In this document: positions 1 to 64,000 of the stretch, piece by piece
Layout of the letters: each line of letters starts with the position of its first letter
Numbering within the stretch: position 1 is the stretch's first letter
NCBI GenBank assembly: GCA_963668025.2
Contig: CAXXTH010000023.1
Coordinates: 224,001 to 288,000 of the forward strand
From: Candidatus Hydrogenedentota bacterium
Lineage (GTDB): Bacteria; Hydrogenedentota; Hydrogenedentia; Hydrogenedentales; SLHB01
Direction of reading: 5' to 3'
Length of the DNA: 64,000 bases
Notes under the pieces: generated by a model
Seen by the model: only the letters and a program-made list of their open reading frames with translations
What the model was told of the DNA's origin: nothing
The model's database searches: none
Position numbers and translations under genes: made by a program

Positions 1-1610
1 CACACCAAGGAGACGTTTGCGATGGCCATTATACACCAAATGGGGTTGTTCTCGTGGAACCAGGTCGACGCGGCGTCGGATCTGGATCGGCTGAACCTGT
101 TGCTGGCGGCGCTGCCGGATGAAGATTTGATGCGGGCGATGGAAGCCGAACGCAAGGGGCGGCGCGACGATTATCCTATCCGCGCGATGTGGAACAGCAT
201 ACTGGCGGGGATCGTCTTCCAGCACGACGGCGTCGAAAGCCTGCGCCGCGAACTAGCCCGAAACGGGCAATTGCGCCAGTTGTGCGGATTCGACGTGTTG
301 CGGGGCGCCAAGGCGGTCCCGCCCGAATGGGTGTACACGCGGTTCTTCGCCAGATTACTGCGCCACTGGAAAGAAGTGGACCGGATGTTCGACGCGCTCA
401 TCGTCCGGCTGATGGAACGCTTGCCGGATCTCGGGGTGCGTCTGGCCGTAGACTCGAAAGCCATCCAAACCCACGCCAAGCCTCCGCGCAAAGACGCGGT
501 CCTGGAAAACGAAGAGCCGGACGGGCGGCGCGACCGCGACGCAGACTGGGGCACGAAAACCTACAAGGGCGTTCACAAGGACGGCACGCCCTGGGAGAAG
601 GTCAAACGGTGGTTCGGCTACAAGCTGCACCTCATCGTGGACACGAAATACGAATTGCCGCTGGGCTACGCGGTCACGAAAGCCAGCGCCAACGACTCGC
701 CCTTTCTGCTGCCCCTCGTGGCGGCTCTCGACGCGCGCCACCCCGAACTCGTCCAACGCGCCGAGTACCTCAGCGCCGACAAGGGCTATGATTCCGAAGC
801 CAACAACAAGGGCCTCTTCGAGGAACATGAAATCCGGCCCATCGTGGACATCCGGGCGACCTGGAAAGAAGAACCGGAACGGCCCCGCCCTTTATATCCC
901 GAACGGGTAGACACGATCTTCCATACCGAACGAGGTGAAGTCCTCTGCCGGTGTCGTAACGGCGCCCCAAACGAACGCGACAACTATGATTCCATGGCCT
1001 ACCAAGGATTCGAGCAAGATCGGGGAACCTTGAAATACCGTTGCCCAGCCAAGGCACGCGGGAGCGCCTGTACCCAGCAAGACCTCTGCAACCAAGGATG
1101 CCAGCCCGAACACGGACGGATTGTCCGCGTGCCCATCGCTATCGACCGGCGCATCTTTACCCCCCTGCCCCGCAGCGCCAAATCCTGGCGCCGCGAATAC
1201 AAACACCGCACCGCCATCGAGCGAGTCAACAGCCGACTCGACGGCGCATACGGATTCGAGCGCCACTACATCCGCGGTATGAAAAAGATGCGCGCCCGCA
1301 CCGGATTAGCCCTCCTCGTCATGCTCGGCATGGCCCTGGGATGGCTCGAAGCCGGCCAGGCAGAACGCATGCGCTCGCTCCTCGGACAGCCCCGCGCCGC
1401 ATAGATCACATCGAATCCGCACAAGCAATGATGGCCCGAATCAAGGGCAAACCATGCCCATTCGGGCCGCAAGGGTCCTACACGCGAACCTCCTGCATGA
1501 TTTATTGCACCCGTAGCGGAGGCGTAATCCCATTGCCACAGGCGAAAACCGCTCCGCGTGTGCCCGCACCGTCCGCGCGTTCGCAAACCACGCTATTTCG
1601 CAAATGCCTC
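1..1610 (+). mobile_element. Insertion sequence, left end outside window
   Basis: Transposase followed by a candidate right terminal IR ...tttcgcaaatgcctc (ends 1610), resembling IS1182/IS5-type ends; partner IR not visible. Confidence 0.65.
22..1404 (+). CDS. DDE transposase (IS1182/IS5-like; DUF772 + DDE domain)
   Basis: 460 aa; GRRDDYPIRAMW N-terminal motif, acidic residues in AVDSK, ADKGYD and ERVNSRL, WFGYKLHL motif; RBS AAGGAG upstream. Confidence 0.9.
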   Translation: MAIIHQMGLFSWNQVDAASDLDRLNLLLAALPDEDLMRAMEAERKGRRDDYPIRAMWNSILAGIVFQHDGVESLRRELARNGQLRQLCGFDVLRGAKAVPPEWVYTRFFARLLRHWKEVDRMFDALIVRLMERLPDLGVRLAVDSKAIQTHAKPPRKDAVLENEEPDGRRDRDADWGTKTYKGVHKDGTPWEKVKRWFGYKLHLIVDTKYELPLGYAVTKASANDSPFLLPLVAALDARHPELVQRAEYLSADKGYDSEANNKGLFEEHEIRPIVDIRATWKEEPERPRPLYPERVDTIFHTERGEVLCRCRNGAPNERDNYDSMAYQGFEQDRGTLKYRCPAKARGSACTQQDLCNQGCQPEHGRIVRVPIAIDRRIFTPLPRSAKSWRREYKHRTAIERVNSRLDGAYGFERHYIRGMKKMRARTGLALLVMLGMALGWLEAGQAERMRSLLGQPRAA

Positions 1611-1935
1611 TCTTTGTATCGGAGGCAGCGCAACTCTCCACTACGAATAAAAGCGCGCCATGCTTTAGGGATGTTCCCGGCATCATGCGCGTCTTGTACG
1701 TTCATTCGCGATTTAAAAGCTGGCGGTTTTGTTGCGGCCATACCGTACTGTGTTTTCTATGGCCATGAATAAAAAAAATGGATCCATTCCAGCATGCCAA
1801 AATGGTAAAATGTAGAAATATAAGAGCTTTAAGGGCAATTGCCTTCCGTTTTGTTTGGAAAAGACTGGCGGCTTCTGATAAATTCATGAAGAAGGCAGGA
1901 GGCCGGACTTCGTCGGTAGAAAGGATTGGCAGTAC

Positions 1936-3312
1936 GTGAGCAAACTATGGGGAGGCCGTTTCGAGGGTAAAACAGATACTCTCGTCGAGGCGTTTACCGA
2001 GTCCATATCATTCGACGCACGCCTAGCGCCATATGACATTGCGGGCAGCCTCGCGCATGCGGAAATGCTGGGCGCGCAAGGCATCATTTCAAAAAGTGAC
2101 GCTCAAGCCATCGCACGCGGGCTTCGTGAAATCGCGAAAGACATACAAGCGGGGCGTTTCACGTGGGATCAATCTCTTGAGGACGTGCATACCAACATCG
2201 AAGCCGCACTGACTGAACGTATCGGCGAACCGGGTAAAAAGCTGCATACCGGGCGCAGCAGGAACGATCAAATCGCCACCGACATCCGGCTCTGGATGCG
2301 TGCGCAGCTTGATGCTATCGACCAGCTTCTGGGCGCGCTGCAAAACGCTTTCGTCGATTTCGCGGAAACCCATATCGACGTGATCCTTCCCGGCTGCACC
2401 CATCTCCAGCATGCGCAGCCCGTGCTGCTGGCCCATCATATGCTCGCCTATTTCGAGATGTTCGGGCGTGATCGCCAACGGTTCCGGGAATTGCGCAAGC
2501 GGGCCAATCTGTTGCCGCTCGGTTCCGCGGCCCTCGCGGGCACGCCGCATCCTATCGACCGTGTGCGCGTCGCCAAGGCCCTCGAATTCGATGGGGTTAC
2601 AGCCAATAGCATGGACTCCGTGGCGGACCGCGATCATCTCATTGAATTCTGCGCCCATGCTTCGGTAGCCATGATGCACCTCTCCCGCCTGTCGGAAGAA
2701 TTGATTTTATGGTCCGCGCCGCTATATGGCTTCATCGAAATCGGCGACGCCTTCACCACCGGTTCCAGTATCATGCCCCAGAAGAAGAATCCCGATGTGG
2801 CGGAACTGGTGCGGGGCAAAGCCGGGCGCGTCTACGGCTCCCTCACGGCCCTCCTCACCATCATGAAGGGCCTTCCACTCACCTACAACCGCGATTTACA
2901 GGAAGACAAAGAGCCCGTCTTCGACGCGTCGGATACGCTTCAAGCTTGCCTGGGCGTGGTGGCCCGCATGATTCCCGCCATTGCGGTGCGCCGGGAACGC
3001 ATGGCGGAAGCCGCTCGCGAAGGCTTCCTCGAAGCCACGGATCTGGCGGATTACCTCGCGGCAAAAGGCATGCCATTCCGCGAAGCGCATGAAGTCACGG
3101 GCCGCATCGTCCTCCATTGCACCCGGGAAAACAAGCGCATCCCAGAGCTCACCTTGGATGAACTACGCGGCTTTGCACCTCAATTCGGCCCAGATATCCA
3201 TCATATGCTGCGTTTGGAATCCATCGTGGCCCGGCGTGATCATGTCGGCGCGACGGCCCCGAAACGGGTGCGGGCCGCCATTCGCCAAGCTCGAAAAACA
3301 CTGAAACAATAG
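1936..3312 (+). CDS. argH: Argininosuccinate lyase
   Basis: KLWGGRF start, LHTGRSRNDQ, GSSIMPQKKNPD signature, YNRDLQEDK. Confidence 0.97.
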   Translation: MSKLWGGRFEGKTDTLVEAFTESISFDARLAPYDIAGSLAHAEMLGAQGIISKSDAQAIARGLREIAKDIQAGRFTWDQSLEDVHTNIEAALTERIGEPGKKLHTGRSRNDQIATDIRLWMRAQLDAIDQLLGALQNAFVDFAETHIDVILPGCTHLQHAQPVLLAHHMLAYFEMFGRDRQRFRELRKRANLLPLGSAALAGTPHPIDRVRVAKALEFDGVTANSMDSVADRDHLIEFCAHASVAMMHLSRLSEELILWSAPLYGFIEIGDAFTTGSSIMPQKKNPDVAELVRGKAGRVYGSLTALLTIMKGLPLTYNRDLQEDKEPVFDASDTLQACLGVVARMIPAIAVRRERMAEAAREGFLEATDLADYLAAKGMPFREAHEVTGRIVLHCTRENKRIPELTLDELRGFAPQFGPDIHHMLRLESIVARRDHVGATAPKRVRAAIRQARKTLKQ

Positions 3313-3397
3313 GTAAAAACCGGTTTTGCGGTAAAAACGGGAAAATGAGAGCATAAATATGATACCATAGGCTTAGCGGGGATTCCGGGATAACTCG

Positions 3398-4903
3398 ATG
3401 GCCGAGACTGACAAAATACTCGTCGTTGATGATGAAGATGTCATTCGTGAACTCCTCACAGAGGTGTTGTCAGAAGAGGGGTATGCCGTCACCACTGCGG
3501 CAAGCGGCCCTGAAGCGATGCGAATCCTCGAAGAAGCAGACGATTTCATACTTTTGTTCACGGATATAATGATGCCCGAAATGACCGGGCTTGAATTAAT
3601 CCGGGAAGCCCGCAAGCTCCGCTCCTCAATCATTCCCATCGTGATGACCGCTTACGCGACTATCGAGACCGCACGCGCCGCCGTCAAAGAGGGGGCGTAT
3701 GACTATGTCTTGAAGCCATTCAGCCTCAGTGAAGTGAAACTCGCTGTATCGAATGCTCTGGAGCGGCACCGCCTAACTACCGAAAACGCCCGGCTTCGCG
3801 AATTGACGCAGCTTTTCCATATCAGCGAACGCATCGCCGCCATTCGCGATGAAAAGCCCTTGCTGGATTTTGTATTGAGCGCCGCGCTCGAGCGCGTGGG
3901 GGCAAGGCGCGGCTCGATCATGGTGATGACGGAAGACGAAAAAACGCTCGAGATCAAATCGAGCGTGGGCTTGCCTGATGATATCGCATCGCGTCCTGTC
4001 GAGATCAGCAAGAGCATTTCCGGCATGGTGGCCCAAACGGCGCAGCCGTTGTTGGTGAGCCATCTGAGTGAGAATCCAGAGCTGGCCGTACGCAGCCGCC
4101 TGAGAGCGGATGATTCATTTGTATCCGTGCCGCTCGAACATAAAATAGGCCGGGAGCATGCCAATTCCGCCTCCGGCAACCACCGCGTTGCGGCGGTGTT
4201 GAATGTGAGCGAAAAATCGAACGGGCGGCCTTTCTCGGAAAGCGACCTGAAAATTTTAAGCATCGTAGCCAATCAAGCGGCGGCGGCCCTGCAAAACGCC
4301 CGCCTCATTCGCGACATCGAAGCGGCGCATTTATCCACCATCGCGTCCATGGCGCTACTGCTTGAAGCGCGCGATGTATACACCCAATGCCATAGCCAGC
4401 GCGTTCGTGATATTTCCGTGGCCATCGCCATGCGCCAAGGACTGCCTAAAGATGAAGTAGAGACCCTCCGCTTGGGCGCGGCATTTCATGATATTGGCAA
4501 AGTGGGCATTCCGGACATCGTACTCAACAAGCCCGATCCCCTGACACCAGAGGAATGGCAGCTCATGCGGCGGCACCCTATCATCGGCTATGGCGTGCTC
4601 GAACCCATTCATTTCTTGCGCCGGGGCCACTTGGATGTCGTGCGCGGGCACCATGAACGCATTGACGGAAGCGGCTACCCAGATGGATTAAAAGGCTCGG
4701 ATGTGTCTCCGCTCATGCGCATCATGGCCGTAGCGGATTCCTACGACGCCATGGCCAGCGACCGCGCCTATCGCCCCGCCCTTCCGCTTAAACGCATCCT
4801 GGAAGAACTCAACAAGGCCAGAGGCACCCAGTTTGATCCCAAAGTCGTCGATGTGTTTCTCGATATGCTGGAGAAGGGGGAAGTATACGAACCGCCTTCT
4901 TGA
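3398..4903 (+). CDS. Response regulator with REC-GAF-HD-GYP domains (probable c-di-GMP phosphodiesterase)
   Basis: ILVVDD/TDIMMP/KPF receiver; GAF-like middle; HDIGK and HHERIDGSGYP motifs. Confidence 0.9.
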   Translation: MAETDKILVVDDEDVIRELLTEVLSEEGYAVTTAASGPEAMRILEEADDFILLFTDIMMPEMTGLELIREARKLRSSIIPIVMTAYATIETARAAVKEGAYDYVLKPFSLSEVKLAVSNALERHRLTTENARLRELTQLFHISERIAAIRDEKPLLDFVLSAALERVGARRGSIMVMTEDEKTLEIKSSVGLPDDIASRPVEISKSISGMVAQTAQPLLVSHLSENPELAVRSRLRADDSFVSVPLEHKIGREHANSASGNHRVAAVLNVSEKSNGRPFSESDLKILSIVANQAAAALQNARLIRDIEAAHLSTIASMALLLEARDVYTQCHSQRVRDISVAIAMRQGLPKDEVETLRLGAAFHDIGKVGIPDIVLNKPDPLTPEEWQLMRRHPIIGYGVLEPIHFLRRGHLDVVRGHHERIDGSGYPDGLKGSDVSPLMRIMAVADSYDAMASDRAYRPALPLKRILEELNKARGTQFDPKVVDVFLDMLEKGEVYEPPS

Positions 4904-4933
4904 GGGCATCGCGTACGGATTTATAGATATCGC

Positions 4934-6184
4934 TTATTGAACGCCGTATTGGCGGGCGACTTCCCGCTCGAGCAAGGCATACGATTTACGATACGCCTGC
5001 TGGAGGGCCTGTTCAGGCTGTGCGCCTTCCGCCAGGGCGTCAAGCATGGTGGAAATCGAGCGCTGGCCGAAACGTTTGAGCAGATAGTTCACGGTGGCGT
5101 GCGACTGGACATACGCAAGCCCAAGCGCTTCGGGGCTAAGCACTTTGAGCTGGTGTTGTTCGATTCCCGATAAGGGGAAGGCCTGCCCTTGCGCATACAA
5201 TGCTTCGAGCTTCGCTACATCCTCGGGGGTCAAATCATTTGAAAGCGTCTCCGCCAAACCCTCGTTCAACCACCACGGCACATTGTCGCCCACGATATGG
5301 CGCACGACGACGTGGGTGTATTCGTGGTATAAGCGCCGCTTAAGCTCCGCTTCATTGAGCACTTGGCCGGACTTGTCCACAATCGGCAGCCGAATCGCCC
5401 CGTCATACACCGCGCCCACATGCTCATCAAGCTGTGTGGCCGCCGAGAAATCCTTGGCCGTATACACCTTGACCAGAATAGGCCCAGGCGGGTAGACGCC
5501 GCCCAAACGCAGGCCAATATCGCGATAGGCGCGTTCGAGGAGCGTGAGGGCGCGGCTTACATCGCCGCCGCTCGTGTCCGGCTCATACCGCGCTTGGAAA
5601 TGCCGGGAACTGCGCGGCCGGTAGTTGCGTTCCACGGATTCCTCCCGGTAGGCCTTTTGGATTTTCTCGCTCAAACCCTGCGTATCGGGGCGCACTTCCT
5701 TCACCCATTCCCATTGAGCCAAGGCCGAGGGAATATCGTCGTCACGGTAATAGGCATCCCCCAGCAATTCATGGGCGTCCACGTTGTAGGGATCTAAATC
5801 GACGGCTTCCTCGAGCCGGGCGATGGCCTCGGACACATGATTGAGCCGCAGCCGGCATGCGCCTAGCATCAGCAGCGGTTTGGGATTATCGGGGGAAACG
5901 CTGATCGCCATGTCGAGATAGCGCGCCGCATTCGCAAAATCCGACGTTTTGGCGAATACATTGGCCTGGGCTTGGTAGGCGTTGCACAAATTGTTCCGGA
6001 CCGTCGCATTGTCCGGAGCCGCTTGATATGCCTGAAGAAAGCTCTTCAACGCGTCATCGAACTGTTCGGCTTTATACTGCGCAACGCCTTTCGCATTGTA
6101 TTCGGCTGCGCGTTGCGCGGCGGATTGCGCGAAGGCCGGCATGGCGCATACCATCAACGCCAACGCCACGATTCGCACGGCCAT
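4934..6184 (-). CDS. Secreted TPR protein with C-terminal zinc metallopeptidase (MA clan) domain
   Basis: Signal peptide MAVRIVALAL..AFA, TPR-like helices, HEYTH plus PWWLNEGLAE; start could be 6205. Confidence 0.8.
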   Translation of the reverse strand: MAVRIVALALMVCAMPAFAQSAAQRAAEYNAKGVAQYKAEQFDDALKSFLQAYQAAPDNATVRNNLCNAYQAQANVFAKTSDFANAARYLDMAISVSPDNPKPLLMLGACRLRLNHVSEAIARLEEAVDLDPYNVDAHELLGDAYYRDDDIPSALAQWEWVKEVRPDTQGLSEKIQKAYREESVERNYRPRSSRHFQARYEPDTSGGDVSRALTLLERAYRDIGLRLGGVYPPGPILVKVYTAKDFSAATQLDEHVGAVYDGAIRLPIVDKSGQVLNEAELKRRLYHEYTHVVVRHIVGDNVPWWLNEGLAETLSNDLTPEDVAKLEALYAQGQAFPLSGIEQHQLKVLSPEALGLAYVQSHATVNYLLKRFGQRSISTMLDALAEGAQPEQALQQAYRKSYALLEREVARQYGVQ

Positions 6185-6231
6185 ACACCCGCCTGTTTGT
6201 TTCATAAAGCGCCTATCCCATGGGTGCAACG

Positions 6232-6615
6232 CTATTTGAGCAGCGCCACGGCCTCGATTTCGACATGAAGCCCTTTCGGCAGGGCCGCAACCTGAACGCA
6301 GGAACGGGCCGGAGGGTTGGCCTTAAAAAACTCGGCATATACCTCGTTCACGGCTCCAAACCCACCCATGTCCGTCAAAAAAATAGTGGCCTTCACCACT
6401 TTTTCTAGAGACGAACCACTGGCGTCGAGCACCGTTTTAAGATTTAAAAGCGCAATACGCGCCTCTTCCGCCGCCGTTCCGACGATTGGCCCCGAGTCGT
6501 CCGCCGCCATGGCGAGCTGGCCCGATACATACAGAAAACCACCGGCTTCCACCGCGTGGCTATATGGCCCTACCGCTGGCGGCGCTCCCGCCGCCGTGAT
6601 GCAACGCTTATCCAT
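6232..6615 (-). CDS. ridA: RidA/YjgF reactive intermediate deaminase
   Basis: AP.AVGPYS, YVSGQ, PPARSCVQVAALP, VEIEA motifs. Confidence 0.9.
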   Translation of the reverse strand: MDKRCITAAGAPPAVGPYSHAVEAGGFLYVSGQLAMAADDSGPIVGTAAEEARIALLNLKTVLDASGSSLEKVVKATIFLTDMGGFGAVNEVYAEFFKANPPARSCVQVAALPKGLHVEIEAVALLK

Positions 6616-6724
6616 ACGCAACGAAACTCCATGATTGATTTCTATAAACCGTACCACACAAGACACAAGCCGTCAAATGCAGGGAAAACAATTGATAAGA
6701 CGGAGCCGAGTTTTTTAAGGTTTT

Positions 6725-6754
6725 GTAGGGTGGGGCTTGTCCCACCGCTCAAGG
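6725..6754 (+). repeat. REP-like GTAG palindrome, family A copy 1
   Basis: gtagggtggggcttgtcccaccgctcaagg; near-identical copies at 38256, 46230, 56763. Confidence 0.8.
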
Positions 6755-7045
6755 CGGCTAACAAAAAAACAAATCACGCCCATCCTATAAATCCTGTCAA
6801 AAAGAAAACCGCCCGAATCTTTTAGGGACAAGCTTTTTTCGTCACGCCTGTTGTTTCCCCGTTCAGTTGTCACACCGGAATTTGCCCGCGCCAGACAATC
6901 GTTATATACTGGAAAGGCGCAGTGTGTCCTTTTCCGGCGAAATACCCGAATGTATGCGGATTCAAGAAAGGCTATATCCCGCCTGCCGGTGGAACTCCTT
7001 GCTGCGCATGGTTTTAACACTCAGGCAACAAGAGGGAGATGAGCC

Positions 7046-9313
7046 ATGGCGTTCGATAGTGGCACCATTCAAAACGTGTATGCGGCGTTGCCGGCGCGGG
7101 TGGCGAAGGCCCGTGAGCTCGTGGGACGCCCGCTCACGCTGGCGGAGAAGATTCTCTACGCCCATTTGTTCGATGGGGCACCCACGCAGGCGTACGCCCG
7201 CGCGCAGGATTATGTGGATTTCGCGCCCGACCGCGTGGCCATGCAGGACGCCACGGCGCAGATGGCCCTCCTTCAGTTCATGCAAGCAGGCAAGGCGCAC
7301 GCGGCCGTGCCTGCGACGGTGCATTGCGATCATTTGATCCTTGCCCAATCAGGCGCGAAAACGGACTTGGCGAAATCCCTCGATATCAACCGGGAAGTGT
7401 TTGATTTCCTGGCGTCGGTCTCGAACAAATATGGCATCGGCTTCTGGAAGCCGGGAGCGGGGATCATCCACCAGGTCGTCCTCGAAAACTACGCTTTCCC
7501 CGGCGGCATGATGATCGGCACGGATTCGCACACGCCCAACGCGGGCGGCCTCGGCATGCTGGCCATCGGCGTGGGCGGCGCGGACGCCGTGGATGTCATG
7601 GCGGGCATGGCGTGGGAGTTGAAATTCCCGAAGCTCATCGGCGTGCGTCTCACGGGCAAGCTCAACGGCTGGGCCTCGGCGAAGGATGTGATCCTCAAGG
7701 TGGCGGGCATCCTCACGGTCAAAGGTGGCACGGGCGCGATTATCGAGTATTTTGGCCCCGGCGCGGAAGCCATGTCGTGTACGGGCAAGGGCACGATCTG
7801 CAACATGGGCGCGGAAGTTGGCGCGACAACCTCGCTGTTCGCCTACGATGGCTCGATGGCGCGGTATCTCGAAGCGACCGGCCGCGCGGATATCGCCCAA
7901 ACCGCCGAGGCGGTTCGCGAACACTTGCGGCCCGACCCCGAGGTGTACGAAACGCCGGAGCTGTTTTTCGACCAAGTGCTCGATATTAACCTTTCGGAAC
8001 TCGAACCGCATATCAACGGCCCTTTCTCGCCCGACCGCTGCCACAGCATCTCGGAATTCGGCAAGGCCGTCGAAGAAAACGGCTGGCCTCGAAACCTCGA
8101 AGTGGGCCTTATCGGCTCATGCACGAATTCCTCGTACGAAGATATGGCCCGGGCGGCTTCAATAGCCCGGCAGGCTAAAGATAAAAAGCTCAAGGCCAAG
8201 GCGGAATTCACGGTGACGCCTGGTTCGGAGCAGGTGCGCTATACCGTGGCGCGCGACGGCATCCTCGATGCCTTCGAGTCCATCGGCGGGGTGGTGCTCG
8301 CCAATGCCTGCGGGCCGTGCATCGGCCAATGGGCGCGCCATCGGGCGGGCGGCGAGGAGCCCAACTCGATTGTCACGTCCTTCAATCGCAATTTCGCCAA
8401 GCGCAACGACGGCAATCCGAAAACCCACGCCTTCGTAGCGTCGCCGGAATTGGTGACGGCCTTGGCGCTGGCGGGCGACCTTACTTTCAACCCATTGACG
8501 GATACGCTCACGAACGAGGACGGCGAACAGGTAAAACTCGATCCGCCATCGGGCGATGAATTGCCCATCCAGGGATTCGCCGTTGAGGACGCGGGCTACG
8601 TCGCGCCCGCCGAAGACGGCAGCCGGATCGAGATAGCTGTTGCGCCGGACTCGAAGCGCCTGCAACTGCTCGCGCCGTTTGCCCCTTGGGAAGGCGCGGA
8701 CTTAAAAGGCCTCAAGCTCCTGCTCAAGGCCAGGGGGAAATGCACGACCGACCATATCTCGATGGCGGGGCCGTGGCTGCGCTACCGGGGGCACTTGGAC
8801 AACATCTCGGACAACTGTTTCATCGGGGCCATCAACGCATTCAACGGCGAAGCGAACAAGGTAAAGAACCAGCTTACGGGCGAATACGGCGAAGTGCCCG
8901 CCACGCAGCGCGCGTATAAAGCGGCGGGCGTAGGCTCCATCGTCGTGGGCGATGAAAATTACGGGGAAGGCTCGTCTCGCGAGCACGCGGCCATGGAGCC
9001 ACGCTTTCTCGGCGTGCGCGCCATCCTCGTGAAGAGCTTCGCCCGCATCCACGAGACCAATCTGAAAAAACAGGGCATGCTCGCCCTCACGTTCGCTAAT
9101 CCAGCGGATTACGACAAGGTGCTCGAGGACGACGCCATCGACATCACGGGCCTCACGGAATTCGCGCCCGACAAGCCGCTCGATATCGTATTGCACCACG
9201 CGGACGGCTCGGTGGATACGCTCCAGGCGTGCCACACATACAACCATGCGCAGATCGAATGGTTCAAGGCGGGTGGGGCGTTGAATCTGATCCGCGCGGG
9301 AAAGCAGGCCTGA
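7046..9313 (+). CDS. acnA: Aconitate hydratase (mitochondrial-type)
   Basis: [51 protein letters not shown]. Confidence 0.95.
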
Positions 9314-9318
9314 ACGAG

Positions 9319-9897
9319 ATGAAACGGGTGCCTGCGACGCCGGAAGGGATCGCGGAAGCCGCCGCATTGATCCGCGCGGGTGAGGTGGTGGCCTACCCCA
9401 CGGAGACGGTCTACGGCTTGGGGGCCGACCCGTTTTCGGACACGGCGGTCGAGCGCTTATTCGAGGTGAAGGGGCGCGCCCGGGACAAGGCGGTGCTGCT
9501 CATCGTCGCGGACATGGAGCAGCTTACCTGCGTGGCGGCGCATATATCGCCACGCGCCCAGGCATACATGGAAGCCTTCTGGCCGGGTCCGTTGAGCCTC
9601 GTATTGCCCAGCGCGTCCGGCTTGCCGGATTTACTCACGGGAGGCAGCCCAACAATATGCGTGCGCTGTCCCGCCTGCGAAACCGCCCGCGCGTTATGCC
9701 TCGCCGTAGGCGGGCCGATCACATCCACCTCCGCCAACCTATCGGGCCAGGAGCCTGCCCGGGACTTGACTCGGCTGAACCTGCCCGGCGTGGCGCTGGC
9801 CATCGACGGCGGCATCTTGCCGCCTAGCGCGCCTTCGACGATTATCGAGCCGGAATCCGGGGCGATACTACGGCAAGGGGCGATTAAGATTGACTGA
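9319..9897 (+). CDS. tsaC: Threonylcarbamoyl-AMP synthase (YrdC/Sua5)
   Basis: VVAYPTETVYGLG, KGR, WPGPLS, STSANLSG. Confidence 0.92.
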   Translation: MKRVPATPEGIAEAAALIRAGEVVAYPTETVYGLGADPFSDTAVERLFEVKGRARDKAVLLIVADMEQLTCVAAHISPRAQAYMEAFWPGPLSLVLPSASGLPDLLTGGSPTICVRCPACETARALCLAVGGPITSTSANLSGQEPARDLTRLNLPGVALAIDGGILPPSAPSTIIEPESGAILRQGAIKID

Positions 9898-12800
9898 TCG
9901 GACTGATCGGACCGATCTGACAGATCGGGCAGATCGGGCCGATCTGCGAAGACAACAGCTCCAGCATAATCACCGTTTGGTATCCGGATTCCACTGCCGC
10001 ATCCATGATGCGCTCCACGCATTGCTGGCGTGAAGCCAATAAGGCGCTCCGCTGTTTCCCGGTAAGCTCGGAATCGCTCAGAATAGACAGGGCCGCCGTG
10101 AACAGAAGCCAGCCCATGGCCCGTTCAAGCTGCTCTTTATTCAAATAAGTGATTCCTTGATATTCGTTTACGCGTAGAAATTCCCGCACAATCGGATCAT
10201 CAAGCATCTCCTCGACGAGCAGCGCGGGCTCCGTTTCAAAGAGCGCCAATAGTCCTTTTGTGTGGGAGGTGAGCAGCATCATAAGCCGCGTGTCGTCCCG
10301 GGCGCGCCATTCATCAATCCCCAAAGCGGAAAAGGACTTTATGATGGGGTCTGTAAGCAGCCATTCATCGAGCCAGTGGCCACGGCTTCCTGCTCCGGAA
10401 TGGACGGCCAGCACTTCTTCGAGATGATGCACCATGGTCCAAATGATGGGAATACGCCAGAATAGCAGGCCATCTTCCCGTTGTTCCGGCATATGCGCGA
10501 AAACCACATCCGCCTCGGCTTTACGAGGCGCCGTAGCCTCCAAGCGTTTCTCAAACTGGAGCAGCGCCGCCATCTCTTCCATCGCCGCTCCCAGGATCTT
10601 CTCTTTCTCCACCGTAACGCCCACTTCAGCTTCCGTGATGTCTAGATACAAGCCCAGCACTTTGCCGAAACGGCGGCATGCGGCGTCCGCTTTCGTTTTA
10701 TCGCCCATGGCGGAAACCAATTGGCGCAGCATCTCCACCCCGGCCACATTGGAAAAGGCGTCGAGCATGGGCGCGACAAGAATCTCTTTGTAGAAGCGGC
10801 GGATGTTGGGAACGCCGCCACCGCCCAGGCGCGCGGCCACCTCCGCCCACACGTGGGCCGTGTCGATCACTTCCTCGAAATCCATCATCACATGGTACTG
10901 GTAGCCCCGCAATTCGAGGTAAAGCCCATCTTCGGCGAGGCTCCGCCCCGACCGGATATATTCGAGGTTCTCGTGGTGGTCGCGGAAAATATAGAACACT
11001 CCCGGCTCCGTGCGCAGGCCCAGAGATTGGACCAAGGTGCGATGGACAAGGTCTTTTACCTCCACGGAGCCTTGGTTGAAGGCCGTCGAGGTATGCAAGC
11101 GCCCGCGCGTGGAGTTATACGAATTATTGTAGATGACAATGCTCCGCTCGCCGCCTGCGCGGTTGCTATAGGCGAATACGTTCTCGTCCACATACGCGTC
11201 CGGGTGAATAAAGTCATAAAAGGCGAATTGTTCAACACCGCTGAACAAATAGCGGCGGCGCATGAGCGGAAACACCTCACGCTCGTGGCGGCGGACCATC
11301 TCGTCATTCACGGTTTCGTCCCAATACGCCCGGCGGTATTCCATGCCATATTTTTCGGTGAAGCCTTCGATCTGGCCGTGGCCGAACATGGGCAGGCCCG
11401 GCATGGTCGCCATCATCATCGCTACGCCGAAATATTTATCGCCGTTTCCAAACTGCTCGACGGCAGTCATTTCATCCGGATTGTTCATGAAGTTCACGAA
11501 CCGCTTAAGCACCTCGGGGCTGAATTCGAGGACATTCTTCACGGTCATGCGGTACTTGAGATTCTCCTCCATTTTAAGCATGTTCATGAAAGCGCTGTTA
11601 TAGACCCGGTGCATGCCCAAGGTCCGTACGAAATACCCTTCCATGAGCCAGAAGGCCTCGGCGAGCAGCAGCGTATCGGGAACTTCCTCTTGCACGCGGT
11701 CCACCACTTGCCGCCAGAATTCCTCAGGGAAAACCGCGTCAAAGGCTTCCTTCGTCATACTGCATTGCGAACGGGAAGGAATAGCCCCGCCTTCTCCGGG
11801 CAGAGGAAACCATAGGCGTTGAAAATGCTTTTTCGCCAGCGTCATGGCGGCGTCAAACCGGATAATGGGCGATAGCCGCGCCACATGCAGAATGGTCTGA
11901 ATGACCGCCTCACGCACCTCGGGAATGAGGTAATTGAGTTGCGCGGTGTCATTCCAGGGCATGTTCGTGCCGTCGTTGCCGTGATATATATAGCGCGTGT
12001 CGCCAGTCCAGTGGTCCACCCGCTTGAAAACTACCGCGGCATCGCTGTGGCTCCAGTAACCATCCTCGATATACAGGCCCACGCGGTCATCGGGGCACAG
12101 ATCAGGGCCATTAAATTGATAACTCGGGAACGGAGGATAACTGGTTTGGACGAACCAGTCCGGATGCTCGATGACCCATTTCGAGTGTATGCCCACATGG
12201 TTCGGCACCATGTCGCTGGCCAGGCGTATGCCTCGCTGCCATGCCCGGGCCTTGAGATTTAGGTAAGCCTCTTCGCCGCCCAGCTCCCATGCAATGGTGT
12301 AATCATATAGCGAATACGCCGAGGCCGCCGCTTCTGGATTGCCCATGCGCTTTTTGATGTCTTCCGAGGCGCTCGAACGCTCCCATAAACCGATAAGCCA
12401 CAGTCCAGTGAAACCATATCGCGCAAGGCGGTCCAATTCCGCATCTGGAATCTCATCCAGCCGCGCAATGGGCCGCTGGTATTGCTTGGACAACTGGTGC
12501 AGCCAGACATAGGCGATTTTCGCGATCAGCACCACCCGCGACATCCAGTCCGCATCGGGCGTGAAACGTTCCGGTTCTGGATATCCATAAAAACCGCCTA
12601 ATCCTTTTCCAAAGCCCATTACTTCGAGCAGCGGAGGGCCGAAACCGCGCATCTGGGTTTCTTCGCGCAACGCATCACGCACGGCCAATAACCGCTGGAG
12701 CAGCCATGGCGGCAGCAGCGCCGCCCAATGCTCACGGATATATTCGAGCTGCCCTTCGAGGGATTCAGGCGCGGCTGCGATGGGCGCGCGCAGGCAATCC

Positions 12801-13489
12801 GGCAGCGCTTGCTCGATAGGATAGATAGCTGGCTGTTCCCGGAAAATCCCATCCATGCGGTCCGTAAACATACGGTAGGCGCTTTGCGCTTCGAGAGGCT
12901 CATCATTGAAGAGCTCCCGGAACGGGCGGAGCGCTGGATTCTCCGTGGCCACACGGAGCAGGGACGCCTCCCGGGCGGCAGCCTCTACATGCGGCGCGCC
13001 ATCCGTCTCACCCGCAAGAAAGGCGTCCGCTACTTCAGCGCCTTGGCGCACCTCGGGGGGCGGGTAAAGCGCCACAAACGCCTCGATCTGGCGCGCCGCT
13101 TGTTCCTGGCCAAACCGGGCGCGAATTTGCGCCAGCGTTTGGCCTAGCGCTCCTTTATTCTGTTCACGGCAATACAAGTTGAATACATAACGTAAAATCT
13201 CATGCAACAAGGCAAACGCCTGCAAATGGCCTGGCCGGGCTGGATACTTTGCGGCTTCCTCCGGCGGCTTCGCTTTTTGCAGCCGGTATGCGAGCTGGCG
13301 CATCAGCGGTATCCGCGCATGTTCATCCAGCGCGGCGGCGTCCGCGGCCAAGTCATCCAGGCCAATCCGGCTCCATGCCTCCTGGGAAACGGGGAAACCC
13401 AGTGGGCAATACGGCCGGCTCGACGCCTTAGGCTGGTCCATTATATTCTCCGCATCTGGCCGCGCACCCTGTTCATCCACGTGCATCAC
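9884..13489 (-). CDS. Large GH13 alpha-amylase family protein
   Basis: DMVPNH, RFDAAM (nucleophile), AEAFW (acid/base), NNPD; long N- and C-terminal extensions. Confidence 0.88.
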   Translation of the reverse strand: MMHVDEQGARPDAENIMDQPKASSRPYCPLGFPVSQEAWSRIGLDDLAADAAALDEHARIPLMRQLAYRLQKAKPPEEAAKYPARPGHLQAFALLHEILRYVFNLYCREQNKGALGQTLAQIRARFGQEQAARQIEAFVALYPPPEVRQGAEVADAFLAGETDGAPHVEAAAREASLLRVATENPALRPFRELFNDEPLEAQSAYRMFTDRMDGIFREQPAIYPIEQALPDCLRAPIAAAPESLEGQLEYIREHWAALLPPWLLQRLLAVRDALREETQMRGFGPPLLEVMGFGKGLGGFYGYPEPERFTPDADWMSRVVLIAKIAYVWLHQLSKQYQRPIARLDEIPDAELDRLARYGFTGLWLIGLWERSSASEDIKKRMGNPEAAASAYSLYDYTIAWELGGEEAYLNLKARAWQRGIRLASDMVPNHVGIHSKWVIEHPDWFVQTSYPPFPSYQFNGPDLCPDDRVGLYIEDGYWSHSDAAVVFKRVDHWTGDTRYIYHGNDGTNMPWNDTAQLNYLIPEVREAVIQTILHVARLSPIIRFDAAMTLAKKHFQRLWFPLPGEGGAIPSRSQCSMTKEAFDAVFPEEFWRQVVDRVQEEVPDTLLLAEAFWLMEGYFVRTLGMHRVYNSAFMNMLKMEENLKYRMTVKNVLEFSPEVLKRFVNFMNNPDEMTAVEQFGNGDKYFGVAMMMATMPGLPMFGHGQIEGFTEKYGMEYRRAYWDETVNDEMVRRHEREVFPLMRRRYLFSGVEQFAFYDFIHPDAYVDENVFAYSNRAGGERSIVIYNNSYNSTRGRLHTSTAFNQGSVEVKDLVHRTLVQSLGLRTEPGVFYIFRDHHENLEYIRSGRSLAEDGLYLELRGYQYHVMMDFEEVIDTAHVWAEVAARLGGGGVPNIRRFYKEILVAPMLDAFSNVAGVEMLRQLVSAMGDKTKADAACRRFGKVLGLYLDITEAEVGVTVEKEKILGAAMEEMAALLQFEKRLEATAPRKAEADVVFAHMPEQREDGLLFWRIPIIWTMVHHLEEVLAVHSGAGSRGHWLDEWLLTDPIIKSFSALGIDEWRARDDTRLMMLLTSHTKGLLALFETEPALLVEEMLDDPIVREFLRVNEYQGITYLNKEQLERAMGWLLFTAALSILSDSELTGKQRSALLASRQQCVERIMDAAVESGYQTVIMLELLSSQIGPICPICQIGPISPISQS
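9892..9945. repeat. Six tandem degenerate 9-bp GATC-containing units
   Basis: gactgatcg gactgatcg gaccgatct gacagatcg ggcagatcg ggccgatct. Confidence 0.85.
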
Positions 13490-13639
13490 ACCTCATATCT
13501 CTTCCAGCATCGAAGCATTCCTGCGGAAGATGTTTCATCCGGTAAAAAAACTAAAACGTAAGGATACACCATTGCCGGGCAGCAACGCCAAAGAATGCCA
13601 AGCCCTTATGTAACCTGTGATTTTATGTCAATTGAAAAC

Positions 13640-13668
13640 TTGACTTCAGGCTGGGAATTACGTATGCT
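13640..13668 (+). promoter_or_regulatory. Sigma70 promoter of the tRNA pair
   Basis: TTGACT-17 bp-TATGCT, 11 bp upstream of tRNA-Phe. Confidence 0.75.
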
Positions 13669-13679
13669 ATTTCCCGCGT

Positions 13680-13755
13680 GCCGAGGTAGCTCAGTTGGTA
13701 GAGCACTGGACTGAAAATCCGGGTGTCGGCAGTTCGAGTCTGCCCCTTGGCACCA
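13680..13755 (+). tRNA. tRNA-Phe(GAA)
   Basis: 76-nt cloverleaf, anticodon arm ctgga-ctGAAaa-tccgg, GTTCGAG T-loop, encoded CCA. Confidence 0.97.
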
Positions 13756-13767
13756 TTTTTTTTGTTT

Positions 13768-13843
13768 GCTGGATTAGCTCAGTCGGTAGAGCGCGTCACT
13801 CGTAATGACGAGGTCCGGGGTTCGATTCCCCGATCCAGCTCCA
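13768..13843 (+). tRNA. tRNA-Thr(CGT)
   Basis: 76-nt cloverleaf, anticodon arm cgtca-ctCGTaa-tgacg, GTTCGAT T-loop, encoded CCA. Confidence 0.97.
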
Positions 13844-13997
13844 CACCACAGGATTGCCCGTCCGCTCTCGAATCAAAGACGATGGCGGGTTCAGTTGCAT
13901 AAGGCCAAACGGCCGCGCCTGATACAGCCATATGCGGGTTGTGGCTCCTAATCGGCCGCAATTTCTTTCGCATACATGATTAGGTTGGTATAAAAAG

Positions 13998-14570
13998 ATG
14001 AAACAATCATTCAGTACGTCTGAAGTCGCGGCTTATTGCCATGTCACGGCGGACACCATCCGGAAGTGGGCTGAAGCAGGCCGTATCCGTGTTTTCAAGA
14101 CTCCCGGCGGGCACCGGCGCATCCGGCGAGAAGATCTCATCCGTTTTCTCCGCGAGAATAATATCCCGATCCACGGCGATCTCAAGGAAGATGGCGTCAA
14201 GATTTTGATCGCGGACAGCGATATGGCGGCCCTTTCGAGTATACAGCGTTTTCTGGATCGCTCCAGCGGCGGCTTTATCGTCGAGACTGCGAGTGACGCC
14301 TTCGAAACAGGGCATCGGATGGCGCTATTCGAGCCCGATGTGTTGTTCCTCGACCTAAATCTCCCCGGCGTGGAAGGCATCGATTTATGTCGGCGAATGA
14401 AAAGCGATTTCGAACACCCGGGCACGCAGATCATCATTGTCGGCGCGGATGATGGTTCCGAGTTCTTAAGCCGCGGCCCCGAACCGGCTGTGGCTGCTTT
14501 CATGCGCAAACCCTTTACGCCAGATGACTTACGGCGCTGTCTCGCCCAATTGGGCATTGAAATCAGCTAA
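13998..14570 (+). CDS. Excisionase-type HTH + receiver domain regulator
   Basis: STSEVA..CHVTADTIRKW...KTPGGHRRI HTH; C-terminal REC (LFLDLNLPG, KPF). Confidence 0.85.
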   Translation: MKQSFSTSEVAAYCHVTADTIRKWAEAGRIRVFKTPGGHRRIRREDLIRFLRENNIPIHGDLKEDGVKILIADSDMAALSSIQRFLDRSSGGFIVETASDAFETGHRMALFEPDVLFLDLNLPGVEGIDLCRRMKSDFEHPGTQIIIVGADDGSEFLSRGPEPAVAAFMRKPFTPDDLRRCLAQLGIEIS

Positions 14571-14702
14571 TCCGGGCCTCTTTTTGCCCGCCCCGCCATT
14601 TTTTGCGAAATAGGTGCAACCATTTCGCTTTTCTGGGCATCCATATACGGGAAGATCATGAGTGACTCGAGCGGCGTTTTGGGGCTGCTAGAAAGGGGTT
14701 TC

Positions 14703-15158
14703 ATGAGACATATGCACACACGTGTATGGATGAGCGCGGCGATGGCGCTGCTGGTGATATGTTTGGCGGGATGCCCATTGCCCGGCAGCCTGGAAGAGCT
14801 TTACGGGTACAACACTATCGTGCTGCGTAATGAAGGCAGCCGCCCCCTGCTCGCGTTTTACATTATCGATTCGGATGAACCTGGCCGGGGCGTCAATTAT
14901 CTCTCCCAGTATACTGAGGGCCTTACCCCGACGAATTATCTGTCCATAAGCAATTTTGAGCACGGAAGCTACCGGCTCGAAATTGAATATGAACTGACGC
15001 CCGAGGAACAAGGCTCGGAAGAAGCTGAAACGCTTCTGGTGGTGGAAAAACTCGCCATTAATTTAACCTACGGACAGTCCTATACTTGGTATTGGTATCG
15101 CCCCAGCGATGCGGTTCTTGCGGCGAATCAATATGTAGATGACGACGATGATGAATAA
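14703..15158 (+). CDS. Hypothetical lipoprotein
   Basis: Hydrophobic leader ending in LAGC lipobox; acidic tail. Confidence 0.65.
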   Translation: MRHMHTRVWMSAAMALLVICLAGCPLPGSLEELYGYNTIVLRNEGSRPLLAFYIIDSDEPGRGVNYLSQYTEGLTPTNYLSISNFEHGSYRLEIEYELTPEEQGSEEAETLLVVEKLAINLTYGQSYTWYWYRPSDAVLAANQYVDDDDDE

Positions 15159-15286
15159 TCCACGCCACATACGCATATAAAGCTTCCCTATAGAAATATT
15201 GCACCATATGCTGTAAACCATCTCAGAAGGGCATATAATACCGCCTTCTCCTGTTTCTATTGTGATTATCGGAGGAAGAAGGCGTT

Positions 15287-17203
15287 ATGGCACAAGAAGC
15301 AGCCGTACAAAACCGTCTGAACGCGAACGGCGAGGTGCTGGTAAGGCGCCGGGGGTGGGGACGCCGACTTTTCGCTTTTCTTGGCCCTGCTTATCTCGTC
15401 AGCGTGGGTTATATGGACCCCGGCAACTGGGCAACGGACATCGAAGGCGGAGCGCGTTTCGGCTACACCCTGATCTGGGTGTTGCTGATGTCCAACCTCA
15501 TGGCCGTGCTCCTGCAAACCCTTTCGGCGCGCTTCGGCATCGTGACAGGGCTCGATTTGGCGCAGGGCTGCCGCAGGGAGTACCCTAAACCGCTGGCGTT
15601 GTTCCTCTGGGTGCTCGCGGAAGTGGCCATCGCCGCCACGGATCTCGCTGAGGCGCTCGGCACTATCATCGGCCTAAACCTGCTCTTCGGCCTTCCGCTA
15701 TTGTGGGGATGCGCCATAACAGCCTTCGACACTTTTCTGCTCCTTGCCATGCAGCGGTTCGGCGTGCGCAAGATCGAGGCTATGATTCTTGTGATGGTGG
15801 CCACTATTGGCGGGTGTTTCCTCATCGAGGTGTTCCTGGCGAAGCCCGATTGGGGCGGTATCGCGGGCGGATTCGTGCCGAAGCTGGACCCCTCCGCCGT
15901 GTATATCGTCATCGGCATCATCGGCGCCACCGTGATGCCCCATAACCTCTATCTGCACTCCTCCCTCGTACAGTCGCGCGCCGTATCGAACACGGTGACC
16001 GGGAAATCCGAAGCCTGCCGCTTCAATTTCCTCGATTCAGCCGTGGCGCTCAATGCCGCCTTTTTCGTGAATGCGGCCATCTACATCATGGCCGCCGCCA
16101 ATTTTCATAGCCGGGGCATTCAGGTCACCGAAATTCAGCAAGCCCACGAATTGCTGCAGAATCTCTTGGGCCACACCATCGCGCCCATCGCTTTCGCGGT
16201 GGCCTTGATCGCGGCGGGGCAAAGCTCGACCATCACAGGCACCATCTCCGGCCAAGTGGTCATGGAGGGATTCCTGAACATGCGCATGCGGCCCTGGCTG
16301 CGGCGCGTCATTACGCGCATGATCGCGCTCGCACCCGCCGTCGTGGTCATTGCACTTGCGGGCGACAAAGGCACCTACCAATTGCTCATTCTCTCGCAAG
16401 TGGTGCTGAGCCTCCAGCTCCCCTTCGCGACGATTCCCCTGATCCACTTCACTTCCGACAAAACGAAAATGGGATCGTTCGTGAATCCGTTATGGGTGAA
16501 AGTCCTCGCGTGGCTCACGACGATCATCATTGTAGTGCTGAATTTGAAGCTTGTTTATGACGAATTGGGCGGCTGGCTGGGCGGCGGCCCGTGGTGGTTG
16601 TGGCTCATCGCGGCGCCTCTTTTGGTGCTGGTGCTGTGCGTGCTGGCCTATATCACTTTTGCCCCCTTGTTCCGGCGCGGCGACGCCGCATGGGAAAGCG
16701 GCATGGTGACGGCAAGCCGTTCGGTAGCGGAACGGATCAAGCCCATATCCATCAAGATGATTGGCGTGGCGATCGAGCATACCGAGGGCGACGCGGAAAT
16801 TGTGTCGGCGGCCGTGAGCATGGCCCGCACCCACAAGGCGCGCCTGACGCTTCTGCATATCGTCGAGACGCCGGGAACCATGGTGTATGGCCCAGAAAGC
16901 GCCAGTTTACATGGGCAGGAGGATAAGGCCTACATCGAAGAGCTGGCCAGGGAAATCGAAGAACGGGATCTGCCCGTTGAAGTGGAGCTGCGATACGGCA
17001 AACCTGTCGAACAAATCGTTCTCGCTACACGGGAAGGAGGCTTTGACATGCTCATTCTGGGCTCTCATGGCCATCGTGGCCTAGGCGACTTGGTCTATGG
17101 CGCCACGGTCGATAGCGTGCGTCATGCCGTCGACGTCCCCGTCATGGTCATCCGCACACACGGTATCGAACGCGCCCAGCGCAACACCCTTGATTCCGCT
17201 TGA
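15287..17203 (+). CDS. mntH: Nramp divalent metal (Mn2+) transporter fused to universal stress protein domain
   Basis: GYMDPGNW and MPHNLYLHS Nramp motifs; C-terminal USP (ILGSHGHRG..LVYGAT). Confidence 0.92.
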   Translation: MAQEAAVQNRLNANGEVLVRRRGWGRRLFAFLGPAYLVSVGYMDPGNWATDIEGGARFGYTLIWVLLMSNLMAVLLQTLSARFGIVTGLDLAQGCRREYPKPLALFLWVLAEVAIAATDLAEALGTIIGLNLLFGLPLLWGCAITAFDTFLLLAMQRFGVRKIEAMILVMVATIGGCFLIEVFLAKPDWGGIAGGFVPKLDPSAVYIVIGIIGATVMPHNLYLHSSLVQSRAVSNTVTGKSEACRFNFLDSAVALNAAFFVNAAIYIMAAANFHSRGIQVTEIQQAHELLQNLLGHTIAPIAFAVALIAAGQSSTITGTISGQVVMEGFLNMRMRPWLRRVITRMIALAPAVVVIALAGDKGTYQLLILSQVVLSLQLPFATIPLIHFTSDKTKMGSFVNPLWVKVLAWLTTIIIVVLNLKLVYDELGGWLGGGPWWLWLIAAPLLVLVLCVLAYITFAPLFRRGDAAWESGMVTASRSVAERIKPISIKMIGVAIEHTEGDAEIVSAAVSMARTHKARLTLLHIVETPGTMVYGPESASLHGQEDKAYIEELAREIEERDLPVEVELRYGKPVEQIVLATREGGFDMLILGSHGHRGLGDLVYGATVDSVRHAVDVPVMVIRTHGIERAQRNTLDSA

Positions 17204-17523
17204 AGCAGTTGCTGTGGGGTGTTCGAGGCCTATGTATCAATTCACTCAATCCCAAATCATCGAATAGGCCCAGCCACGTACGCATACACACTACGGCGGC
17301 CGCCCTGGTAAAATTCGTCACTGTCGCGTCCGTTTCGCCAAGCTTTACTGAAACCGTTTCTTGCCATATTATTGGATTCACCTCGTTGGTGAGTTGCAAA
17401 TTTGGTTTGCACTCCATTTGTACCCAATGGAAACAATAAGATTCCGCCAGCGAGTTTTTTATCCCCTGGCCCAGTGGCCCAGGAGTGGTTTGGCCCAGTG
17501 GGGTGTGCGTCCCAATTGTGCTT

Positions 17524-18837
17524 TCATGCGGCATCTTTCCTAGCTCTGTCGGCCCAGAAGTCTTCGAAGTCTCTGTTCAAGAAGGCGCATCGTAGCGTAA
17601 TGATCTTGTTTGCACCGTTGACCGTCCATCTCATTCCGGACTGCTTGAGCCGTTTTCCTACAACATTTTTGCAGCCGGCCTCTATGACGCCGGAGCCGAC
17701 GAACAGTTTTTGTTCCCGGAATTCGGCATAGCGCATCATGTGGGCGCGGCTGCCCAGATACAGAAAATGTTCCCAGGCCGCCTTGCCGTCATCGTCGTGG
17801 CTGGGCATGTGTGGCCGCAGTAGCTCCAGGGCCTGCGCGGCCTCTCCCTGCCGCACGAGTTCGCTGAGGCTTTGGCGCATCCGCATCCCCAGCTCAGTGG
17901 TCTTCCCAAAGAGCAGCGCGCACAACAGCGCCAGGTGTTCCAGTGCGTGATACAGGTCGAGGATGTGAACGGCCCCGGGGAAGTAGTCGGCGGCGATGTT
18001 CGCTATCCATTGCGCGCCGTCGGAAAGGACCACCACCTTTTGCGCGCGTTCCAGTCCACGGCGCTGGGCTTCGGCGAAGATGCGGCCTGCAAAGGCTTCG
18101 GCGTTTTCCACGGCGCCGGAAAAGGTGGTGCTGCCGGGGTCGCGCACCGGCTCCCCCTTCTCGTCCGTGCTGGTTTGTGTGAAGACGCATCCGATTTTGG
18201 CCTCACGGGTTTTGGCGGATCCGTCTTGCGCCTTTCCCTTGCGCCCGTCCGTTTCGGACTTGACGACGGGAACCCCCGTGCCGTCCATTTCGATGTACAG
18301 GACGGGAATCTCATCGCCGGTGCTGGGCTGCGCGGGGTTTGACGGATGCCCGCGCCGCTGCTTTTCCCACGCGGCCACGTCCGCTCCCGTCTGCTCGCTG
18401 GACCGCTCGCAGTCCTTGGCGCTCACGCTGATGCCCGCCAGTTCTTTTAGATCCCCGGCGGCGTCCGCGAAGCTTTCCCGCGCGCCAAGGCGCGCCGTCA
18501 TTCGCCTGACGCCGGGCGAACGCGAAGTGCCCGCGACATCCAGCAGTTCGTCCGCTGGATAGGCGGTGGCCCCGCATGGGCAGCGGTACATCGCGCGCTC
18601 CTGCGTGACGTTCCCCAGAATGGTCGTGATGCGCCTGGCCCGCATGCCCGCGCGGCGCATGGGATGGCCGCACAGCGGGCACGCATGCTCCTGGCCCTGG
18701 ACAATGGCGTTTGCCTTGTCGAACAGGACGGCCAGCGTCTTTCCCGCGCCTTCCAGGGCGGCGGTGCGGATGAGTTTCTCCGTTGCTTCAAAGTCCACGC
18801 CGCGGTCCCGGCGGACTAGCGCCAGCGCCCGCGACAT
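17524..18837 (-). CDS. ISKra4-family transposase (OrfB)
   Basis: CPLCG and CPCG Zn motifs, EMDGTG, SDGAQWI, LDLYHA, GSGVIEAGCK..RLKQSGMRW. Confidence 0.9.
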   Translation of the reverse strand: MSRALALVRRDRGVDFEATEKLIRTAALEGAGKTLAVLFDKANAIVQGQEHACPLCGHPMRRAGMRARRITTILGNVTQERAMYRCPCGATAYPADELLDVAGTSRSPGVRRMTARLGARESFADAAGDLKELAGISVSAKDCERSSEQTGADVAAWEKQRRGHPSNPAQPSTGDEIPVLYIEMDGTGVPVVKSETDGRKGKAQDGSAKTREAKIGCVFTQTSTDEKGEPVRDPGSTTFSGAVENAEAFAGRIFAEAQRRGLERAQKVVVLSDGAQWIANIAADYFPGAVHILDLYHALEHLALLCALLFGKTTELGMRMRQSLSELVRQGEAAQALELLRPHMPSHDDDGKAAWEHFLYLGSRAHMMRYAEFREQKLFVGSGVIEAGCKNVVGKRLKQSGMRWTVNGANKIITLRCAFLNRDFEDFWADRARKDAA

Positions 18838-18860
18838 TTCCGCGGACCTTTCCAGTTCGA

Positions 18861-19223
18861 CTAGAGCCCTTTTTTTTGCCGCTCGTGGGCGGCCTCCTTG
18901 TCGCGCTCAAGCTCTCCGAGCTGTTGTGTCAGCTCGCAAAAGCGTTCGGCGAGTTCGTGAATACGCTTGCTGTTGTCCGTCTGTTCACGGGCGCGCCGCA
19001 CGTCCTCGGGACTTCGCAGCCGCTGCCGCCGGGGCTTTCCCTGCTCGTACCACTGCAGGGAGTAATAAGGTCCCCGTTCCACGGCCTCCGGCATGTCCTT
19101 GCGTGTGCCCTTGACCATTTGCTCCGACACGCCGCCCGGGTGGGCGCTTCGAATGGCGCGCATCTGCCCCAAAATACATTCCCGTTGCGCTTCAATCGTC
19201 TCAATGTTCATGGCGGCCTCCAT
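18861..19223 (-). CDS. IS accessory OrfA (upstream of transposase, ends at an A8 slippery run)
   Basis: About 115-120 aa, GPYY.LQW motif, inside the IS ends; true start may be 19211. Confidence 0.75.
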   Translation of the reverse strand: MEAAMNIETIEAQRECILGQMRAIRSAHPGGVSEQMVKGTRKDMPEAVERGPYYSLQWYEQGKPRRQRLRSPEDVRRAREQTDNSKRIHELAERFCELTQQLGELERDKEAAHERQKKGL

Positions 19224-19314
19224 TTGTGTCTATACAGACACAAAATTATACCGCAAAAAACATCTGGACGCAACGAAACACAATCATGGCGCACACCCGG
19301 CCCAGTGGTTTGAT

Positions 19315-19344
19315 TTGACTTGTCTTGCAGGCATGCGCTAACAT
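19315..19344 (+). promoter_or_regulatory. Probable rpsD promoter
   Basis: TTGACT-18 bp-TAACAT upstream of rpsD. Confidence 0.5.
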
Positions 19345-19460
19345 TCAGTGCTTGTTGGCCGCAAGCCTATTTATCAGCCTCTCATAATTGTCCTTGCAAG
19401 AACAGAAATATAAGTTGGCTCCGGGGTATATGCCCCCATAGGAAGGAAAGAATCAAGCGC

Positions 19461-20069
19461 ATGGCCAGGTACATTGGACCTCGACACAAATTGTGCCGCC
19501 GTTTGGGCAGTTGCATTTGGGGCAGCCCGAAATGCCCCTCGAATAAACGGCCGTATCCCACGGGCCAGCATGGCCCGACGCTTCGCCGTAAAATGTCGGT
19601 GTATGGGCAGCAACTGCTCGACAAGCAGAAGATTCGCACGCATTACGGGCTCATGGAGCGCCAAATGCGCCGAACCTATGAAAAGGCTCAGCGCATGGGC
19701 GGCGTCACTGGTACGAACTTGCTCATGCTGCTCGAATCGCGCCTCGATACAATTATATACCGCCTCGGTTTCGCGGCAACCATGCCCGCGGCCCGGCAGA
19801 TCGTAAGCCATGGGCATATCCTCGTGGACGGGAAAAAATGCAACGTGCCGTCTTTACAAGTGAAGCCAGGCATGAGCATCAGCGTTCGCGAGAAAAGCCG
19901 CAAGGTGCCCATGATCGCGGAAGGCGCTGAGAATCCGCCAGCCGCGCTGCCGGAATATCTTGAGCGCGCCCCCCGTTCGTTCGAAGGCCGTATGACCGCC
20001 ACCCCGAATAGCGAAACGATCCCCTTCAAGGCGGATACGGCGGGCGTCATCGGTTTCTATTCACGGTAA
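19461..20069 (+). CDS. rpsD: 30S ribosomal protein S4 (stand-alone)
   Basis: MARYIGP..KLCRR, YG.QL..KQK.R..YG, LESRLD..YRLGFA, ARQIVSHGHI. Confidence 0.96.
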   Translation: MARYIGPRHKLCRRLGSCIWGSPKCPSNKRPYPTGQHGPTLRRKMSVYGQQLLDKQKIRTHYGLMERQMRRTYEKAQRMGGVTGTNLLMLLESRLDTIIYRLGFAATMPAARQIVSHGHILVDGKKCNVPSLQVKPGMSISVREKSRKVPMIAEGAENPPAALPEYLERAPRSFEGRMTATPNSETIPFKADTAGVIGFYSR

Positions 20070-20084
20070 GCTAAGTTGCTCTGA

Positions 20085-20123
20085 AAGGGAGGAGCCTTCG
20101 GATGAAGGGGCTCCTCCTTTTTT
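20085..20123 (+). terminator. Rho-independent terminator after rpsD
   Basis: ggaggagcc...ggctcctcc stem followed by T6. Confidence 0.8.
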
Positions 20124-20348
20124 ATTGCTTACTGCCCGGTTCTGCTTGTAATGCCATGTCGTGGCATGGGTTCCGCCCATGTATTTGAATCCAAAGTATC
20201 CTGTGAAAAGCTGGAAGGGCGCTTACAACGCGCCTCTATAAAAATGGCGCTTAAGCAGCGCTGGCCTTTTCATACGTGGGCAAACCTTGTATGATACGCA
20301 GGTGCGTGCTGTTCATGGTTGTCTCAATGCGAGGTTTCGGTTCCCGTG

Positions 20349-21656
20349 GTGAAAATACTGCTGCTTGACGCCTATTCCGCCGCCCATATGGGCAACACGG
20401 CTTTGCTGGATAGCAGCATGGACAACTTGAAAGCGGCTGTTCCCGAGGCCCAGTTCGCCGCTCTCGCCAAAGCGCCGGAATCCTATGCCGCGTTCACGGA
20501 TTGCGCCTGTTATACTGATCTTTTTCCCGGCCTGTTCGCTCCGGAGCGGCGGCGGGGATGGCGGCTGATTCCCTGGCTTGCCGTGAACGGCCTGTGGGCG
20601 ATGGCGAATATCGTGAATCTGGGCGTTTTGCGGCGTGTGGGCGTAAGCATCAGCCCCCTTGCATATACTTTCAATCCCGCACGCAGGCGCGCTGTCCAGG
20701 CCTTGCTCGACGCCGGCATGGTGATCACCATCAGCGGCGAAATGCTGAACGAGGTATTCCGCAAACTGCTCCCGTTCATTCTATGCACGTATTGGATCGC
20801 CCAGCGCCTCGGCAAGCCGATGATAGTTTTTCCCCAAAGCATTGGCCCCTTCACCATTCCATGGCTCACCCGATTAACCAGCGCGGTCTTGCGCGGATGT
20901 GATCTGGTGATGGCTCGAGATGAGCCCTCGTTCGCCGAGGCCCGGCGCTTGGGCGTGCCCGCCGAACGGCTGCATTTCGTGCCGGATGTGGCGATACGGC
21001 AGCCCATGGCCTCGCCAGCAAGAGCGGCGGCGCTGCTGGCCGAAGCGGGCGTGGATGTGCATGCGCGTCCATTGATTGGGCTTACGGTCTCCGATTTCCT
21101 CGACTCGTCCGCTTCCGCAGGCGAGCGGCCCTATCTCGATGCCCTCGCGCGCTTGTGCGAATACCTGGCGGGCGAACGCGGCGTGCAATTGGTGTTTTTA
21201 ACCGCCAACCGCGCCCTATATGGCGAAGAGCAGGACGATGCGCCCGTGGCGGAACGCCTATACAACATCTTGAGTGAAGAAGCCCGAGTCCGTGTTGTAC
21301 GGACGCAGCGCTTGTACAGCGCACGGGAGTTCAAGGCCATGGCGGCGCATTTGGATGTGTTTATCACGACGCGCATGCATGCGGGGATCATGGCCACCAT
21401 GGCGGGCGCGCCCACCATCGCATTGGGCACGCAACGCAAACTCGAAGGCTATATGGCCCTCATCGGACAGGCGGAATACGCCGTGCCGGTGAAGGAAGCC
21501 ACCTACGAGCGGCTGCGTGCGCTCGTGGAGCAGGCGCTCTCCGATGGCCCATCGATTCGCACCCGTTTAGCGGCGGCCCGCTCGGAACTCGAACCGCGCT
21601 CCCTGGAAGCGGGAAGGCTTGTGCGGGCGTTGTGGAACAGCAGGGGGAGCGTATGA
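20349..21656 (+). CDS. Polysaccharide pyruvyl transferase family protein
   Basis: PQSIGP, ARDEPS, VPD.A, TRMHAGI motifs; start uncertain (20319-20349). Confidence 0.85.
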   Translation: MKILLLDAYSAAHMGNTALLDSSMDNLKAAVPEAQFAALAKAPESYAAFTDCACYTDLFPGLFAPERRRGWRLIPWLAVNGLWAMANIVNLGVLRRVGVSISPLAYTFNPARRRAVQALLDAGMVITISGEMLNEVFRKLLPFILCTYWIAQRLGKPMIVFPQSIGPFTIPWLTRLTSAVLRGCDLVMARDEPSFAEARRLGVPAERLHFVPDVAIRQPMASPARAAALLAEAGVDVHARPLIGLTVSDFLDSSASAGERPYLDALARLCEYLAGERGVQLVFLTANRALYGEEQDDAPVAERLYNILSEEARVRVVRTQRLYSAREFKAMAAHLDVFITTRMHAGIMATMAGAPTIALGTQRKLEGYMALIGQAEYAVPVKEATYERLRALVEQALSDGPSIRTRLAAARSELEPRSLEAGRLVRALWNSRGSV

Positions 21657-23059
21657 GCGCGCGGCAACACCTGTTTGATACGGTCGTGCATGGCGGCTAT
21701 TGCATCGGCTGCGGCGCATGTGCGTCTCTGCCCCATTCAGGCGTTTCGATGCGTTTCGACGCCTATGGGCGTTATCAAGCCGAGGATGTTTCCGGTGAAC
21801 TGGCTTCGGATGCCCCTGTCGAGGCGGTATGCCCCTTCGCGGAGGGCAATCCCGATGAAGATATTTTGGCCCGCGAGCGGTTTGGCGATTCCCTAACGAG
21901 CCATCCGCGCATCGGCGGTTATTTCGCCACGTACGCCGGGTATGTGGCGGAGGGCGAATACCGCGCGCGAGGCAGTTCGGGCGGACTCGGCACGTGGCTT
22001 CTCGCGGAGATGCTCGAGCAAGGCCTTGTGGATGCAGCCGTCCATGTGCGGGGCCGGGAGGCGTCGCCGGGCGAGCCCCGGCTCTTCGAGTATGGCATCG
22101 CCACCACGCCCAGCGAAGTGCGCGCCGGGGCCAAATCGCGCTATTACCCCGTCGAGATGTCCCAGGCGCTCAAGCTGGTGCGCGAACGGCCCGGACGCTA
22201 CGTGGTGATAGGCGCGCCGTGTTTCATCAAGGCTGTGCGGCTGCTGGCGCGGCAAGACCCGCTGCTCGCGGAGCGCGTCGCGTACTGCATATCATTATTT
22301 TGCGGCCATCTTAAAAGCGCCCGGTACGCCGACATGCTGGCGTGGCAATGCGGCATCCGCCCCGGCGAACTGCGCGGGGTGGACTTCCGCCGAAAAACGC
22401 CTGGCATTCGGGCCGACCAGTACGCGTTGTCCTTCACCGGTCTTGCGGATGGCCGGCTCGTGACGGAAGAACGTTCCGCCCGCCAGCTCTACGGCACCGA
22501 CTGGGGCTTGGGTTTCTTCAAGTATAAGGCATGTGACTTCTGCGATGACGTGGTGGGCGAAACCGCCGACGCCTCGGTGGGCGATGCTTGGCTGCCGCAA
22601 TATGTGCAAGACTCCGCTGGAACCAACGCCCTTATCGTGCGCCATGCGGCGCTCCATGCAATGATCGAGCGCGCCGCACATGAAGGCCGCCTGCATATCG
22701 AGGCCATTCCAGCGGATGACGTGGCCCGCTCGCAGTCGGCGGGCCTATACCACCGCCGTGAAGCCTTGGCGTACCGGTTGCACCTCATGGCGGAAGCCGG
22801 CAAATGGCGGCCCTTCAAGCGTGTCCAGCCCCAGGCTATGGGCCTGTCTTCGCGTGAACAGCGCAAACACGCCCTGCGCCTGGCCATCGCCGAAGAGAGC
22901 CACCGCGCATTCCAGCATGCTCGCGAAGCGGGTGATTTCCGCGTGTTCCAGGAGGCCATGAAGCCTATCGTGCGCCGCTACCGCGCCGTGGCGCAGCCGC
23001 TATGGAAACGCCTGGCGTTGCGGCTGCGCGCGCTGTTGCGCGGGAGAATGCCCCGGTGA
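21653..23059 (+). CDS. Coenzyme F420 hydrogenase/dehydrogenase beta-subunit-like Fe-S protein
   Basis: CIGCGAC, SSGG..T, KSRY, G.PC, FCG, C.FC.D..GE.AD.SVGDAW; ATGA overlap with upstream gene. Confidence 0.88.
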   Translation: MSARQHLFDTVVHGGYCIGCGACASLPHSGVSMRFDAYGRYQAEDVSGELASDAPVEAVCPFAEGNPDEDILARERFGDSLTSHPRIGGYFATYAGYVAEGEYRARGSSGGLGTWLLAEMLEQGLVDAAVHVRGREASPGEPRLFEYGIATTPSEVRAGAKSRYYPVEMSQALKLVRERPGRYVVIGAPCFIKAVRLLARQDPLLAERVAYCISLFCGHLKSARYADMLAWQCGIRPGELRGVDFRRKTPGIRADQYALSFTGLADGRLVTEERSARQLYGTDWGLGFFKYKACDFCDDVVGETADASVGDAWLPQYVQDSAGTNALIVRHAALHAMIERAAHEGRLHIEAIPADDVARSQSAGLYHRREALAYRLHLMAEAGKWRPFKRVQPQAMGLSSREQRKHALRLAIAEESHRAFQHAREAGDFRVFQEAMKPIVRRYRAVAQPLWKRLALRLRALLRGRMPR

Positions 23060-24315
23060 AAGTCCTCGTCATCAATAAATTCTACCGGCCTGGTGGCGGC
23101 TCGGAACGCTATATGTTCGACGCCATCCGTGATCTCGAGCGCCACGGGCACACGGTCATTCCCTTCACGATGCAGGAAGAGGACACCCTGCCGTCGCCGT
23201 ATAGCCCCTATTTCGTGAGCGGCATTTCCTACCGCAACCACTCGATCATGTATAAACTCGCGAACATCCCGCGCATTGTGGGGAAGACCGTGTATTCCTT
23301 CGAAACGCGGCGTAAACTCGAGGCCCTGCTGCGCGACACCCGGCCCGACATCGCGCATGTCCACATGGTCTTCCACCAGTTGTCGCCCTCGGTGTTCCAC
23401 AGCCTGCGCAAGTTTCGCGTGCCCACGGTGCAGACGCTCCATAATTACAAGCTCGTGTGCCCCGCAACCGACCTGTACATCAGCCATAAATCCGAATTGT
23501 GCGAGCGATGCCTGGGCGGCCAGTACTACCAATGCGCCCGCCACCGGTGCATTAAGGGCTCGCGTTTTGCGAGCTATCTTGCCGCAGCCGCCCAATATTT
23601 CCATAAGGCCATCGGCATCTACGAACGCAACGTGGACCGCTTCCTCGTCTCGACGCATTTTTTTCGGGATAAACTTATTGAAGGCGGCATGCCCGCCGAA
23701 AAGCTGCATCTGATGCCGCTGACCCTCGATATCGAGCAATACGAGCCCCAATATGAGCCGGGCGATTATTTTCTTTGCTATGGCCGGATGGTTCGCCAAA
23801 AGGGCATCCACACCCTGATCGAAGCGGCGGCGAAACGGCCCGGCTATCGCGTGGTCATCGCGGGCGACGGCGAAGAGCGCGCCGCGCTGGAGGCCCAGGC
23901 GTGCGCTGCAGGCGTGAAGAATGTGGAATTCACCGGCTTTCTCACCGGCAAGGCGCTTAGCGGACTGGTGCGGGGCGCGCGTTGCGTCGTTGCGCCATCG
24001 GAATGGTACGAGACCTGCGGCCTCGTCATTTATGAAGCCTACGCCATGGGCAAGCCCGTCATCGCATCGGATATGGGCGCTATCCCCGAGGCCGTCGAGG
24101 AAGGCCGCACGGGCGTGCTGTTTCCCGCCGGAGACGCGGAAGCCCTCGCGGTGAAGATGGATTCATTTCAAAACGGGAAAATGGATATCCCCGCCATGGG
24201 CCGCGCCGGAAGGGCGAAAGCCGAGGCCTTATGCGCCGGACACTATGACCGGCTCATGGCCGTCTTCGACGAAGTGATGCAATCGAACGCGCGAAGCGCA
24301 CCTAAAAGTTTCTAG
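23056..24315 (+). CDS. Glycosyltransferase family 4
   Basis: GGSERY, TLHNYKLVCP, GR....KG, E.CGLV.YEA.A.GKPVI. Confidence 0.9.
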   Translation: MKVLVINKFYRPGGGSERYMFDAIRDLERHGHTVIPFTMQEEDTLPSPYSPYFVSGISYRNHSIMYKLANIPRIVGKTVYSFETRRKLEALLRDTRPDIAHVHMVFHQLSPSVFHSLRKFRVPTVQTLHNYKLVCPATDLYISHKSELCERCLGGQYYQCARHRCIKGSRFASYLAAAAQYFHKAIGIYERNVDRFLVSTHFFRDKLIEGGMPAEKLHLMPLTLDIEQYEPQYEPGDYFLCYGRMVRQKGIHTLIEAAAKRPGYRVVIAGDGEERAALEAQACAAGVKNVEFTGFLTGKALSGLVRGARCVVAPSEWYETCGLVIYEAYAMGKPVIASDMGAIPEAVEEGRTGVLFPAGDAEALAVKMDSFQNGKMDIPAMGRAGRAKAEALCAGHYDRLMAVFDEVMQSNARSAPKSF

Positions 24316-24324
24316 GAAAGGGGT

Positions 24325-24362
24325 CTGGGGGAAACCCTCTTTTCAAAGAGGGTTTCCCCCAG
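24325..24362. repeat. Perfect 18-bp inverted repeat within the operon
   Basis: ctgggggaaaccctcttt-tc-aaagagggtttcccccag. Confidence 0.85.
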
Positions 24363-24387
24363 CAGGCAAACCACGAAAGGCATACGC

Positions 24388-25050
24388 GTGCTGAATATCT
24401 TTGACCGTATACGCCATCGCTTCTCGGCGTTATACCGCCGTTCGCGTGAACAGAAGTTCCGCTTGTTTCAGGATTTGGCTGCGCTCGAACCGGGCGCGAC
24501 GATCCTCGATGTGGGCGTGGATGTAGGCGAGAACAATCCCTTTGAAAACCTTTTGGAGCAACAGCTCAGCGACACCTACCGCATCGTGGCCGTGACTTTG
24601 GGCAATCCCGCGCATTTGCGCGCCAAATACCCGAAGGTGCGTTTCGTACGCGCCGACGGCTGCGCGCTGCCGTTTCGCGACGATGCCTTCGACACCATGT
24701 TTTCGAACGCGGTCATCGAGCATGTGGGACGAGAGGCGAACCAGCGCCGTTTCACCGAAGAAGCTGTCCGCGTGGCGCGCACGGGATTCATCACCACTCC
24801 CAACTTCTGGTATCCCATCGAGTTGCACACCACGCTGCCCCTGGTCCATTATCTGCCTTGGGGCGTCCGGCGCTATGTTTTCCGGGCGCTGGCGGGACGT
24901 GAGAACGAGGGCTACATGTCGCGTATCCGGCTGTTATCCACGCGCGCGTTCCGGCGGCTTTTTAAGGGTTTGGCGGAAGTACGCATCATACCCGTGCGCA
25001 CGACGTTCTGGCCGGAAACGCTCATCGCGTTCTTCACGCGGGAGAGATAG
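24388..25050 (+). CDS. Class I SAM-dependent methyltransferase
   Basis: ILDVG, ADGCALPF.D..FD..FSNAVIEHV, TTPN. Confidence 0.85.
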   Translation: MLNIFDRIRHRFSALYRRSREQKFRLFQDLAALEPGATILDVGVDVGENNPFENLLEQQLSDTYRIVAVTLGNPAHLRAKYPKVRFVRADGCALPFRDDAFDTMFSNAVIEHVGREANQRRFTEEAVRVARTGFITTPNFWYPIELHTTLPLVHYLPWGVRRYVFRALAGRENEGYMSRIRLLSTRAFRRLFKGLAEVRIIPVRTTFWPETLIAFFTRER

Positions 25051-25130
25051 GGGCAAGCATGTGTTTGAATGGCGTAGAAAGCTTTATCAAATATCGTTAA
25101 TAAGGAATCGCAAATAAGAACAGAAAACCT

Positions 25131-25189
25131 CTTTGTGCCTTAGTGTCTTTGTGTTGAATTTTCTAACACAAAGGCGCTAAGACACAAGG
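25131..25189. repeat. Imperfect 25-bp inverted repeat of CACAAAG-type units
   Basis: ctttgtgccttagtgtctttgtgtt / aacacaaaggcgctaagacacaagg, 21/25 complementary. Confidence 0.75.
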
Positions 25190-25192
25190 AAT

Positions 25193-26278
25193 ATGCAGAC
25201 GGGAGCACACGTGGAAAACATCTTAATCACGGGAGGTGCGGGGTTTGTGGGCGCGTCGCTGGCGCTGGGCCTCAAGCGCCAATATCCCCAGGCGCGCGTC
25301 ACCGCGCTGGACAACCTGAAACGCCGGGGTTCGGAGTTGAACCTGCCGCGCTTGCGCGAGGCGGGCATATCGTTCGTCCATGGCGACATCCGCAATCCGG
25401 AAGACCTCGCCGAGGTGGGGGCGGCGGACTTGCTCATCGAATGCAGCGCCGAACCGTCCGTGCTCGCGGGATTCAACGGCTCGCCCGCATACCTGATCCA
25501 CACCAACCTGGACGGCACGATCAATTGCCTCGAAGCGGCGCGCAAACACCAGGCGGCGGTGTTGTTTCTCTCGACGAGCCGCGTGTATCCCGTGGCCACG
25601 ATCAACCGATTGCGCCGCCGCGAGGAAGCCACGCGCTTCGTCCTCGAAGAAGAACAGCCGATGCCGGGGGCTTCGGCGCACGGCATCGCCGAGGATTTTC
25701 CCCTCGAAGGCCCGCGCTCGCTCTACGGCGCGACGAAACTGTGTTCCGAGTATATCCTTCAAGAGTACATCGACATGTACGGCATCCAGGGCGTCATTAA
25801 TCGCTGTGGCGTCCTCACGGGCCCCTGGCAAATGGGCAAAGTGGACCAGGGCGTTGTCGTGCTCTGGGTGGCGCGGCATCTCTTCGGCGGTTCGCTGAAT
25901 TACATCGGCTATGGCGGGCTAGGCAAACAAGTGCGGGATATGCTGCATGTGGACGACCTGCTCCGGTTGGTGCTGTACCAGATCGAGCACCTCGATGCGC
26001 TCAACGGGCGGACGTTCAACGTGGGCGGCGGCGTTGATGTGAGTACGTCGCTCCTCGAATTAACGGGCCTGTGCCAGGAAGCTACGGGACGCGTCATCGA
26101 CATTGGCGGCGTGGCGGAAGAACGCCCGGCGGATATTCCGCTGTATATCACCGATAACACACGTGTCACGCAAGCCACGGGGTGGCGTCCCGAGAAAGGC
26201 GTGGGGGACATCATCACGGAAATCACGGCTTGGATCCGTGCGCACGAAGCGGCCTTGCGGCCGATTTTGGGGGCGTAA
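25193..26278 (+). CDS. NAD-dependent nucleotide-sugar epimerase/dehydratase (CDP-paratose 2-epimerase-like)
   Basis: TGGAGFVG, STSRVY, YGATK, GPWQMGKVDQGV, GKQVRD.LHV.D. Confidence 0.88.
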   Translation: MQTGAHVENILITGGAGFVGASLALGLKRQYPQARVTALDNLKRRGSELNLPRLREAGISFVHGDIRNPEDLAEVGAADLLIECSAEPSVLAGFNGSPAYLIHTNLDGTINCLEAARKHQAAVLFLSTSRVYPVATINRLRRREEATRFVLEEEQPMPGASAHGIAEDFPLEGPRSLYGATKLCSEYILQEYIDMYGIQGVINRCGVLTGPWQMGKVDQGVVVLWVARHLFGGSLNYIGYGGLGKQVRDMLHVDDLLRLVLYQIEHLDALNGRTFNVGGGVDVSTSLLELTGLCQEATGRVIDIGGVAEERPADIPLYITDNTRVTQATGWRPEKGVGDIITEITAWIRAHEAALRPILGA

Positions 26279-26283
26279 TCCAT

Positions 26284-27030
26284 ATGGATGGCGTGGCAGG
26301 CGAACCGCCGCTCGATACGCGCCCGCTCCGGCGCGTATACAAGGGCGTGCTGCTCGTTGTAGCGATTTGGCTGGCGGCATTCACGGCGGGCATCTACGTT
26401 GTTGCGGCGTATGGCCGCCCGTGGGTCGAGCATCTCGATGAACAGATCGGCGAGCGTGTGGCGGAGCAAGCGCGGCGGCTGGCCAATGCGGGACTCACCG
26501 CGGAAGCCATGGAAACGTACCGGCGCGCCCTTGCGCTGAAGTTCGACGATCCCATGCAGAAAGTGTGGCAGACCCAGGAATTCCTCAAACTGCTGCTTGA
26601 TGAACGCCAATACGAAGAGGCCGTACAGGTGGCCCATGACGCCATCGCCCTCGATCCGAACAATGGCCTGCCGTATAGCTTGCTGAATAAGGCCCTCCGC
26701 GAAGCGGGCCGCCATGCGGACGCCGCCGCGTCCGCGAAGGAGTGGGCGCAATGGGCGGCGTCGAGCCAGCAATATGACGCGCAAGCTTGGGCGGAATATT
26801 ATGCAGGCCAATCGTATCTGGCTTTGAACGACAACGAAAATGCGCTGGCCGCATTCCAGGCTGGGTATCAGGCGTCACCGTCGGCGGAGAACGCCCTTGC
26901 CGCCGCGCGCATCCTGTGCGGGCAGCAGCGATATGAGGAAGCGCGGCCACTGCTGGAGTATGTCATCAGCCATGACCAAGGCGCGAAGCGGGATCGGGCG
27001 CGTGAATTGCTTGCGGAGAGTGCGTCATGA
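26284..27030 (+). CDS. Membrane-anchored TPR protein
   Basis: One N-terminal TM helix followed by TPR-like repeats. Confidence 0.7.
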   Translation: MDGVAGEPPLDTRPLRRVYKGVLLVVAIWLAAFTAGIYVVAAYGRPWVEHLDEQIGERVAEQARRLANAGLTAEAMETYRRALALKFDDPMQKVWQTQEFLKLLLDERQYEEAVQVAHDAIALDPNNGLPYSLLNKALREAGRHADAAASAKEWAQWAASSQQYDAQAWAEYYAGQSYLALNDNENALAAFQAGYQASPSAENALAAARILCGQQRYEEARPLLEYVISHDQGAKRDRARELLAESAS

Positions 27031-28100
27031 AATGGCTGGCGTTTTTTGCGTCTGTTGTGATGGTGGGATGGGCCACCTGCGCCGCCGATGACTTGTTGCC
27101 GTCCATCGAGGCGCTTGGGAAGGCGCTGGCTAATCCCACGTTTCCAAACGGCGCGCCCCAGTTTCCCATCCCCGTGCGCCCGCCGATTTTTGAATACGAA
27201 GGCAAGCTGCCCACGGCGCAGCTTCTTGGCTTCGATCTCGCGCAACATGGCGCGCCGGTGGCGGGCGGAGTGCCGTCACTGCAAGTGGGCGAGCCTATCG
27301 AGATCACCCTGTATTGGCGGCCTATTAGCAGGCTCGTGGAAACCACGCGGATCGGCGTCAATATCCGCGATGAGGGGGTAGGCCCCGCGCCGGGATTTTT
27401 TAAAACATATCCTATCGAGATCACACCGTGGCGCTTTGGAGAAATCCGCACGCAACGCATTCTCCTCGATATGCCCACGGGCCAATTCGTGGGTGATGGC
27501 GTGCTCTCGTTTTTTCTGACTTGGGAAGGGGCGAACTGGAAAGATTGGGCATATCTCTATCGCGGGCCCGTGCGTGTGCCCGCCGTCTTGTGGCCGTCGA
27601 AATTGGATGCGGAACGCCTTACGGAGTTGTTCGGCAACGGCGCGGAGCGTTTAGATGCGGCGTTCCGGCTCGCGCCGGGCGCGGAACTGGGCATCGACGT
27701 ACCTGGAAGCCGTGGCGGACCAATCTCGGCTATTGGGCTGGTTTCCTGTGTGAGCTGGACAAGCGATTTCGCTCAAGGCGCGCCCATTTGCCGGATTCAA
27801 TGTGTGGACGGCGCCACGGGCGAGGCGCAGGACGTGGAAGTGCAATGCGGCGTATCCACGGCGCTTGAGCGGTATGACCTCTATCCGACTGGCGCGCTCA
27901 AGAGCAACAAGATCGACATTGCATATAGCGAGGAACGAACGGATTCGGAGACGAAAAAGCTTTATGCGGCGCATCGGTATATAAGCCGTGTTGCGCTGCC
28001 TGCTTCCATGCGGCCCACGCGGCTGGTCTTTACTTATATGGCGGATGCGGGCGTGCTTGATGTGGAAGGCCTCGCGCTGCTCCCGGAGGGCGCGCCATGA
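27027..28100 (+). CDS. Hypothetical exported protein
   Basis: Signal peptide; ATGA overlaps with both neighbours. Confidence 0.65.
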   Translation: MKWLAFFASVVMVGWATCAADDLLPSIEALGKALANPTFPNGAPQFPIPVRPPIFEYEGKLPTAQLLGFDLAQHGAPVAGGVPSLQVGEPIEITLYWRPISRLVETTRIGVNIRDEGVGPAPGFFKTYPIEITPWRFGEIRTQRILLDMPTGQFVGDGVLSFFLTWEGANWKDWAYLYRGPVRVPAVLWPSKLDAERLTELFGNGAERLDAAFRLAPGAELGIDVPGSRGGPISAIGLVSCVSWTSDFAQGAPICRIQCVDGATGEAQDVEVQCGVSTALERYDLYPTGALKSNKIDIAYSEERTDSETKKLYAAHRYISRVALPASMRPTRLVFTYMADAGVLDVEGLALLPEGAP

Positions 28101-29992
28101 ACCTATGCGGCGCATTCAGCCGGGCGCAAGGCTTTTTGCTCTTCTTCATGGCGCTCGTGTTGCCATGGGAGTTGTTTCAGCGTTTGCCTATTGTAGGTGG
28201 CACCGCCGCCAAACTCGCGGGCGCATTGCTCCTCCTCATGGGCCTGTTGCGCCTGCTGTTGTGCAAGCCCCGCGCATTACCGCGCACCCGGCTCGAAGGC
28301 CCCATCCTGCTCTTAGTTGCCGCATGCTTGCTCGCCACGGCCCACAGCATCGACCGCGCGGCATCGCTGGCGCTGTTGCAGGTATACGGCGCATATCTGC
28401 TCTTCTTCTATGCCGCCGCCAAGGCCGTGGGCAGCCCTATCGACGCACGCCGGTATGGCGCGGCGTTCATCGCATCGTCGGCTGCCGTGGCGGTGCTCAC
28501 CCTCGCATGCCGCGCCGGTTGGCTGTATCCCACCTGGTGGCAGCCGCTCACGATCCCCTGGACAGGCCGCCTCATTGATGTGGCGCGGGCAGGCGGATTG
28601 ATGCGTATGGCAGGCGCGAGCGCCGACCTCAATCAAGGCGTGCTCCCGCTGCTATTGGCCTTCGCGCTATCTGTTTTCCTCTTCGACTACCGAGCCTTGC
28701 GGCGTCCCGCACGCGTGGGGCTTCACGCCGCCCAAGCGCTCTTGGTGCTGGGCATGGCTATCGCCCAATCGCGCAGCTCGTTGTTGTGCGCGGCCATCGT
28801 GGTGCTGATCCCCGCCACGCGTGGTTTGCGCCAGTACATAGGAACGCGGCGCTTCATGGCGCTATTTGCGCTCGGAATCGCTGCGGGCGCTATTATCGCC
28901 CTTTTCGGCCTGCACCGAATCGTGGTGCGCGACGACTTATCCGTGCACTCCCGGATGATGGCCTACCGGGCGGGCATCGCCTTGCTGCCGCGGTATGCCC
29001 TGCTGGGCGCGGGCTTCAACGCCTCGGACGCCGCCATCGCACAGACGCCCTACGATGCGGAAACGGAAGGCCAAACCATTCACAACGTACCGTTGAAATT
29101 TCTGCTCGAAACGGGCGTCCTGGGTTTTACGGCGTATCTGTGGTTGTGGTTCACGATTGTTGCCGCGCCGATACGCTGCTTGCGGGCGAGCGGCGATCCC
29201 GCCTTGCAGCGCCTGGCGCGGGCCTTTCTCGCCGCATCGGGCTGCCTCTTCGCCGTCACGCTCGTGCAGCCCTTCATGGCCACGCCCGTATATCCCTTCC
29301 TGCTCGCCGTGGCCATGGGACCGTTGTCCATGCGGCGGGAAGCGGAGCCGGAATGGCGTATGCCCCGCGCCGTCCTGTATGCCGCCGCAGTGCTGGCGGG
29401 CCTGTTGGTGGCGTGCAACGTATATCGTTATCAGAAGGATTGCCGGTTGGTGGCGCGGTTCAGCGATGCGCTCGCGCCCGTGCCTCAGGCCGAACGGGAT
29501 GGCCGCTGGGCTGATGCCCAAGCTGGATATGAGGCTGCTTTGGCGTTCGCCGCGCCGGAGCTTGGCCCGCACCTGGGCGATGGGCCGTTCTACGATGCGC
29601 AAGCCCGCTTGTTTGATCTGCCGCGCATCTACGACGCCATGCATCTGGGCGCGCTCGATGTGGACCCCGAGGCGGCGTGCCGGCTGGGCGTCGGGCGCGT
29701 GTTGTTTTCTCTAGGCAATGCCAGCGGCGCGATGCCCTATTTCGACGCAGCTATCGCACGCGAGCCGGAATGGGCAGGTGCGCATTATGTCCGCGCCGAG
29801 GCTTTATGGCATATGGAGCGCTACACGGATGCGTTGCACGCATACGCCGAAGCAGCCCGCCTCGAACCGCTTCCCCGCAACCGGCTGCATCGCCTGGCAA
29901 TGCAGCGCATCAAAGATCGGACGGATCAGGCGGATCGGTCCGATCTCTTGGAGCGCGCCTTTTGGTTACTCAAGCGCGGCGTCGCCGAATAG
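28097..29992 (+). CDS. O-antigen ligase/Wzy-like membrane protein with C-terminal TPR
   Basis: Many TM helices, QSRS, HNVPL..LLETG.LG motif. Confidence 0.8.
   Translation: MNLCGAFSRAQGFLLFFMALVLPWELFQRLPIVGGTAAKLAGALLLLMGLLRLLLCKPRALPRTRLEGPILLLVAACLLATAHSIDRAASLALLQVYGAYLLFFYAAAKAVGSPIDARRYGAAFIASSAAVAVLTLACRAGWLYPTWWQPLTIPWTGRLIDVARAGGLMRMAGASADLNQGVLPLLLAFALSVFLFDYRALRRPARVGLHAAQALLVLGMAIAQSRSSLLCAAIVVLIPATRGLRQYIGTRRFMALFALGIAAGAIIALFGLHRIVVRDDLSVHSRMMAYRAGIALLPRYALLGAGFNASDAAIAQTPYDAETEGQTIHNVPLKFLLETGVLGFTAYLWLWFTIVAAPIRCLRASGDPALQRLARAFLAASGCLFAVTLVQPFMATPVYPFLLAVAMGPLSMRREAEPEWRMPRAVLYAAAVLAGLLVACNVYRYQKDCRLVARFSDALAPVPQAERDGRWADAQAGYEAALAFAAPELGPHLGDGPFYDAQARLFDLPRIYDAMHLGALDVDPEAACRLGVGRVLFSLGNASGAMPYFDAAIAREPEWAGAHYVRAEALWHMERYTDALHAYAEAARLEPLPRNRLHRLAMQRIKDRTDQADRSDLLERAFWLLKRGVAE
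29911..29946. repeat. Four GATC units at 9-bp period
   Basis: caaagatcg gacggatca ggcggatcg gtccgatct, similar to 9892-9945. Confidence 0.6.
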
Positions 29993-32875
29993 CAACACCA
30001 TGCGGTATTGCGCCAGTTCATCATCCACGGCCAGTTCCGTTGGTGTGGCAGGCTTGAAGCGCGCCAGCGGTTCGGCTTGCCCCTCGCCATATACCAGCGC
30101 TTCCTGAATGGGACGCTCAAAGGTGAGCGTGGCCGGTTTCGTCACCACCACGCGCATGCGGCGCGTTTGTTGCAGTTCCCGGCCATCTTCCGACGCGCAT
30201 ACCACACGGCCCGCGCTGGTTTGCACCACCAGTTTACCTCCGGCGCGAATAGTACCCGCGCCTTCCGCTAATAGCAGGCCGTGTTCGCCCATCAAAGCCA
30301 TGCCGTAATCCATCAAGCCCATATCCACGCGCTGGCCGGGCAGTTCAAGGACCGCTTCAGGTGCAGCGCCCATCAGGATATATAACATGCCATTGGCCAC
30401 GCGCCGGACCAGCAGCCGGGCGGTTTCTGGCGTGAAGGCTATGCGCGGCAACTCGGGGTTTGTTTTCCATGCCGTATCGCCAGCGGCATAAACACGCAGG
30501 CCCTTATCGGCGCATTTTTCGAGAGCTAACCGGGACTGCTCTTGCAGAGGCCCTAAGCAGATAACAAACCGAGCGGTTTTGGGCAGCGTTTCAATTGCGG
30601 ATTCCCGCCATACGCCGAAGACAGCCCCTTGGGACCACAGGGCTTTCAACGTTTCCAGCGCGCTGGGTATGGCGTTCGTGTCAGCTTCGGGCGCTAGGGC
30701 ATAGGCCGTTTCCGGCTGAATACGCCGGGCGAAGTATTCGCCGAACTGGGCCATGCGCCATAGCGCCCGCGCTGCATCCGCCATGAACGGCGTGCCGTGG
30801 TAGATGGAGCCATACCCGAAACCACTCGGCCAAGGGCAAAGGCCCACGCTCTGTTCCGAGGTGTTTTGCTGGGCATATTCGACGATGGGAGCGAACCAGC
30901 GCGGATCCGGTTGGTCGAGCGACCGGCGCAACGGCATGGGCTCGAAGGCCTGTTCCTTCGCGAGTACGCTCACACCCCACTCGTAGGACATGGCGGCCGA
31001 TGCGCCGCCCGCCAGGCTATAGTGCATGGCGTCGTCATATGTCTGGGGATTGTTCCAGCCGAGATTGCCGAATTCTTCGAGCAAGAGGGGCCGTTTCGAG
31101 CAGGCCGCATCCCAATATTGCGTCGTGGCGGCGATGTCCTCCGCCGCGAAATAGCCGTGCCAGGGCATCAAGGGCGCGTTTTCATTCGCGAGATAGGTGT
31201 CGCCGCCATCACTCAACGAGAACATATAGCCGGGAAACACGAGTTGGCGGCCTCCCACCTCACGGATCGCTTTAGCCATTTCGTCCGCCCAGCGCCGGTA
31301 GAGGAGCGTGTCACGCCGGATGCCAGGTTCGTTCGGGATGCCATCCCATTGCTGTGCTTCCGGGTCCATTTGGGAGGCGTCGGGGGCCTTAACATATGTC
31401 TCATTGGCCAAGTTGAACATCACATTTCCCGCGTTCTTCCACCGCCGCGCCAAGGTTTGCACATAGGTGCGCTGGAGGTCCAGATTGCGCAAGGAAAAGC
31501 TGTAGACATTGAAATCGTGCGCATGATTAAACGTAAACTGCTGGAATGAGCCGTCCGGGCTCTCGAATCCTAGATGGCCCGCCCATTGGTGGAACACGCA
31601 CACATCCAGCATGATGCCATTTTCCGCCGCGAGATAGACCGCCGCGTCCATGGCGCGCAGGGCGGGCTCATCGAGATAGGGGTCCACCCAAATCCGTACG
31701 ATGCGGTTGCCCGCGCGGCGCATGGCGGCGAAATCCTGGGCCGCCCGCACCGAATCAAAATCGCGCCATGTCCGCTCGATCCACACACTCGATGGGTAGT
31801 AATGCGTGCCTACATAGAAAGCGTCCTGGCCGTCAAAGTTGAAATTCGTTCCCGCCAGCTTCATGGGATTCGGGGTGTCGATCACATTTCCGACTACGAT
31901 AAAACCAGTCTCACGGGAATCAATAAGCTGGGGCTTGCCCGATTGGGCAGTGACATCCTGCCAGATCTCCGCACGGACGTCATGAAGCCCTTCCTGGCCT
32001 GCTATGGGAAAATCGCACACCGCTTCGATGGAGCCGCCTCCATCCGCAACCCGGCGCATTGTTTGAATTGGAATCCATTGGGTGCCGCCAGGTGCGCGTT
32101 GGAGAACATGCACCTCGAACGCCGCCGATGCCGTGCGACGATTATGGACGCGCAGGCGTACGCTGGCGCGCTCGCCCGCATGAACCGTTGCATATTCGGC
32201 AGTAAACGGCCCGGCTTGCAGGCCCGATGTATGCCGATGTCCAATGCTCTGCAGCAGGCTTAGCCATGCCGCAGGCTCCATCGCTTCAGCAGGCGCATCA
32301 AAAAAGAAGCCATAGAATTGGCTGCCGCCGAAGCGCTTCCCCACGAGCGAAGGAGCGTAGTAACTCATTAAAACGCCCGGATATCCGGCGGGCTGTCCGA
32401 AACGGTCGTAGGCCGTGAGGATGGGCAGCAATTCCGCCCGCGCTTCTTCGTCGATATTGTGTTTCGGGAATTCCTGGGGCGGGCGTATATACGCGCCATA
32501 CGCGCGGGCCTTGGAGAATGTGTAAGTGTCGAGCGGAAGCGGCGTATCCCCGGCGGTTCTGATCTCATGCGGCGCTGCGCCGCATGAGAACGCGCCGAGC
32601 CATAGCTCGGACGGCAATTTATCGGGCGGGCCGATCCATACGCAATCGCCGCCCGCCGCCATATGCGCCACCAGCGCCTGCGGCTCGAAGGCGCTCGATG
32701 GAACAATCGCGTATTCCGCGTCGAGCTTGCCTTCCAGGCCATGGGCCAGCGCGTCATCGGCCACCAAGAATATGCGTTGTTCCGTTCCAAGCATCTCACT
32801 CGCTCCCGCCCACGCTGGGCATGCCGCCGCCACTCCGCAAAATAGGATCGTCAGTAAATGGGAGGTATGGACCAT
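29966..32875 (-). CDS. Secreted multidomain clan GH-A glycoside hydrolase (GH5-like)
   Basis: Signal peptide; DFAAMR.AG..IVRIW, NLANET (acid/base), LLLEEFG (nucleophile). Confidence 0.7.
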   Translation of the reverse strand: MVHTSHLLTILFCGVAAACPAWAGASEMLGTEQRIFLVADDALAHGLEGKLDAEYAIVPSSAFEPQALVAHMAAGGDCVWIGPPDKLPSELWLGAFSCGAAPHEIRTAGDTPLPLDTYTFSKARAYGAYIRPPQEFPKHNIDEEARAELLPILTAYDRFGQPAGYPGVLMSYYAPSLVGKRFGGSQFYGFFFDAPAEAMEPAAWLSLLQSIGHRHTSGLQAGPFTAEYATVHAGERASVRLRVHNRRTASAAFEVHVLQRAPGGTQWIPIQTMRRVADGGGSIEAVCDFPIAGQEGLHDVRAEIWQDVTAQSGKPQLIDSRETGFIVVGNVIDTPNPMKLAGTNFNFDGQDAFYVGTHYYPSSVWIERTWRDFDSVRAAQDFAAMRRAGNRIVRIWVDPYLDEPALRAMDAAVYLAAENGIMLDVCVFHQWAGHLGFESPDGSFQQFTFNHAHDFNVYSFSLRNLDLQRTYVQTLARRWKNAGNVMFNLANETYVKAPDASQMDPEAQQWDGIPNEPGIRRDTLLYRRWADEMAKAIREVGGRQLVFPGYMFSLSDGGDTYLANENAPLMPWHGYFAAEDIAATTQYWDAACSKRPLLLEEFGNLGWNNPQTYDDAMHYSLAGGASAAMSYEWGVSVLAKEQAFEPMPLRRSLDQPDPRWFAPIVEYAQQNTSEQSVGLCPWPSGFGYGSIYHGTPFMADAARALWRMAQFGEYFARRIQPETAYALAPEADTNAIPSALETLKALWSQGAVFGVWRESAIETLPKTARFVICLGPLQEQSRLALEKCADKGLRVYAAGDTAWKTNPELPRIAFTPETARLLVRRVANGMLYILMGAAPEAVLELPGQRVDMGLMDYGMALMGEHGLLLAEGAGTIRAGGKLVVQTSAGRVVCASEDGRELQQTRRMRVVVTKPATLTFERPIQEALVYGEGQAEPLARFKPATPTELAVDDELAQYRMVLLFGDAALE

Positions 32876-32945
32876 GGCGCACCTCTTGTTTCATGGTTGT
32901 GAAGGCGGCAAGCGCAATAACTTGCCGCCGTTGCCTACTTTTTTC

Positions 32946-34883
32946 TCAGTGGTTGGGCACTCCCGCCGTGCAGTTATCATTGCAAGGGGCGCGCCAATAG
33001 GCGGGAAGCTGTAATTTTGCGACTATTTCGGGGGTAAGCGCGTTCAACACAAACGTTCCGAAAATGGGATTCCCGCCAAGGTCGTCTTTGAACGCCTGGA
33101 AGGCTTTCAGAAATGCCTTTTCCGTACGGGCTTTGGACATATTCAGATAATGCCGCTGTCCCTTCACGTAGCCATCCAGCCAATCACGGCTGGCGTAGAG
33201 GTGCTGGCTGTCCTTGAGCTTTTCCCACACCTTTTCGGCGTGTGTAATGGCTTTGCCTCGTTCGCGATACGTTTTGGCTTGATCCATAGTCTCGAAGGCC
33301 TGTAGAAATTCCACGAAAAGCGGATAGGCTTCGCCTTTGGCCATGGTGGCGGCATAGGCTTTCAACAGTTCATCCGCCGAGCCGCCCGCATAGAGTTCAT
33401 GGGCTACGCCGTACTGAATGGGGAATGTAATGGGCGGGTAGTGGTCGTACAGCGTGCATTCTTCGAGCCCTGTTTCCCGCACATGGCCCATGCGCTGCGC
33501 GATGAGATGGAATTGGAACGGCATGAAAAGGTAAGCGGACTCGCCAGGATAACCCAGGAAACTGTATATGAATCCATTGCGCGCGAATTGGTTCGGGTCC
33601 ACGAGGCCATTGTACATGTTGGTGATCTCGGCCTCACAACTGTCCACGATCGGCACTTTCTTCGGGCCAAATTGGTCCGTCACGCGCTGCAAGAATTCCT
33701 TCACGAAGGCGTCCCGTTCTTCCGCCGTGAAGGGGATGCCCTTATCTTTATAATCCGGGAAGCACCAGGTGGGCCAGAGCACGGCTTGCATTTCTGCTCC
33801 CGGGCTGATGTTCTTGGCCAGGTCCGCGACCAGCATCAATTGGCTGAACAGCATCTCCGCCTGCCGGGGTTTGCACTCCTCGCAGAAACAGCCTGCGGGA
33901 TCATAGAACCACACGAGATATCCATCAACCGGCGCGAAGTATTCCATCTCGAATTGGGCGACGCGCTTGGCTGCTTCGCGGACTTCGGGTTTGTTCCAAC
34001 ACAATCCGCCATGCCCTGGTTTTTCACTGTACCAGCCCACACCTCGGAATTGCTCCGGATTCTCGCCGAGCAGCGTGGTGTCGAAGTAGGCCGGGGTCAG
34101 TTGGTGGTAAATCTCGAATCCCCGCCGCCTGGCGTAATCGAAGAAATAACGGATATTCGTGTGCATTCGCATGTTTGCTGCGTTGAGGGCCTCATTTGTG
34201 CCCGGATATAGGTAGAAGGGGTACGCCTGCCAGAACGATAAGCGAGAATAGCACGCCTCGATTAGTAAATCCGCTTGCTTTTCCAATGCCTCATGCGACA
34301 TACATTCCAGCGCAATCGCGGGATTGCGGCCAGAATCAAGATTCACATATAAGGTGCGATTGGCGACGGCGGGCGACTGATAGATTGGCGCATCGGGCGC
34401 ATCGAACCGCCATGCGCCATCCACGATGTCCAGACGCCGCAATAATTCGCCTAGGGCGTAACTCAATCCCAGCGTTGCGCGAGGCGTTTGCTCCGTACTT
34501 GCGCCTAGCGCCAGAATGGAAGGCGTTTCGCCGGATTCCACGGCGATGCAGTAGCTTTGCGCACGCGGATCCGCCGCCTCCGGCCAGGTGTGGCCGCCGG
34601 ACACTGCCGCGAAGCGTGCAGGCTCCGATGCCGCCGTGCCAATACGGATGCACGCCTGGCCCGTGGCGTCTTCGCTCCATACCTCCGGAAGCTCGCGGCC
34701 CGTAAATTCCTTCACGCGCATGTTGAATCGCTGCACGGCCAGGCGTTCGGCTTCGGTGGCGCTGCCCGCATGTACAATGCGCAATCCATCGAGCGGGACG
34801 ATTGCCGCCTGCGCTAGGCCGAAGGGAAGTAATGCAAGCGCTGCTAGAAATAGGATGGTGCGGATTCGCATCATGGATGGCAT
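32946..34883 (-). CDS. Secreted uncharacterised protein, WFYDPxGCxC family paralog 1
   Basis: Signal peptide; LGLSYALGELLRRLD and VWFYDPAGCFCEEC shared with 46489-48429. Confidence 0.75.
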   Translation of the reverse strand: MPSMMRIRTILFLAALALLPFGLAQAAIVPLDGLRIVHAGSATEAERLAVQRFNMRVKEFTGRELPEVWSEDATGQACIRIGTAASEPARFAAVSGGHTWPEAADPRAQSYCIAVESGETPSILALGASTEQTPRATLGLSYALGELLRRLDIVDGAWRFDAPDAPIYQSPAVANRTLYVNLDSGRNPAIALECMSHEALEKQADLLIEACYSRLSFWQAYPFYLYPGTNEALNAANMRMHTNIRYFFDYARRRGFEIYHQLTPAYFDTTLLGENPEQFRGVGWYSEKPGHGGLCWNKPEVREAAKRVAQFEMEYFAPVDGYLVWFYDPAGCFCEECKPRQAEMLFSQLMLVADLAKNISPGAEMQAVLWPTWCFPDYKDKGIPFTAEERDAFVKEFLQRVTDQFGPKKVPIVDSCEAEITNMYNGLVDPNQFARNGFIYSFLGYPGESAYLFMPFQFHLIAQRMGHVRETGLEECTLYDHYPPITFPIQYGVAHELYAGGSADELLKAYAATMAKGEAYPLFVEFLQAFETMDQAKTYRERGKAITHAEKVWEKLKDSQHLYASRDWLDGYVKGQRHYLNMSKARTEKAFLKAFQAFKDDLGGNPIFGTFVLNALTPEIVAKLQLPAYWRAPCNDNCTAGVPNH

Positions 34884-34927
34884 AGACACCTCTTTTCTAG
34901 GAATGCCCTGGTTGATTAGTCCGAATA

Positions 34928-34993
34928 ACTGTATCGACTCACGTCTTGTGTATCGACCAAATTTAGAGTATCATGAATCCGCCGTGCTGTCAA
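34928..34993 (-). promoter_or_regulatory. Sigma70 promoter with two downstream operator copies
   Basis: Minus strand TTGACA(34993-34988)-17-TACTCT; operator-like actgtatcgactcacg (34928-34943) and tgtgtatcgaccaaat (34947-34962). Confidence 0.65.
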
Positions 34994-35030
34994 TGGTGGA
35001 TGCTAAGCGATTTACAGGAGTCAAACGAGG

Positions 35031-36239
35031 ATGAACGCGAGAGTGGAATCGGTTCCGTTGAATTGGGAAGGCATTGATACGACTCCCGCCTGGCGGCGAA
35101 TTCGTAAATTGGTGTATCGGGAAGGCCTGCCCAATTTCGTGCCCGTCGAGATTGGCATTGGGCCGTGGTACGCCTGCAAGTTGCTCGGCGCGACCACTAT
35201 CGACCTGGTTCATGGCAATCCCACGCCTAAAGAGACGATGCTCGAAGCGTATCGCCGCTACGGTTATGATCCGTGGCTGTGGGCGACACCGTCAGTCTGG
35301 TATGAGAGCGCCTGGCAGGGCGATGGCGAGGAGCCCCAGGTGGAAACGGTTATCGAGGCCGATACGCCGGAAGAGCACCGCACGCGGTGCGTGTTGCGCA
35401 CACCGCTGGGCCCGCTCGAATGGCGTTGCCGGACCATCCTGGGCCAGCCAACGGTTCAGACAGAAATGCCTATAAAAGAGCCGGAGCGGGACTGGCCCCG
35501 GTATCGCTATTGGATGGGCGAGTCGCGGCGATATCCGGATCTGCTATCCGTGGATCTGGAAATGCTGGGGCGTGGCGCCAGTGGCCCAGGCGCTACGCTG
35601 CCTATCGCTTGGTGGCAATACATGCGGGAGGGCGACATGATGGCCGTCACGATGGACCTGATCGAACGGCCAGATTTTATGCGGGAGGTGTTCGCCTGGT
35701 ATACCGAACGCTGCCTGGAGGAGTTGCGCGCCATTCTCAACACCCGAAACCGGGTGCTGATGGACATGTTTTTCCTTCAAGGCTCCGGTTCGTCGCTGAG
35801 CCTCAGCTCGCTCGATTTCTTCGAGGCGTATGACCTGCCGTTTATTCAAGCCGTCACCCGCCTTACAAAAGAAGCGGGCGTGCCCTCGCATTTACATGTA
35901 TGCGGGCGGTCGTTCGAGATTGTCGAGCGGTGTTTCGAGCACACGGACCTGGATGTCATGGAGCCCCTCGAACCGCATCCGGGAGGTAATTGCGATTTGC
36001 GGGAGGTGAAGCGGCGTTTCGGGAAGAAGCTGATCTTGAAAGGCAATCTCAATACGTTCGGCCTGCTGGCGCGCGGCACGGTGGCGCAGGTCCGAGAAGC
36101 GGCGCGGCGCGCCCTCGACGACGCCATGGAAGGCGGCGGTTTCTGGCTTGCCACGGGGGACCAAACGCCCGGCGATGCGCCCGAGGAAAACCTGGTGGCT
36201 ATGATCGAGACCGCTCGGGAGTATGGCCGTTACGGATGA
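35031..36239 (+). CDS. Uroporphyrinogen decarboxylase (URO-D/MtaA-CmuA) family protein
   Basis: HLHVCG, DLREVK..FG..L.LKGNL, GGGF.LATGDQ.P...P.EN C-terminal signature. Confidence 0.8.
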   Translation: MNARVESVPLNWEGIDTTPAWRRIRKLVYREGLPNFVPVEIGIGPWYACKLLGATTIDLVHGNPTPKETMLEAYRRYGYDPWLWATPSVWYESAWQGDGEEPQVETVIEADTPEEHRTRCVLRTPLGPLEWRCRTILGQPTVQTEMPIKEPERDWPRYRYWMGESRRYPDLLSVDLEMLGRGASGPGATLPIAWWQYMREGDMMAVTMDLIERPDFMREVFAWYTERCLEELRAILNTRNRVLMDMFFLQGSGSSLSLSSLDFFEAYDLPFIQAVTRLTKEAGVPSHLHVCGRSFEIVERCFEHTDLDVMEPLEPHPGGNCDLREVKRRFGKKLILKGNLNTFGLLARGTVAQVREAARRALDDAMEGGGFWLATGDQTPGDAPEENLVAMIETAREYGRYG

Positions 36240-36240
36240 C

Positions 36241-36868
36241 CTACGCGTCCGGGAAGGTATAGACGAGTTTGCGCTCGATGCGATGCGTGCCGTCGGCGAT
36301 GGTGATCTCGATATCGCCCACATATTGGAATCCCATTTTCTGATACAGGTGGAAACCCGCGCCATTTTTGGGATTGGTGGTTAGTTCGATCCCCTTGCGC
36401 CCGGCGGCTTTGGCCGCGCCGATGAGCGTTTGCATGGAGAGATGCCCGAGTTTTTTGCCATGAAATTCGTCCGCGATGGCGATGCCCAGTTCCGGGATGT
36501 CATGGCCAAATTTCCATAGGAAGCTATGTCCGATGATGGCGTCTTCCCGCCAGATATGGGTACATGGCGCATTCATGGCGCTCGACCGCATCCAAAAGCG
36601 TCTTCCAGAGCGCTGTCGAGTTTGCCATCCATCGGATAAGGCGCGAAGAGAAACAGGCTGTCCTCGCTGAGGCCTTTGCAGGAACGCTTTTAGGGCAGCA
36701 TGGTCCGCCTTGGCCGCCGCGCGCACGGTGATGGGGGCCTGCGTTTTGCCAATCCGCCTCGATACACAAATTCCACGGCGTATCGCCGGAGATGCCCAGG
36801 ATGTCCGCGTTGTGTTTAATTGTAGGATCTCCACTCAACTGGGCCTGGATTGCCTGTACAAGGTCCAT
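36241..36868 (-). pseudogene. GNAT acetyltransferase, frameshifted
   Basis: C-terminal ELGIAIADEFHGKKLG..N.....LYQKMGF is in one frame; RBS-led N-terminus MDLVQAIQ is in another; several frame switches. Confidence 0.65.
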
Positions 36869-36889
36869 TTATTTGTCTCCCATACTTGC

Positions 36890-37987
36890 GGGTATTAATT
36901 CTTGTGGGGGAATGGGTAGTGGATTCCCGGACGACCAAGTTCGGGATAATCACGATTTCCCGGGCGATTCGCGCGCCGGCGGGATTCTCGATGCCCGCAA
37001 GGAGATATTCACCCGCCCGGCGGCCGATTTGGTTCTCATATTGTTCAACGGTCGTCAACGGCACATCCAAATACTGCGCCGCCGTCACATTGTCATATCC
37101 GATCAAGGAGACAATCTTCGGGGATGCGGGTAGCCGTTTGCACGCAGCATATGCATCACTTGCATGGCGATCATGTCGTTCGATGCAAAAACCGCCGTGA
37201 ACTTGCCCGTGGAGAAAAACCGCAGAAAATCCTTGCGGATTTTCATGTGCATGTCCGCCAAATAAACAGTGTTCGTCCGAAAACGGAATTCCGGCATGAT
37301 GCAGCGTATCCCGGAATCCCGAAATGCGCCGGGAGGTCACTTGTGGCGAATAGACGCAGGCGATCCGTTTATGCCCCAGGAACGCAAGATGAAGCCGCCG
37401 CGTCCGCACCGCCCTTATAATGATCGCAACTAATCACCGTCGCGCGGTTTGCAAGGCTTGGCCTGCAAAAATCGACCGCCACTACAGGCACATCGGGCAC
37501 GCATTCTTCCGGTATGTCCAGTGTGGTTTCAATACGAGATCATGAACACCCCGGCCACCCGGTTCTCGATTTTTATCCGTTCAAGGACTTCCTGCTCCCT
37601 GGGCGACTTTTCCGTCCCGTGCAGGTGAGTTCCGAGACGACCCCCTGCGTGCGAAGGCAGCGCTCGAGATTGCCAATGACCTCGACATTGAATGGATTTT
37701 CCATGTCGGGGACAATGACCGCTACGGTCTTGCGGTCCAATGCCAGAATGGCTTCATTGCTGCGGTTGGTGACCAAATGTGCCCCGGCCATGTTCGCGGC
37801 GCACGATGCCCTCTGTTTCAAGGGCCGCCAGCGCATGAACCGCCGTGACCTTGCTGACGCCATATTTATCAATGAGTTCCGAGATCGAATCCACCTTGGA
37901 ACCTGGCATCACCCGCCCTTCTTTGATATCCTGCAAAATGGCGTTTTTGATCTGTAAATATTTGGGAACCGCGTTTTTTCGTTCCAA
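36890..37987 (-). pseudogene. GntR-HTH + LacI sugar-binding (AraR-type) regulator, multiply frameshifted
   Basis: PKYLQIK..I...I..G / YGVSKVT..HAL..LE.EG...REHGRGTF, then VAVIVPDMENPF, HLAFLGHKRIA, TAVFASNDMIA and SLIGYDN..A..L.VPLTTVEQ scattered across frames. Confidence 0.75.
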
Positions 37988-38039
37988 CAGGTGTCTCCCT
38001 CACGCCCAAGTGTTTGGGCTGTGAGCCATGCTTTTTTTG

Positions 38040-38055
38040 ACTGTACCGATACTCT
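38040..38055. promoter_or_regulatory. Operator copy upstream of the regulator gene
   Basis: actgtaccgatactct, matches the palindromic consensus. Confidence 0.55.
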
Positions 38056-38255
38056 GTCTTGGAACGATAACACGTAGCCAGTTTTGATTTCAACGCGGTG
38101 CGGCATCCGAGATCGCCAGATAAGGTTATGGCATCATACTTTTCTCGAACAGTTTCTCCGCACATTCGAAAATGAACTACATTTTTCTCGCCGAGATTTT
38201 ATGATCGGTGCCCCCATGGTGAAAGAGGTTTCGTACGAAAATCCGCATAAAATCT

Positions 38256-38285
38256 GTAGGGTGGGGCTTGCCCCACCGTTCAAGG
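38256..38285 (+). repeat. REP-like GTAG palindrome, family A copy 2
   Basis: gtagggtggggcttgccccaccgttcaagg. Confidence 0.85.
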
Positions 38286-38523
38286 GAGGAGTCCATCAAA
38301 ATATCCAGCAAGGATTGCAAGACGTAACAAATAGATATACTTTGGTTTACACGGGAAATTTTCAAAAGAAAACGTCATTTTTGAAGGTAGTAATACAAGG
38401 CGCGTAGAACGTGTAAGCTTGCCAAAACCATACCCGTGTTGGGATATGCACTTTGCAAGCACTGCGTACTACGCGCCTCTTCACCACAAACACATCATGC
38501 CACTAAATGCGAGACAGCATGCT

Positions 38524-39738
38524 TTAGATCCAGCTTCGATCCCGCATGGCTTCAATCACTTCGCTTAATGCAATCGCCTGGGCGGCCGTGCGGCAGGACA
38601 CCTTTTTATCGCCTACCATATCCACAATGCGCTCGAATGCTGGGGTCAGCGTCTCTTTAATGGTGCAATACGTATCTTGTTTGCGCGTAACGCTGCCGGA
38701 TTTGGCATTGCGCCATTCGACATACGAGGCAATCACGCCGCCCGCATTGGCTAGAATATCGGGGACAACGGGGATGTTTTTGCTGGCCAGGATTTCGTCC
38801 GCTTCTGGCGTGATGGGCCCGTTCGCGCCTTCGACAATGAGTTTGGCGCGGACCGATTGCGCATTGTCCGCCGTGATTTGTTTTTCCATTGCCGCGGGGA
38901 CGAGTATGTCGGTGTCCAACGCCAGCAGTTCGCGGTTGGATATCGTGCTGCCGCCGATGTCGGTAACGCCGATCTCTTTGCCCGTGAGATTCCAAAGGGC
39001 GTCGAAATTCACGCCTTTTTCGTCATATACGCCGCCGTTGATATCGGAAACCGCCACGATGCGCGCGCCCGCTTCATGCAGGAAATGGACGGTCCAACGT
39101 CCCACATTGCCAAATCCTTGGACGGCTACCCGCTTGCCCTCGAGGGGCCTGGCGCTGGAATCATTCCATAACCATGCCGCGCCCAAGGCGCACGTATGGG
39201 CCACGCCGTTTCCGGTGGCTTCGTTGCGCCCGGGTAGGCCGCCAACGCGGGGCGGCTTGCCGGTCACTACTTCAGGCCGGTCGAAACGGCCGTAGATGAC
39301 GGCCATGTCCGTGGCGTCCGTACCCATGTCAGGCGCGGGAATGTAGACGCCATGTTCGAGTTCGAGGTGGAGCATGTGGCAATACTCACGCATCACGGCG
39401 GTCTTCTCGAAGCGCGTCAGTGTGGATGGATCGAGGGATATGCCCGATTTCCCGCCTCCGAACGGCAAGCCCACGAGGGATGATTTGTAGGTCATCCGTT
39501 CGGCGAGATCCCGGGTGCAGTTAATGCCCACGCTAGGCGACATGCGGATGCCCCCCTTCGCGGGCCCACGCGCAAGGCTGTGGTAGACTACATAGCAGTC
39601 TGCTTCAATAATTCGATCTGTGTGGACGCGCAAAGAAATGCTGCAATAGATTTCTTTCTCGCTGTGTTCGAGCAGGCGGCGGGCGCTTGCGGGAACGTTG
39701 ATGACGTGGCTTAGTGTTTCGAAGTCGAGAACGGGCAT
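38524..39738 (-). CDS. Glu/Leu/Phe/Val dehydrogenase (probable glutamate dehydrogenase)
   Basis: GPAKGGIR, MTYKS, FGGGKSG, PAPDMGT, TGKP..GG..GR.EATG, QGFGNVG, EGANGP, PDILANAGGV. Confidence 0.9.
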   Translation of the reverse strand: MPVLDFETLSHVINVPASARRLLEHSEKEIYCSISLRVHTDRIIEADCYVVYHSLARGPAKGGIRMSPSVGINCTRDLAERMTYKSSLVGLPFGGGKSGISLDPSTLTRFEKTAVMREYCHMLHLELEHGVYIPAPDMGTDATDMAVIYGRFDRPEVVTGKPPRVGGLPGRNEATGNGVAHTCALGAAWLWNDSSARPLEGKRVAVQGFGNVGRWTVHFLHEAGARIVAVSDINGGVYDEKGVNFDALWNLTGKEIGVTDIGGSTISNRELLALDTDILVPAAMEKQITADNAQSVRAKLIVEGANGPITPEADEILASKNIPVVPDILANAGGVIASYVEWRNAKSGSVTRKQDTYCTIKETLTPAFERIVDMVGDKKVSCRTAAQAIALSEVIEAMRDRSWI

Positions 39739-39834
39739 AAAACTATCCTCCGTATTTGGACAGGAAACAATAACGGCGGCCGCTTCGACAAAAGGGCCGC
39801 CGCACGTTTTCTGTCAGGCTAAGGCTCCGTGTGA

Positions 39835-41205
39835 TTATTTCACGTAACCGAACTCTTTTTCCACTTCCGAGATGGCTTCCTCGAGGATGGCGATGCCCTT
39901 GAGGGCCAGGCTCTCGGATATGCACAGGGGAGGCGCCAAACGCAGTTTCCCTTTTGGCGTAATGGTGAGCATGCCCCGGTTCATGGTTCGGAGGAAAACT
40001 TCCTTGCCTTCTTTATCCGCGGCCTTCTTCGTTTCGCGGTCTTGGACCAATTCCACGGTAATCAATAAGCCCAGCCCGCGCACATCGCCAATGAGCGGAT
40101 GCTTGTCTTTCATCGCATTAAGCTTATCGAGCAGCACCGCGCCCACTTTCGCGGCGTTCTCGACGACGTTGTCTTCTTCCATGGCCTCGATATGGGCCAG
40201 CGTGGCCGCCACGGCCAGGGGATTGCCGCCGAAGCTGGTCGAACCGCCGCTCGAGTTCGCAAACGGCTTGGACTCGATGATCTCATCCCGCGAGATAAGC
40301 GCGCCGACGGGGAAGCCGCAGCCCATGCCTTTGCCCATGAGCAGGATATCCGGCTCGACGCCGAAATGCTCGATGGCGAACCATTTGCCCGTGCGCCCAA
40401 AGCCGGTCAGCACTTCGTCAATGATGAGCAGGCAGCCGATTTTTTCGCAGAAGGCTTTCAGCTTCTTGAACCAGTCTAGGGGTGGGATCACGGTTCCGCC
40501 GGACCCCTGGACAGGCTCGGCGATAATGGCCGCCACCTTATCCACGACGCAGACATTGACGTATTTTTCGAGGAAATCGATGTATTGATCAGACGAGAAT
40601 TCGCCGCCGAGGCTGGGGCGGTAGCGGTTGGGATGGGGCACGAGGTGATAGCCAGGGGCCATCGGGCCAAAGCCCTTGCGGAATCCGGTTCCTTCCACTC
40701 CAAGTGCGCCGAGGGTCTTGCCGTGGAAATCATTCCAGAACGAAATGATCTCCGTGCCGCCCGTGAAGGATTTGGCAAGGCGGAAGGCCGCTTCCACGGT
40801 CTCCGTGCCGCCCGAATACAGTTGGGTGCGTTTGAGGCGGCCTGGTGACAGTTCGGCCAGTTTTTTGCAGAGTTTCCAGCGGTCCGGCACGGCATGGTCA
40901 TGCACATTCATGAGCTTGGCCGCTTGTTTGGAAAGCGCCTCGACCACCTTGGGATGGCAATGCCCCGCATTGGTCATCACGACGCCCGAGCTAAAATCGA
41001 TGTAGACATTCCCGTCCACGTCTTTCAGATACGGGCCGAAGCCCTCCTCGAGCACCAGGCGGCTCGTGTTGGTCGAGCCAGAAAGCCCTGGCGATATGTA
41101 TTCGGCCTCCTTGGCCCAAATCTCCAAAGACTTGGGGCCGGGGGACGCCGTCACCATGTGAGGGGCTTGGTCTTCACGCAGTGTTTTCAGATCGATGCTT
41201 TGCAT
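39835..41205 (-). CDS. Class III PLP-dependent aminotransferase
   Basis: DVDGN.YIDF, GHCHP, FHGKT, EPVQG.GG, DEVLTGFGRTG, GKGMGCG, DVRGLG. Confidence 0.9.
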   Translation of the reverse strand: MQSIDLKTLREDQAPHMVTASPGPKSLEIWAKEAEYISPGLSGSTNTSRLVLEEGFGPYLKDVDGNVYIDFSSGVVMTNAGHCHPKVVEALSKQAAKLMNVHDHAVPDRWKLCKKLAELSPGRLKRTQLYSGGTETVEAAFRLAKSFTGGTEIISFWNDFHGKTLGALGVEGTGFRKGFGPMAPGYHLVPHPNRYRPSLGGEFSSDQYIDFLEKYVNVCVVDKVAAIIAEPVQGSGGTVIPPLDWFKKLKAFCEKIGCLLIIDEVLTGFGRTGKWFAIEHFGVEPDILLMGKGMGCGFPVGALISRDEIIESKPFANSSGGSTSFGGNPLAVAATLAHIEAMEEDNVVENAAKVGAVLLDKLNAMKDKHPLIGDVRGLGLLITVELVQDRETKKAADKEGKEVFLRTMNRGMLTITPKGKLRLAPPLCISESLALKGIAILEEAISEVEKEFGYVK

Positions 41206-41251
41206 TCCAAAGACTCCTTTGTTATCCCGATTAGCGCGCCTATCTATGGCG

Positions 41252-42832
41252 CTATGCTCCACTTGATGCGAGGGCTTGGCCCGCCGTGCGCCAGGCTGGG
41301 CCCTTGCCAATCGCCGCGCCTTCCATAGGAGGGCATTTCGCCATGGAGCCGGATACCATCCGCTCCATCAACTCATCAAATCGCTTGTAGTTTGGCGCAT
41401 ACAAGCGATGGTTTTCTTCGTTATAGGGGGCCAAATGCACTTTGGGCGCCATGGCGGACGCGGCTTCGAGCACGCCGCTGTACAGCCCCGCGCCAGCGGC
41501 GGCCAGCACGGCCGCTCCAAGCGCGCCCACCTCGAGTTCATCCACCCGGCCCTGGGGAAGGCCCAGCACATCGCCGATAATGCCGCGCCACATGCTGCTC
41601 ACGGCCCCCCCGGCCACCACGCGCACCGATTTCACGGAAATATCCATGGCGTTGAGCACTTCGACATTTTCGCGGATGCTATACGCCACGCCCTCGAGAA
41701 TGGCCCGGTATATATGCGCTTGGGTATGGGAGAGGTTCAGCCCGTAAATGGCCCCCTTCATTTCAGGATCCCAATACGGCGCACCGCTGCCGCCAAAATG
41801 CGGGCAAAAGAGAATGCCGTCTGAGCCTGCGGGAATCGCCGCCGCCTTTTTATCCATATTGCGGTAATACGAGCCATTGTGTTCGGGCGCAAAGGTGTCG
41901 CGCCACCAGCGCAGCACCACGCCGGTCGTCATGATCGGCGCTTGGATCATCCAAAGCCCTGGCGCGACATGCATCGAGGTGGTCACCCGGCGCTCCAGAT
42001 CGACCAAAGGCCGGTTGCAGCACGTCTCCACCATAGTGGCCGTACCGAGCGACACCAGCAGCGTATCGGAGTCCACAACGCCCGCGCCCAATGCGCTGCA
42101 GCTCTGGTCAAATCCGCCCAGCATGACCGGCGTGCCTGCGAGCAAGCCGGTGGAGGTGGCCGCTTCCGCCGTGATAGCGCCTGCTGGCGAGCCGGACGCC
42201 CCTAAAGCGGGCAGTTGGCTTCGCGAAACGCCTACGGCGTCCAGTATGGGATCGCTCCAATCCAAGCGGGAGACATCAAACATCTGAGTGCGGCTCGCCG
42301 TGGAATGATCCGAGATGATCTCGCCGGTAAGGCGGAAAAATAAATAGTCTCCGGTGCATACATAATACGCCGCTTGGGCAGCCGTCTCGGGCTCATACTC
42401 CATCAGCCAGCGCAACATGCCTTGAGTCCAGCCCGGATAGTCTTGAAGCCCCGTGATTGCGAACAGTTCTTGACTGGATAAGCCCAGCGGGCGCTCCACG
42501 GCGGGCGAACGCCGGTCGAGCCAGGAGATGGCTGGCCGGAGGGGCTTCAAGTCGCCGCCCAAAGCGGCTACGGAACTCCCCTGGGAAGAGATGCTGAGCC
42601 CGGCCACTTTTCCCGGCTTGATGCCGGTGATATCCAGCACCTCGCGCACCGTTTCCGCCAAAGCGCGCCACCAGTCTTCGGTGTCTTGTTCCGCCGCATC
42701 CGGTGTGGGATGGCGCAGCGGATACTCGCGATAGGCGCACGCTTGGCGGCGTCCCTTGCAATCAAAAATCAGCGATTTGAGGCCAGTGGTTCCAGCGTCA
42801 ATGCCGATGATATAGGTTTCTTCTCTGTTCAT
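41252..42832 (-). CDS. FGGY-family carbohydrate kinase (xylulokinase-like)
   Basis: IGIDAGTT, AISWLD.R, GGFDQ, LGT, RAILEGVA. Confidence 0.9.
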   Translation of the reverse strand: MNREETYIIGIDAGTTGLKSLIFDCKGRRQACAYREYPLRHPTPDAAEQDTEDWWRALAETVREVLDITGIKPGKVAGLSISSQGSSVAALGGDLKPLRPAISWLDRRSPAVERPLGLSSQELFAITGLQDYPGWTQGMLRWLMEYEPETAAQAAYYVCTGDYLFFRLTGEIISDHSTASRTQMFDVSRLDWSDPILDAVGVSRSQLPALGASGSPAGAITAEAATSTGLLAGTPVMLGGFDQSCSALGAGVVDSDTLLVSLGTATMVETCCNRPLVDLERRVTTSMHVAPGLWMIQAPIMTTGVVLRWWRDTFAPEHNGSYYRNMDKKAAAIPAGSDGILFCPHFGGSGAPYWDPEMKGAIYGLNLSHTQAHIYRAILEGVAYSIRENVEVLNAMDISVKSVRVVAGGAVSSMWRGIIGDVLGLPQGRVDELEVGALGAAVLAAAGAGLYSGVLEAASAMAPKVHLAPYNEENHRLYAPNYKRFDELMERMVSGSMAKCPPMEGAAIGKGPAWRTAGQALASSGA

Positions 42833-42978
42833 TCGAAATCTTCTTTATTCCTCGATTTAGCTCATGCCTGCACGCGCATACGAAAATGCAAGCGTATCGT
42901 GAATGGAACCCGTACCGCATAAGTAGCGACCGTTAATGCAGTTGCGATGGATGGCCGGGGCTGCTTGCCGTTCGCCTT

Positions 42979-43027
42979 ACTCTATCGCAACAATCAAAGT
43001 ATATCATGACTGTTGGCCCAATGTCAA
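42979..43027 (-). promoter_or_regulatory. Sigma70 promoter and operator of the kinase-aminotransferase-dehydrogenase operon
   Basis: Minus strand TTGACA(43027-43022)-18-TATACT(43003-42998); operator-like actctatcgcaacaat at 42979-42994. Confidence 0.6.
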
Positions 43028-43076
43028 TGCTTTTGATAGATAGAGTTCAATAAACTCGTATGCTGGTTCGGAACAG

Positions 43077-43110
43077 AAACGGCCGCTTCCTTGATAGGAA
43101 GCAGCCGTTT
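43077..43110 (-). terminator. Hairpin terminator after the DUF1559 gene
   Basis: aaacggccgcttcct-tgat-aggaagcagccgttt. Confidence 0.65.
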
Positions 43111-43133
43111 GCGGTGAAAGATTTCCGAGGGCC

Positions 43134-44225
43134 TCAGCCATATCCGCCCGCGCGGCAGAAGTCCGTCAGCGCCCACCGGGCGGCCGGGGTGAGATTCGAC
43201 GGGGCAAGCTTCGTGTCTGATGTGATGGTGATGCAAGGCACTTTGCTCTGGAACCGGAGGAATTCCACATGTCCATCCATATACAACACATTCGAGCCGC
43301 TTGGAATATGGTTGAACGAGGCGGCGGTGTTGGCTCCACCCGCGACCCATCCGCTCGTATCCGCCCAATGATCCCACATGACAGGCAGGGTGCTTTGGCC
43401 AACGCTGCCGGAAGCGGGATTATTGATGTCGGTGATGAAGAACCGTTCGACGCCTTCGCGAAGGCGGTGGTAGGTTGTGGGCAGGTAATTGCCGTCATCA
43501 TCGGCCCACTGGGTGCTATACTGTGCGCCTTTGCCTTTTCCTAGCGCATAGGAATTGGGATACCGGCCAAAGTCTTTGCGGATATAGGTCCAATCCGCAG
43601 GGCCGTTGCAGGCCGTGATGTCGGCGGTAGCCACATATCCCTCGTTGGCGGCGGTACCTTGTACAAAATCAGGCGAATTGGCGTATGCCCAGCCAATACC
43701 GTAGTAAATATCCACGATTTGGCCCATGGTTTTGCATGCATACGGCATGTAGATGTAGGATACGGGCCATGATAAAATCGCATTGCGGATTGCTGTGCTT
43801 TGCCAAGAGCTTCCCGTTATTTCTTTTACTTGGGCTGTTATATCCGTTTCGATGCCCACGGTGCTTTTAAAGCCCTCTGCAGCGCTGCCATTCCACATAG
43901 GCGGTTTGGTGTCGCGCGAGTCCGATGGGCAAATCATGATGGCGGCGTCATTCCAATAATCCGGAAATAATGCTTCCGCATCTACGCCCATTGTCCAGGC
44001 GAATGCGCCCGGCCGAAAACCGGGGCCTTCGGGGAATAGGCTTTTGTTTTCCCCCGAATACATCTTGAAAATGATGCCCCATTGCTTCAAATTGCTTGCA
44101 CAAGAAGCGCGCCGGGCCGCTTCCCGCGCCCGGGCGAGAGCGGGCAGCAGGATGGCCGCCAGTATGGCGATAATGGCAATCACCACGAGCAGCTCGATTA
44201 GTGTGAAACCTCTCCTTCTTCTCAT
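43134..44225 (-). CDS. DUF1559 prepilin-type protein with H-X9-DG motif (A)
   Basis: [31 protein letters not shown]; [17 protein letters not shown]. Confidence 0.92.
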
Positions 44226-44382
44226 TTTCAGCCTCCTTCTTGGGTTGTTTGGCGGCCCCTCTCTCTCCGTCATGACAATATGAGTCCAGATCTGGGAGCC
44301 ATTTTGGGAACATATCTTCAAATGGAATCTCGTAACCCTAGCGAATCATGAAGATCATGTTAAACTGTATTAGCCGTGTTTA

Positions 44383-44411
44383 AGTCTATCATTTCTGTTG
44401 CCGCTTGTCAA
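44383..44411 (-). promoter_or_regulatory. Promoter for DUF1559 A
   Basis: Minus strand TTGACA-17-TAGACT with TG extension; overlaps half-site agtctatc. Confidence 0.6.
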
Positions 44412-44706
44412 TGCCTTTTAAGGCGGCTGTCTCGGTAAACGCAACAAGCAGGATGATCGCTCGATCTATATATTCTACGAATAGTTTACCTGAATTTATG
44501 CCAGGCCGTCAGAATGAAGATAGGCATGGGGAGGTTAATTTTCCGAAATACTGTCAGATTTCATAAGATTTTTACCTTATTATGGGTTTTTGCTGTATGT
44601 AGCAGCGGATTGGGGAATATATAAAGGGCATTCATTCCTTCCGCAAAACCTATAATTCCTCCACTCCAAGCTTCTGATGAGTTCTTTCATCTGGTATATA
44701 ATTCCC

Positions 44707-44735
44707 TTGACACAATCGATACTCTGGTATAGGAT
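44707..44735 (+). promoter_or_regulatory. Promoter for DUF1559 B with operator in the spacer
   Basis: TTGACA-17-TAGGAT; acacaatcgatactct at 44710-44725. Confidence 0.6.
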
Positions 44736-44973
44736 ATAGAATGTGTTCAGTGCAAAATTCACGGAAAAGTAGAATGCGCCTGTAGTGGCGATGGCCTTAT
44801 ATCTGCATTTTTGAGTTTCTATATATAGACTGTTGGCCGTTTCACTATATCTAGGACGCCGTTCCCCCGCTGGAGGAGGAGGATAGACGGCAAATCACAT
44901 CCAATCATCTACAGCATGTGATTCATCGAGTCTCGCTTATAAGAGTTTCTTCACATGGGAGGAGGCAAATCGG

Positions 44974-46062
44974 ATGACTCAAAAAGGATTCACGCTCATT
45001 GAACTGTTGGTAGTGATTGCCATTATTGCGATACTTGCGGCAATTTTGCTACCGGCATTAGCCCGGGCGCGGGAAGCGGCCCGCCGCGCCTCTTGCGCCA
45101 GCAACCTCAAGCAATTCGGCGTTATATTCAAGATGTATTCAAACGAGAACAAGGGCAAATTCCCGCCGATGGCGGACGTGTCCCGGATCCCACCCACCTG
45201 GCAAATGGGTGGTTACATGCTGGGATTTGACGGTGGCGAGTTGTACCCTGATTATTGGAATGATCCGTCGATTGCGCGGTGTCCATCCGATGCGGCAGGC
45301 GATTATGTCGGCACGGACATGTTTAAAATGGAATCCGACTTTACGGAGATGATTAGCCGCGTATCCAAGTCTGCTACTGGCACTGCGGATGCGAAGAAGT
45401 ATTGTATCGAGTCTCTCCTTTCCGTGCCGATCTCTTATTGTTATCTTGGCTATCTGATGACAACAGAATCCCAAATCGCGGATTATGCCTGGTCGAAAGC
45501 CATGTTCTGGATTCCGTCATCAAATTCTAAAATCATGGGAAGCACGGTATGCACGTTTACAAGCATTGACATCTCCGCGGTAGATGCATCGGCATGCGGA
45601 ACGGGCGCCTACACGTGTTCCTGCAAATTGCCGGAAACGGTGAAGTCTCTCTACAAGGGGGCTGGGTTTAAAGACAACGATGGAACGACCGCCCTTCCTG
45701 ACAACTATATCTCTCTGAAGGAAGGCGTCGAACGTTTCCGCATCACGGATATCAATAATCCTGCGTCGGGAGCCACCGGGCAAAGCACATTGCCCGTCAT
45801 GTGGGACGCATATGTGAACAGCGCCACCCATGCGGCCACTGTTCTTGGGCGGGGAGATACTGGCATTCCCCGGTTTAACCACGTACCGAGCGGCTCGAAT
45901 GTCCTGTATATGGATGGCCATGTGGCATTCGCCCGGTTGAACACGGCCGTGCCCATCCGTACCGAATTTCTGGTCACCTCGTTGGCGGGTACGCTTATTG
46001 CCGAAATGAATAAACAGAATTATTGGCAATGGACGCTCTCGTATATGGGCGGCATGGGGTAA
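44974..46062 (+). CDS. DUF1559 prepilin-type protein with H-X9-DG motif (B)
   Basis: [30 protein letters not shown]; [17 protein letters not shown]; RBS GGAGG. Confidence 0.92.
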
Positions 46063-46191
46063 TGCCGTGGCATGTAATACCTGCGCGGTCCAGCCCTATA
46101 TGGGTCATGCGAGGAGCGTCGTATGAATGCGGGCAAGAGAATCCCTAGAAGGCTTAGCGCGGCATGGCCGCAACCAAAGATCCGGATTCAG

Positions 46192-46267
46192 GACCACTAA
46201 ACATACTCAATACACTAAAATTTTGAGGGGTAGGGTGGGGCTTGCCCCACCGTTCAAAGGATTCATC
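46192..46267 (+). repeat. Composite repeat containing REP family A copy 3
   Basis: gaccactaaacatactcaatacactaaaa...gtagggtggggcttgccccaccgttcaaaggattcatc; matches 56727-56800. Confidence 0.85.
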
Positions 46268-46488
46268 GACCAAAATACTATGAAAAGTCGTAGGTTCTAA
46301 CTAGTTAAAATATATTGATTTACACGGGAAATCCTCGCAAGAAAACAACGTTTTGCCAGATAGTAGTACGAATAGCGGAATGACCGCGATGCGTAGCCAG
46401 GGATGCCCGCGCTATTACCGGGCATACCCGGCGGGACTAACCTGGCGGTTCGCAAGGTGGTGTAGACCATGAACGATCGGAGTGGGAT

Positions 46489-48429
46489 ATGATCGCGGCA
46501 TTCATGTGCATATTGGCGGGATTTGGTGCGGAAGAGGAATCGTTCGTCCCTATCGAAGGCATGACTCTCGTGGGGCCAGTCATGCCTGGCGAGGCCGTGA
46601 CGCTTGCCATTACGCATTTTACTGCCGAAGTGGCCCGCATGACGGGACAGGCCCTTCCTGTGATGTTTGGAGCCGCGCCTGCCGATGGGCGCGTACTCAT
46701 CGTTGGCAATCGGAGCGATTCCGCTGCCGCCCTGATACGGACCGAAGGCGTTCAACGTGATGACGACATCGCCAAGCAGTCATACCAAATAAGCCTGCTT
46801 CAGCGAGAGCCGGGCCGCATTCTCGCGGCAGGACTTGGAGACACCGGTACGGCGCGCGGCTACCTCGGGCTTAGTTATGCGCTGGGCGAACTGCTGCGCC
46901 GGCTCGACCTCCGCGATGGCCGCTGGGGCTTCACATTGCCGGCGGAGCCCATCGTCTCTTCACCCAAAATGCCGAACCGCTCCCTGTACATCATGAACAG
47001 CGCGAGTTGGTCGGCGGCGGGACTGTCGTTGGATTATGAAGATAAAGCGGCAATCGAGGCCTATGTCAATGCGATTATAGACGCGCGTTATTCTCGAATT
47101 AGCCTTTGGCAGTGGTATCATATCTACCTCTACCCCGGTAATTTTGACGAGCGCCGCGCCGACAACCAGCGGATTCATCGAGGAATGCGGCATCTTTTCG
47201 AGTACGCCCGGCGTCGCGGGCTCGAAGCCTACCACATGCTCACGCCGATTCACGCCAATCCCGATCTCCTCCCCAACGACCCAAAGTTCGCCGCTACGGG
47301 CTACTACGGCCGGACGAGCATTTGCTGGTCGCAGCCCGAGGGGCGGGCGATGGCGCGGAATGTCGCGCAGCACGAAATGGAGTACTACGGGCCGGTCGAC
47401 GGATATATCGTCTGGTTCTATGATCCAGGTGGCTGTTTCTGCGCGGACTGCCGTAAAAACCAGGGCAAGAATTTGTTCGAGCAGTTGATGCTCGTGAGCG
47501 ATCTTGCGAAAACCATCAGCCCCGGAGCGCAGTTAGAAGCATGCCTGTGGCCGACTTGGTGTTTCCACGAGCCTCAATGGGGTATTAACTTTCCACGGGA
47601 GGATGTGAAGGCCTTTGTACACGAGTTTCTGGAGAAGGCCCTCGCGCAGTTTGGCCCGCGCAATCTTACCATTATGGATAGCTGTGACAGCTCTTTTACG
47701 AATTATGAATTCGTGATCTATGATGGTACGGTGAAACCGGACGAGTTCAAGCGTAATGCATTCATGCATCGGGTTCTCGGCACGCCTGGCGAAGCGTCCT
47801 ATCCGTTCTCGCCGTTCAAATTCCGGTATATCGCGGATGTCATGGGCATGGCTCGAGGCCGTGGACTCGAGGAAGCCTTGTTCAGCGCCATCTACATCGG
47901 CAGCACGTTCCCGTCGGTTTTTGCCTGCGCGGATACGCTGTGGGAAGACGATGCTGCCTCGGAGGCGACACTGCGGCGTTGCGCGGCAAGCATGGCCAAA
48001 GGCGAGGCGCTGGAGCCATTCGTGGCGGCGCTAACGGCGCTGGAGGATCTCGACGAAGCCAAAACCTACGCCGCCAAAGATGCCGCCTTGGTTCGTGCGG
48101 AGACTGCTTGGAAGGCGGTCGAGGCAAGTTCGCATTTCTACGCGCGTAAGGATTGGATGAGCGGCTACCTCGAAGCGCATCGCCGGTATCTTGAGATGGC
48201 TCGGGCGAAAGACGAGGAGGCTTACGCTCGTGAATTCGAGTTGTTTCGTAAGAATGTGGGAGCGTATCCCATGTATGCCGATTATGTCCGTACAACGTTT
48301 ACAGCGGAATTATGCGGCAAGATGCATGTGCCCGGTTATTGGCGTGGAGCAGTGGGAGACACGAGCACGATCGGCTCAGACGGCGCGGAGCTGCAGAAAT
48401 GGATTGGCGTGCCTGACGCGAAGCTATAA
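46489..48429 (+). CDS. Uncharacterised protein, WFYDPxGCxC family paralog 2
   Basis: LGLSYALGELLRRLD, EMEYYGPVDGYIVWFYDPGGCFCADC, LWPTWCF; colinear with 32946-34883. Confidence 0.78.
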   Translation: MIAAFMCILAGFGAEEESFVPIEGMTLVGPVMPGEAVTLAITHFTAEVARMTGQALPVMFGAAPADGRVLIVGNRSDSAAALIRTEGVQRDDDIAKQSYQISLLQREPGRILAAGLGDTGTARGYLGLSYALGELLRRLDLRDGRWGFTLPAEPIVSSPKMPNRSLYIMNSASWSAAGLSLDYEDKAAIEAYVNAIIDARYSRISLWQWYHIYLYPGNFDERRADNQRIHRGMRHLFEYARRRGLEAYHMLTPIHANPDLLPNDPKFAATGYYGRTSICWSQPEGRAMARNVAQHEMEYYGPVDGYIVWFYDPGGCFCADCRKNQGKNLFEQLMLVSDLAKTISPGAQLEACLWPTWCFHEPQWGINFPREDVKAFVHEFLEKALAQFGPRNLTIMDSCDSSFTNYEFVIYDGTVKPDEFKRNAFMHRVLGTPGEASYPFSPFKFRYIADVMGMARGRGLEEALFSAIYIGSTFPSVFACADTLWEDDAASEATLRRCAASMAKGEALEPFVAALTALEDLDEAKTYAAKDAALVRAETAWKAVEASSHFYARKDWMSGYLEAHRRYLEMARAKDEEAYAREFELFRKNVGAYPMYADYVRTTFTAELCGKMHVPGYWRGAVGDTSTIGSDGAELQKWIGVPDAKL

Positions 48430-48582
48430 CCAACGGTGAGAGAAACCGTCTCTAGCGCCGAGGCTCTAAATTCTGGCCGGGAAACGCATGCGGAATGCGA
48501 TGTTTTATTGGGGTATTGCGGTGTTGACTAGATGCAATGACTTGATGAGGCTCAAGTAACTGGCTGCTGGCGTGGCGCGCAT

Positions 48583-48628
48583 GGTCTATCGATACACTAT
48601 TGACGAAGTCTAGGAATCATGATACACT
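48583..48628 (+). promoter_or_regulatory. Operator + sigma70 promoter
   Basis: ggtctatcgatacact abutting TTGACG-17-TACACT. Confidence 0.75.
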
Positions 48629-48751
48629 TAGTGTTGCTATCGTTCCTTGTTGCCTGTGCAGTAGTTTAAAAATGCGTATTGTGCAGAAACAGAATAGTTG
48701 TTAAGAGAGAGTGGGGAAGGGTACGTAAAACTAACAAAAGGAGGGTTGATT

Positions 48752-49942
48752 ATGAAAGCGACCATATTATGCGTAGTTATGGCTTTCGTATTGTTGAGCT
48801 CCGCCATTGCGTTCGCTCAGCCGGGGCCGACAGGGGATGTAACCGTGCCCACCACGTATTGGCATGCCATTGCCGGATTCGCGAACACCACTCCCGTGGC
48901 GGATGGCGTGATAAGCGCGGGAGAATATAACTCGGTTCCACTCGAAGTCACCAAGGCGCTGATGCAAGCCTCTCCAACAGGAGTGCTCTGGACATACGAT
49001 GACACGACGTATACCGGCGATGCGGACTGGTCATTGAAAGTCTATTTTTCCTGGGACTGGGAGAATTTCTACATCGGGTATGACGTGACGGATGATATCG
49101 TTCGTTTTCCGAGTGATTGGGAAAACCAGTGGAATTCCTCGTACCATGACAGTATCGATATTCTGTACGATTTATTTGGCGCCGAATCAGCCGATGTGAT
49201 CGGGGCGGAGGGCCTTTGGAAGATCATCGGCATGTGGTGGCTCACTGGCGGTCGCAGCGACGGCACGACGAACACCTTCGGGAATCCCATCAATTATGGG
49301 CGCTGGAATTATGAAGGTTCGGCGTTATTTGGCACGGATGGAGATTACGGCCCCAGCGGCTGGACCTGTGAGACTGCGGAGAAAACGGGCGGCTACATCA
49401 TGGAGATGATCGTGCCGTGGTCCAAGTTCTCGTTTGCCAGCACCAATGGCACCAATTACGCCTATACGCCCGCATTGAACAACCGTATCGGTTTTTCGTT
49501 TTGGGCGTTTGATGGCGAAGGCGAGGCGGAGCGGAGTTTCGAGGCGGTTTGCCTCACGAACAGCCCCGTTCATGTCGGATTTGATTGCTGGAGCGATCCG
49601 CCGACTTATGCGGATTTAATACTGGGCGGCGTAACGATTCCGGGCGGCGAGACGGTAGTGCCGGATGTGTCCGCACTGAATCAAGCTGATGCAACGGCGG
49701 CCCTTGAAGCGGCGGGCTATGTCGTGCAAGTCGAGCAGGAACCTAGTGACACCGTGGCGGCGGGCGGCGTGATCCGCACGGAACCGGCGTCAGGCACGGC
49801 ATTGGCGTCTGGTGAGACCGTCACCCTGGTTATTTCGACTGGCGCAGCGGGTAGCGTGCCAGCGGCGGGCTTAATCGGGTTGGCGCTCATAGGCGGCGCA
49901 TGCCTAGCTGGCGCAACGGCCAAATTACGCAAAGGCAAATAG
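48752..49942 (+). CDS. Surface protein: CBM9/DOMON-like domain + PASTA + C-terminal sorting tail (1)
   Basis: Signal peptide; ADG...GEY, W.WD.ENFYIGYDVTDD, GY.MEM.VPW; VPDV....QADA.AALEAAG...SDTVAAG.VI...P..G PASTA; VPAAG-TM-KLRKGK. Confidence 0.8.
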   Translation: MKATILCVVMAFVLLSSAIAFAQPGPTGDVTVPTTYWHAIAGFANTTPVADGVISAGEYNSVPLEVTKALMQASPTGVLWTYDDTTYTGDADWSLKVYFSWDWENFYIGYDVTDDIVRFPSDWENQWNSSYHDSIDILYDLFGAESADVIGAEGLWKIIGMWWLTGGRSDGTTNTFGNPINYGRWNYEGSALFGTDGDYGPSGWTCETAEKTGGYIMEMIVPWSKFSFASTNGTNYAYTPALNNRIGFSFWAFDGEGEAERSFEAVCLTNSPVHVGFDCWSDPPTYADLILGGVTIPGGETVVPDVSALNQADATAALEAAGYVVQVEQEPSDTVAAGGVIRTEPASGTALASGETVTLVISTGAAGSVPAAGLIGLALIGGACLAGATAKLRKGK

Positions 49943-49965
49943 CCAAAAGGCATTTTCGAGTAATG

Positions 49966-50003
49966 AGCGGCCTCGGGGTTTGGACCTCCGGGGCCGCTTT
50001 CTT
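49966..50003 (+). terminator. Rho-independent terminator
   Basis: agcggcctcgggg...ctccggggccgct then tttctt. Confidence 0.75.
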
Positions 50004-50164
50004 ATTATCCGGCAATTCGGGAAACCGGTTGCATGTTTCTTCTGGAAGTTTTTACGGATGGATGGAAATCCAGTTGATGCTTTGTGTCTAACTGTTCCCA
50101 TTATTTACGCATTTCGAGATGCTCTCACTTTTCGATGGAAAAGCCATTTTGTATGAGATTGTTT

Positions 50165-50210
50165 AGTCTATCGATACACTATTGACTTTCGTTTAATGTC
50201 GTGATACACT
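50165..50210 (+). promoter_or_regulatory. Operator + sigma70 promoter (duplicate of 48583-48628)
   Basis: agtctatcgatacact abutting TTGACT-17-TACACT. Confidence 0.78.
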
Positions 50211-50336
50211 TTATTCTGTTTCGGGTATCGTTTATCCGATGAGGGGTTTGAATATGGTTAATCTGCTGTAACAGAAAGACTGTAGTGAGAGAGTAGAGAA
50301 ATGTAAAATGTAATGAACAATGAGGAGGAATCGACA

Positions 50337-51524
50337 ATGAGAACAGCATTACTCAGTGTAGCTATGGCCTTCTTACTGATGGGCTCCACCATCGCCTTTG
50401 CGCAAGCGGGGCCGACAGGGGATGTGACCGTGCCAACCACATACTGGCATGCAATCGCCGGATTCGCGAACACCACGCCCGTGGCGGACGGGGCGATTGG
50501 TGCTGGCGAATATAATGCAGTCCCGCTTGAAGTGACCAAAGCGCTGTTGCAGGGGGCTCCCGCCACCAATGTGTGGACGTTCGATGACACCACGTATTCC
50601 GGCGATGCAGACTGGTCGATGAAGATCTATTATACGTGGGATTGGACCAATATCTATATCGCATATGATGTCACCGATGACGTACTGCATTTTACGGATA
50701 ATTGGGACGCCCAATGGAATTCTGCTTACTATGATAAATTCCAATTTCTATATGATTTGTATGGAGCGCTTTCGTATGAGGATGGCGGCTACGGAATGTT
50801 TAAGATCGATGGCGTATGGTTCCTCGCGGGCGGGCGCAGTGATGGCGCCACCAGCACGGTCGGGCAAGTGATCAATTACGGCCGTGGCGACTGGGAAGGC
50901 TCGGCAGCGTTTGGTTCGGATGGCGCAGGCGGCCCGGGAAGCTGGACTTGCGTAGCGGCGGCCAAGACGGGCGGGTATATCATCGAGATGATCGTACCGT
51001 GGGCCAAATTCGCGTTTAGCAGCACCAATGGAACCAGCTATTCCTATACTCCTGCGCTGAATAACCGTATCGGGATTGCTTTCCAGGCCTATGATAGTGA
51101 CGGCACAGATGATTACAGTTTCGAGTTGGTTGGTCTCACTAATAGCACCGCCCATATAGGAAATGATGTCTGGGCAGACGCTCCAAATTTCGCGGATGTG
51201 GTGCTGGGCGGCGTGACCATTCCTGGCGGCCCAGTCGTAGTGCCCGATGTGTCGGCGATGAATCAAGCCGATGCGACGGCGGCCCTCGAAGCCGCTGGGT
51301 ATGTGGTGGCAGTGGAGCAGGAAGCCAGCGACACCGTAGCGGCGGGCGGCGTGATTCGCACGGAACCGGCATCGGGCACGGCATTGGCCGAAGGTGAAAC
51401 CGTCACTTTGGTGATCTCGACAGGTTCCGCGAGTGATGTGCCAGCGGCTGGCCTGATGGGCTTAGTGCTCTTGGGCGGCGTATGCGTGGCTGGCGCAACG
51501 GCCAAACTGCGCAAGCGGAAATAA
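50337..51524 (+). CDS. Surface protein: CBM9/DOMON-like domain + PASTA + C-terminal sorting tail (2)
   Basis: Tandem paralog of 48752-49942; RBS GAGGAGG; VPAAG-TM-KLRKRK. Confidence 0.8.
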   Translation: MRTALLSVAMAFLLMGSTIAFAQAGPTGDVTVPTTYWHAIAGFANTTPVADGAIGAGEYNAVPLEVTKALLQGAPATNVWTFDDTTYSGDADWSMKIYYTWDWTNIYIAYDVTDDVLHFTDNWDAQWNSAYYDKFQFLYDLYGALSYEDGGYGMFKIDGVWFLAGGRSDGATSTVGQVINYGRGDWEGSAAFGSDGAGGPGSWTCVAAAKTGGYIIEMIVPWAKFAFSSTNGTSYSYTPALNNRIGIAFQAYDSDGTDDYSFELVGLTNSTAHIGNDVWADAPNFADVVLGGVTIPGGPVVVPDVSAMNQADATAALEAAGYVVAVEQEASDTVAAGGVIRTEPASGTALAEGETVTLVISTGSASDVPAAGLMGLVLLGGVCVAGATAKLRKRK

Positions 51525-51555
51525 TACGCGCGTGGTATCTAATCCATGAGTAATA

Positions 51556-51594
51556 GGCGGCCTCGGGGGCGAGGGCCTCCGGGGCCGCTGTTTT
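51556..51594 (+). terminator. Rho-independent terminator (duplicate of 49966)
   Basis: ggcggcctcgggg...ctccggggccgct then gtttt. Confidence 0.72.
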
Positions 51595-51619
51595 AAAGTG
51601 ATTCAAGATTTTACTAGCC

Positions 51620-51646
51620 GTAGCATGGGCGTCCCGCCCATGCTAC
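51620..51646. repeat. REP-like GTAG palindrome, family B
   Basis: gtagcatgggcg-tcc-cgcccatgctac. Confidence 0.8.
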
Positions 51647-51781
51647 GAGAGAGTAGAAGCCGTTTGCCGGGCTTCATCCGATCTTGAAACGCCCATGAAT
51701 GTCAGCATTTTATTTGTAGAGAGATGAAAGCCTTTGTCTTTTGCCCGCGCGCTGGGTCTGTATACAGCGAAGGAACTATCT

Positions 51782-54229
51782 GTGATTAAGAAACTCGGCT
51801 TCATTCTATTAATGGCGATGGGCCTTCTTGCACCCATCTATCCTTGCGAGGCCTTGTCCGGCGAGACGCTCTCCCTTGACGGGGCCAATTGGGCGGGCGA
51901 CGCCAACATGACCGGCGGCCTGGACGCTGGAATGGCGGGTGACGCCGATGCGCTGGTCGCATCGGGCAGCGGGTATTCGAGCTATCCTACCACCTACGAT
52001 TTTGCGATCACGCTTGCGGAAGAGTATAGCCGGAGTCCCTATGTCGAATTTACCATTGGCTTCCGTTTGAATAGCATGCAAACATCCATAGGTATCGTGA
52101 AATGGGATGGTGTTCCGCTGTGCGTGTGCCACGCCAATGATGCCGTCGAGCAATTGGGCGCGAAACGGGTGCGGGTGGCCACCTCGGAATTCGATGTATC
52201 GGCGGGCGGGCATGTGCTGACGGTCGAGGCCGTGGACACGCCTGAAAATACCTACGACTTTTTTGAAGTCGACGCGGTTCAAGTGTTGCGGGTGGGACCT
52301 GCGCTTCCCGCTGCGCCTGTTCCCGCCGCCACCTGGTTAATTGTCCGGGGCGGCGATGAATCCGAAGCGGAATTGCTTAATATAGAGAAGCTGCAAGAGG
52401 AGATGACGGGCCTGCTGGGCTCCTCGCCGGAAGTGGTATCGGCTGGCGAACTGAGTGATGTGCAGAAAACCAGCAATAGCCTAGTTTTAGTGGGCACATA
52501 TGGCCGCAATGCTTTGAGCAAGGCGCTGCTGGACGCCGAAGGCCACCCGGCTCCCTTTGCTTCGGACGCCGCCTTTGTGCAGGAGCAAGGCTACATTGCT
52601 GGCGCATATCCCAGCTATTACGCCCCTCGCCAGAAAGTAATACTAGCCACGGGCTGGGATACCCTCGGGTCGGTTTTCGCTATCTCGCATTTGCGCACGA
52701 ACCTGCAAAACAGCGGTGATGGGCTGTATCTAGCCGCTGAGGGGAACGCGTCGAATCTCACGTCCGTATATAACGAATACCGCCCGGATGTGGCGAGGCG
52801 CGGGGTGTACTACAACATCGCCTATGGCATCAGCTTTGGCAAGCTGACGCCGGACAACTGGAATGCGTCGGACTGGGAGTATTGGGTGGACCAGTTAGTG
52901 GCTGCGCAATTGACCCATGTTGAGTTTTATATCTGGGGCAATGCGGAACTCGATTACCCCTATTCAACGGTCAACGCCACGCGCAACCATACTATGCGGC
53001 TGGCGCTGCAACACATGATCACCTACGCCCATAGCCGCGGCATGAAGGTGGTCTATCATTTCAGTCCAGGGATTATACCCTCGGATATTTATGGCGCGAA
53101 CAAGAGCGTGGGCAATTTCGCCGGAACGAGCGATTATGCCACGGCGGGCTACCCCTGTCCGTGCCCCGCAGATACGTCGCTATTGAGTTATAAAGGCCAT
53201 ACGTGGAACAACGCGATGGACCTTATTACGGATATTTTCCGGACGCAGATCGAGTATTTCGCCGAAGCCGACGAATTCCGCATGTGGTTTTATGATCCGG
53301 GCGGCTGCTGGTGTTCGGATGCGAAAAATGGATGCAAGAGCCATCAGGTGGAGCGCTTGATGACCCATGTCCAGACGTTTTTCCCGATTGTCCAGGCGAA
53401 CAATCCCGATGCGCGTTTCAGCGTGAGCACATGGCCGATCTGGCTGCTCGAAAATGGGGCCTATATTGGATACGCCTACGGCAACACGTTCCTCACTCAA
53501 CTCAAGACATATGCCCAAAGCCAAGATGCACTCGACCGGTTCGATGTAGCGGACACGCTGGCGTCTGAGAGTTCGTTTGTACCAGAAGGCATTTCAAAAG
53601 GTTTTGGCGGCGAGGGTTTCTTATTCGAGACCAATATCGAGACGGCATACCCCTTCTTGAATCCGCTGCTCGCCTTCACCAATGGGCTTATTGACCGGGG
53701 CGTGGGATGGGGATGCTCGGAGATGCATTTCCATCGCAACGAAGAAGGCTCGAAATATCCGATGTCGTTCTTCCTCGGACAGCGCATGTGGGATCATGAG
53801 CGTTCCGATTCGGATGTGACGATGGCGTATGCGCGCTGGATCGCCAATACGAATCCTACGTCCGCCCAGGAACTGCAACAAGCGTTTGTGCTGATGGATT
53901 CGTTCCATTACGACGGCTCCTCTTCGCAGGATATGACCGCCAAAGGCGCGCAAATCCGCGATTTAGTCGTCTCAGCCGTAGGCAGGCTTTCGGCGGAACG
54001 CCAGGCGAAGTTGGAATTTCTTACCACCACGGCGAAAGTGCTTGCCCTTTATGGAGAAGCCGCGGAAAATCCAGGCAATAGCACATTGTTGGATACGCTA
54101 TTCGCGTCTTATCGCACGGTGTTGGGCGAATCGGCCGCGTTCGCCCCGTTTTACCCATATGCCAGCCGCGCACGGTTTGACCAGCATGTTTCCTGGCTGC
54201 GGGCGGGATGGCGGAGCGCAGGTTTCTAA
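51782..54229 (+). CDS. Secreted uncharacterised protein, WFYDPxGCxC family paralog 3, with extra N-terminal beta-sandwich domain
   Basis: Signal peptide; YAHSRGM.V.Y, MWFYDPGGCWCSD...GC, TWPIW; start uncertain (51734-51782). Confidence 0.72.
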   Translation: MIKKLGFILLMAMGLLAPIYPCEALSGETLSLDGANWAGDANMTGGLDAGMAGDADALVASGSGYSSYPTTYDFAITLAEEYSRSPYVEFTIGFRLNSMQTSIGIVKWDGVPLCVCHANDAVEQLGAKRVRVATSEFDVSAGGHVLTVEAVDTPENTYDFFEVDAVQVLRVGPALPAAPVPAATWLIVRGGDESEAELLNIEKLQEEMTGLLGSSPEVVSAGELSDVQKTSNSLVLVGTYGRNALSKALLDAEGHPAPFASDAAFVQEQGYIAGAYPSYYAPRQKVILATGWDTLGSVFAISHLRTNLQNSGDGLYLAAEGNASNLTSVYNEYRPDVARRGVYYNIAYGISFGKLTPDNWNASDWEYWVDQLVAAQLTHVEFYIWGNAELDYPYSTVNATRNHTMRLALQHMITYAHSRGMKVVYHFSPGIIPSDIYGANKSVGNFAGTSDYATAGYPCPCPADTSLLSYKGHTWNNAMDLITDIFRTQIEYFAEADEFRMWFYDPGGCWCSDAKNGCKSHQVERLMTHVQTFFPIVQANNPDARFSVSTWPIWLLENGAYIGYAYGNTFLTQLKTYAQSQDALDRFDVADTLASESSFVPEGISKGFGGEGFLFETNIETAYPFLNPLLAFTNGLIDRGVGWGCSEMHFHRNEEGSKYPMSFFLGQRMWDHERSDSDVTMAYARWIANTNPTSAQELQQAFVLMDSFHYDGSSSQDMTAKGAQIRDLVVSAVGRLSAERQAKLEFLTTTAKVLALYGEAAENPGNSTLLDTLFASYRTVLGESAAFAPFYPYASRARFDQHVSWLRAGWRSAGF

Positions 54230-54265
54230 ATGAACATGCATCACATCAGGGCAGGATATATACAC

Positions 54266-55504
54266 ATGAAAACGATACAAGCCACGGCTCTACGGACAAC
54301 ATGGATGCGCTGGGTGGTTCTTGGCATAGTGGCATGTGGAGCGCTGTGCGCTCATGCCCAAGAAGGTGGAATGCTGCTGGATCCTTCTGGCAATCCCGCC
54401 ATGGACGCCGTTGTCACCGCACCCGGCACGGGCGGCCTCATCGCCGCCTGGAGCGCATACGACGGGTCGTGGTTCCGTGTGAAGGCCCGCGTGTCCAACG
54501 ACGGCGGCCAGGCCTGGAATGACCCTGTCCAATTATCGTCTGGAGAGCTGGACGCTTATTATCCGGCTATCGTTTCGGAAGGCGGAATGGCATACATCGC
54601 GTGGGCCGATACCGATGGCGCGAAATATGGCCAAGTCATGGCATGCGCCAGCTCCGACTCGGGCGCTACCTGGAGTGCGCCATATGCCGTATCGGACTCT
54701 GCTCCCGGCGTATCCCATCTCCGGCTGGCTGCGCAAGGTGCAACCGCGTGGCTGGTATGGACGGATTGCAGCTCGGGCGTATCCAATGTGATGGCGGCTT
54801 CAACCACTAACAGCGGCGCTTCGTGGTCATCGCCGCAGGCCGTGGCGGCCAGCGCGAAGCCTTGCCGTTATCCCAGCGTGGCGATGAAAGGCGGCGCGGC
54901 GCATTTGGTATGGGAGCAATGGGGCGCACAAGCGCCCGAGATCGCATACGCCAGCAAGACCGGCAACGACGCATGGACCACGCCCGTTTTGCTGAGCGCC
55001 GATGACCGGTGGGCGTCCGAGAGCCCTACGATTGCGGCCAACGCGGAAGACCTTTTCGTTGCATGGCGGCAGGATTCCGCTGACGTCTCCGTGATTAGCT
55101 TTACCCGTCTCCGTAATGGCCAGCCACTATGGGATATGCCCGTGGCGCTCGCGGCGGGCGCATCGAGCAGCTATCCCGAACTGGCTGCAACCGGCCAGCG
55201 TATCGTGCTGGCATACGAGCGTGAAGGGCAGGCGATGCTCCTGGAGAGCCTTGACGCAGGGGATGCCTGGGGCGAATCACAGGCGGTATCGGAATCGGGC
55301 TGGAACGGGCTTGCTCGTATCTGTTTAGGCCCGGTTTATTACTATATGACATGGACACAAGAAGCGGATGGAACCGTCCGCTTGGCGGTGGATCCCATGG
55401 GCGCTACGCCGGATATGCCTGCGGCGGCCGTGGCGGGGGCCGCATTATTGCTGGCCCTCATGGGCGCGCTGGGATGGCGTTTCAGCCGCCAGACAGGACG
55501 TTAA
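54266..55504 (+). CDS. Asp-box (BNR) sialidase-like beta-propeller with C-terminal sorting tail
   Basis: SNDGGQAW, SSDSGATW, STTNSGASW, SLDAGDAW; MPAAAV-TM-RFSR tail. Confidence 0.75.
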   Translation: MKTIQATALRTTWMRWVVLGIVACGALCAHAQEGGMLLDPSGNPAMDAVVTAPGTGGLIAAWSAYDGSWFRVKARVSNDGGQAWNDPVQLSSGELDAYYPAIVSEGGMAYIAWADTDGAKYGQVMACASSDSGATWSAPYAVSDSAPGVSHLRLAAQGATAWLVWTDCSSGVSNVMAASTTNSGASWSSPQAVAASAKPCRYPSVAMKGGAAHLVWEQWGAQAPEIAYASKTGNDAWTTPVLLSADDRWASESPTIAANAEDLFVAWRQDSADVSVISFTRLRNGQPLWDMPVALAAGASSSYPELAATGQRIVLAYEREGQAMLLESLDAGDAWGESQAVSESGWNGLARICLGPVYYYMTWTQEADGTVRLAVDPMGATPDMPAAAVAGAALLLALMGALGWRFSRQTGR

Positions 55505-55523
55505 CTGTATTAGGAGAACACAA

Positions 55524-56561
55524 ATGCCTACTATGAAACAAGTGGTGATCACCGCGCAGCGCACCATCGAGATCCAAGAGATCGAACGGCCCAAGGCGGT
55601 TCCTGGCTCCGTGTTGATTCGTGTGTGTTATTCGGGCATCTGCGGCACGGATTTGATGAATTACCGGGGCGATTTTGTCTGGGGCCGGGCGGGATATCCA
55701 AAGGTTCCCGGCCACGAGCTTTCCGGCATCATTGAAGCCGTGGGCGAAGGCGTCACGGGCTTCCAGCCGGGCGACCGCGTCGTGCCGGAATGCACCATCG
55801 GCTGCGGCGTCTGTGGCTATTGTAAAGCGGGTAACTACAGCCTATGCAAGAACCGCCTTAAATACTCGAATGGCGGCATGGCCGAGTACGTGGCCATTCC
55901 CGCGAAGGCAGTGCATCATTTACCCGAAAACACGTCTCTGCAAGATGGCGCATTGATTGAACCCGTGGCCGTGGGCTGCAATGCCGCCCTCAAAGCCGGG
56001 AATGTATTTGGCAAATATGTCGGCGTCATCGGCGGCGGCACCATCGGCCTGGGCGCATTGATGACGCTCCAGCTCAACGGCGCGGCGAAATCCTTTATAT
56101 TCGAGCTGGTGGACGAACGCATCGAGCTGGCCAAACAGCTCGGGGCCACGATGGGCATCAATAGCAAGCAGGTCGAGCCGAAACAGGCTGTGCTGGACGC
56201 AACGCAAGGCCACTGCCTTGACGCCGTCATCGTAGCCAGCGCGGGCACCGCGAAGACCCTCGGCCTGGCGCTCGAGGTATTGGCGATGCAAGGCGTTGTC
56301 GTCGTGGTCGGCCTAAGCGGCGGCCAGCTCTCGCAATTCGACGCCGACGACCTGTGCGACAAAGAGGCGAGCATCGTGGGCAGCCACTCGAGCCCCGGCA
56401 TCTGGGAGCAACTCATCAACGCCATCGGCGCGGGACGTTATCCCCTTGGCCCATTGACGAGCCATGTGTTCCCGCTGGAGCAAGGCGCGGAAGCCTTCCG
56501 CGTGCTCGATGATCCCACTCAGCCCACGCAAAAAGTGCTGCTGGAAGCCTCCAAAGGATAA
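55524..56561 (+). CDS. Zn-dependent medium-chain dehydrogenase (sorbitol/threonine DH-like)
   Basis: GICGTD, GHE.SG, C..C..C.......C structural Zn site, EP, GGGTIG; RBS AGGAG. Confidence 0.9.
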   Translation: MPTMKQVVITAQRTIEIQEIERPKAVPGSVLIRVCYSGICGTDLMNYRGDFVWGRAGYPKVPGHELSGIIEAVGEGVTGFQPGDRVVPECTIGCGVCGYCKAGNYSLCKNRLKYSNGGMAEYVAIPAKAVHHLPENTSLQDGALIEPVAVGCNAALKAGNVFGKYVGVIGGGTIGLGALMTLQLNGAAKSFIFELVDERIELAKQLGATMGINSKQVEPKQAVLDATQGHCLDAVIVASAGTAKTLGLALEVLAMQGVVVVVGLSGGQLSQFDADDLCDKEASIVGSHSSPGIWEQLINAIGAGRYPLGPLTSHVFPLEQGAEAFRVLDDPTQPTQKVLLEASKG

Positions 56562-56570
56562 GAATGCATG

Positions 56571-56615
56571 AACGCTCATCGCCTTGGCCAAGACCAAGGC
56601 GATGAGCGTTGTTTT
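56571..56615 (+). terminator. Rho-independent terminator
   Basis: 17-bp stem aacgctcatcgccttgg/ccaaggcgatgagcgtt followed by gtttt. Confidence 0.75.
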
Positions 56616-56726
56616 GAAATGATGACCATCTCAATTCGTCGTATTCGTTATGGTGAACAATCTCAACCAAAACAGCCATGACGAGCATAGCGCTGAGTAG
56701 CCGCGACTAAGGATCAATATTCAAAG

Positions 56727-56800
56727 ACCACGAAATACACTAAATGCACTAAAATTTGAAGGGTAGGGTGGGGCTTGCCCCACCGTTCAAAGGATGCATC
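56727..56800 (+). repeat. Composite repeat containing REP family A copy 4
   Basis: gaccacgaaatacactaaatgcactaaaa...gtagggtggggcttgccccaccgttcaaaggatgcatc. Confidence 0.85.
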
Positions 56801-56853
56801 TCCTGCCTCATGATAAAGAAAGCCGTTATAGCTAAAAGAAATATGCGCTTCTC

Positions 56854-56901
56854 GTAGCATGGCCGTCCCGGCCATGCGCATGGGCGGGACGCCCATGCTA
56901 C
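56854..56901. repeat. Inverted doublet of REP family B (REPIN-like)
   Basis: gtagcatggccgtcccggccatg-cg-catgggcgggacgcccatgctac. Confidence 0.8.
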
Positions 56902-57001
56902 GGGATCTCATTAAAGTTGCATATACGGTGGTTAAGATCCCGTACAGGAACGGGCCCACACCATCATCAACGGCTCCAAAGCGCCGTGCGGCGCGAACGA
57001 A

Positions 57002-58780
57002 CTACTCTTCGACCATCGTAATAGAATCCACCGATGTTTTTCCGGCCAGCGCCGCGCCTCCCCAGAGCCTGCCCACGTCTACTCGGAACTGCGTGATGGT
57101 GTCTTTCCAGGCTTCATTGTCTTGGGTCTCGATGACATACCGGACGTATTTACGCGAATTGGGTTTCTGGCCGATGTTGATGACTTTGTTGTTCGCGCCC
57201 CAGGCGGCGTCTTTGTCCGTGATCCAATAAAGATCAATGCCGTTCGCATTGGATTCATTCTTGAGGCATACCGCCACCTTGTCCACGCATCGGGCGTTTA
57301 TCGTGAGCCCCGCTGGACTCAGCATGAATGCGTCCGAGCGGTCCGTATTGAACTCGCCGCAAACGGCATGGATATCTCCATCGTTTGTGAGTGCGGTTTT
57401 GCTCATGCCTTCCATGGTCCAGCCTTCCAGCGAAGCGCCATCAAAGAGATAATTCTTCCCACGGCCCAGCGCCTCGGATTCTCCCACGAAGAATGTGCGC
57501 GTGAGCGTGCGCAACGGGGCGCTTTCACCCGATGGCAATGGATGCGCCACCGTAAATATGCCGGTAATGCTGTCCAAGGCGGGCCTGTTGCCGCCATTCG
57601 GTGTTACGAACGCCAGCTTCACCCGCTGCTCCGACTGGGGGGCCAGTTTCACATCGAGCGAACCCGGCAACAGGGCGAGCGTGGCGGTAGGCGTCATGAG
57701 CGCGTTCATACTTACTTCCACCCTCGAGTCGTTCCGCAATATAAGCATGGCGCTGCCATTTCCTGAATCGGAGTAGGCGGGAAGGGAGAAGGCTACATCC
57801 ACATTGTTTTTGACGCCTTGTAGTTTCATGACGCTTTCACAATCCTTGCTCAAAATGAAATCATCTTTTAGAATCCCATCGAGCGTGAGATTCACGATAT
57901 CGGGCTTGCCGCCATTCATCGCCACCCACATCACCTGGTCAACCGCGCCATAGGTGGTGCCCCAGAAATCCTTCATGCCGCCGGTCACCCCTAATGTGTA
58001 GTACTCCAACCCGTTGACATCATGTTTGCCGTACATATGATTGTGCCCGGCAATGACCGTATGCGGTTTACCCTCGAGCAGCTTCTCGATGGGCTCCCAG
58101 AGGTCGGGCCGGGCCTCGGGGCATTTCGCCCAAATCGGGCGGTGCATGAAGGCGAAGATCCAGCGCGGATTCGGATTTTCCTCGAGTGCGCGCTTGATCA
58201 TATCCATCTGCGCCTCGCTGATGGAACTCCAGCTATCGGTGCGGTAGGGATCTTCCGTGTTGAGGCAAAGAAACAGCACATCCTTATATACAAATGAATA
58301 GAAGCTTTTACCGAAACGTGTGCGCCAAATCTCTTCCTGCTTCGTGGAACTCATATCATGGTTGCCCGGCACCCGGAAGAAGGGCATGGTGAATTGATTC
58401 GCCATTGCGTCAAATTCATCCCATTGCCGCACCAGCTCCGCTTCATCCGGCAGATACCCTTGAACGAGATCCCCCACACTCATGACGAACTCGGGATGCA
58501 GCAGATTGAGTTTTTGAACAGCGTCTTCGAAAACGCCTGGCCGGAACCCAGCGGTCCGGTCCGCCACGATGGCGAATTGAAAGTCCTGTGGATCGTTATC
58601 GAAATTCAGGTTGGTCCAGGGGGCAGGGGCCGTCGTTTTTTCCAGGTTAGTGACAGAATGGGAAGAAAAAGTGTTGCAAGATGCCATGGATACAACTAAA
58701 ACGGCGAACAGGGCGATATGGCTACACTTGTTTGTCAATTCCGGCATGACGGCTCGCCTCCTCCTTTTGTTACTTTCCAT
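57002..58780 (-). CDS. Exported calcineurin-like metallophosphoesterase with C-terminal beta domains
   Basis: IVADRT, VGDLVQG, PGNHD, FMHRP, AGHNH; lipobox-like MASC. Confidence 0.85.
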   Translation of the reverse strand: MESNKRRRRAVMPELTNKCSHIALFAVLVVSMASCNTFSSHSVTNLEKTTAPAPWTNLNFDNDPQDFQFAIVADRTAGFRPGVFEDAVQKLNLLHPEFVMSVGDLVQGYLPDEAELVRQWDEFDAMANQFTMPFFRVPGNHDMSSTKQEEIWRTRFGKSFYSFVYKDVLFLCLNTEDPYRTDSWSSISEAQMDMIKRALEENPNPRWIFAFMHRPIWAKCPEARPDLWEPIEKLLEGKPHTVIAGHNHMYGKHDVNGLEYYTLGVTGGMKDFWGTTYGAVDQVMWVAMNGGKPDIVNLTLDGILKDDFILSKDCESVMKLQGVKNNVDVAFSLPAYSDSGNGSAMLILRNDSRVEVSMNALMTPTATLALLPGSLDVKLAPQSEQRVKLAFVTPNGGNRPALDSITGIFTVAHPLPSGESAPLRTLTRTFFVGESEALGRGKNYLFDGASLEGWTMEGMSKTALTNDGDIHAVCGEFNTDRSDAFMLSPAGLTINARCVDKVAVCLKNESNANGIDLYWITDKDAAWGANNKVINIGQKPNSRKYVRYVIETQDNEAWKDTITQFRVDVGRLWGGAALAGKTSVDSITMVEE

Positions 58781-59256
58781 GATTTTTAATCAGTTATATT
58801 AGCGTTATATTTTTCACTATATAACATATTCTAGTAAAAGGCAACGTCTCTAGATGGATTTCGCACAATGATGTTTGTTCTTAATATATAATATGTTATA
58901 AGGATTTGAAGCTCATCTTGTATTTGATAATGCCAGAATATACCAAATATTTCGCAAGTGATAGAATGTTTAAATGCATGTATTTTCACTATATTTTTCA
59001 TAAAGTAAATTTTACCTGTCCTTACGAGTTATTGACGCACCTCAAAAGAATTGAATCACTGTGGAGTATCGTTAACTATCAAGGAAAGCAGGCGAGCCAG
59101 GCTTCCAGTAATCCAGCGCATGCAACTTTTCGTGGCGTCCGGTAATATTATTGACACTCGATGGCGTATGCCCCCGCATTGAATCCTGAGGAACGGAATC
59201 GAGCGCTTGCCAGTGATAGGATTATTTAAAGGCTTATTTTCTATATAAATAAAAAA

Positions 59257-59757
59257 ATGGGTTATTTGGGTATGCTAAGTTACAAGAAACATATGGGCCA
59301 TATGGCCAAAATCACGTTGGTTGCCGTGCTTCTCGTCACGTGTACGCCGGGATGCGTGATGCGCGCGTGTTATAAATCGGCGTTCCGATTTGAAGGAAAG
59401 CTGGTGAACCAATGTGGACAATCCATATCCGGCGGCGATGTCTATTTCGGTTCCTGTGCTCCACAAGCGAAAGACGGAGAAAAGGCGACGCCATGGGGTC
59501 AGACCGCCGCCGATGGCGCTTTTTCGGTTTGCACAGAAAGATTCTGGTATTCGCATAAATACCTGATCTTAACACCGGAAATATGGTTATTTCGACTAGA
59601 TAAGGATCTTGCTTTTCCTCTTACTTTCGAGAAGCCTGGCTATGAAATCTTTGACATCCGTGTTTCCGAGAAAGACGGCGTATCCGATGGCAGCGGCACT
59701 ATCGTCTTTCGCTTGGGTGAATTGACCATGAAGCAAGTTGCAGCCCTCAAAAACTGA
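59257..59757 (+). CDS. Hypothetical lipoprotein
   Basis: Hydrophobic leader ending TPGC; start uncertain. Confidence 0.55.
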   Translation: MGYLGMLSYKKHMGHMAKITLVAVLLVTCTPGCVMRACYKSAFRFEGKLVNQCGQSISGGDVYFGSCAPQAKDGEKATPWGQTAADGAFSVCTERFWYSHKYLILTPEIWLFRLDKDLAFPLTFEKPGYEIFDIRVSEKDGVSDGSGTIVFRLGELTMKQVAALKN

Positions 59758-59760
59758 TTT

Positions 59761-59880
59761 TTCAACACAAAGGCACGAAGACACAAAGGGATAAATGGTA
59801 TTGAGTTTGGATTAAATCCGTGTCATCTGTGTCATCAGTGGTAGAAAATCTTCGTGTTCTTCGTGCCCGTCGTGGTGAAA
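59761..59880. repeat. Cluster of short 8-10-bp periodic repeats in inverted arrangement
   Basis: ttcaacacaaaggcacgaagacacaaag ... atccgtgtcatctgtgtcatcagtgg ... cttcgtgttcttcgtgcccgtcgtggtgaa. Confidence 0.7.
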
Positions 59881-59941
59881 GAATCCGGTTCGTCACACCC
59901 AGCGATAGCCCACTGCTTCCCGCCTATGTTATGCTCCCTGC

Positions 59942-61852
59942 ATGGATACGGTTACCCGCGTAGAGAGCATCGAGCGGCTCGATTTTGGCGATTCGCCCGA
60001 TCAGCGCAAGAGCCCCGAGGAATTCCTCAAGACCTTTGACTTGGCGGACGTGCCGACGTCGCCGGGCTGCTATCTCATGCGCGACCTCAAAGATCGTGTG
60101 ATCTATGTGGGCAAAGCCAACAGCCTGCGCGCGCGCGTGCGGGCGTATATCAACGAGAGCGACACGCGCTACCGCGTGAAGTTTCTCATGCAGCGCGTAG
60201 CCCATATCGACTTCCTCGTGACGCGCAACGAGAAGGAAGCCCTCCTGCTCGAAAACAGCCTCATCAAGGAGCACCGTCCGCGCTATAACGTCCGGTTGAA
60301 GGACGACAAGTCCTATGTCAGCCTTCGGGTGAATGTCCAGCATGATTTTCCCCGCATCACGATCACGCGCCATCTGAAGCGCGACGGGGCGCGCTATTTT
60401 GGCCCCTATTCGAGCGCCCGTGATGTCCGCGAGACCTTGCGCCAGCTTCAGCGCGTGTTTCCGTTGCGTACGTGCCCCGACGCCGTCCTGCGGAGCCGCG
60501 CCCGGCCTTGCTTGTATCACCAAATGGGACAGTGTTCCGCGCCGTGCGTGGGCTATATCGGCCGGGAGGCCTACGCGGAAATCGTCAAGCAGGCCGTCAT
60601 GGTGATCGAGGGCCGGAGCGATGAACTCGAAAAACTGCTCCTTGAACGCATCCAGGAATTGGCGGACCGGCTCGAATTCGAGCAGGCCGCCGCGCTACGC
60701 GACCGCGTGTTCGCCTTACGGAAGACCCTCGAACGGCAGCGCACGGTCCAAAATAGTGAAGCGGGCGACCGCGATGTGTTCGGCCTGTATCTCGATGGCC
60801 GGTTCAGCGAGATCCAAGTGCTTTTTTATCGCGGGGGGCGTATGACGGGCGGGCGCTCGTTCTCGTTCAATCACCGCGAGATGCCCATGGAGGAAGTGCT
60901 AAGCTCGTTCCTGCTGCAATATTACTCGGAGACCGCCGCGCCGCCATCGGAAATCCTCCTCCCGCTTCCGCTGGATGCTATGGACGCACTCCAGGAAATC
61001 CTGCACGAACAGCACGGCGAACGGGTGGCGCTGTTGCATCCCCAGCGCGGTGCGAAGCGCGACCTTGTGGACCTTGCCAATCGGAACGCCAAGAGCAGTT
61101 TCGAGGAGAAGCGCCTCGCGGAGCGGGCCGCCGCGGATACGCTCGAACAGGTGAAGGAATCGCTGGACCTTGCGCGCACGCCCCAGCGCATCGAGTGTTT
61201 CGACATCTCGACCATCCAGGGTGAAAAGTCCGTGGGGTCCATGGTGGCGTTCACGGGCGGCGTTCCCGACAAGGCGCGCTACCGCCGATACGCCATCAAG
61301 CAGGTCGAAGGGCAGGACGATTTCGCCATGATGCGGGAAGTCCTCATGCGCCGTTATACGCGGGCCGTTGCGGAGGATGACAAGCCGGACTTGGTGCTCA
61401 TCGATGGCGGCAAAGGCCAGCTCAACGTGGCGGGGGCAGTGCTGCGCGACTTGGGCATCGACGACCTTGACCTTGCGTCCATCGCCAAGTCCCGCGCACT
61501 CGAGGAAGGCGGCCATTCTCCCGAACGCTTTTTCCGTCCGGGGCGCATGAACCCGATCATCCTGCCGCAGAACAGCCCCGTGGTCCATCTCCTCGCGCGG
61601 GTGCGCGACGAGGCCCACCGCTTCGCCATCACGTACCATCGCAAGCGCCGTTCCGCCGCCACGCTGCGTACGGCCCTCGTGGACATTCCAGGCGTCGGCC
61701 CCAAACGGGCGCAGGCCTTGCTGAAAGCGTTAGGCTCGGTTGCCCGCGTGCGTGAGGCGTCCATCGAGGAGATCGCCTCCGTTCCCGGTTTCAGCGAGAT
61801 CCTGGCCCGGACCGTCCTCGAGCATCTCAAGCCGAAGACAGCGGAACGCTAA
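59942..61852 (+). CDS. uvrC: Excinuclease ABC subunit C
   Basis: PGCY.M....VIYVGKA.SLR.RV, P.YNV.LKDDKSY, RIECFDIS, LIDGGKGQ, RDEAHRFAI, HhH. Confidence 0.97.
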   Translation: MDTVTRVESIERLDFGDSPDQRKSPEEFLKTFDLADVPTSPGCYLMRDLKDRVIYVGKANSLRARVRAYINESDTRYRVKFLMQRVAHIDFLVTRNEKEALLLENSLIKEHRPRYNVRLKDDKSYVSLRVNVQHDFPRITITRHLKRDGARYFGPYSSARDVRETLRQLQRVFPLRTCPDAVLRSRARPCLYHQMGQCSAPCVGYIGREAYAEIVKQAVMVIEGRSDELEKLLLERIQELADRLEFEQAAALRDRVFALRKTLERQRTVQNSEAGDRDVFGLYLDGRFSEIQVLFYRGGRMTGGRSFSFNHREMPMEEVLSSFLLQYYSETAAPPSEILLPLPLDAMDALQEILHEQHGERVALLHPQRGAKRDLVDLANRNAKSSFEEKRLAERAAADTLEQVKESLDLARTPQRIECFDISTIQGEKSVGSMVAFTGGVPDKARYRRYAIKQVEGQDDFAMMREVLMRRYTRAVAEDDKPDLVLIDGGKGQLNVAGAVLRDLGIDDLDLASIAKSRALEEGGHSPERFFRPGRMNPIILPQNSPVVHLLARVRDEAHRFAITYHRKRRSAATLRTALVDIPGVGPKRAQALLKALGSVARVREASIEEIASVPGFSEILARTVLEHLKPKTAER

Positions 61853-61886
61853 CCGGAGCTGGTTCGAAAAAACAGTTTTTCCGGAA

Positions 61887-62852
61887 TTATTCGGCAGGCT
61901 GGATATTTTCCAATGGCTGGACATTGCCCCGCACGATTTGCCGGACGCCACTGGGGGCGGCCCATTTCACGGCGTTGTAGATTACTTTCAGCACATTTTC
62001 ATCATAGTAAATAGGAAATGTTTCGTGGCCCGGCCGGAAATAGAAAATCTTGCCTAGGCCGCGATGCCAGCAGCAGCCGCTTCGGAACACTTCACCTCCC
62101 TGGAACCAGCTCACAAACACCAACTCATCGGGCTTGGGGATATCAAAGTGCTCACCGTACATTTCCGTGTGAGGCAGCTCGAAATATGGGGGCAAGCCAT
62201 CCGCGATGGGGTGCGCCGGGTCCACAACCCACAGGCGTTCTTTTTCCCCCATCTCACGCCAATTCACATCGCAGCTTGTTCCCATAAACCTCTTGAACAT
62301 CTTGGAGCCTTGCGCGCTATGCAGCGCGATGAAGCCCATGCCTTGCGCCGTCACCCGTTGATACACCCGCTCGACATGCTCGTCGGTCACATCGTAGTTT
62401 CCCACATGGCCCCACCACGTTATGACATCCGTGTTGTTCAGGATTGCTTCACTTAATCCTTGTTCCTCGTCGTCTATCTCGGATACATGGACCGATGCGA
62501 TGCCTTTCTGCTTTTCGAGATACTGCGCGATTTGGTATCCCATCCCCTGCGGATAGACTTTTTTTGCCGCCTCGTCCTTCTTTTCATGAATCCCTTCATT
62601 CCATACGGTCACTCGAATCCCGTTCACTTCAGGACCGTTCGGTTTTGCTTCGGCTTGGCTTTGGGGAACACTTTGATTGTCCGCCGGCGCCGCGCCAAGC
62701 TCAGTCGTTGCTTTGGCATCACTCGCTTGGGCTGTTGGCGCATTATTCTGTACTTCCGTTTGCGCGTTTATCGGACTTGTCAGGCAACACACCGCAGCCG
62801 CCACCAGGATTGCAGCCAATATGCTCCAATAACGCATTTCTTTTCCCTCCAA
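61887..62852 (-). CDS. thuA: ThuA (trehalose utilisation) family protein with signal peptide
   Basis: VTVWNE..HE, VYP.GM, WWGH, LHS, EMYGEHFDIP.PD, FYFRPGHET. Confidence 0.85.
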   Translation of the reverse strand: MEGKEMRYWSILAAILVAAAVCCLTSPINAQTEVQNNAPTAQASDAKATTELGAAPADNQSVPQSQAEAKPNGPEVNGIRVTVWNEGIHEKKDEAAKKVYPQGMGYQIAQYLEKQKGIASVHVSEIDDEEQGLSEAILNNTDVITWWGHVGNYDVTDEHVERVYQRVTAQGMGFIALHSAQGSKMFKRFMGTSCDVNWREMGEKERLWVVDPAHPIADGLPPYFELPHTEMYGEHFDIPKPDELVFVSWFQGGEVFRSGCCWHRGLGKIFYFRPGHETFPIYYDENVLKVIYNAVKWAAPSGVRQIVRGNVQPLENIQPAE

Positions 62853-63249
62853 GCTTTAGTGTTCCGTTATGGATTAATATTACTGTTTATATAATTAGGG
62901 CATCACTATTTCTTCTTGGTGTGTGTTTTAATTTTACCGGATTCGCGAGTGTTTCATGCCCAACGATATATGTGCATGCACCTGCGAACCTACCGCGCCT
63001 TGTACTCTAAAAACCGCTTTTGGGCCTGTTGTAAATGGCTACAACCAAATCCCTTCTCAAGGGCATGCTTATTAAGTATACTCAGTATGCCCAGACAAGG
63101 GCGGGAACACAAGCACTTTTTTACGTAACGTCCCATTTTTTCTTACACCTGCTCGAAGTGGAGTCATAAGCTTCTTTCAGGCCAGGTATTACGGGAAGAC
63201 ACTTCCATTCCATACAAAGACTTCTTTGCCTTTTGGCGGAGAAAGGCGG

Positions 63250-63969
63250 CTATGCTCCCATCGCGATCACCTGTTGTGTCGCGTGGGCGCGGGAGAGCAG
63301 GGGCGTGATGAGATCGGTCCATCGTGGCGCTTGGTCGAGGATGCGTGCGTCGGAAGTCGCGACGATGGCCTGGACCAAGCAGAGGCGCGCATCCACGCCG
63401 TTAGCCAGTTCCACTTCCCATGGCCAGCCGTTTTGTGATGCAAGTTCTTCGAGCATTTGTTTCAGGCGTCCGCTGTTGGACACGGGCGCATCGAATAGCC
63501 AATGGACGTGCGTGGGGGCGCATTCGGCCAGGAATGCGCCGATAAGATTGAGGGCGCCGAGGGTTTCCTCGACGCGGCGATAAGAGCCGTGGACACTGGC
63601 CATATCGCGCACGCACCCGTCGCGTCCGCGAAGCAGCACGCCGTCTGACAACATGCTCTCGGCTATGATGAGCAGGTTATAACCATCGATATACAGCGTC
63701 TGTCCGTTCAAGGCCTCAAATGGAATGCGCCGTGCGGCGCGCCCATCACGGGCGGCGTCCGAGCAGGCGGCGCGCATGACCGCTTGGCGCTGGCGTACGG
63801 CGAGCTGGTAATGATCGCCCACCAAGGTGCTGGCGGCATCGGCGGCGTAGCCCCGTGTGAAGAGGAACGATAGGTCCGCTACCGCTTCGCGCAATATCGG
63901 TATCCATTTGGGGCTGAACAAAGCATCGTCTTGTGGATGCCGCCCGCGATGCCGTTGTCTGGCATACAT
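63250..63969 (-). CDS. DUF434 family PIN-like protein
   Basis: A..DL.FL..RGY, VGDHYQL..RQR, IDGYNLLI, DG.VRDMA, D.PVSNSG.L, TSD..ILD. Confidence 0.8.
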   Translation of the reverse strand: MYARQRHRGRHPQDDALFSPKWIPILREAVADLSFLFTRGYAADAASTLVGDHYQLAVRQRQAVMRAACSDAARDGRAARRIPFEALNGQTLYIDGYNLLIIAESMLSDGVLLRGRDGCVRDMASVHGSYRRVEETLGALNLIGAFLAECAPTHVHWLFDAPVSNSGRLKQMLEELASQNGWPWEVELANGVDARLCLVQAIVATSDARILDQAPRWTDLITPLLSRAHATQQVIAMGA

Positions 63970-64000
63970 TATGAAAGCCTCGGCGTCATGGATGGCCTTC

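What the first reader, a model, noticed from the sequence alone, without database searches (positions are those of the whole stretch)
29966..58780. Transporter-less, co-regulated glycan/amino-sugar utilisation island built on DUF1559 pilins and surface-anchored binding proteins
Seen: about 29 kb holding a GH-A hydrolase, three paralogous uncharacterised proteins, two DUF1559 prepilins, two CBM9-like/PASTA surface proteins, an Asp-box propeller, a phosphoesterase, a cytoplasmic kinase/aminotransferase/Glu-DH/Zn-DH/URO-D set and a GntR-LacI regulator. A shared operator occurs at most promoters. No SusC/D, TonB-dependent, ABC or MFS transporter is recognisable. Established: Bacteroidota PULs use SusCD, and DUF1559 prepilins are highly expanded in Planctomycetota-like lineages with unresolved function. 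Inference: this is a PUL analogue in which pilin-like proteins and anchored lectin-like proteins capture or import a nitrogen-containing or modified glycan.
Basis: partly seen in the sequence, partly recalled or inferred. Interest (0 to 1): 0.85.

Follow-up and report, generated by a model that had tools for sequence, protein, structure and literature searches.

The report
Glycan island with private pilin genes
This is a real sugar-polymer-degrading gene cluster of an uncultured bacterium. It pairs pilin-like genes with cell-tethered sugar-binding proteins and a rare new enzyme family, but it most likely imports its products through an ordinary transporter encoded elsewhere in the genome.

Summary
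The gene content is as described, and no transporter lies in the 29 kb or within 177 kb on the contig. The three "uncharacterised paralogs" belong to a rare family: 147 of 1.84 billion representatives. They have a GH84/GH20/GH115-type three-domain fold. The regulator looks broken only through ten one-base assembly errors. An AraR-like motif, TGTAYCGATACA, overlaps seven promoter regions.

"Import by pilins instead of a transporter" is not supported.
- The closest DUF1559 paralogs sit beside MFS sugar transporters.
- Related clusters in other genomes carry ABC or DUF6785 membrane proteins.
- The same motif sits in the promoter of a GH38, family-A-paralog and ABC operon on contig C9.

What stands is a recurrent cassette of DUF1559 pilin, then a PASTA-tailed tethered protein, then a large glycan enzyme. 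It covers 9 of 14 PASTA genes in this genome. It is rare in relatives: 1 of 29 loci.

The genome has seven secretin matches and no TonB-dependent receptor match. How glycans cross the outer membrane therefore stays open. Earlier notes of this scan reported regulator-pilin-enzyme cassettes in other phyla.

The parts
29966..32875 (-). GH5-like exported hydrolase, 969 aa
   Evidence: PF00150 at 27.2 bits, cut-off 23.5. N-terminal signal peptide seen by eye. Orthologs at 46-48% identity lie next to family A in L002, L004 and L015. No PDB relative by sequence.
32946..34889 (-). Family A member A1, 647 aa, with signal peptide
   Evidence: No Pfam or NCBIfam match. 42% identical to A2. Signal peptide seen by eye.
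34929..34961 (.). Two operator-like sites in the divergent A1 / URO-D intergenic region
   Evidence: CTGTATCGACTCAC scores 16.8 in the PWM scan, and GTGTATCGACCAAA follows it. The second resembles the CTGTACCGACCAAG block upstream of the regulator orthologs of L004, L015 and L017.
35031..36239 (+). URO-D / MtaA-like protein, 402 aa, cytoplasmic
   Evidence: PF01208 at 66.7 bits. Weak MtaA/CmuA matches far below cut-off. A URO-D-like gene lies near family A in L007, L009, L014 and L018; the L018 one is 71% identical.
36241..36834 (-). GNAT acetyltransferase; its 5' part is uncertain
   Evidence: PF00583 and PF13302. Two of the ten one-base assembly differences fall inside it. Orthologs in L001 and L018.
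36816..37987 (-). GntR-head / LacI-type-body regulator (AraR-like); frameshifted in the window by assembly errors
   Evidence: GntR at 58.8 bits and Peripla_BP_3 at 71.2 bits. Frame changes mapped. Eight one-base differences in run X2 lie in this gene. With them the frame is open for 391 codons.
38041..38054 (.). Operator-like site just downstream of the regulator's promoter-like site (38093-38064, minus strand)
   Evidence: CTGTACCGATACTC scores 16.4. Promoter scan. The ACTGTACCGA block is shared with L004, L015 and L017.
38524..39738 (-). Glutamate dehydrogenase-type enzyme, 404 aa
   Evidence: ELFV_dehydrog at 215.7 bits. Ortholog at 59% identity in L001.
39835..41310 (-). Class-III aminotransferase, 491 aa
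   Evidence: Aminotran_3 at 333 bits. The nearest solved chains are GABA-type transaminases and PLP racemases. Orthologs in L001 (68%), L004 and L015.
41252..42832 (-). FGGY sugar kinase, xylulokinase-like; promoter-like site at 43027-42998
   Evidence: FGGY_N and FGGY_C. TIGR01312 at 341.6 bits, below its cut-off of 380. Promoter TTGACA-18-TATACT matches 11 of 12.
43134..44321 (-). DUF1559 prepilin-like protein a
   Evidence: N_methyl at 40.1 bits, DUF1559 at 33.4 bits (cut-off 23.3), TIGR04294 H-X9-DG at 22.1 bits (cut-off 19). Promoter-like site at 44411-44383 overlaps a GATAGAC half-site.
44707..44735 (+). Promoter-like site of DUF1559b with the operator-like site (44711-44724) in its spacer
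   Evidence: TTGACA-17-TAGGAT. CACAATCGATACTC scores 15.1.
44974..46062 (+). DUF1559 prepilin-like protein b, 362 aa
   Evidence: Pfam. AF2 model with pLDDT 89.9. 24 of the 25 chains with Z of 2 or more are type IV pilins or pseudopilins; the best is Z 4.2. Closest paralogs, at 73% and 63%, are at C17:1328159 and C17:1350878.
46489..48429 (+). Family A member A2, 646 aa
   Evidence: AF2 pLDDT 89.9, pTM 0.91. Foldseek finds GH115, GH138, GH67, GH20 and GH84 at E 1e-14 to 1e-12. VIA gives Z 21.5 to GH84 with 486 residues aligned. Export is uncertain because the hydrophobic N-terminus is only 15 residues long.
48584..48628 (+). Operator-like site plus promoter-like site of CBM9a
   Evidence: GTCTATCGATACAC scores 21.5. 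TTGACG-17-TACACT.
48752..49942 (+). Tethered protein a: signal peptide, CBM9-like domain, PASTA, C-terminal helix and basic tail
   Evidence: CBM9_1 at 31.4 bits and PASTA at 55.3 bits. Termini. The nearest ESM Atlas clusters are CBM9_1 (score 0.90).
50166..50210 (+). Operator-like site plus promoter-like site of CBM9b
   Evidence: Same 14-mer, score 21.5. TTGACT-17-TACACT.
50313..51524 (+). Tethered protein b, 70% identical to a
51734..54229 (+). Family A member A3, 831 aa, distant paralog with signal peptide
   Evidence: 22% identical to A2, E 5e-20. Ortholog at 49% identity in G012 next to CBM9-like and BNR genes. Paralog at C9:84007-86310.
54230..55504 (+). BNR/Asp-box propeller with signal peptide and a C-terminal helix plus basic tail
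   Evidence: BNR_2 at 36.7 bits, cut-off 31.4. Termini.
55368..56561 (+). Zn-dependent dehydrogenase; the true start is probably near 55520
   Evidence: ADH_N and ADH_zinc_N. The best NCBIfam matches, scyllo-inosose 3-dehydrogenase and galactitol-1-P dehydrogenase, are all below cut-off.
57002..58780 (-). Metallophosphoesterase with a lipoprotein-like N-terminus
   Evidence: Metallophos at 43.2 bits. N-terminus.
46218..46267 (.). REP-like palindromic repeat, not an operator; further copies at 38244 and 56751. A second type lies at 51618-51650 and 56850-56905.
   Evidence: the cores give up to 116 and 155 blastn hits genome-wide. Contigs of public runs break at these places.

Best explanation
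This is one regulon-controlled locus for degrading a complex glycan, probably one that contains hexosamine. It has four working parts.

1. Exported enzymes depolymerise the glycan outside the cytoplasm. They are a GH5-like enzyme, three members of a rare family with a GH84/GH20/GH115-type fold, a BNR propeller and a lipoprotein phosphoesterase.
2. A surface module holds the polymer at the cell. It consists of two CBM9-like proteins tethered by a PASTA domain plus a C-terminal helix, and two locus-specific DUF1559 pilin-like proteins. One of the genome's type II secretion / type IV pilus machines would assemble the pilins. I take the pilins to act in capturing the locus's own glycan. Almost equally likely, they act in exporting the locus's own proteins.
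3. A cytoplasmic set converts the imported amine-bearing sugar. The class-III aminotransferase with glutamate dehydrogenase removes the amine. The Zn-dehydrogenase, FGGY kinase, URO-D-like protein and GNAT complete the set.
4. An AraR-like GntR/LacI-type repressor binds TGTAYCGATACA-like sites that overlap the promoters.

Transport across the cytoplasmic membrane is done by a conventional transporter encoded elsewhere. The best candidate is the ABC system of the C9 operon, which carries the same motif.

Shown: gene content, folds, motif positions, cassette recurrence and transporter linkage in paralogous and related loci. Inferred: the substrate, repression, the role of the pilins and the identity of the transporter.
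For: - Content and export signals.
- Family A fold.
- Regulator intact once assembly errors are removed.
- Motif over promoters. Heptamer enrichment 5 against 0.61 expected. Related blocks upstream of the regulator orthologs in L004, L015 and L017.
- Of the 11 non-island PWM hits at 15.0 or more, 7 are intergenic, against a background fraction of 0.14. Five of those 7 lie next to genes of the island's own kinds: GH38, family-A paralog and ABC (two sites); GH38; GFO/IDH/MocA, GluDH paralog and AP_endonuc_2 with a URO-D-like gene nearby; and a secreted protein that shares the CBM9 genes' promoter and signal peptide.
- Conserved linkage in relatives: GNAT-FGGY-AT3-GluDH-A-A (L001); GH5like-A (L002, L004, L015); A-regulator (L004, L015, L017), with AT3 further on in L004 and L015; A-UROD-GNAT-ABC (L018); CBM9-A3-BNR-CBM9 in G012.
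- Cassette of DUF1559, then PASTA-tailed protein, then glycan enzyme: 8 of 12 by tblastn against a null of 0.24, and 9 of 14 by Pfam.
- Machinery present: 6 T2SS-F genes, 7 secretin matches and 1 prepilin peptidase.
Against: - There are no expression data. No RNA run was listed.
- No binding or activity was tested.
- The PWM was trained on six island sites, so their own ranks are circular. The motif is AT-rich, which by itself favours intergenic DNA.
- The exact heptamer is absent from the intergenic DNA of the orthologous loci. Only related blocks are shared.
- No motif was seen before A2, A3 or the phosphoesterase gene.
- The C9 ABC system is only 37% identical to the transporter linked in L018. 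The best match (47%, on C19) shows a stop and frame changes.
- 32 of 66 DUF1559 genes have no recognised sugar transporter within 15 kb.
- The aminotransferase's nearest solved relatives act on amino acids or GABA, not sugars.
- The PASTA-tail cassette is nearly confined to this genome: 1 of 29 loci elsewhere. It may be a lineage quirk.
- The pilin fold match is weak (best Z 4.2).
Confidence: 0.55

Rival explanations
1. The locus needs no membrane transporter. DUF1559 pilins and the tethered lectin-like proteins capture the glycan and also bring it into the cell.
For: No transporter lies in the 29 kb, and none of the ABC CUT1, Sugar_tr, SSF or DUF6785 types lies within 177 kb on the contig. 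32 of 66 DUF1559 genes likewise lack a nearby transporter. The genome has no TonB-dependent receptor match and seven secretin matches.
Against: The cytoplasmic kinase, aminotransferase and dehydrogenase set needs its substrate inside the cytoplasm, and no pilus system is known to carry sugars across the inner membrane (established knowledge). The closest DUF1559 paralogs sit beside MFS Sugar_tr genes. DUF1559 genes are enriched near transporters: 34 of 66 against 14.2 expected. Related clusters carry ABC or DUF6785 proteins. The same motif lies at the promoter of an ABC operon on C9.
Confidence: 0.07
2. DUF1559 proteins are cargo-specific pseudopilins. Each locus supplies its own subunit to a type II secretion machine so that the locus's tethered protein and large enzymes are exported or displayed. 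They do not bind glycan.
For: In 8 cassettes the DUF1559 gene directly precedes a gene for an exported, tethered protein, and a large exported enzyme usually follows. The fold is pilin or pseudopilin-like, with EpsG and PulG among the matches. There are six T2SS-F genes and seven secretin matches. On C19 a T2SS-F gene lies between an ABC permease gene and a PASTA gene. From recall: the pullulanase secretion genes of Klebsiella are co-regulated with their surface-anchored enzyme.
Against: The tails of the tethered proteins are well conserved (45-83% identity over ten copies, 37% in an eleventh). Recognising the tail would therefore not need a private pilin per locus. 57 of 66 DUF1559 genes have no PASTA-tailed partner. 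No cargo-specific pseudopilin is known (recall). No interaction test could be completed.
Confidence: 0.3
3. It is not one system. A cytoplasmic amine or polyol catabolic operon (FGGY, aminotransferase, GluDH, regulator, GNAT) merely lies beside unrelated glycan-degrading and surface-protein genes.
For: The aminotransferase's nearest solved relatives act on GABA or amino acids. The units lie on both strands and have separate promoter-like sites. The DUF1559 pair is missing between the two halves in L001.
Against: GNAT-FGGY-AT3-GluDH is directly followed by two family A genes in L001. The regulator and the aminotransferase lie beside GH5like-A in L004 and L015. The same motif occurs at promoters of both halves. 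Paralogous AT3 and GluDH genes lie in other glycan loci of this genome.
Confidence: 0.08

Closest known systems
Bacteroidota polysaccharide utilisation loci (SusC/SusD type)
   Same: One regulated locus combines surface glycan-binding proteins, exported glycan enzymes and downstream catabolic genes.
   Different: There is no SusC-type TonB-dependent transporter and no SusD. PF00593 gave 0 matches in the whole 93.75%-complete genome. The binders are CBM9-like proteins on a PASTA plus C-terminal-helix tether. Pilin-like genes are present. The inner-membrane transporter is not in the locus.
DUF1559 / H-X9-DG prepilin-type family of PVC-group bacteria (PF07596, TIGR04294, TIGR02532)
   Same: Both island proteins are members: N-terminal methylation motif, DUF1559 over its cut-off, and the H-X9-DG tail. 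The family is massively expanded here, with 66 matches. That compares with 68 paralogs in Planctopirus limnophila (passage in PMC10632474).
   Different: Here the genes head glycan cassettes and are paired with PASTA-tailed tethered proteins. The family's function is unknown in print (passages in PMC10632474 and PMC2754498). Pfam's name 'SBP_bac_10' suggests a solute-binding protein, but the model gave pilin matches only.
AraR regulon of Bacillus subtilis (GntR-head / LacI-body repressor)
   Same: The domain make-up is the same chimera (abstract of PMC1950556). The operator is of a similar palindromic type: the AraR consensus is ATTTGTACGTACAAAT (passage in PMC3592433), and the motif here is TGTAYCGATACA. 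Several operators lie in several promoters, including the regulator's own. A dispersed regulon that includes a transporter gene (araE in that passage) would match the C9 candidate here.
   Different: The effector is unknown. Binding was not tested. The organism and the target genes are different.
GH84 O-GlcNAcases, GH20 hexosaminidases, GH115/GH67 alpha-glucuronidases and DUF4838
   Same: Family A has the same three-part build: an N-terminal alpha/beta domain, a TIM barrel and a helical C-terminal domain. VIA gives Z 21.5 to GH84 (486 residues aligned, rmsd 5.9), about 20 to GH20 and 18.3 to GH115. Foldseek gives E 1e-14 to GH115. The N-terminal domain aligns with that of a DUF4838 protein (hhalign probability 95.6%).
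   Different: No sequence-level membership was found: no Pfam or NCBIfam match. An invariant W-F-Y-D-P-G-G-C-x-C-x-x-C motif with a fourth invariant Cys is present. Catalytic residues and substrate are unknown.
Type IV pilus uptake of DNA with a DNA-binding minor pilin (ComP of Neisseria), and type II secretion of surface-anchored pullulanase
   Same: A pilin-fold subunit with a specialised globular domain would work with a secretin machine, either to bring a polymer in or to put an enzyme out. ComP and pseudopilins are among the weak structural matches.
   Different: Both parallels are from recall and were not tested. No glycan-binding pilin and no cargo-private pseudopilin is known.

Membership tests
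SusC/SusD-type PUL | Adjacent SusC-like TonB-dependent transporter and SusD-like lipoprotein | tested here: not met
   None of the 18 island ORFs matched such a family. PF00593 gave 0 matches in the own genome, which is 93.75% complete. SusD families were not searched genome-wide.
DUF1559 / H-X9-DG prepilin family | Prepilin N-terminal cleavage/methylation motif with Glu at +5 | tested here: met
   N_methyl at 40.1 and 35.1 bits against a cut-off of 21.2; TIGR02532 matched both. The GFTLIELL motif is visible in both proteins.
DUF1559 / H-X9-DG prepilin family | PF07596 domain and the H-X9-DG C-terminal motif | tested here: met
   PF07596 at 33.4 and 38.3 bits against a cut-off of 23.3. TIGR04294 at 22.1 bits against a cut-off of 19 for protein a. 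For protein b the model was not listed at E 0.001, but H303, D314, G315 and H316 are invariant in the 52-sequence alignment.
Type IV pilin / pseudopilin fold | Long N-terminal helix packed on a beta-sheet | tested here: inconclusive
   24 of the 25 chains with Z of 2 or more are pilins or pseudopilins, but the best Z is only 4.2 (120 residues aligned, rmsd 3.7). Foldseek matched the N-terminal helix only, at E 0.9.
Periplasmic solute-binding protein fold (suggested by the Pfam name SBP_bac_10) | Two-lobed PBP fold | tested here: inconclusive
   No PBP-type chain appears among the 25 VIA rows or the Foldseek rows. An absent match does not exclude the fold.
GH84 / GH20 / GH115 / GH67 glycoside hydrolases (for family A) | Three-domain architecture with a central TIM barrel | tested here: met
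   Z 21.5 to GH84, about 20 to GH20 and 18.3 to GH115, with 460-497 residues aligned. Foldseek probability 1.00.
GH84 / GH20 / GH115 / GH67 glycoside hydrolases (for family A) | Sequence membership and catalytic acid pair | tested here: not met
   No Pfam or NCBIfam family at E 0.01 or 0.001. Identity to the structural matches is 8-13%. Catalytic residues were not mapped.
CBM9 | PF06452 over its cut-off | tested here: met
   31.4 and 34.5 bits against a cut-off of 23.4, covering only profile positions 89-182 and 112-183 of 185. ESM Atlas neighbours are CBM9_1 clusters (score 0.90). Sugar binding was not tested.
PEP-CTERM / exosortase substrates | C-terminal Pro-containing motif, hydrophobic helix and basic cluster, recognised by the NCBIfam model; exosortase present in the genome | tested here: inconclusive
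   The layout D(L/V)P(V/A)AGL, then a helix, then RKR is visible in 10 of 11 aligned tails. No PEP-CTERM model matched any of 12 proteins at E 1. An exosortase gene is present at 207.5 bits.
AraR-type GntR/LacI chimeric repressors | GntR winged-helix head plus LacI-type sugar-binding body | tested here: met
   GntR at 58.8 bits and Peripla_BP_3 at 71.2 bits. The frame is continuous after the ten one-base differences of run X2 are applied.
AraR-type GntR/LacI chimeric repressors | Binds palindromic operators in its target promoters, and a sugar relieves repression | not testable with these tools
   Only motif positions are available.

The most novel reading that the evidence does not exclude
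This outer-membrane-bearing bacterium gave no TonB-dependent receptor match. It may use its many secretin/pilus machines as glycan capture and uptake devices. Each glycan locus would supply a private DUF1559 pilin, whose variable globular part recognises that locus's polymer, and a tethered binding or cutting protein. Fibre retraction would then draw the polymer to, or through, a secretin into the periplasm, as competence pili do with DNA. Ordinary ABC, MFS or SSF transporters would complete import. This would give the very large DUF1559 family its function, and it would describe an outer-membrane glycan uptake route that is an alternative to SusC/D.
Probability: 0.17. Interest if true: 0.9.

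Novelty: new variant of a known kind. Interest (0 to 1): 0.6.

Why it matters
DUF1559 is one of the largest protein families without a function. This genome gave 66 matches, and one planctomycete has 68 paralogs (passage in PMC10632474). The open paper library holds the term in only four papers; the two I read give it no function.

This genome offers a concrete handle. The pilin genes head sugar-regulated cassettes, next to tethered carbohydrate-binding or beta-helix proteins and large glycan enzymes. Binding, localisation and secretion tests can therefore be designed locus by locus.

The locus also holds three members of a rare enzyme-like family with a hexosaminidase-type fold: 147 of 1.84 billion representatives. 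That family is a candidate new glycoside hydrolase family.

The lack of any TonB-dependent receptor match, together with seven secretin matches, raises the question of how such bacteria move glycans across the outer membrane.

The headline claim of a locus that does without a transporter should be dropped.

Tried and rejected
1. Regulator as a pseudogene. This was my own reading. I rejected it: ten one-base differences in run X2 restore the frame.
2. REP-like palindromes as operators. Rejected: more than 100 hits genome-wide.
3. DUF1559 as a pilin-anchored solute-binding protein, like the archaeal bindosome. No PBP-type match appeared and only pilins were found. The ABC systems here also carry their own SBP domains, often fused to a permease.
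4. Exact heptamer conserved in orthologous loci. Not found in their intergenic DNA.
5. The C22 473-aa secreted protein as a family A relative. hhalign probability is 2.2%.
6. Metagenome scan with the CBM9/PASTA protein. It returned one weak locus only.
7. Expression. No RNA holder was listed.
8. PEP-CTERM model. No match in 12 proteins.
9. PDB sequence searches gave nothing for the GH5-like, URO-D-like and BNR proteins.
10. Interaction test of DUF1559b with the CBM9/PASTA protein. It could not be queued again, so there is no result.
11. PASTA-tail cassette in relatives. The strong module (116 bits or more) was found only in the own genome among the 121 genomes of the order searched. DUF1559 lay within 1.5 kb in 1 of 29 loci of other genomes.
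12. DUF6785 membrane proteins, which are linked to family A in Chthonomonadales, have two homologs in this genome. No top-60 motif hit lies at either place.

Full report
WHAT IS THERE

The window is contig C23:224001-288000 of a 6.15 Mb assembly in 24 contigs, 93.75% complete. The closest named relatives of its proteins are Hydrogenedentes/Hydrogenedentales and Armatimonadota metagenome bins. I gave 18 ORFs between 29966 and 58780 to Pfam.

On the minus strand:
- a 969-aa GH5-like protein (Cellulase 27.2 bits, cut-off 23.5);
- A1 (647 aa, no family).

On the plus strand:
- a URO-D-like protein.

On the minus strand again:
- a GntR/Peripla_BP_3 regulator;
- a glutamate dehydrogenase-type enzyme;
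- a class-III aminotransferase;
- an FGGY kinase;
- DUF1559a.

On the plus strand:
- DUF1559b;
- A2 (646 aa, no family);
- two CBM9_1+PASTA proteins;
- A3 (831 aa, no family);
- a BNR_2 propeller;
- a Zn-dehydrogenase.

On the minus strand:
- a metallophosphoesterase.

None of the 18 matched a transporter family. NCBIfam added only a near-cut-off xylulokinase match for the kinase (341.6 against 380) and below-cut-off names for the rest.

The paralogy claims hold. A1/A2 are 42% identical, A3/A2 22% (E 5e-20), the CBM9 pair 70% and the DUF1559 pair 44%.

By eye, six proteins start with signal peptides: the GH5-like protein, A1, A3, the BNR protein and both CBM9 proteins. The phosphoesterase has a lipoprotein-like start. 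A2 has only a 15-residue hydrophobic start. The kinase, aminotransferase, dehydrogenases, URO-D-like protein and GNAT have none. The locus therefore has an exported half and a cytoplasmic half, and something must carry the product between them.

THE REGULATOR IS NOT BROKEN

In the window the regulator is split over three frames with two in-frame stops when compared with the intact ortholog of L015. I first read it as a pseudogene. I then laid contigs of four public runs on 34500-54499. This showed that run X2, at depth 17-49, lacks one base at ten places: 36558, 36594, 37113, 37128, 37264, 37392, 37531, 37597, 37616 and 37773. All ten lie in short homopolymers. Removing them in a script gives a single open frame of 391 codons that aligns without a break, at 46% identity, with residues 26-372 of the L015 regulator. 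The breaks are local assembly errors. Two of them also affect the 5' part of the GNAT gene. The head is a GntR domain (58.8 bits).

THE SHARED OPERATOR

Two kinds of conserved intergenic sequence exist.

The first kind is palindromic elements at 38244, 46218 and 56751, and at 51618 and 56850-56905. These are REP-like repeats whose cores give up to 116 and 155 blastn hits genome-wide. Contigs of the public runs break at them. They are not operators.

The second kind is a motif with core YCGATAC, ideal form TGTAYCGATACA. Its sites and promoter contexts are as follows.

| Place | Position | Promoter-like site |
|---|---|---|
| A1 / URO-D divergent region | two sites from 34929 | not scanned for a core promoter |
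| Regulator | 38041 | just downstream of the regulator's promoter-like site |
| DUF1559b | 44711 | in the spacer of TTGACA-17-TAGGAT |
| CBM9a | 48584 | abuts the -35 of TTGACG-17-TACACT |
| CBM9b | 50166 | abuts the -35 of TTGACT-17-TACACT |
| FGGY | half-site | overlaps the best promoter-like site |
| DUF1559a | half-site | overlaps the best promoter-like site |

The heptamer occurs 5 times in 3.9 kb of island intergenic DNA against 0.61 expected from its 951 genome-wide occurrences (Poisson 4e-4).

The exact heptamer is absent from the intergenic DNA of orthologous loci. The blocks ACTGTACCGA and CAGTCTATCGGTAGAGTG are nevertheless shared upstream of the regulator orthologs of L004, L015 and L017.

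The two CBM9 sites are copies of one duplicated promoter. A third copy, with nearly the same signal peptide, heads an unrelated 473-aa secreted protein at C22:201846.

The motif type resembles the AraR consensus ATTTGTACGTACAAAT (passage in PMC3592433). AraR has the same GntR/LacI chimeric build (abstract of PMC1950556).

No site was found before A2, A3 or the phosphoesterase gene.

A DISPERSED REGULON THAT INCLUDES A TRANSPORTER

I built a symmetrised weight matrix from six island sites and scanned all 543,579 CG-centred 14-mers of the genome. The ranks of the island's own sites are circular, so only hits outside the island carry information. Of the 11 non-island hits scoring 15.0 or more, 7 are intergenic, against a background intergenic fraction of 0.14. 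The seven are:
- Two sites 126 bp apart in the promoter region of C9:81435. One lies in the spacer of TTGACC-17-TAAGAT. The operon reads GH38, a fourth family A member (27% identical to A3), a fused SBP-permease and, by the genome-wide Pfam search, a second permease.
- One site 107 bp upstream of a GH38 gene on C17.
- One site in the divergent region before a GFO/IDH/MocA, GluDH-paralog and AP_endonuc_2 unit, with a URO-D-like gene 2 kb away.
- The C22 promoter copy described above.
- One site near a response-regulator gene and one near a sigma-factor-like gene, which may be chance.

Five of the seven thus lie next to genes of the island's own kinds, and two of them next to a conventional ABC importer.

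FAMILY A

A word-indexed search of 5.8 billion proteins found 59 homologs, none with a Pfam domain. They come from Hydrogenedentes, Armatimonadota and unnamed bins. A profile of 30 of them, run against 1.84 billion representatives, found 147 proteins at E 0.001, 82 at 1e-10 and 56 at 1e-30. I scanned 18 of the remote hits with Pfam. Six showed weak matches to GH20b, GH67N, DUF4838 or GHL10, one a weak match to the unrelated DUF2607, and 11 showed nothing.

The AlphaFold model of A2 has pLDDT 89.9 and pTM 0.91. Foldseek ranks GH115, GH138, GH67, GH20 and GH84 first, at E 1e-14 to 1e-12 and TM 0.47-0.58. Re-alignment puts GH84 O-GlcNAcases first (Z 21.5, 486 residues, rmsd 5.9). GH20 hexosaminidases follow (Z about 20), then PgaB's PNAG hydrolase domain (Z 18.6) and GH115 (Z 18.3). 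The N-terminal domain aligns with that of a DUF4838 protein (hhalign probability 95.6%, 172 columns).

The family has an invariant W-F-Y-D-P-G-G-C-x-C-x-x-C stretch and a fourth invariant Cys. I read it as a new glycoside-hydrolase-like family. That its best structural neighbours all act on N-acetylhexosamine substrates is a lead to the substrate, not a demonstration.

DUF1559 AND THE TETHERED PROTEINS

The genome gave 66 DUF1559 matches, all over the cut-off. The model of DUF1559b has pLDDT 89.9. In Foldseek it matches only pilin N-terminal helices. In the Foldseek-independent search, 24 of the 25 chains with Z of 2 or more are type IV pilins or pseudopilins, with a best Z of 4.2. It looks like an enlarged pilin, not a solute-binding protein.

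The tail of the CBM9 proteins is a PASTA domain, then D(L/V)P(V/A)AGL, a hydrophobic helix and RKR. This tail recurs in the genome. Pfam finds 14 PASTA genes: 12 and 2. For 8 of them the immediate upstream neighbour on the same strand is a DUF1559 gene. For CBM9a the DUF1559 gene lies two genes upstream, giving 9 of 14. By tblastn the count is 8 of 12, against a null mean of 0.24 and a maximum of 3 in 5000 relocations.

The next gene in these cassettes is GH127 (twice), GH31, a sulfatase, a GHL6/GH42M protein, a 999-aa NPCBM protein or an unknown 782-aa protein. A LacI, AraC, DeoR or GntR/PBP regulator gene lies beside most of them.

The N-terminal domains of the tethered proteins differ. Few pairs are alike by BLAST. 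The island's are CBM9-like. One other looks like a right-handed beta-helix (ESM Atlas score 0.95-0.97, a lead only).

No PEP-CTERM model matched any of 12 tails, although an exosortase gene is present.

The cassette is largely a feature of this genome. Among the 121 genomes of the order searched, the 11 matches of 116 bits or more are all its own, and the best elsewhere scores 89.8 bits. Only 1 of 29 loci from other genomes has a DUF1559 gene within 1.5 kb.

Earlier notes of this scan describe regulator-pilin-enzyme cassettes in Lentisphaerae and Verrucomicrobia. I did not test those genomes.

THE TRANSPORTER QUESTION

The island's DUF1559 genes are 177 kb from the nearest ABC CUT1 permease, Sugar_tr, SSF or DUF6785 gene on the contig. 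The observation "transporter-less" is therefore right. It is not evidence that pilins do the transport, for four reasons.

1. 25 of 66 DUF1559 genes lie within 15 kb of an ABC permease (null 8.0, sd 2.6). 15 of 24 permease clusters have a DUF1559 gene that close.
2. With all four transporter types counted, 34 of 66 lie within 15 kb, against a null of 14.2 (sd 3.4, maximum 25).
3. The closest paralogs of DUF1559b sit in two loci that both contain an MFS sugar transporter:
   - the 73% paralog: DeoR, unknown, DUF1559, GH43-like, unknown, aminotransferase III, GFO/IDH/MocA, MFS Sugar_tr;
   - the 63% paralog: FucI-like, DUF1559, GH43-like, unknown, MFS Sugar_tr, GH106.
4. Among the 18 family A loci from other genomes:
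   - L018 has A, URO-D (71%), GNAT, a fused SBP-permease and a permease;
   - L010 has an SBP and a permease;
   - L015 has an ABC ATPase and permease upstream;
   - L003, L008 and L010 have a DUF6785/DUF6784 membrane protein beside GH130 and A.

Against my reading, 32 of 66 DUF1559 genes have no such transporter nearby. Also, the C9 ABC system is only 37% identical to the L018 transporter. The closest match (47%, at the end of C19) has a stop and frame changes that may again be assembly errors.

CONSERVATION OF LINKAGE

tblastn of the island's proteins on the 18 loci shows:
- GNAT, FGGY (52%), AT3 (68%), GluDH (59%), A2 ortholog (65%) and a further family A gene in L001;
- GH5like then A in L002, L004 and L015;
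- A then the regulator in L004, L015 and L017, with the aminotransferase further on in L004 and L015.

URO-D-like genes lie near family A members in L007, L009, L014 and L018. In a genome of another genus of the same family (G012) the order is CBM9-like, CBM9-like, A3 (49%), BNR (28%), CBM9-like (49%). DUF1559 occurs in only 2 of the 18 loci, L008 and L014. The enzyme and catabolic core is therefore conserved, and the pilin pair is an add-on of this lineage.

MACHINERY

The genome has:
- 12 T2SS-F domain matches in 6 genes;
- one prepilin peptidase;
- 7 secretin matches;
- no match to the TonB-dependent receptor barrel (the genome is 93.75% complete);
- 5 full Sugar_tr genes;
- 18 SSF matches;
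- 24 ABC permease clusters.

HOW IT MOST LIKELY WORKS

Shown: the parts, their folds, the motif positions, and the linkage patterns.

Inferred:
- The repressor sits on the TGTAYCGATACA sites until a breakdown product binds its LacI-type body.
- The exported enzymes cut a hexosamine-containing glycan that is held at the surface by the tethered CBM9-like proteins.
- Oligomers enter through a transporter encoded elsewhere. The C9 ABC system is the best candidate.
- The aminotransferase with glutamate dehydrogenase removes an amine.
- The dehydrogenase and the kinase feed the carbon skeleton into central metabolism.

For the DUF1559 proteins I commit, with low confidence, to locus-specific glycan capture on a short fibre. 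My reason is that a private, variable pilin per locus makes most sense if it recognises something particular to that locus, whereas the tails of the tethered proteins are conserved. A role as cargo-specific pseudopilins in exporting the locus's proteins is almost as likely. The interaction prediction that might have helped was lost in the queue.

COMPARISON AND NOVELTY

The locus works like a polysaccharide utilisation locus but fails the defining SusC/SusD test. Its regulator is of the AraR type.

Its pilin genes are ordinary members of DUF1559, whose function is unknown in print. The full-text search for "DUF1559" found four papers, and the passages I read in two of them give no function. 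"H-X9-DG" found one irrelevant paper. "Hydrogenedentes + polysaccharide + pilin" found three papers, none relevant by their titles. Subscription journals are not covered by these searches.

Three things are new:
- the rare family A;
- the cassette of pilin, PASTA-tailed protein and glycan enzyme;
- the combination of many secretins with no TonB-dependent receptor match.

The claim that the locus dispenses with a transporter is not supported.

Noticed in passing
window 36558-37773: Ten single-base extra letters relative to contigs of an independent run are clustered in 1.2 kb, all in short homopolymers. They break the regulator and shift part of the GNAT gene. The rest of the 20 kb that was laid showed almost none. 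This is a locally unpolished stretch of the assembly.
   Followed up: yes
window 38244-38293, 46218-46267, 56751-56800; 51618-51650, 56850-56905: Two families of REP-like palindromic intergenic repeats, whose cores give up to 116 and 155 blastn hits across the genome. Public-run contigs end or jump at them.
   Followed up: partly
window 48570-48830, 50150-50400; G000:C22:201640-201990: Three genes share a promoter, leader and signal-peptide module. The mature C22 protein (473 aa, no Pfam family) is unrelated to the CBM9 proteins. This suggests shuffling of a 5' expression/export cassette.
   Followed up: partly
whole genome G000: No match to the TonB-dependent receptor barrel family, but seven secretin matches, six T2SS-F genes and 66 DUF1559 matches.
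   Followed up: partly
G000:C9:86318-88621, C10:631140-635240, C13:79076; L018:2851-5652: ABC sugar transporters in which the solute-binding domain is fused to a permease, giving proteins of 767-933 aa. They occur in this genome and in a related bin.
   Followed up: no
G000:C19:71471-76264 (L052): A T2SS-F platform gene lies directly after an ABC sugar permease gene and before a PASTA-domain gene. A DeoR regulator and a DUF1559, PASTA, GH127 cassette lie just downstream.
   Followed up: no
L003, L008, L010 (Chthonomonadales bins): A conserved cluster reads FGGY, creatininase-like, unknown, UxuA-like, DUF6785/DUF6784 membrane protein, GH130-like, unknown, family A. DUF6785 may be an unrecognised sugar transporter.
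   Followed up: no
window 20319-29992: A surface-polysaccharide biosynthesis cluster abuts the island's left end. It holds a pyruvyl transferase, an FrhB-like protein, a GT4/GT1 enzyme, a methyltransferase, an epimerase, TPR proteins and a Wzy_C/O-antigen-ligase-like protein with TPR repeats.
   Followed up: no
window 22-1404 and 17524-18837: A DDE transposase gene and a UPF0236-type transposase-like gene. A 1201-aa alpha-amylase-family protein lies at 9884-13489, and an Nramp-Usp fusion at 15287-17203.
   Followed up: no
G000:C10:276079-277841: A paralog of the island's metallophosphoesterase (37% identical over 56% of its length) lies next to another DUF1559 match.
   Followed up: no
G000:C19:242406-244687: The best own-genome match to the ABC transporter linked to URO-D and GNAT in L018 has one in-frame TGA, and its SBP part lies in several frames. 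It could be a pseudogene or another unpolished stretch.
   Followed up: no
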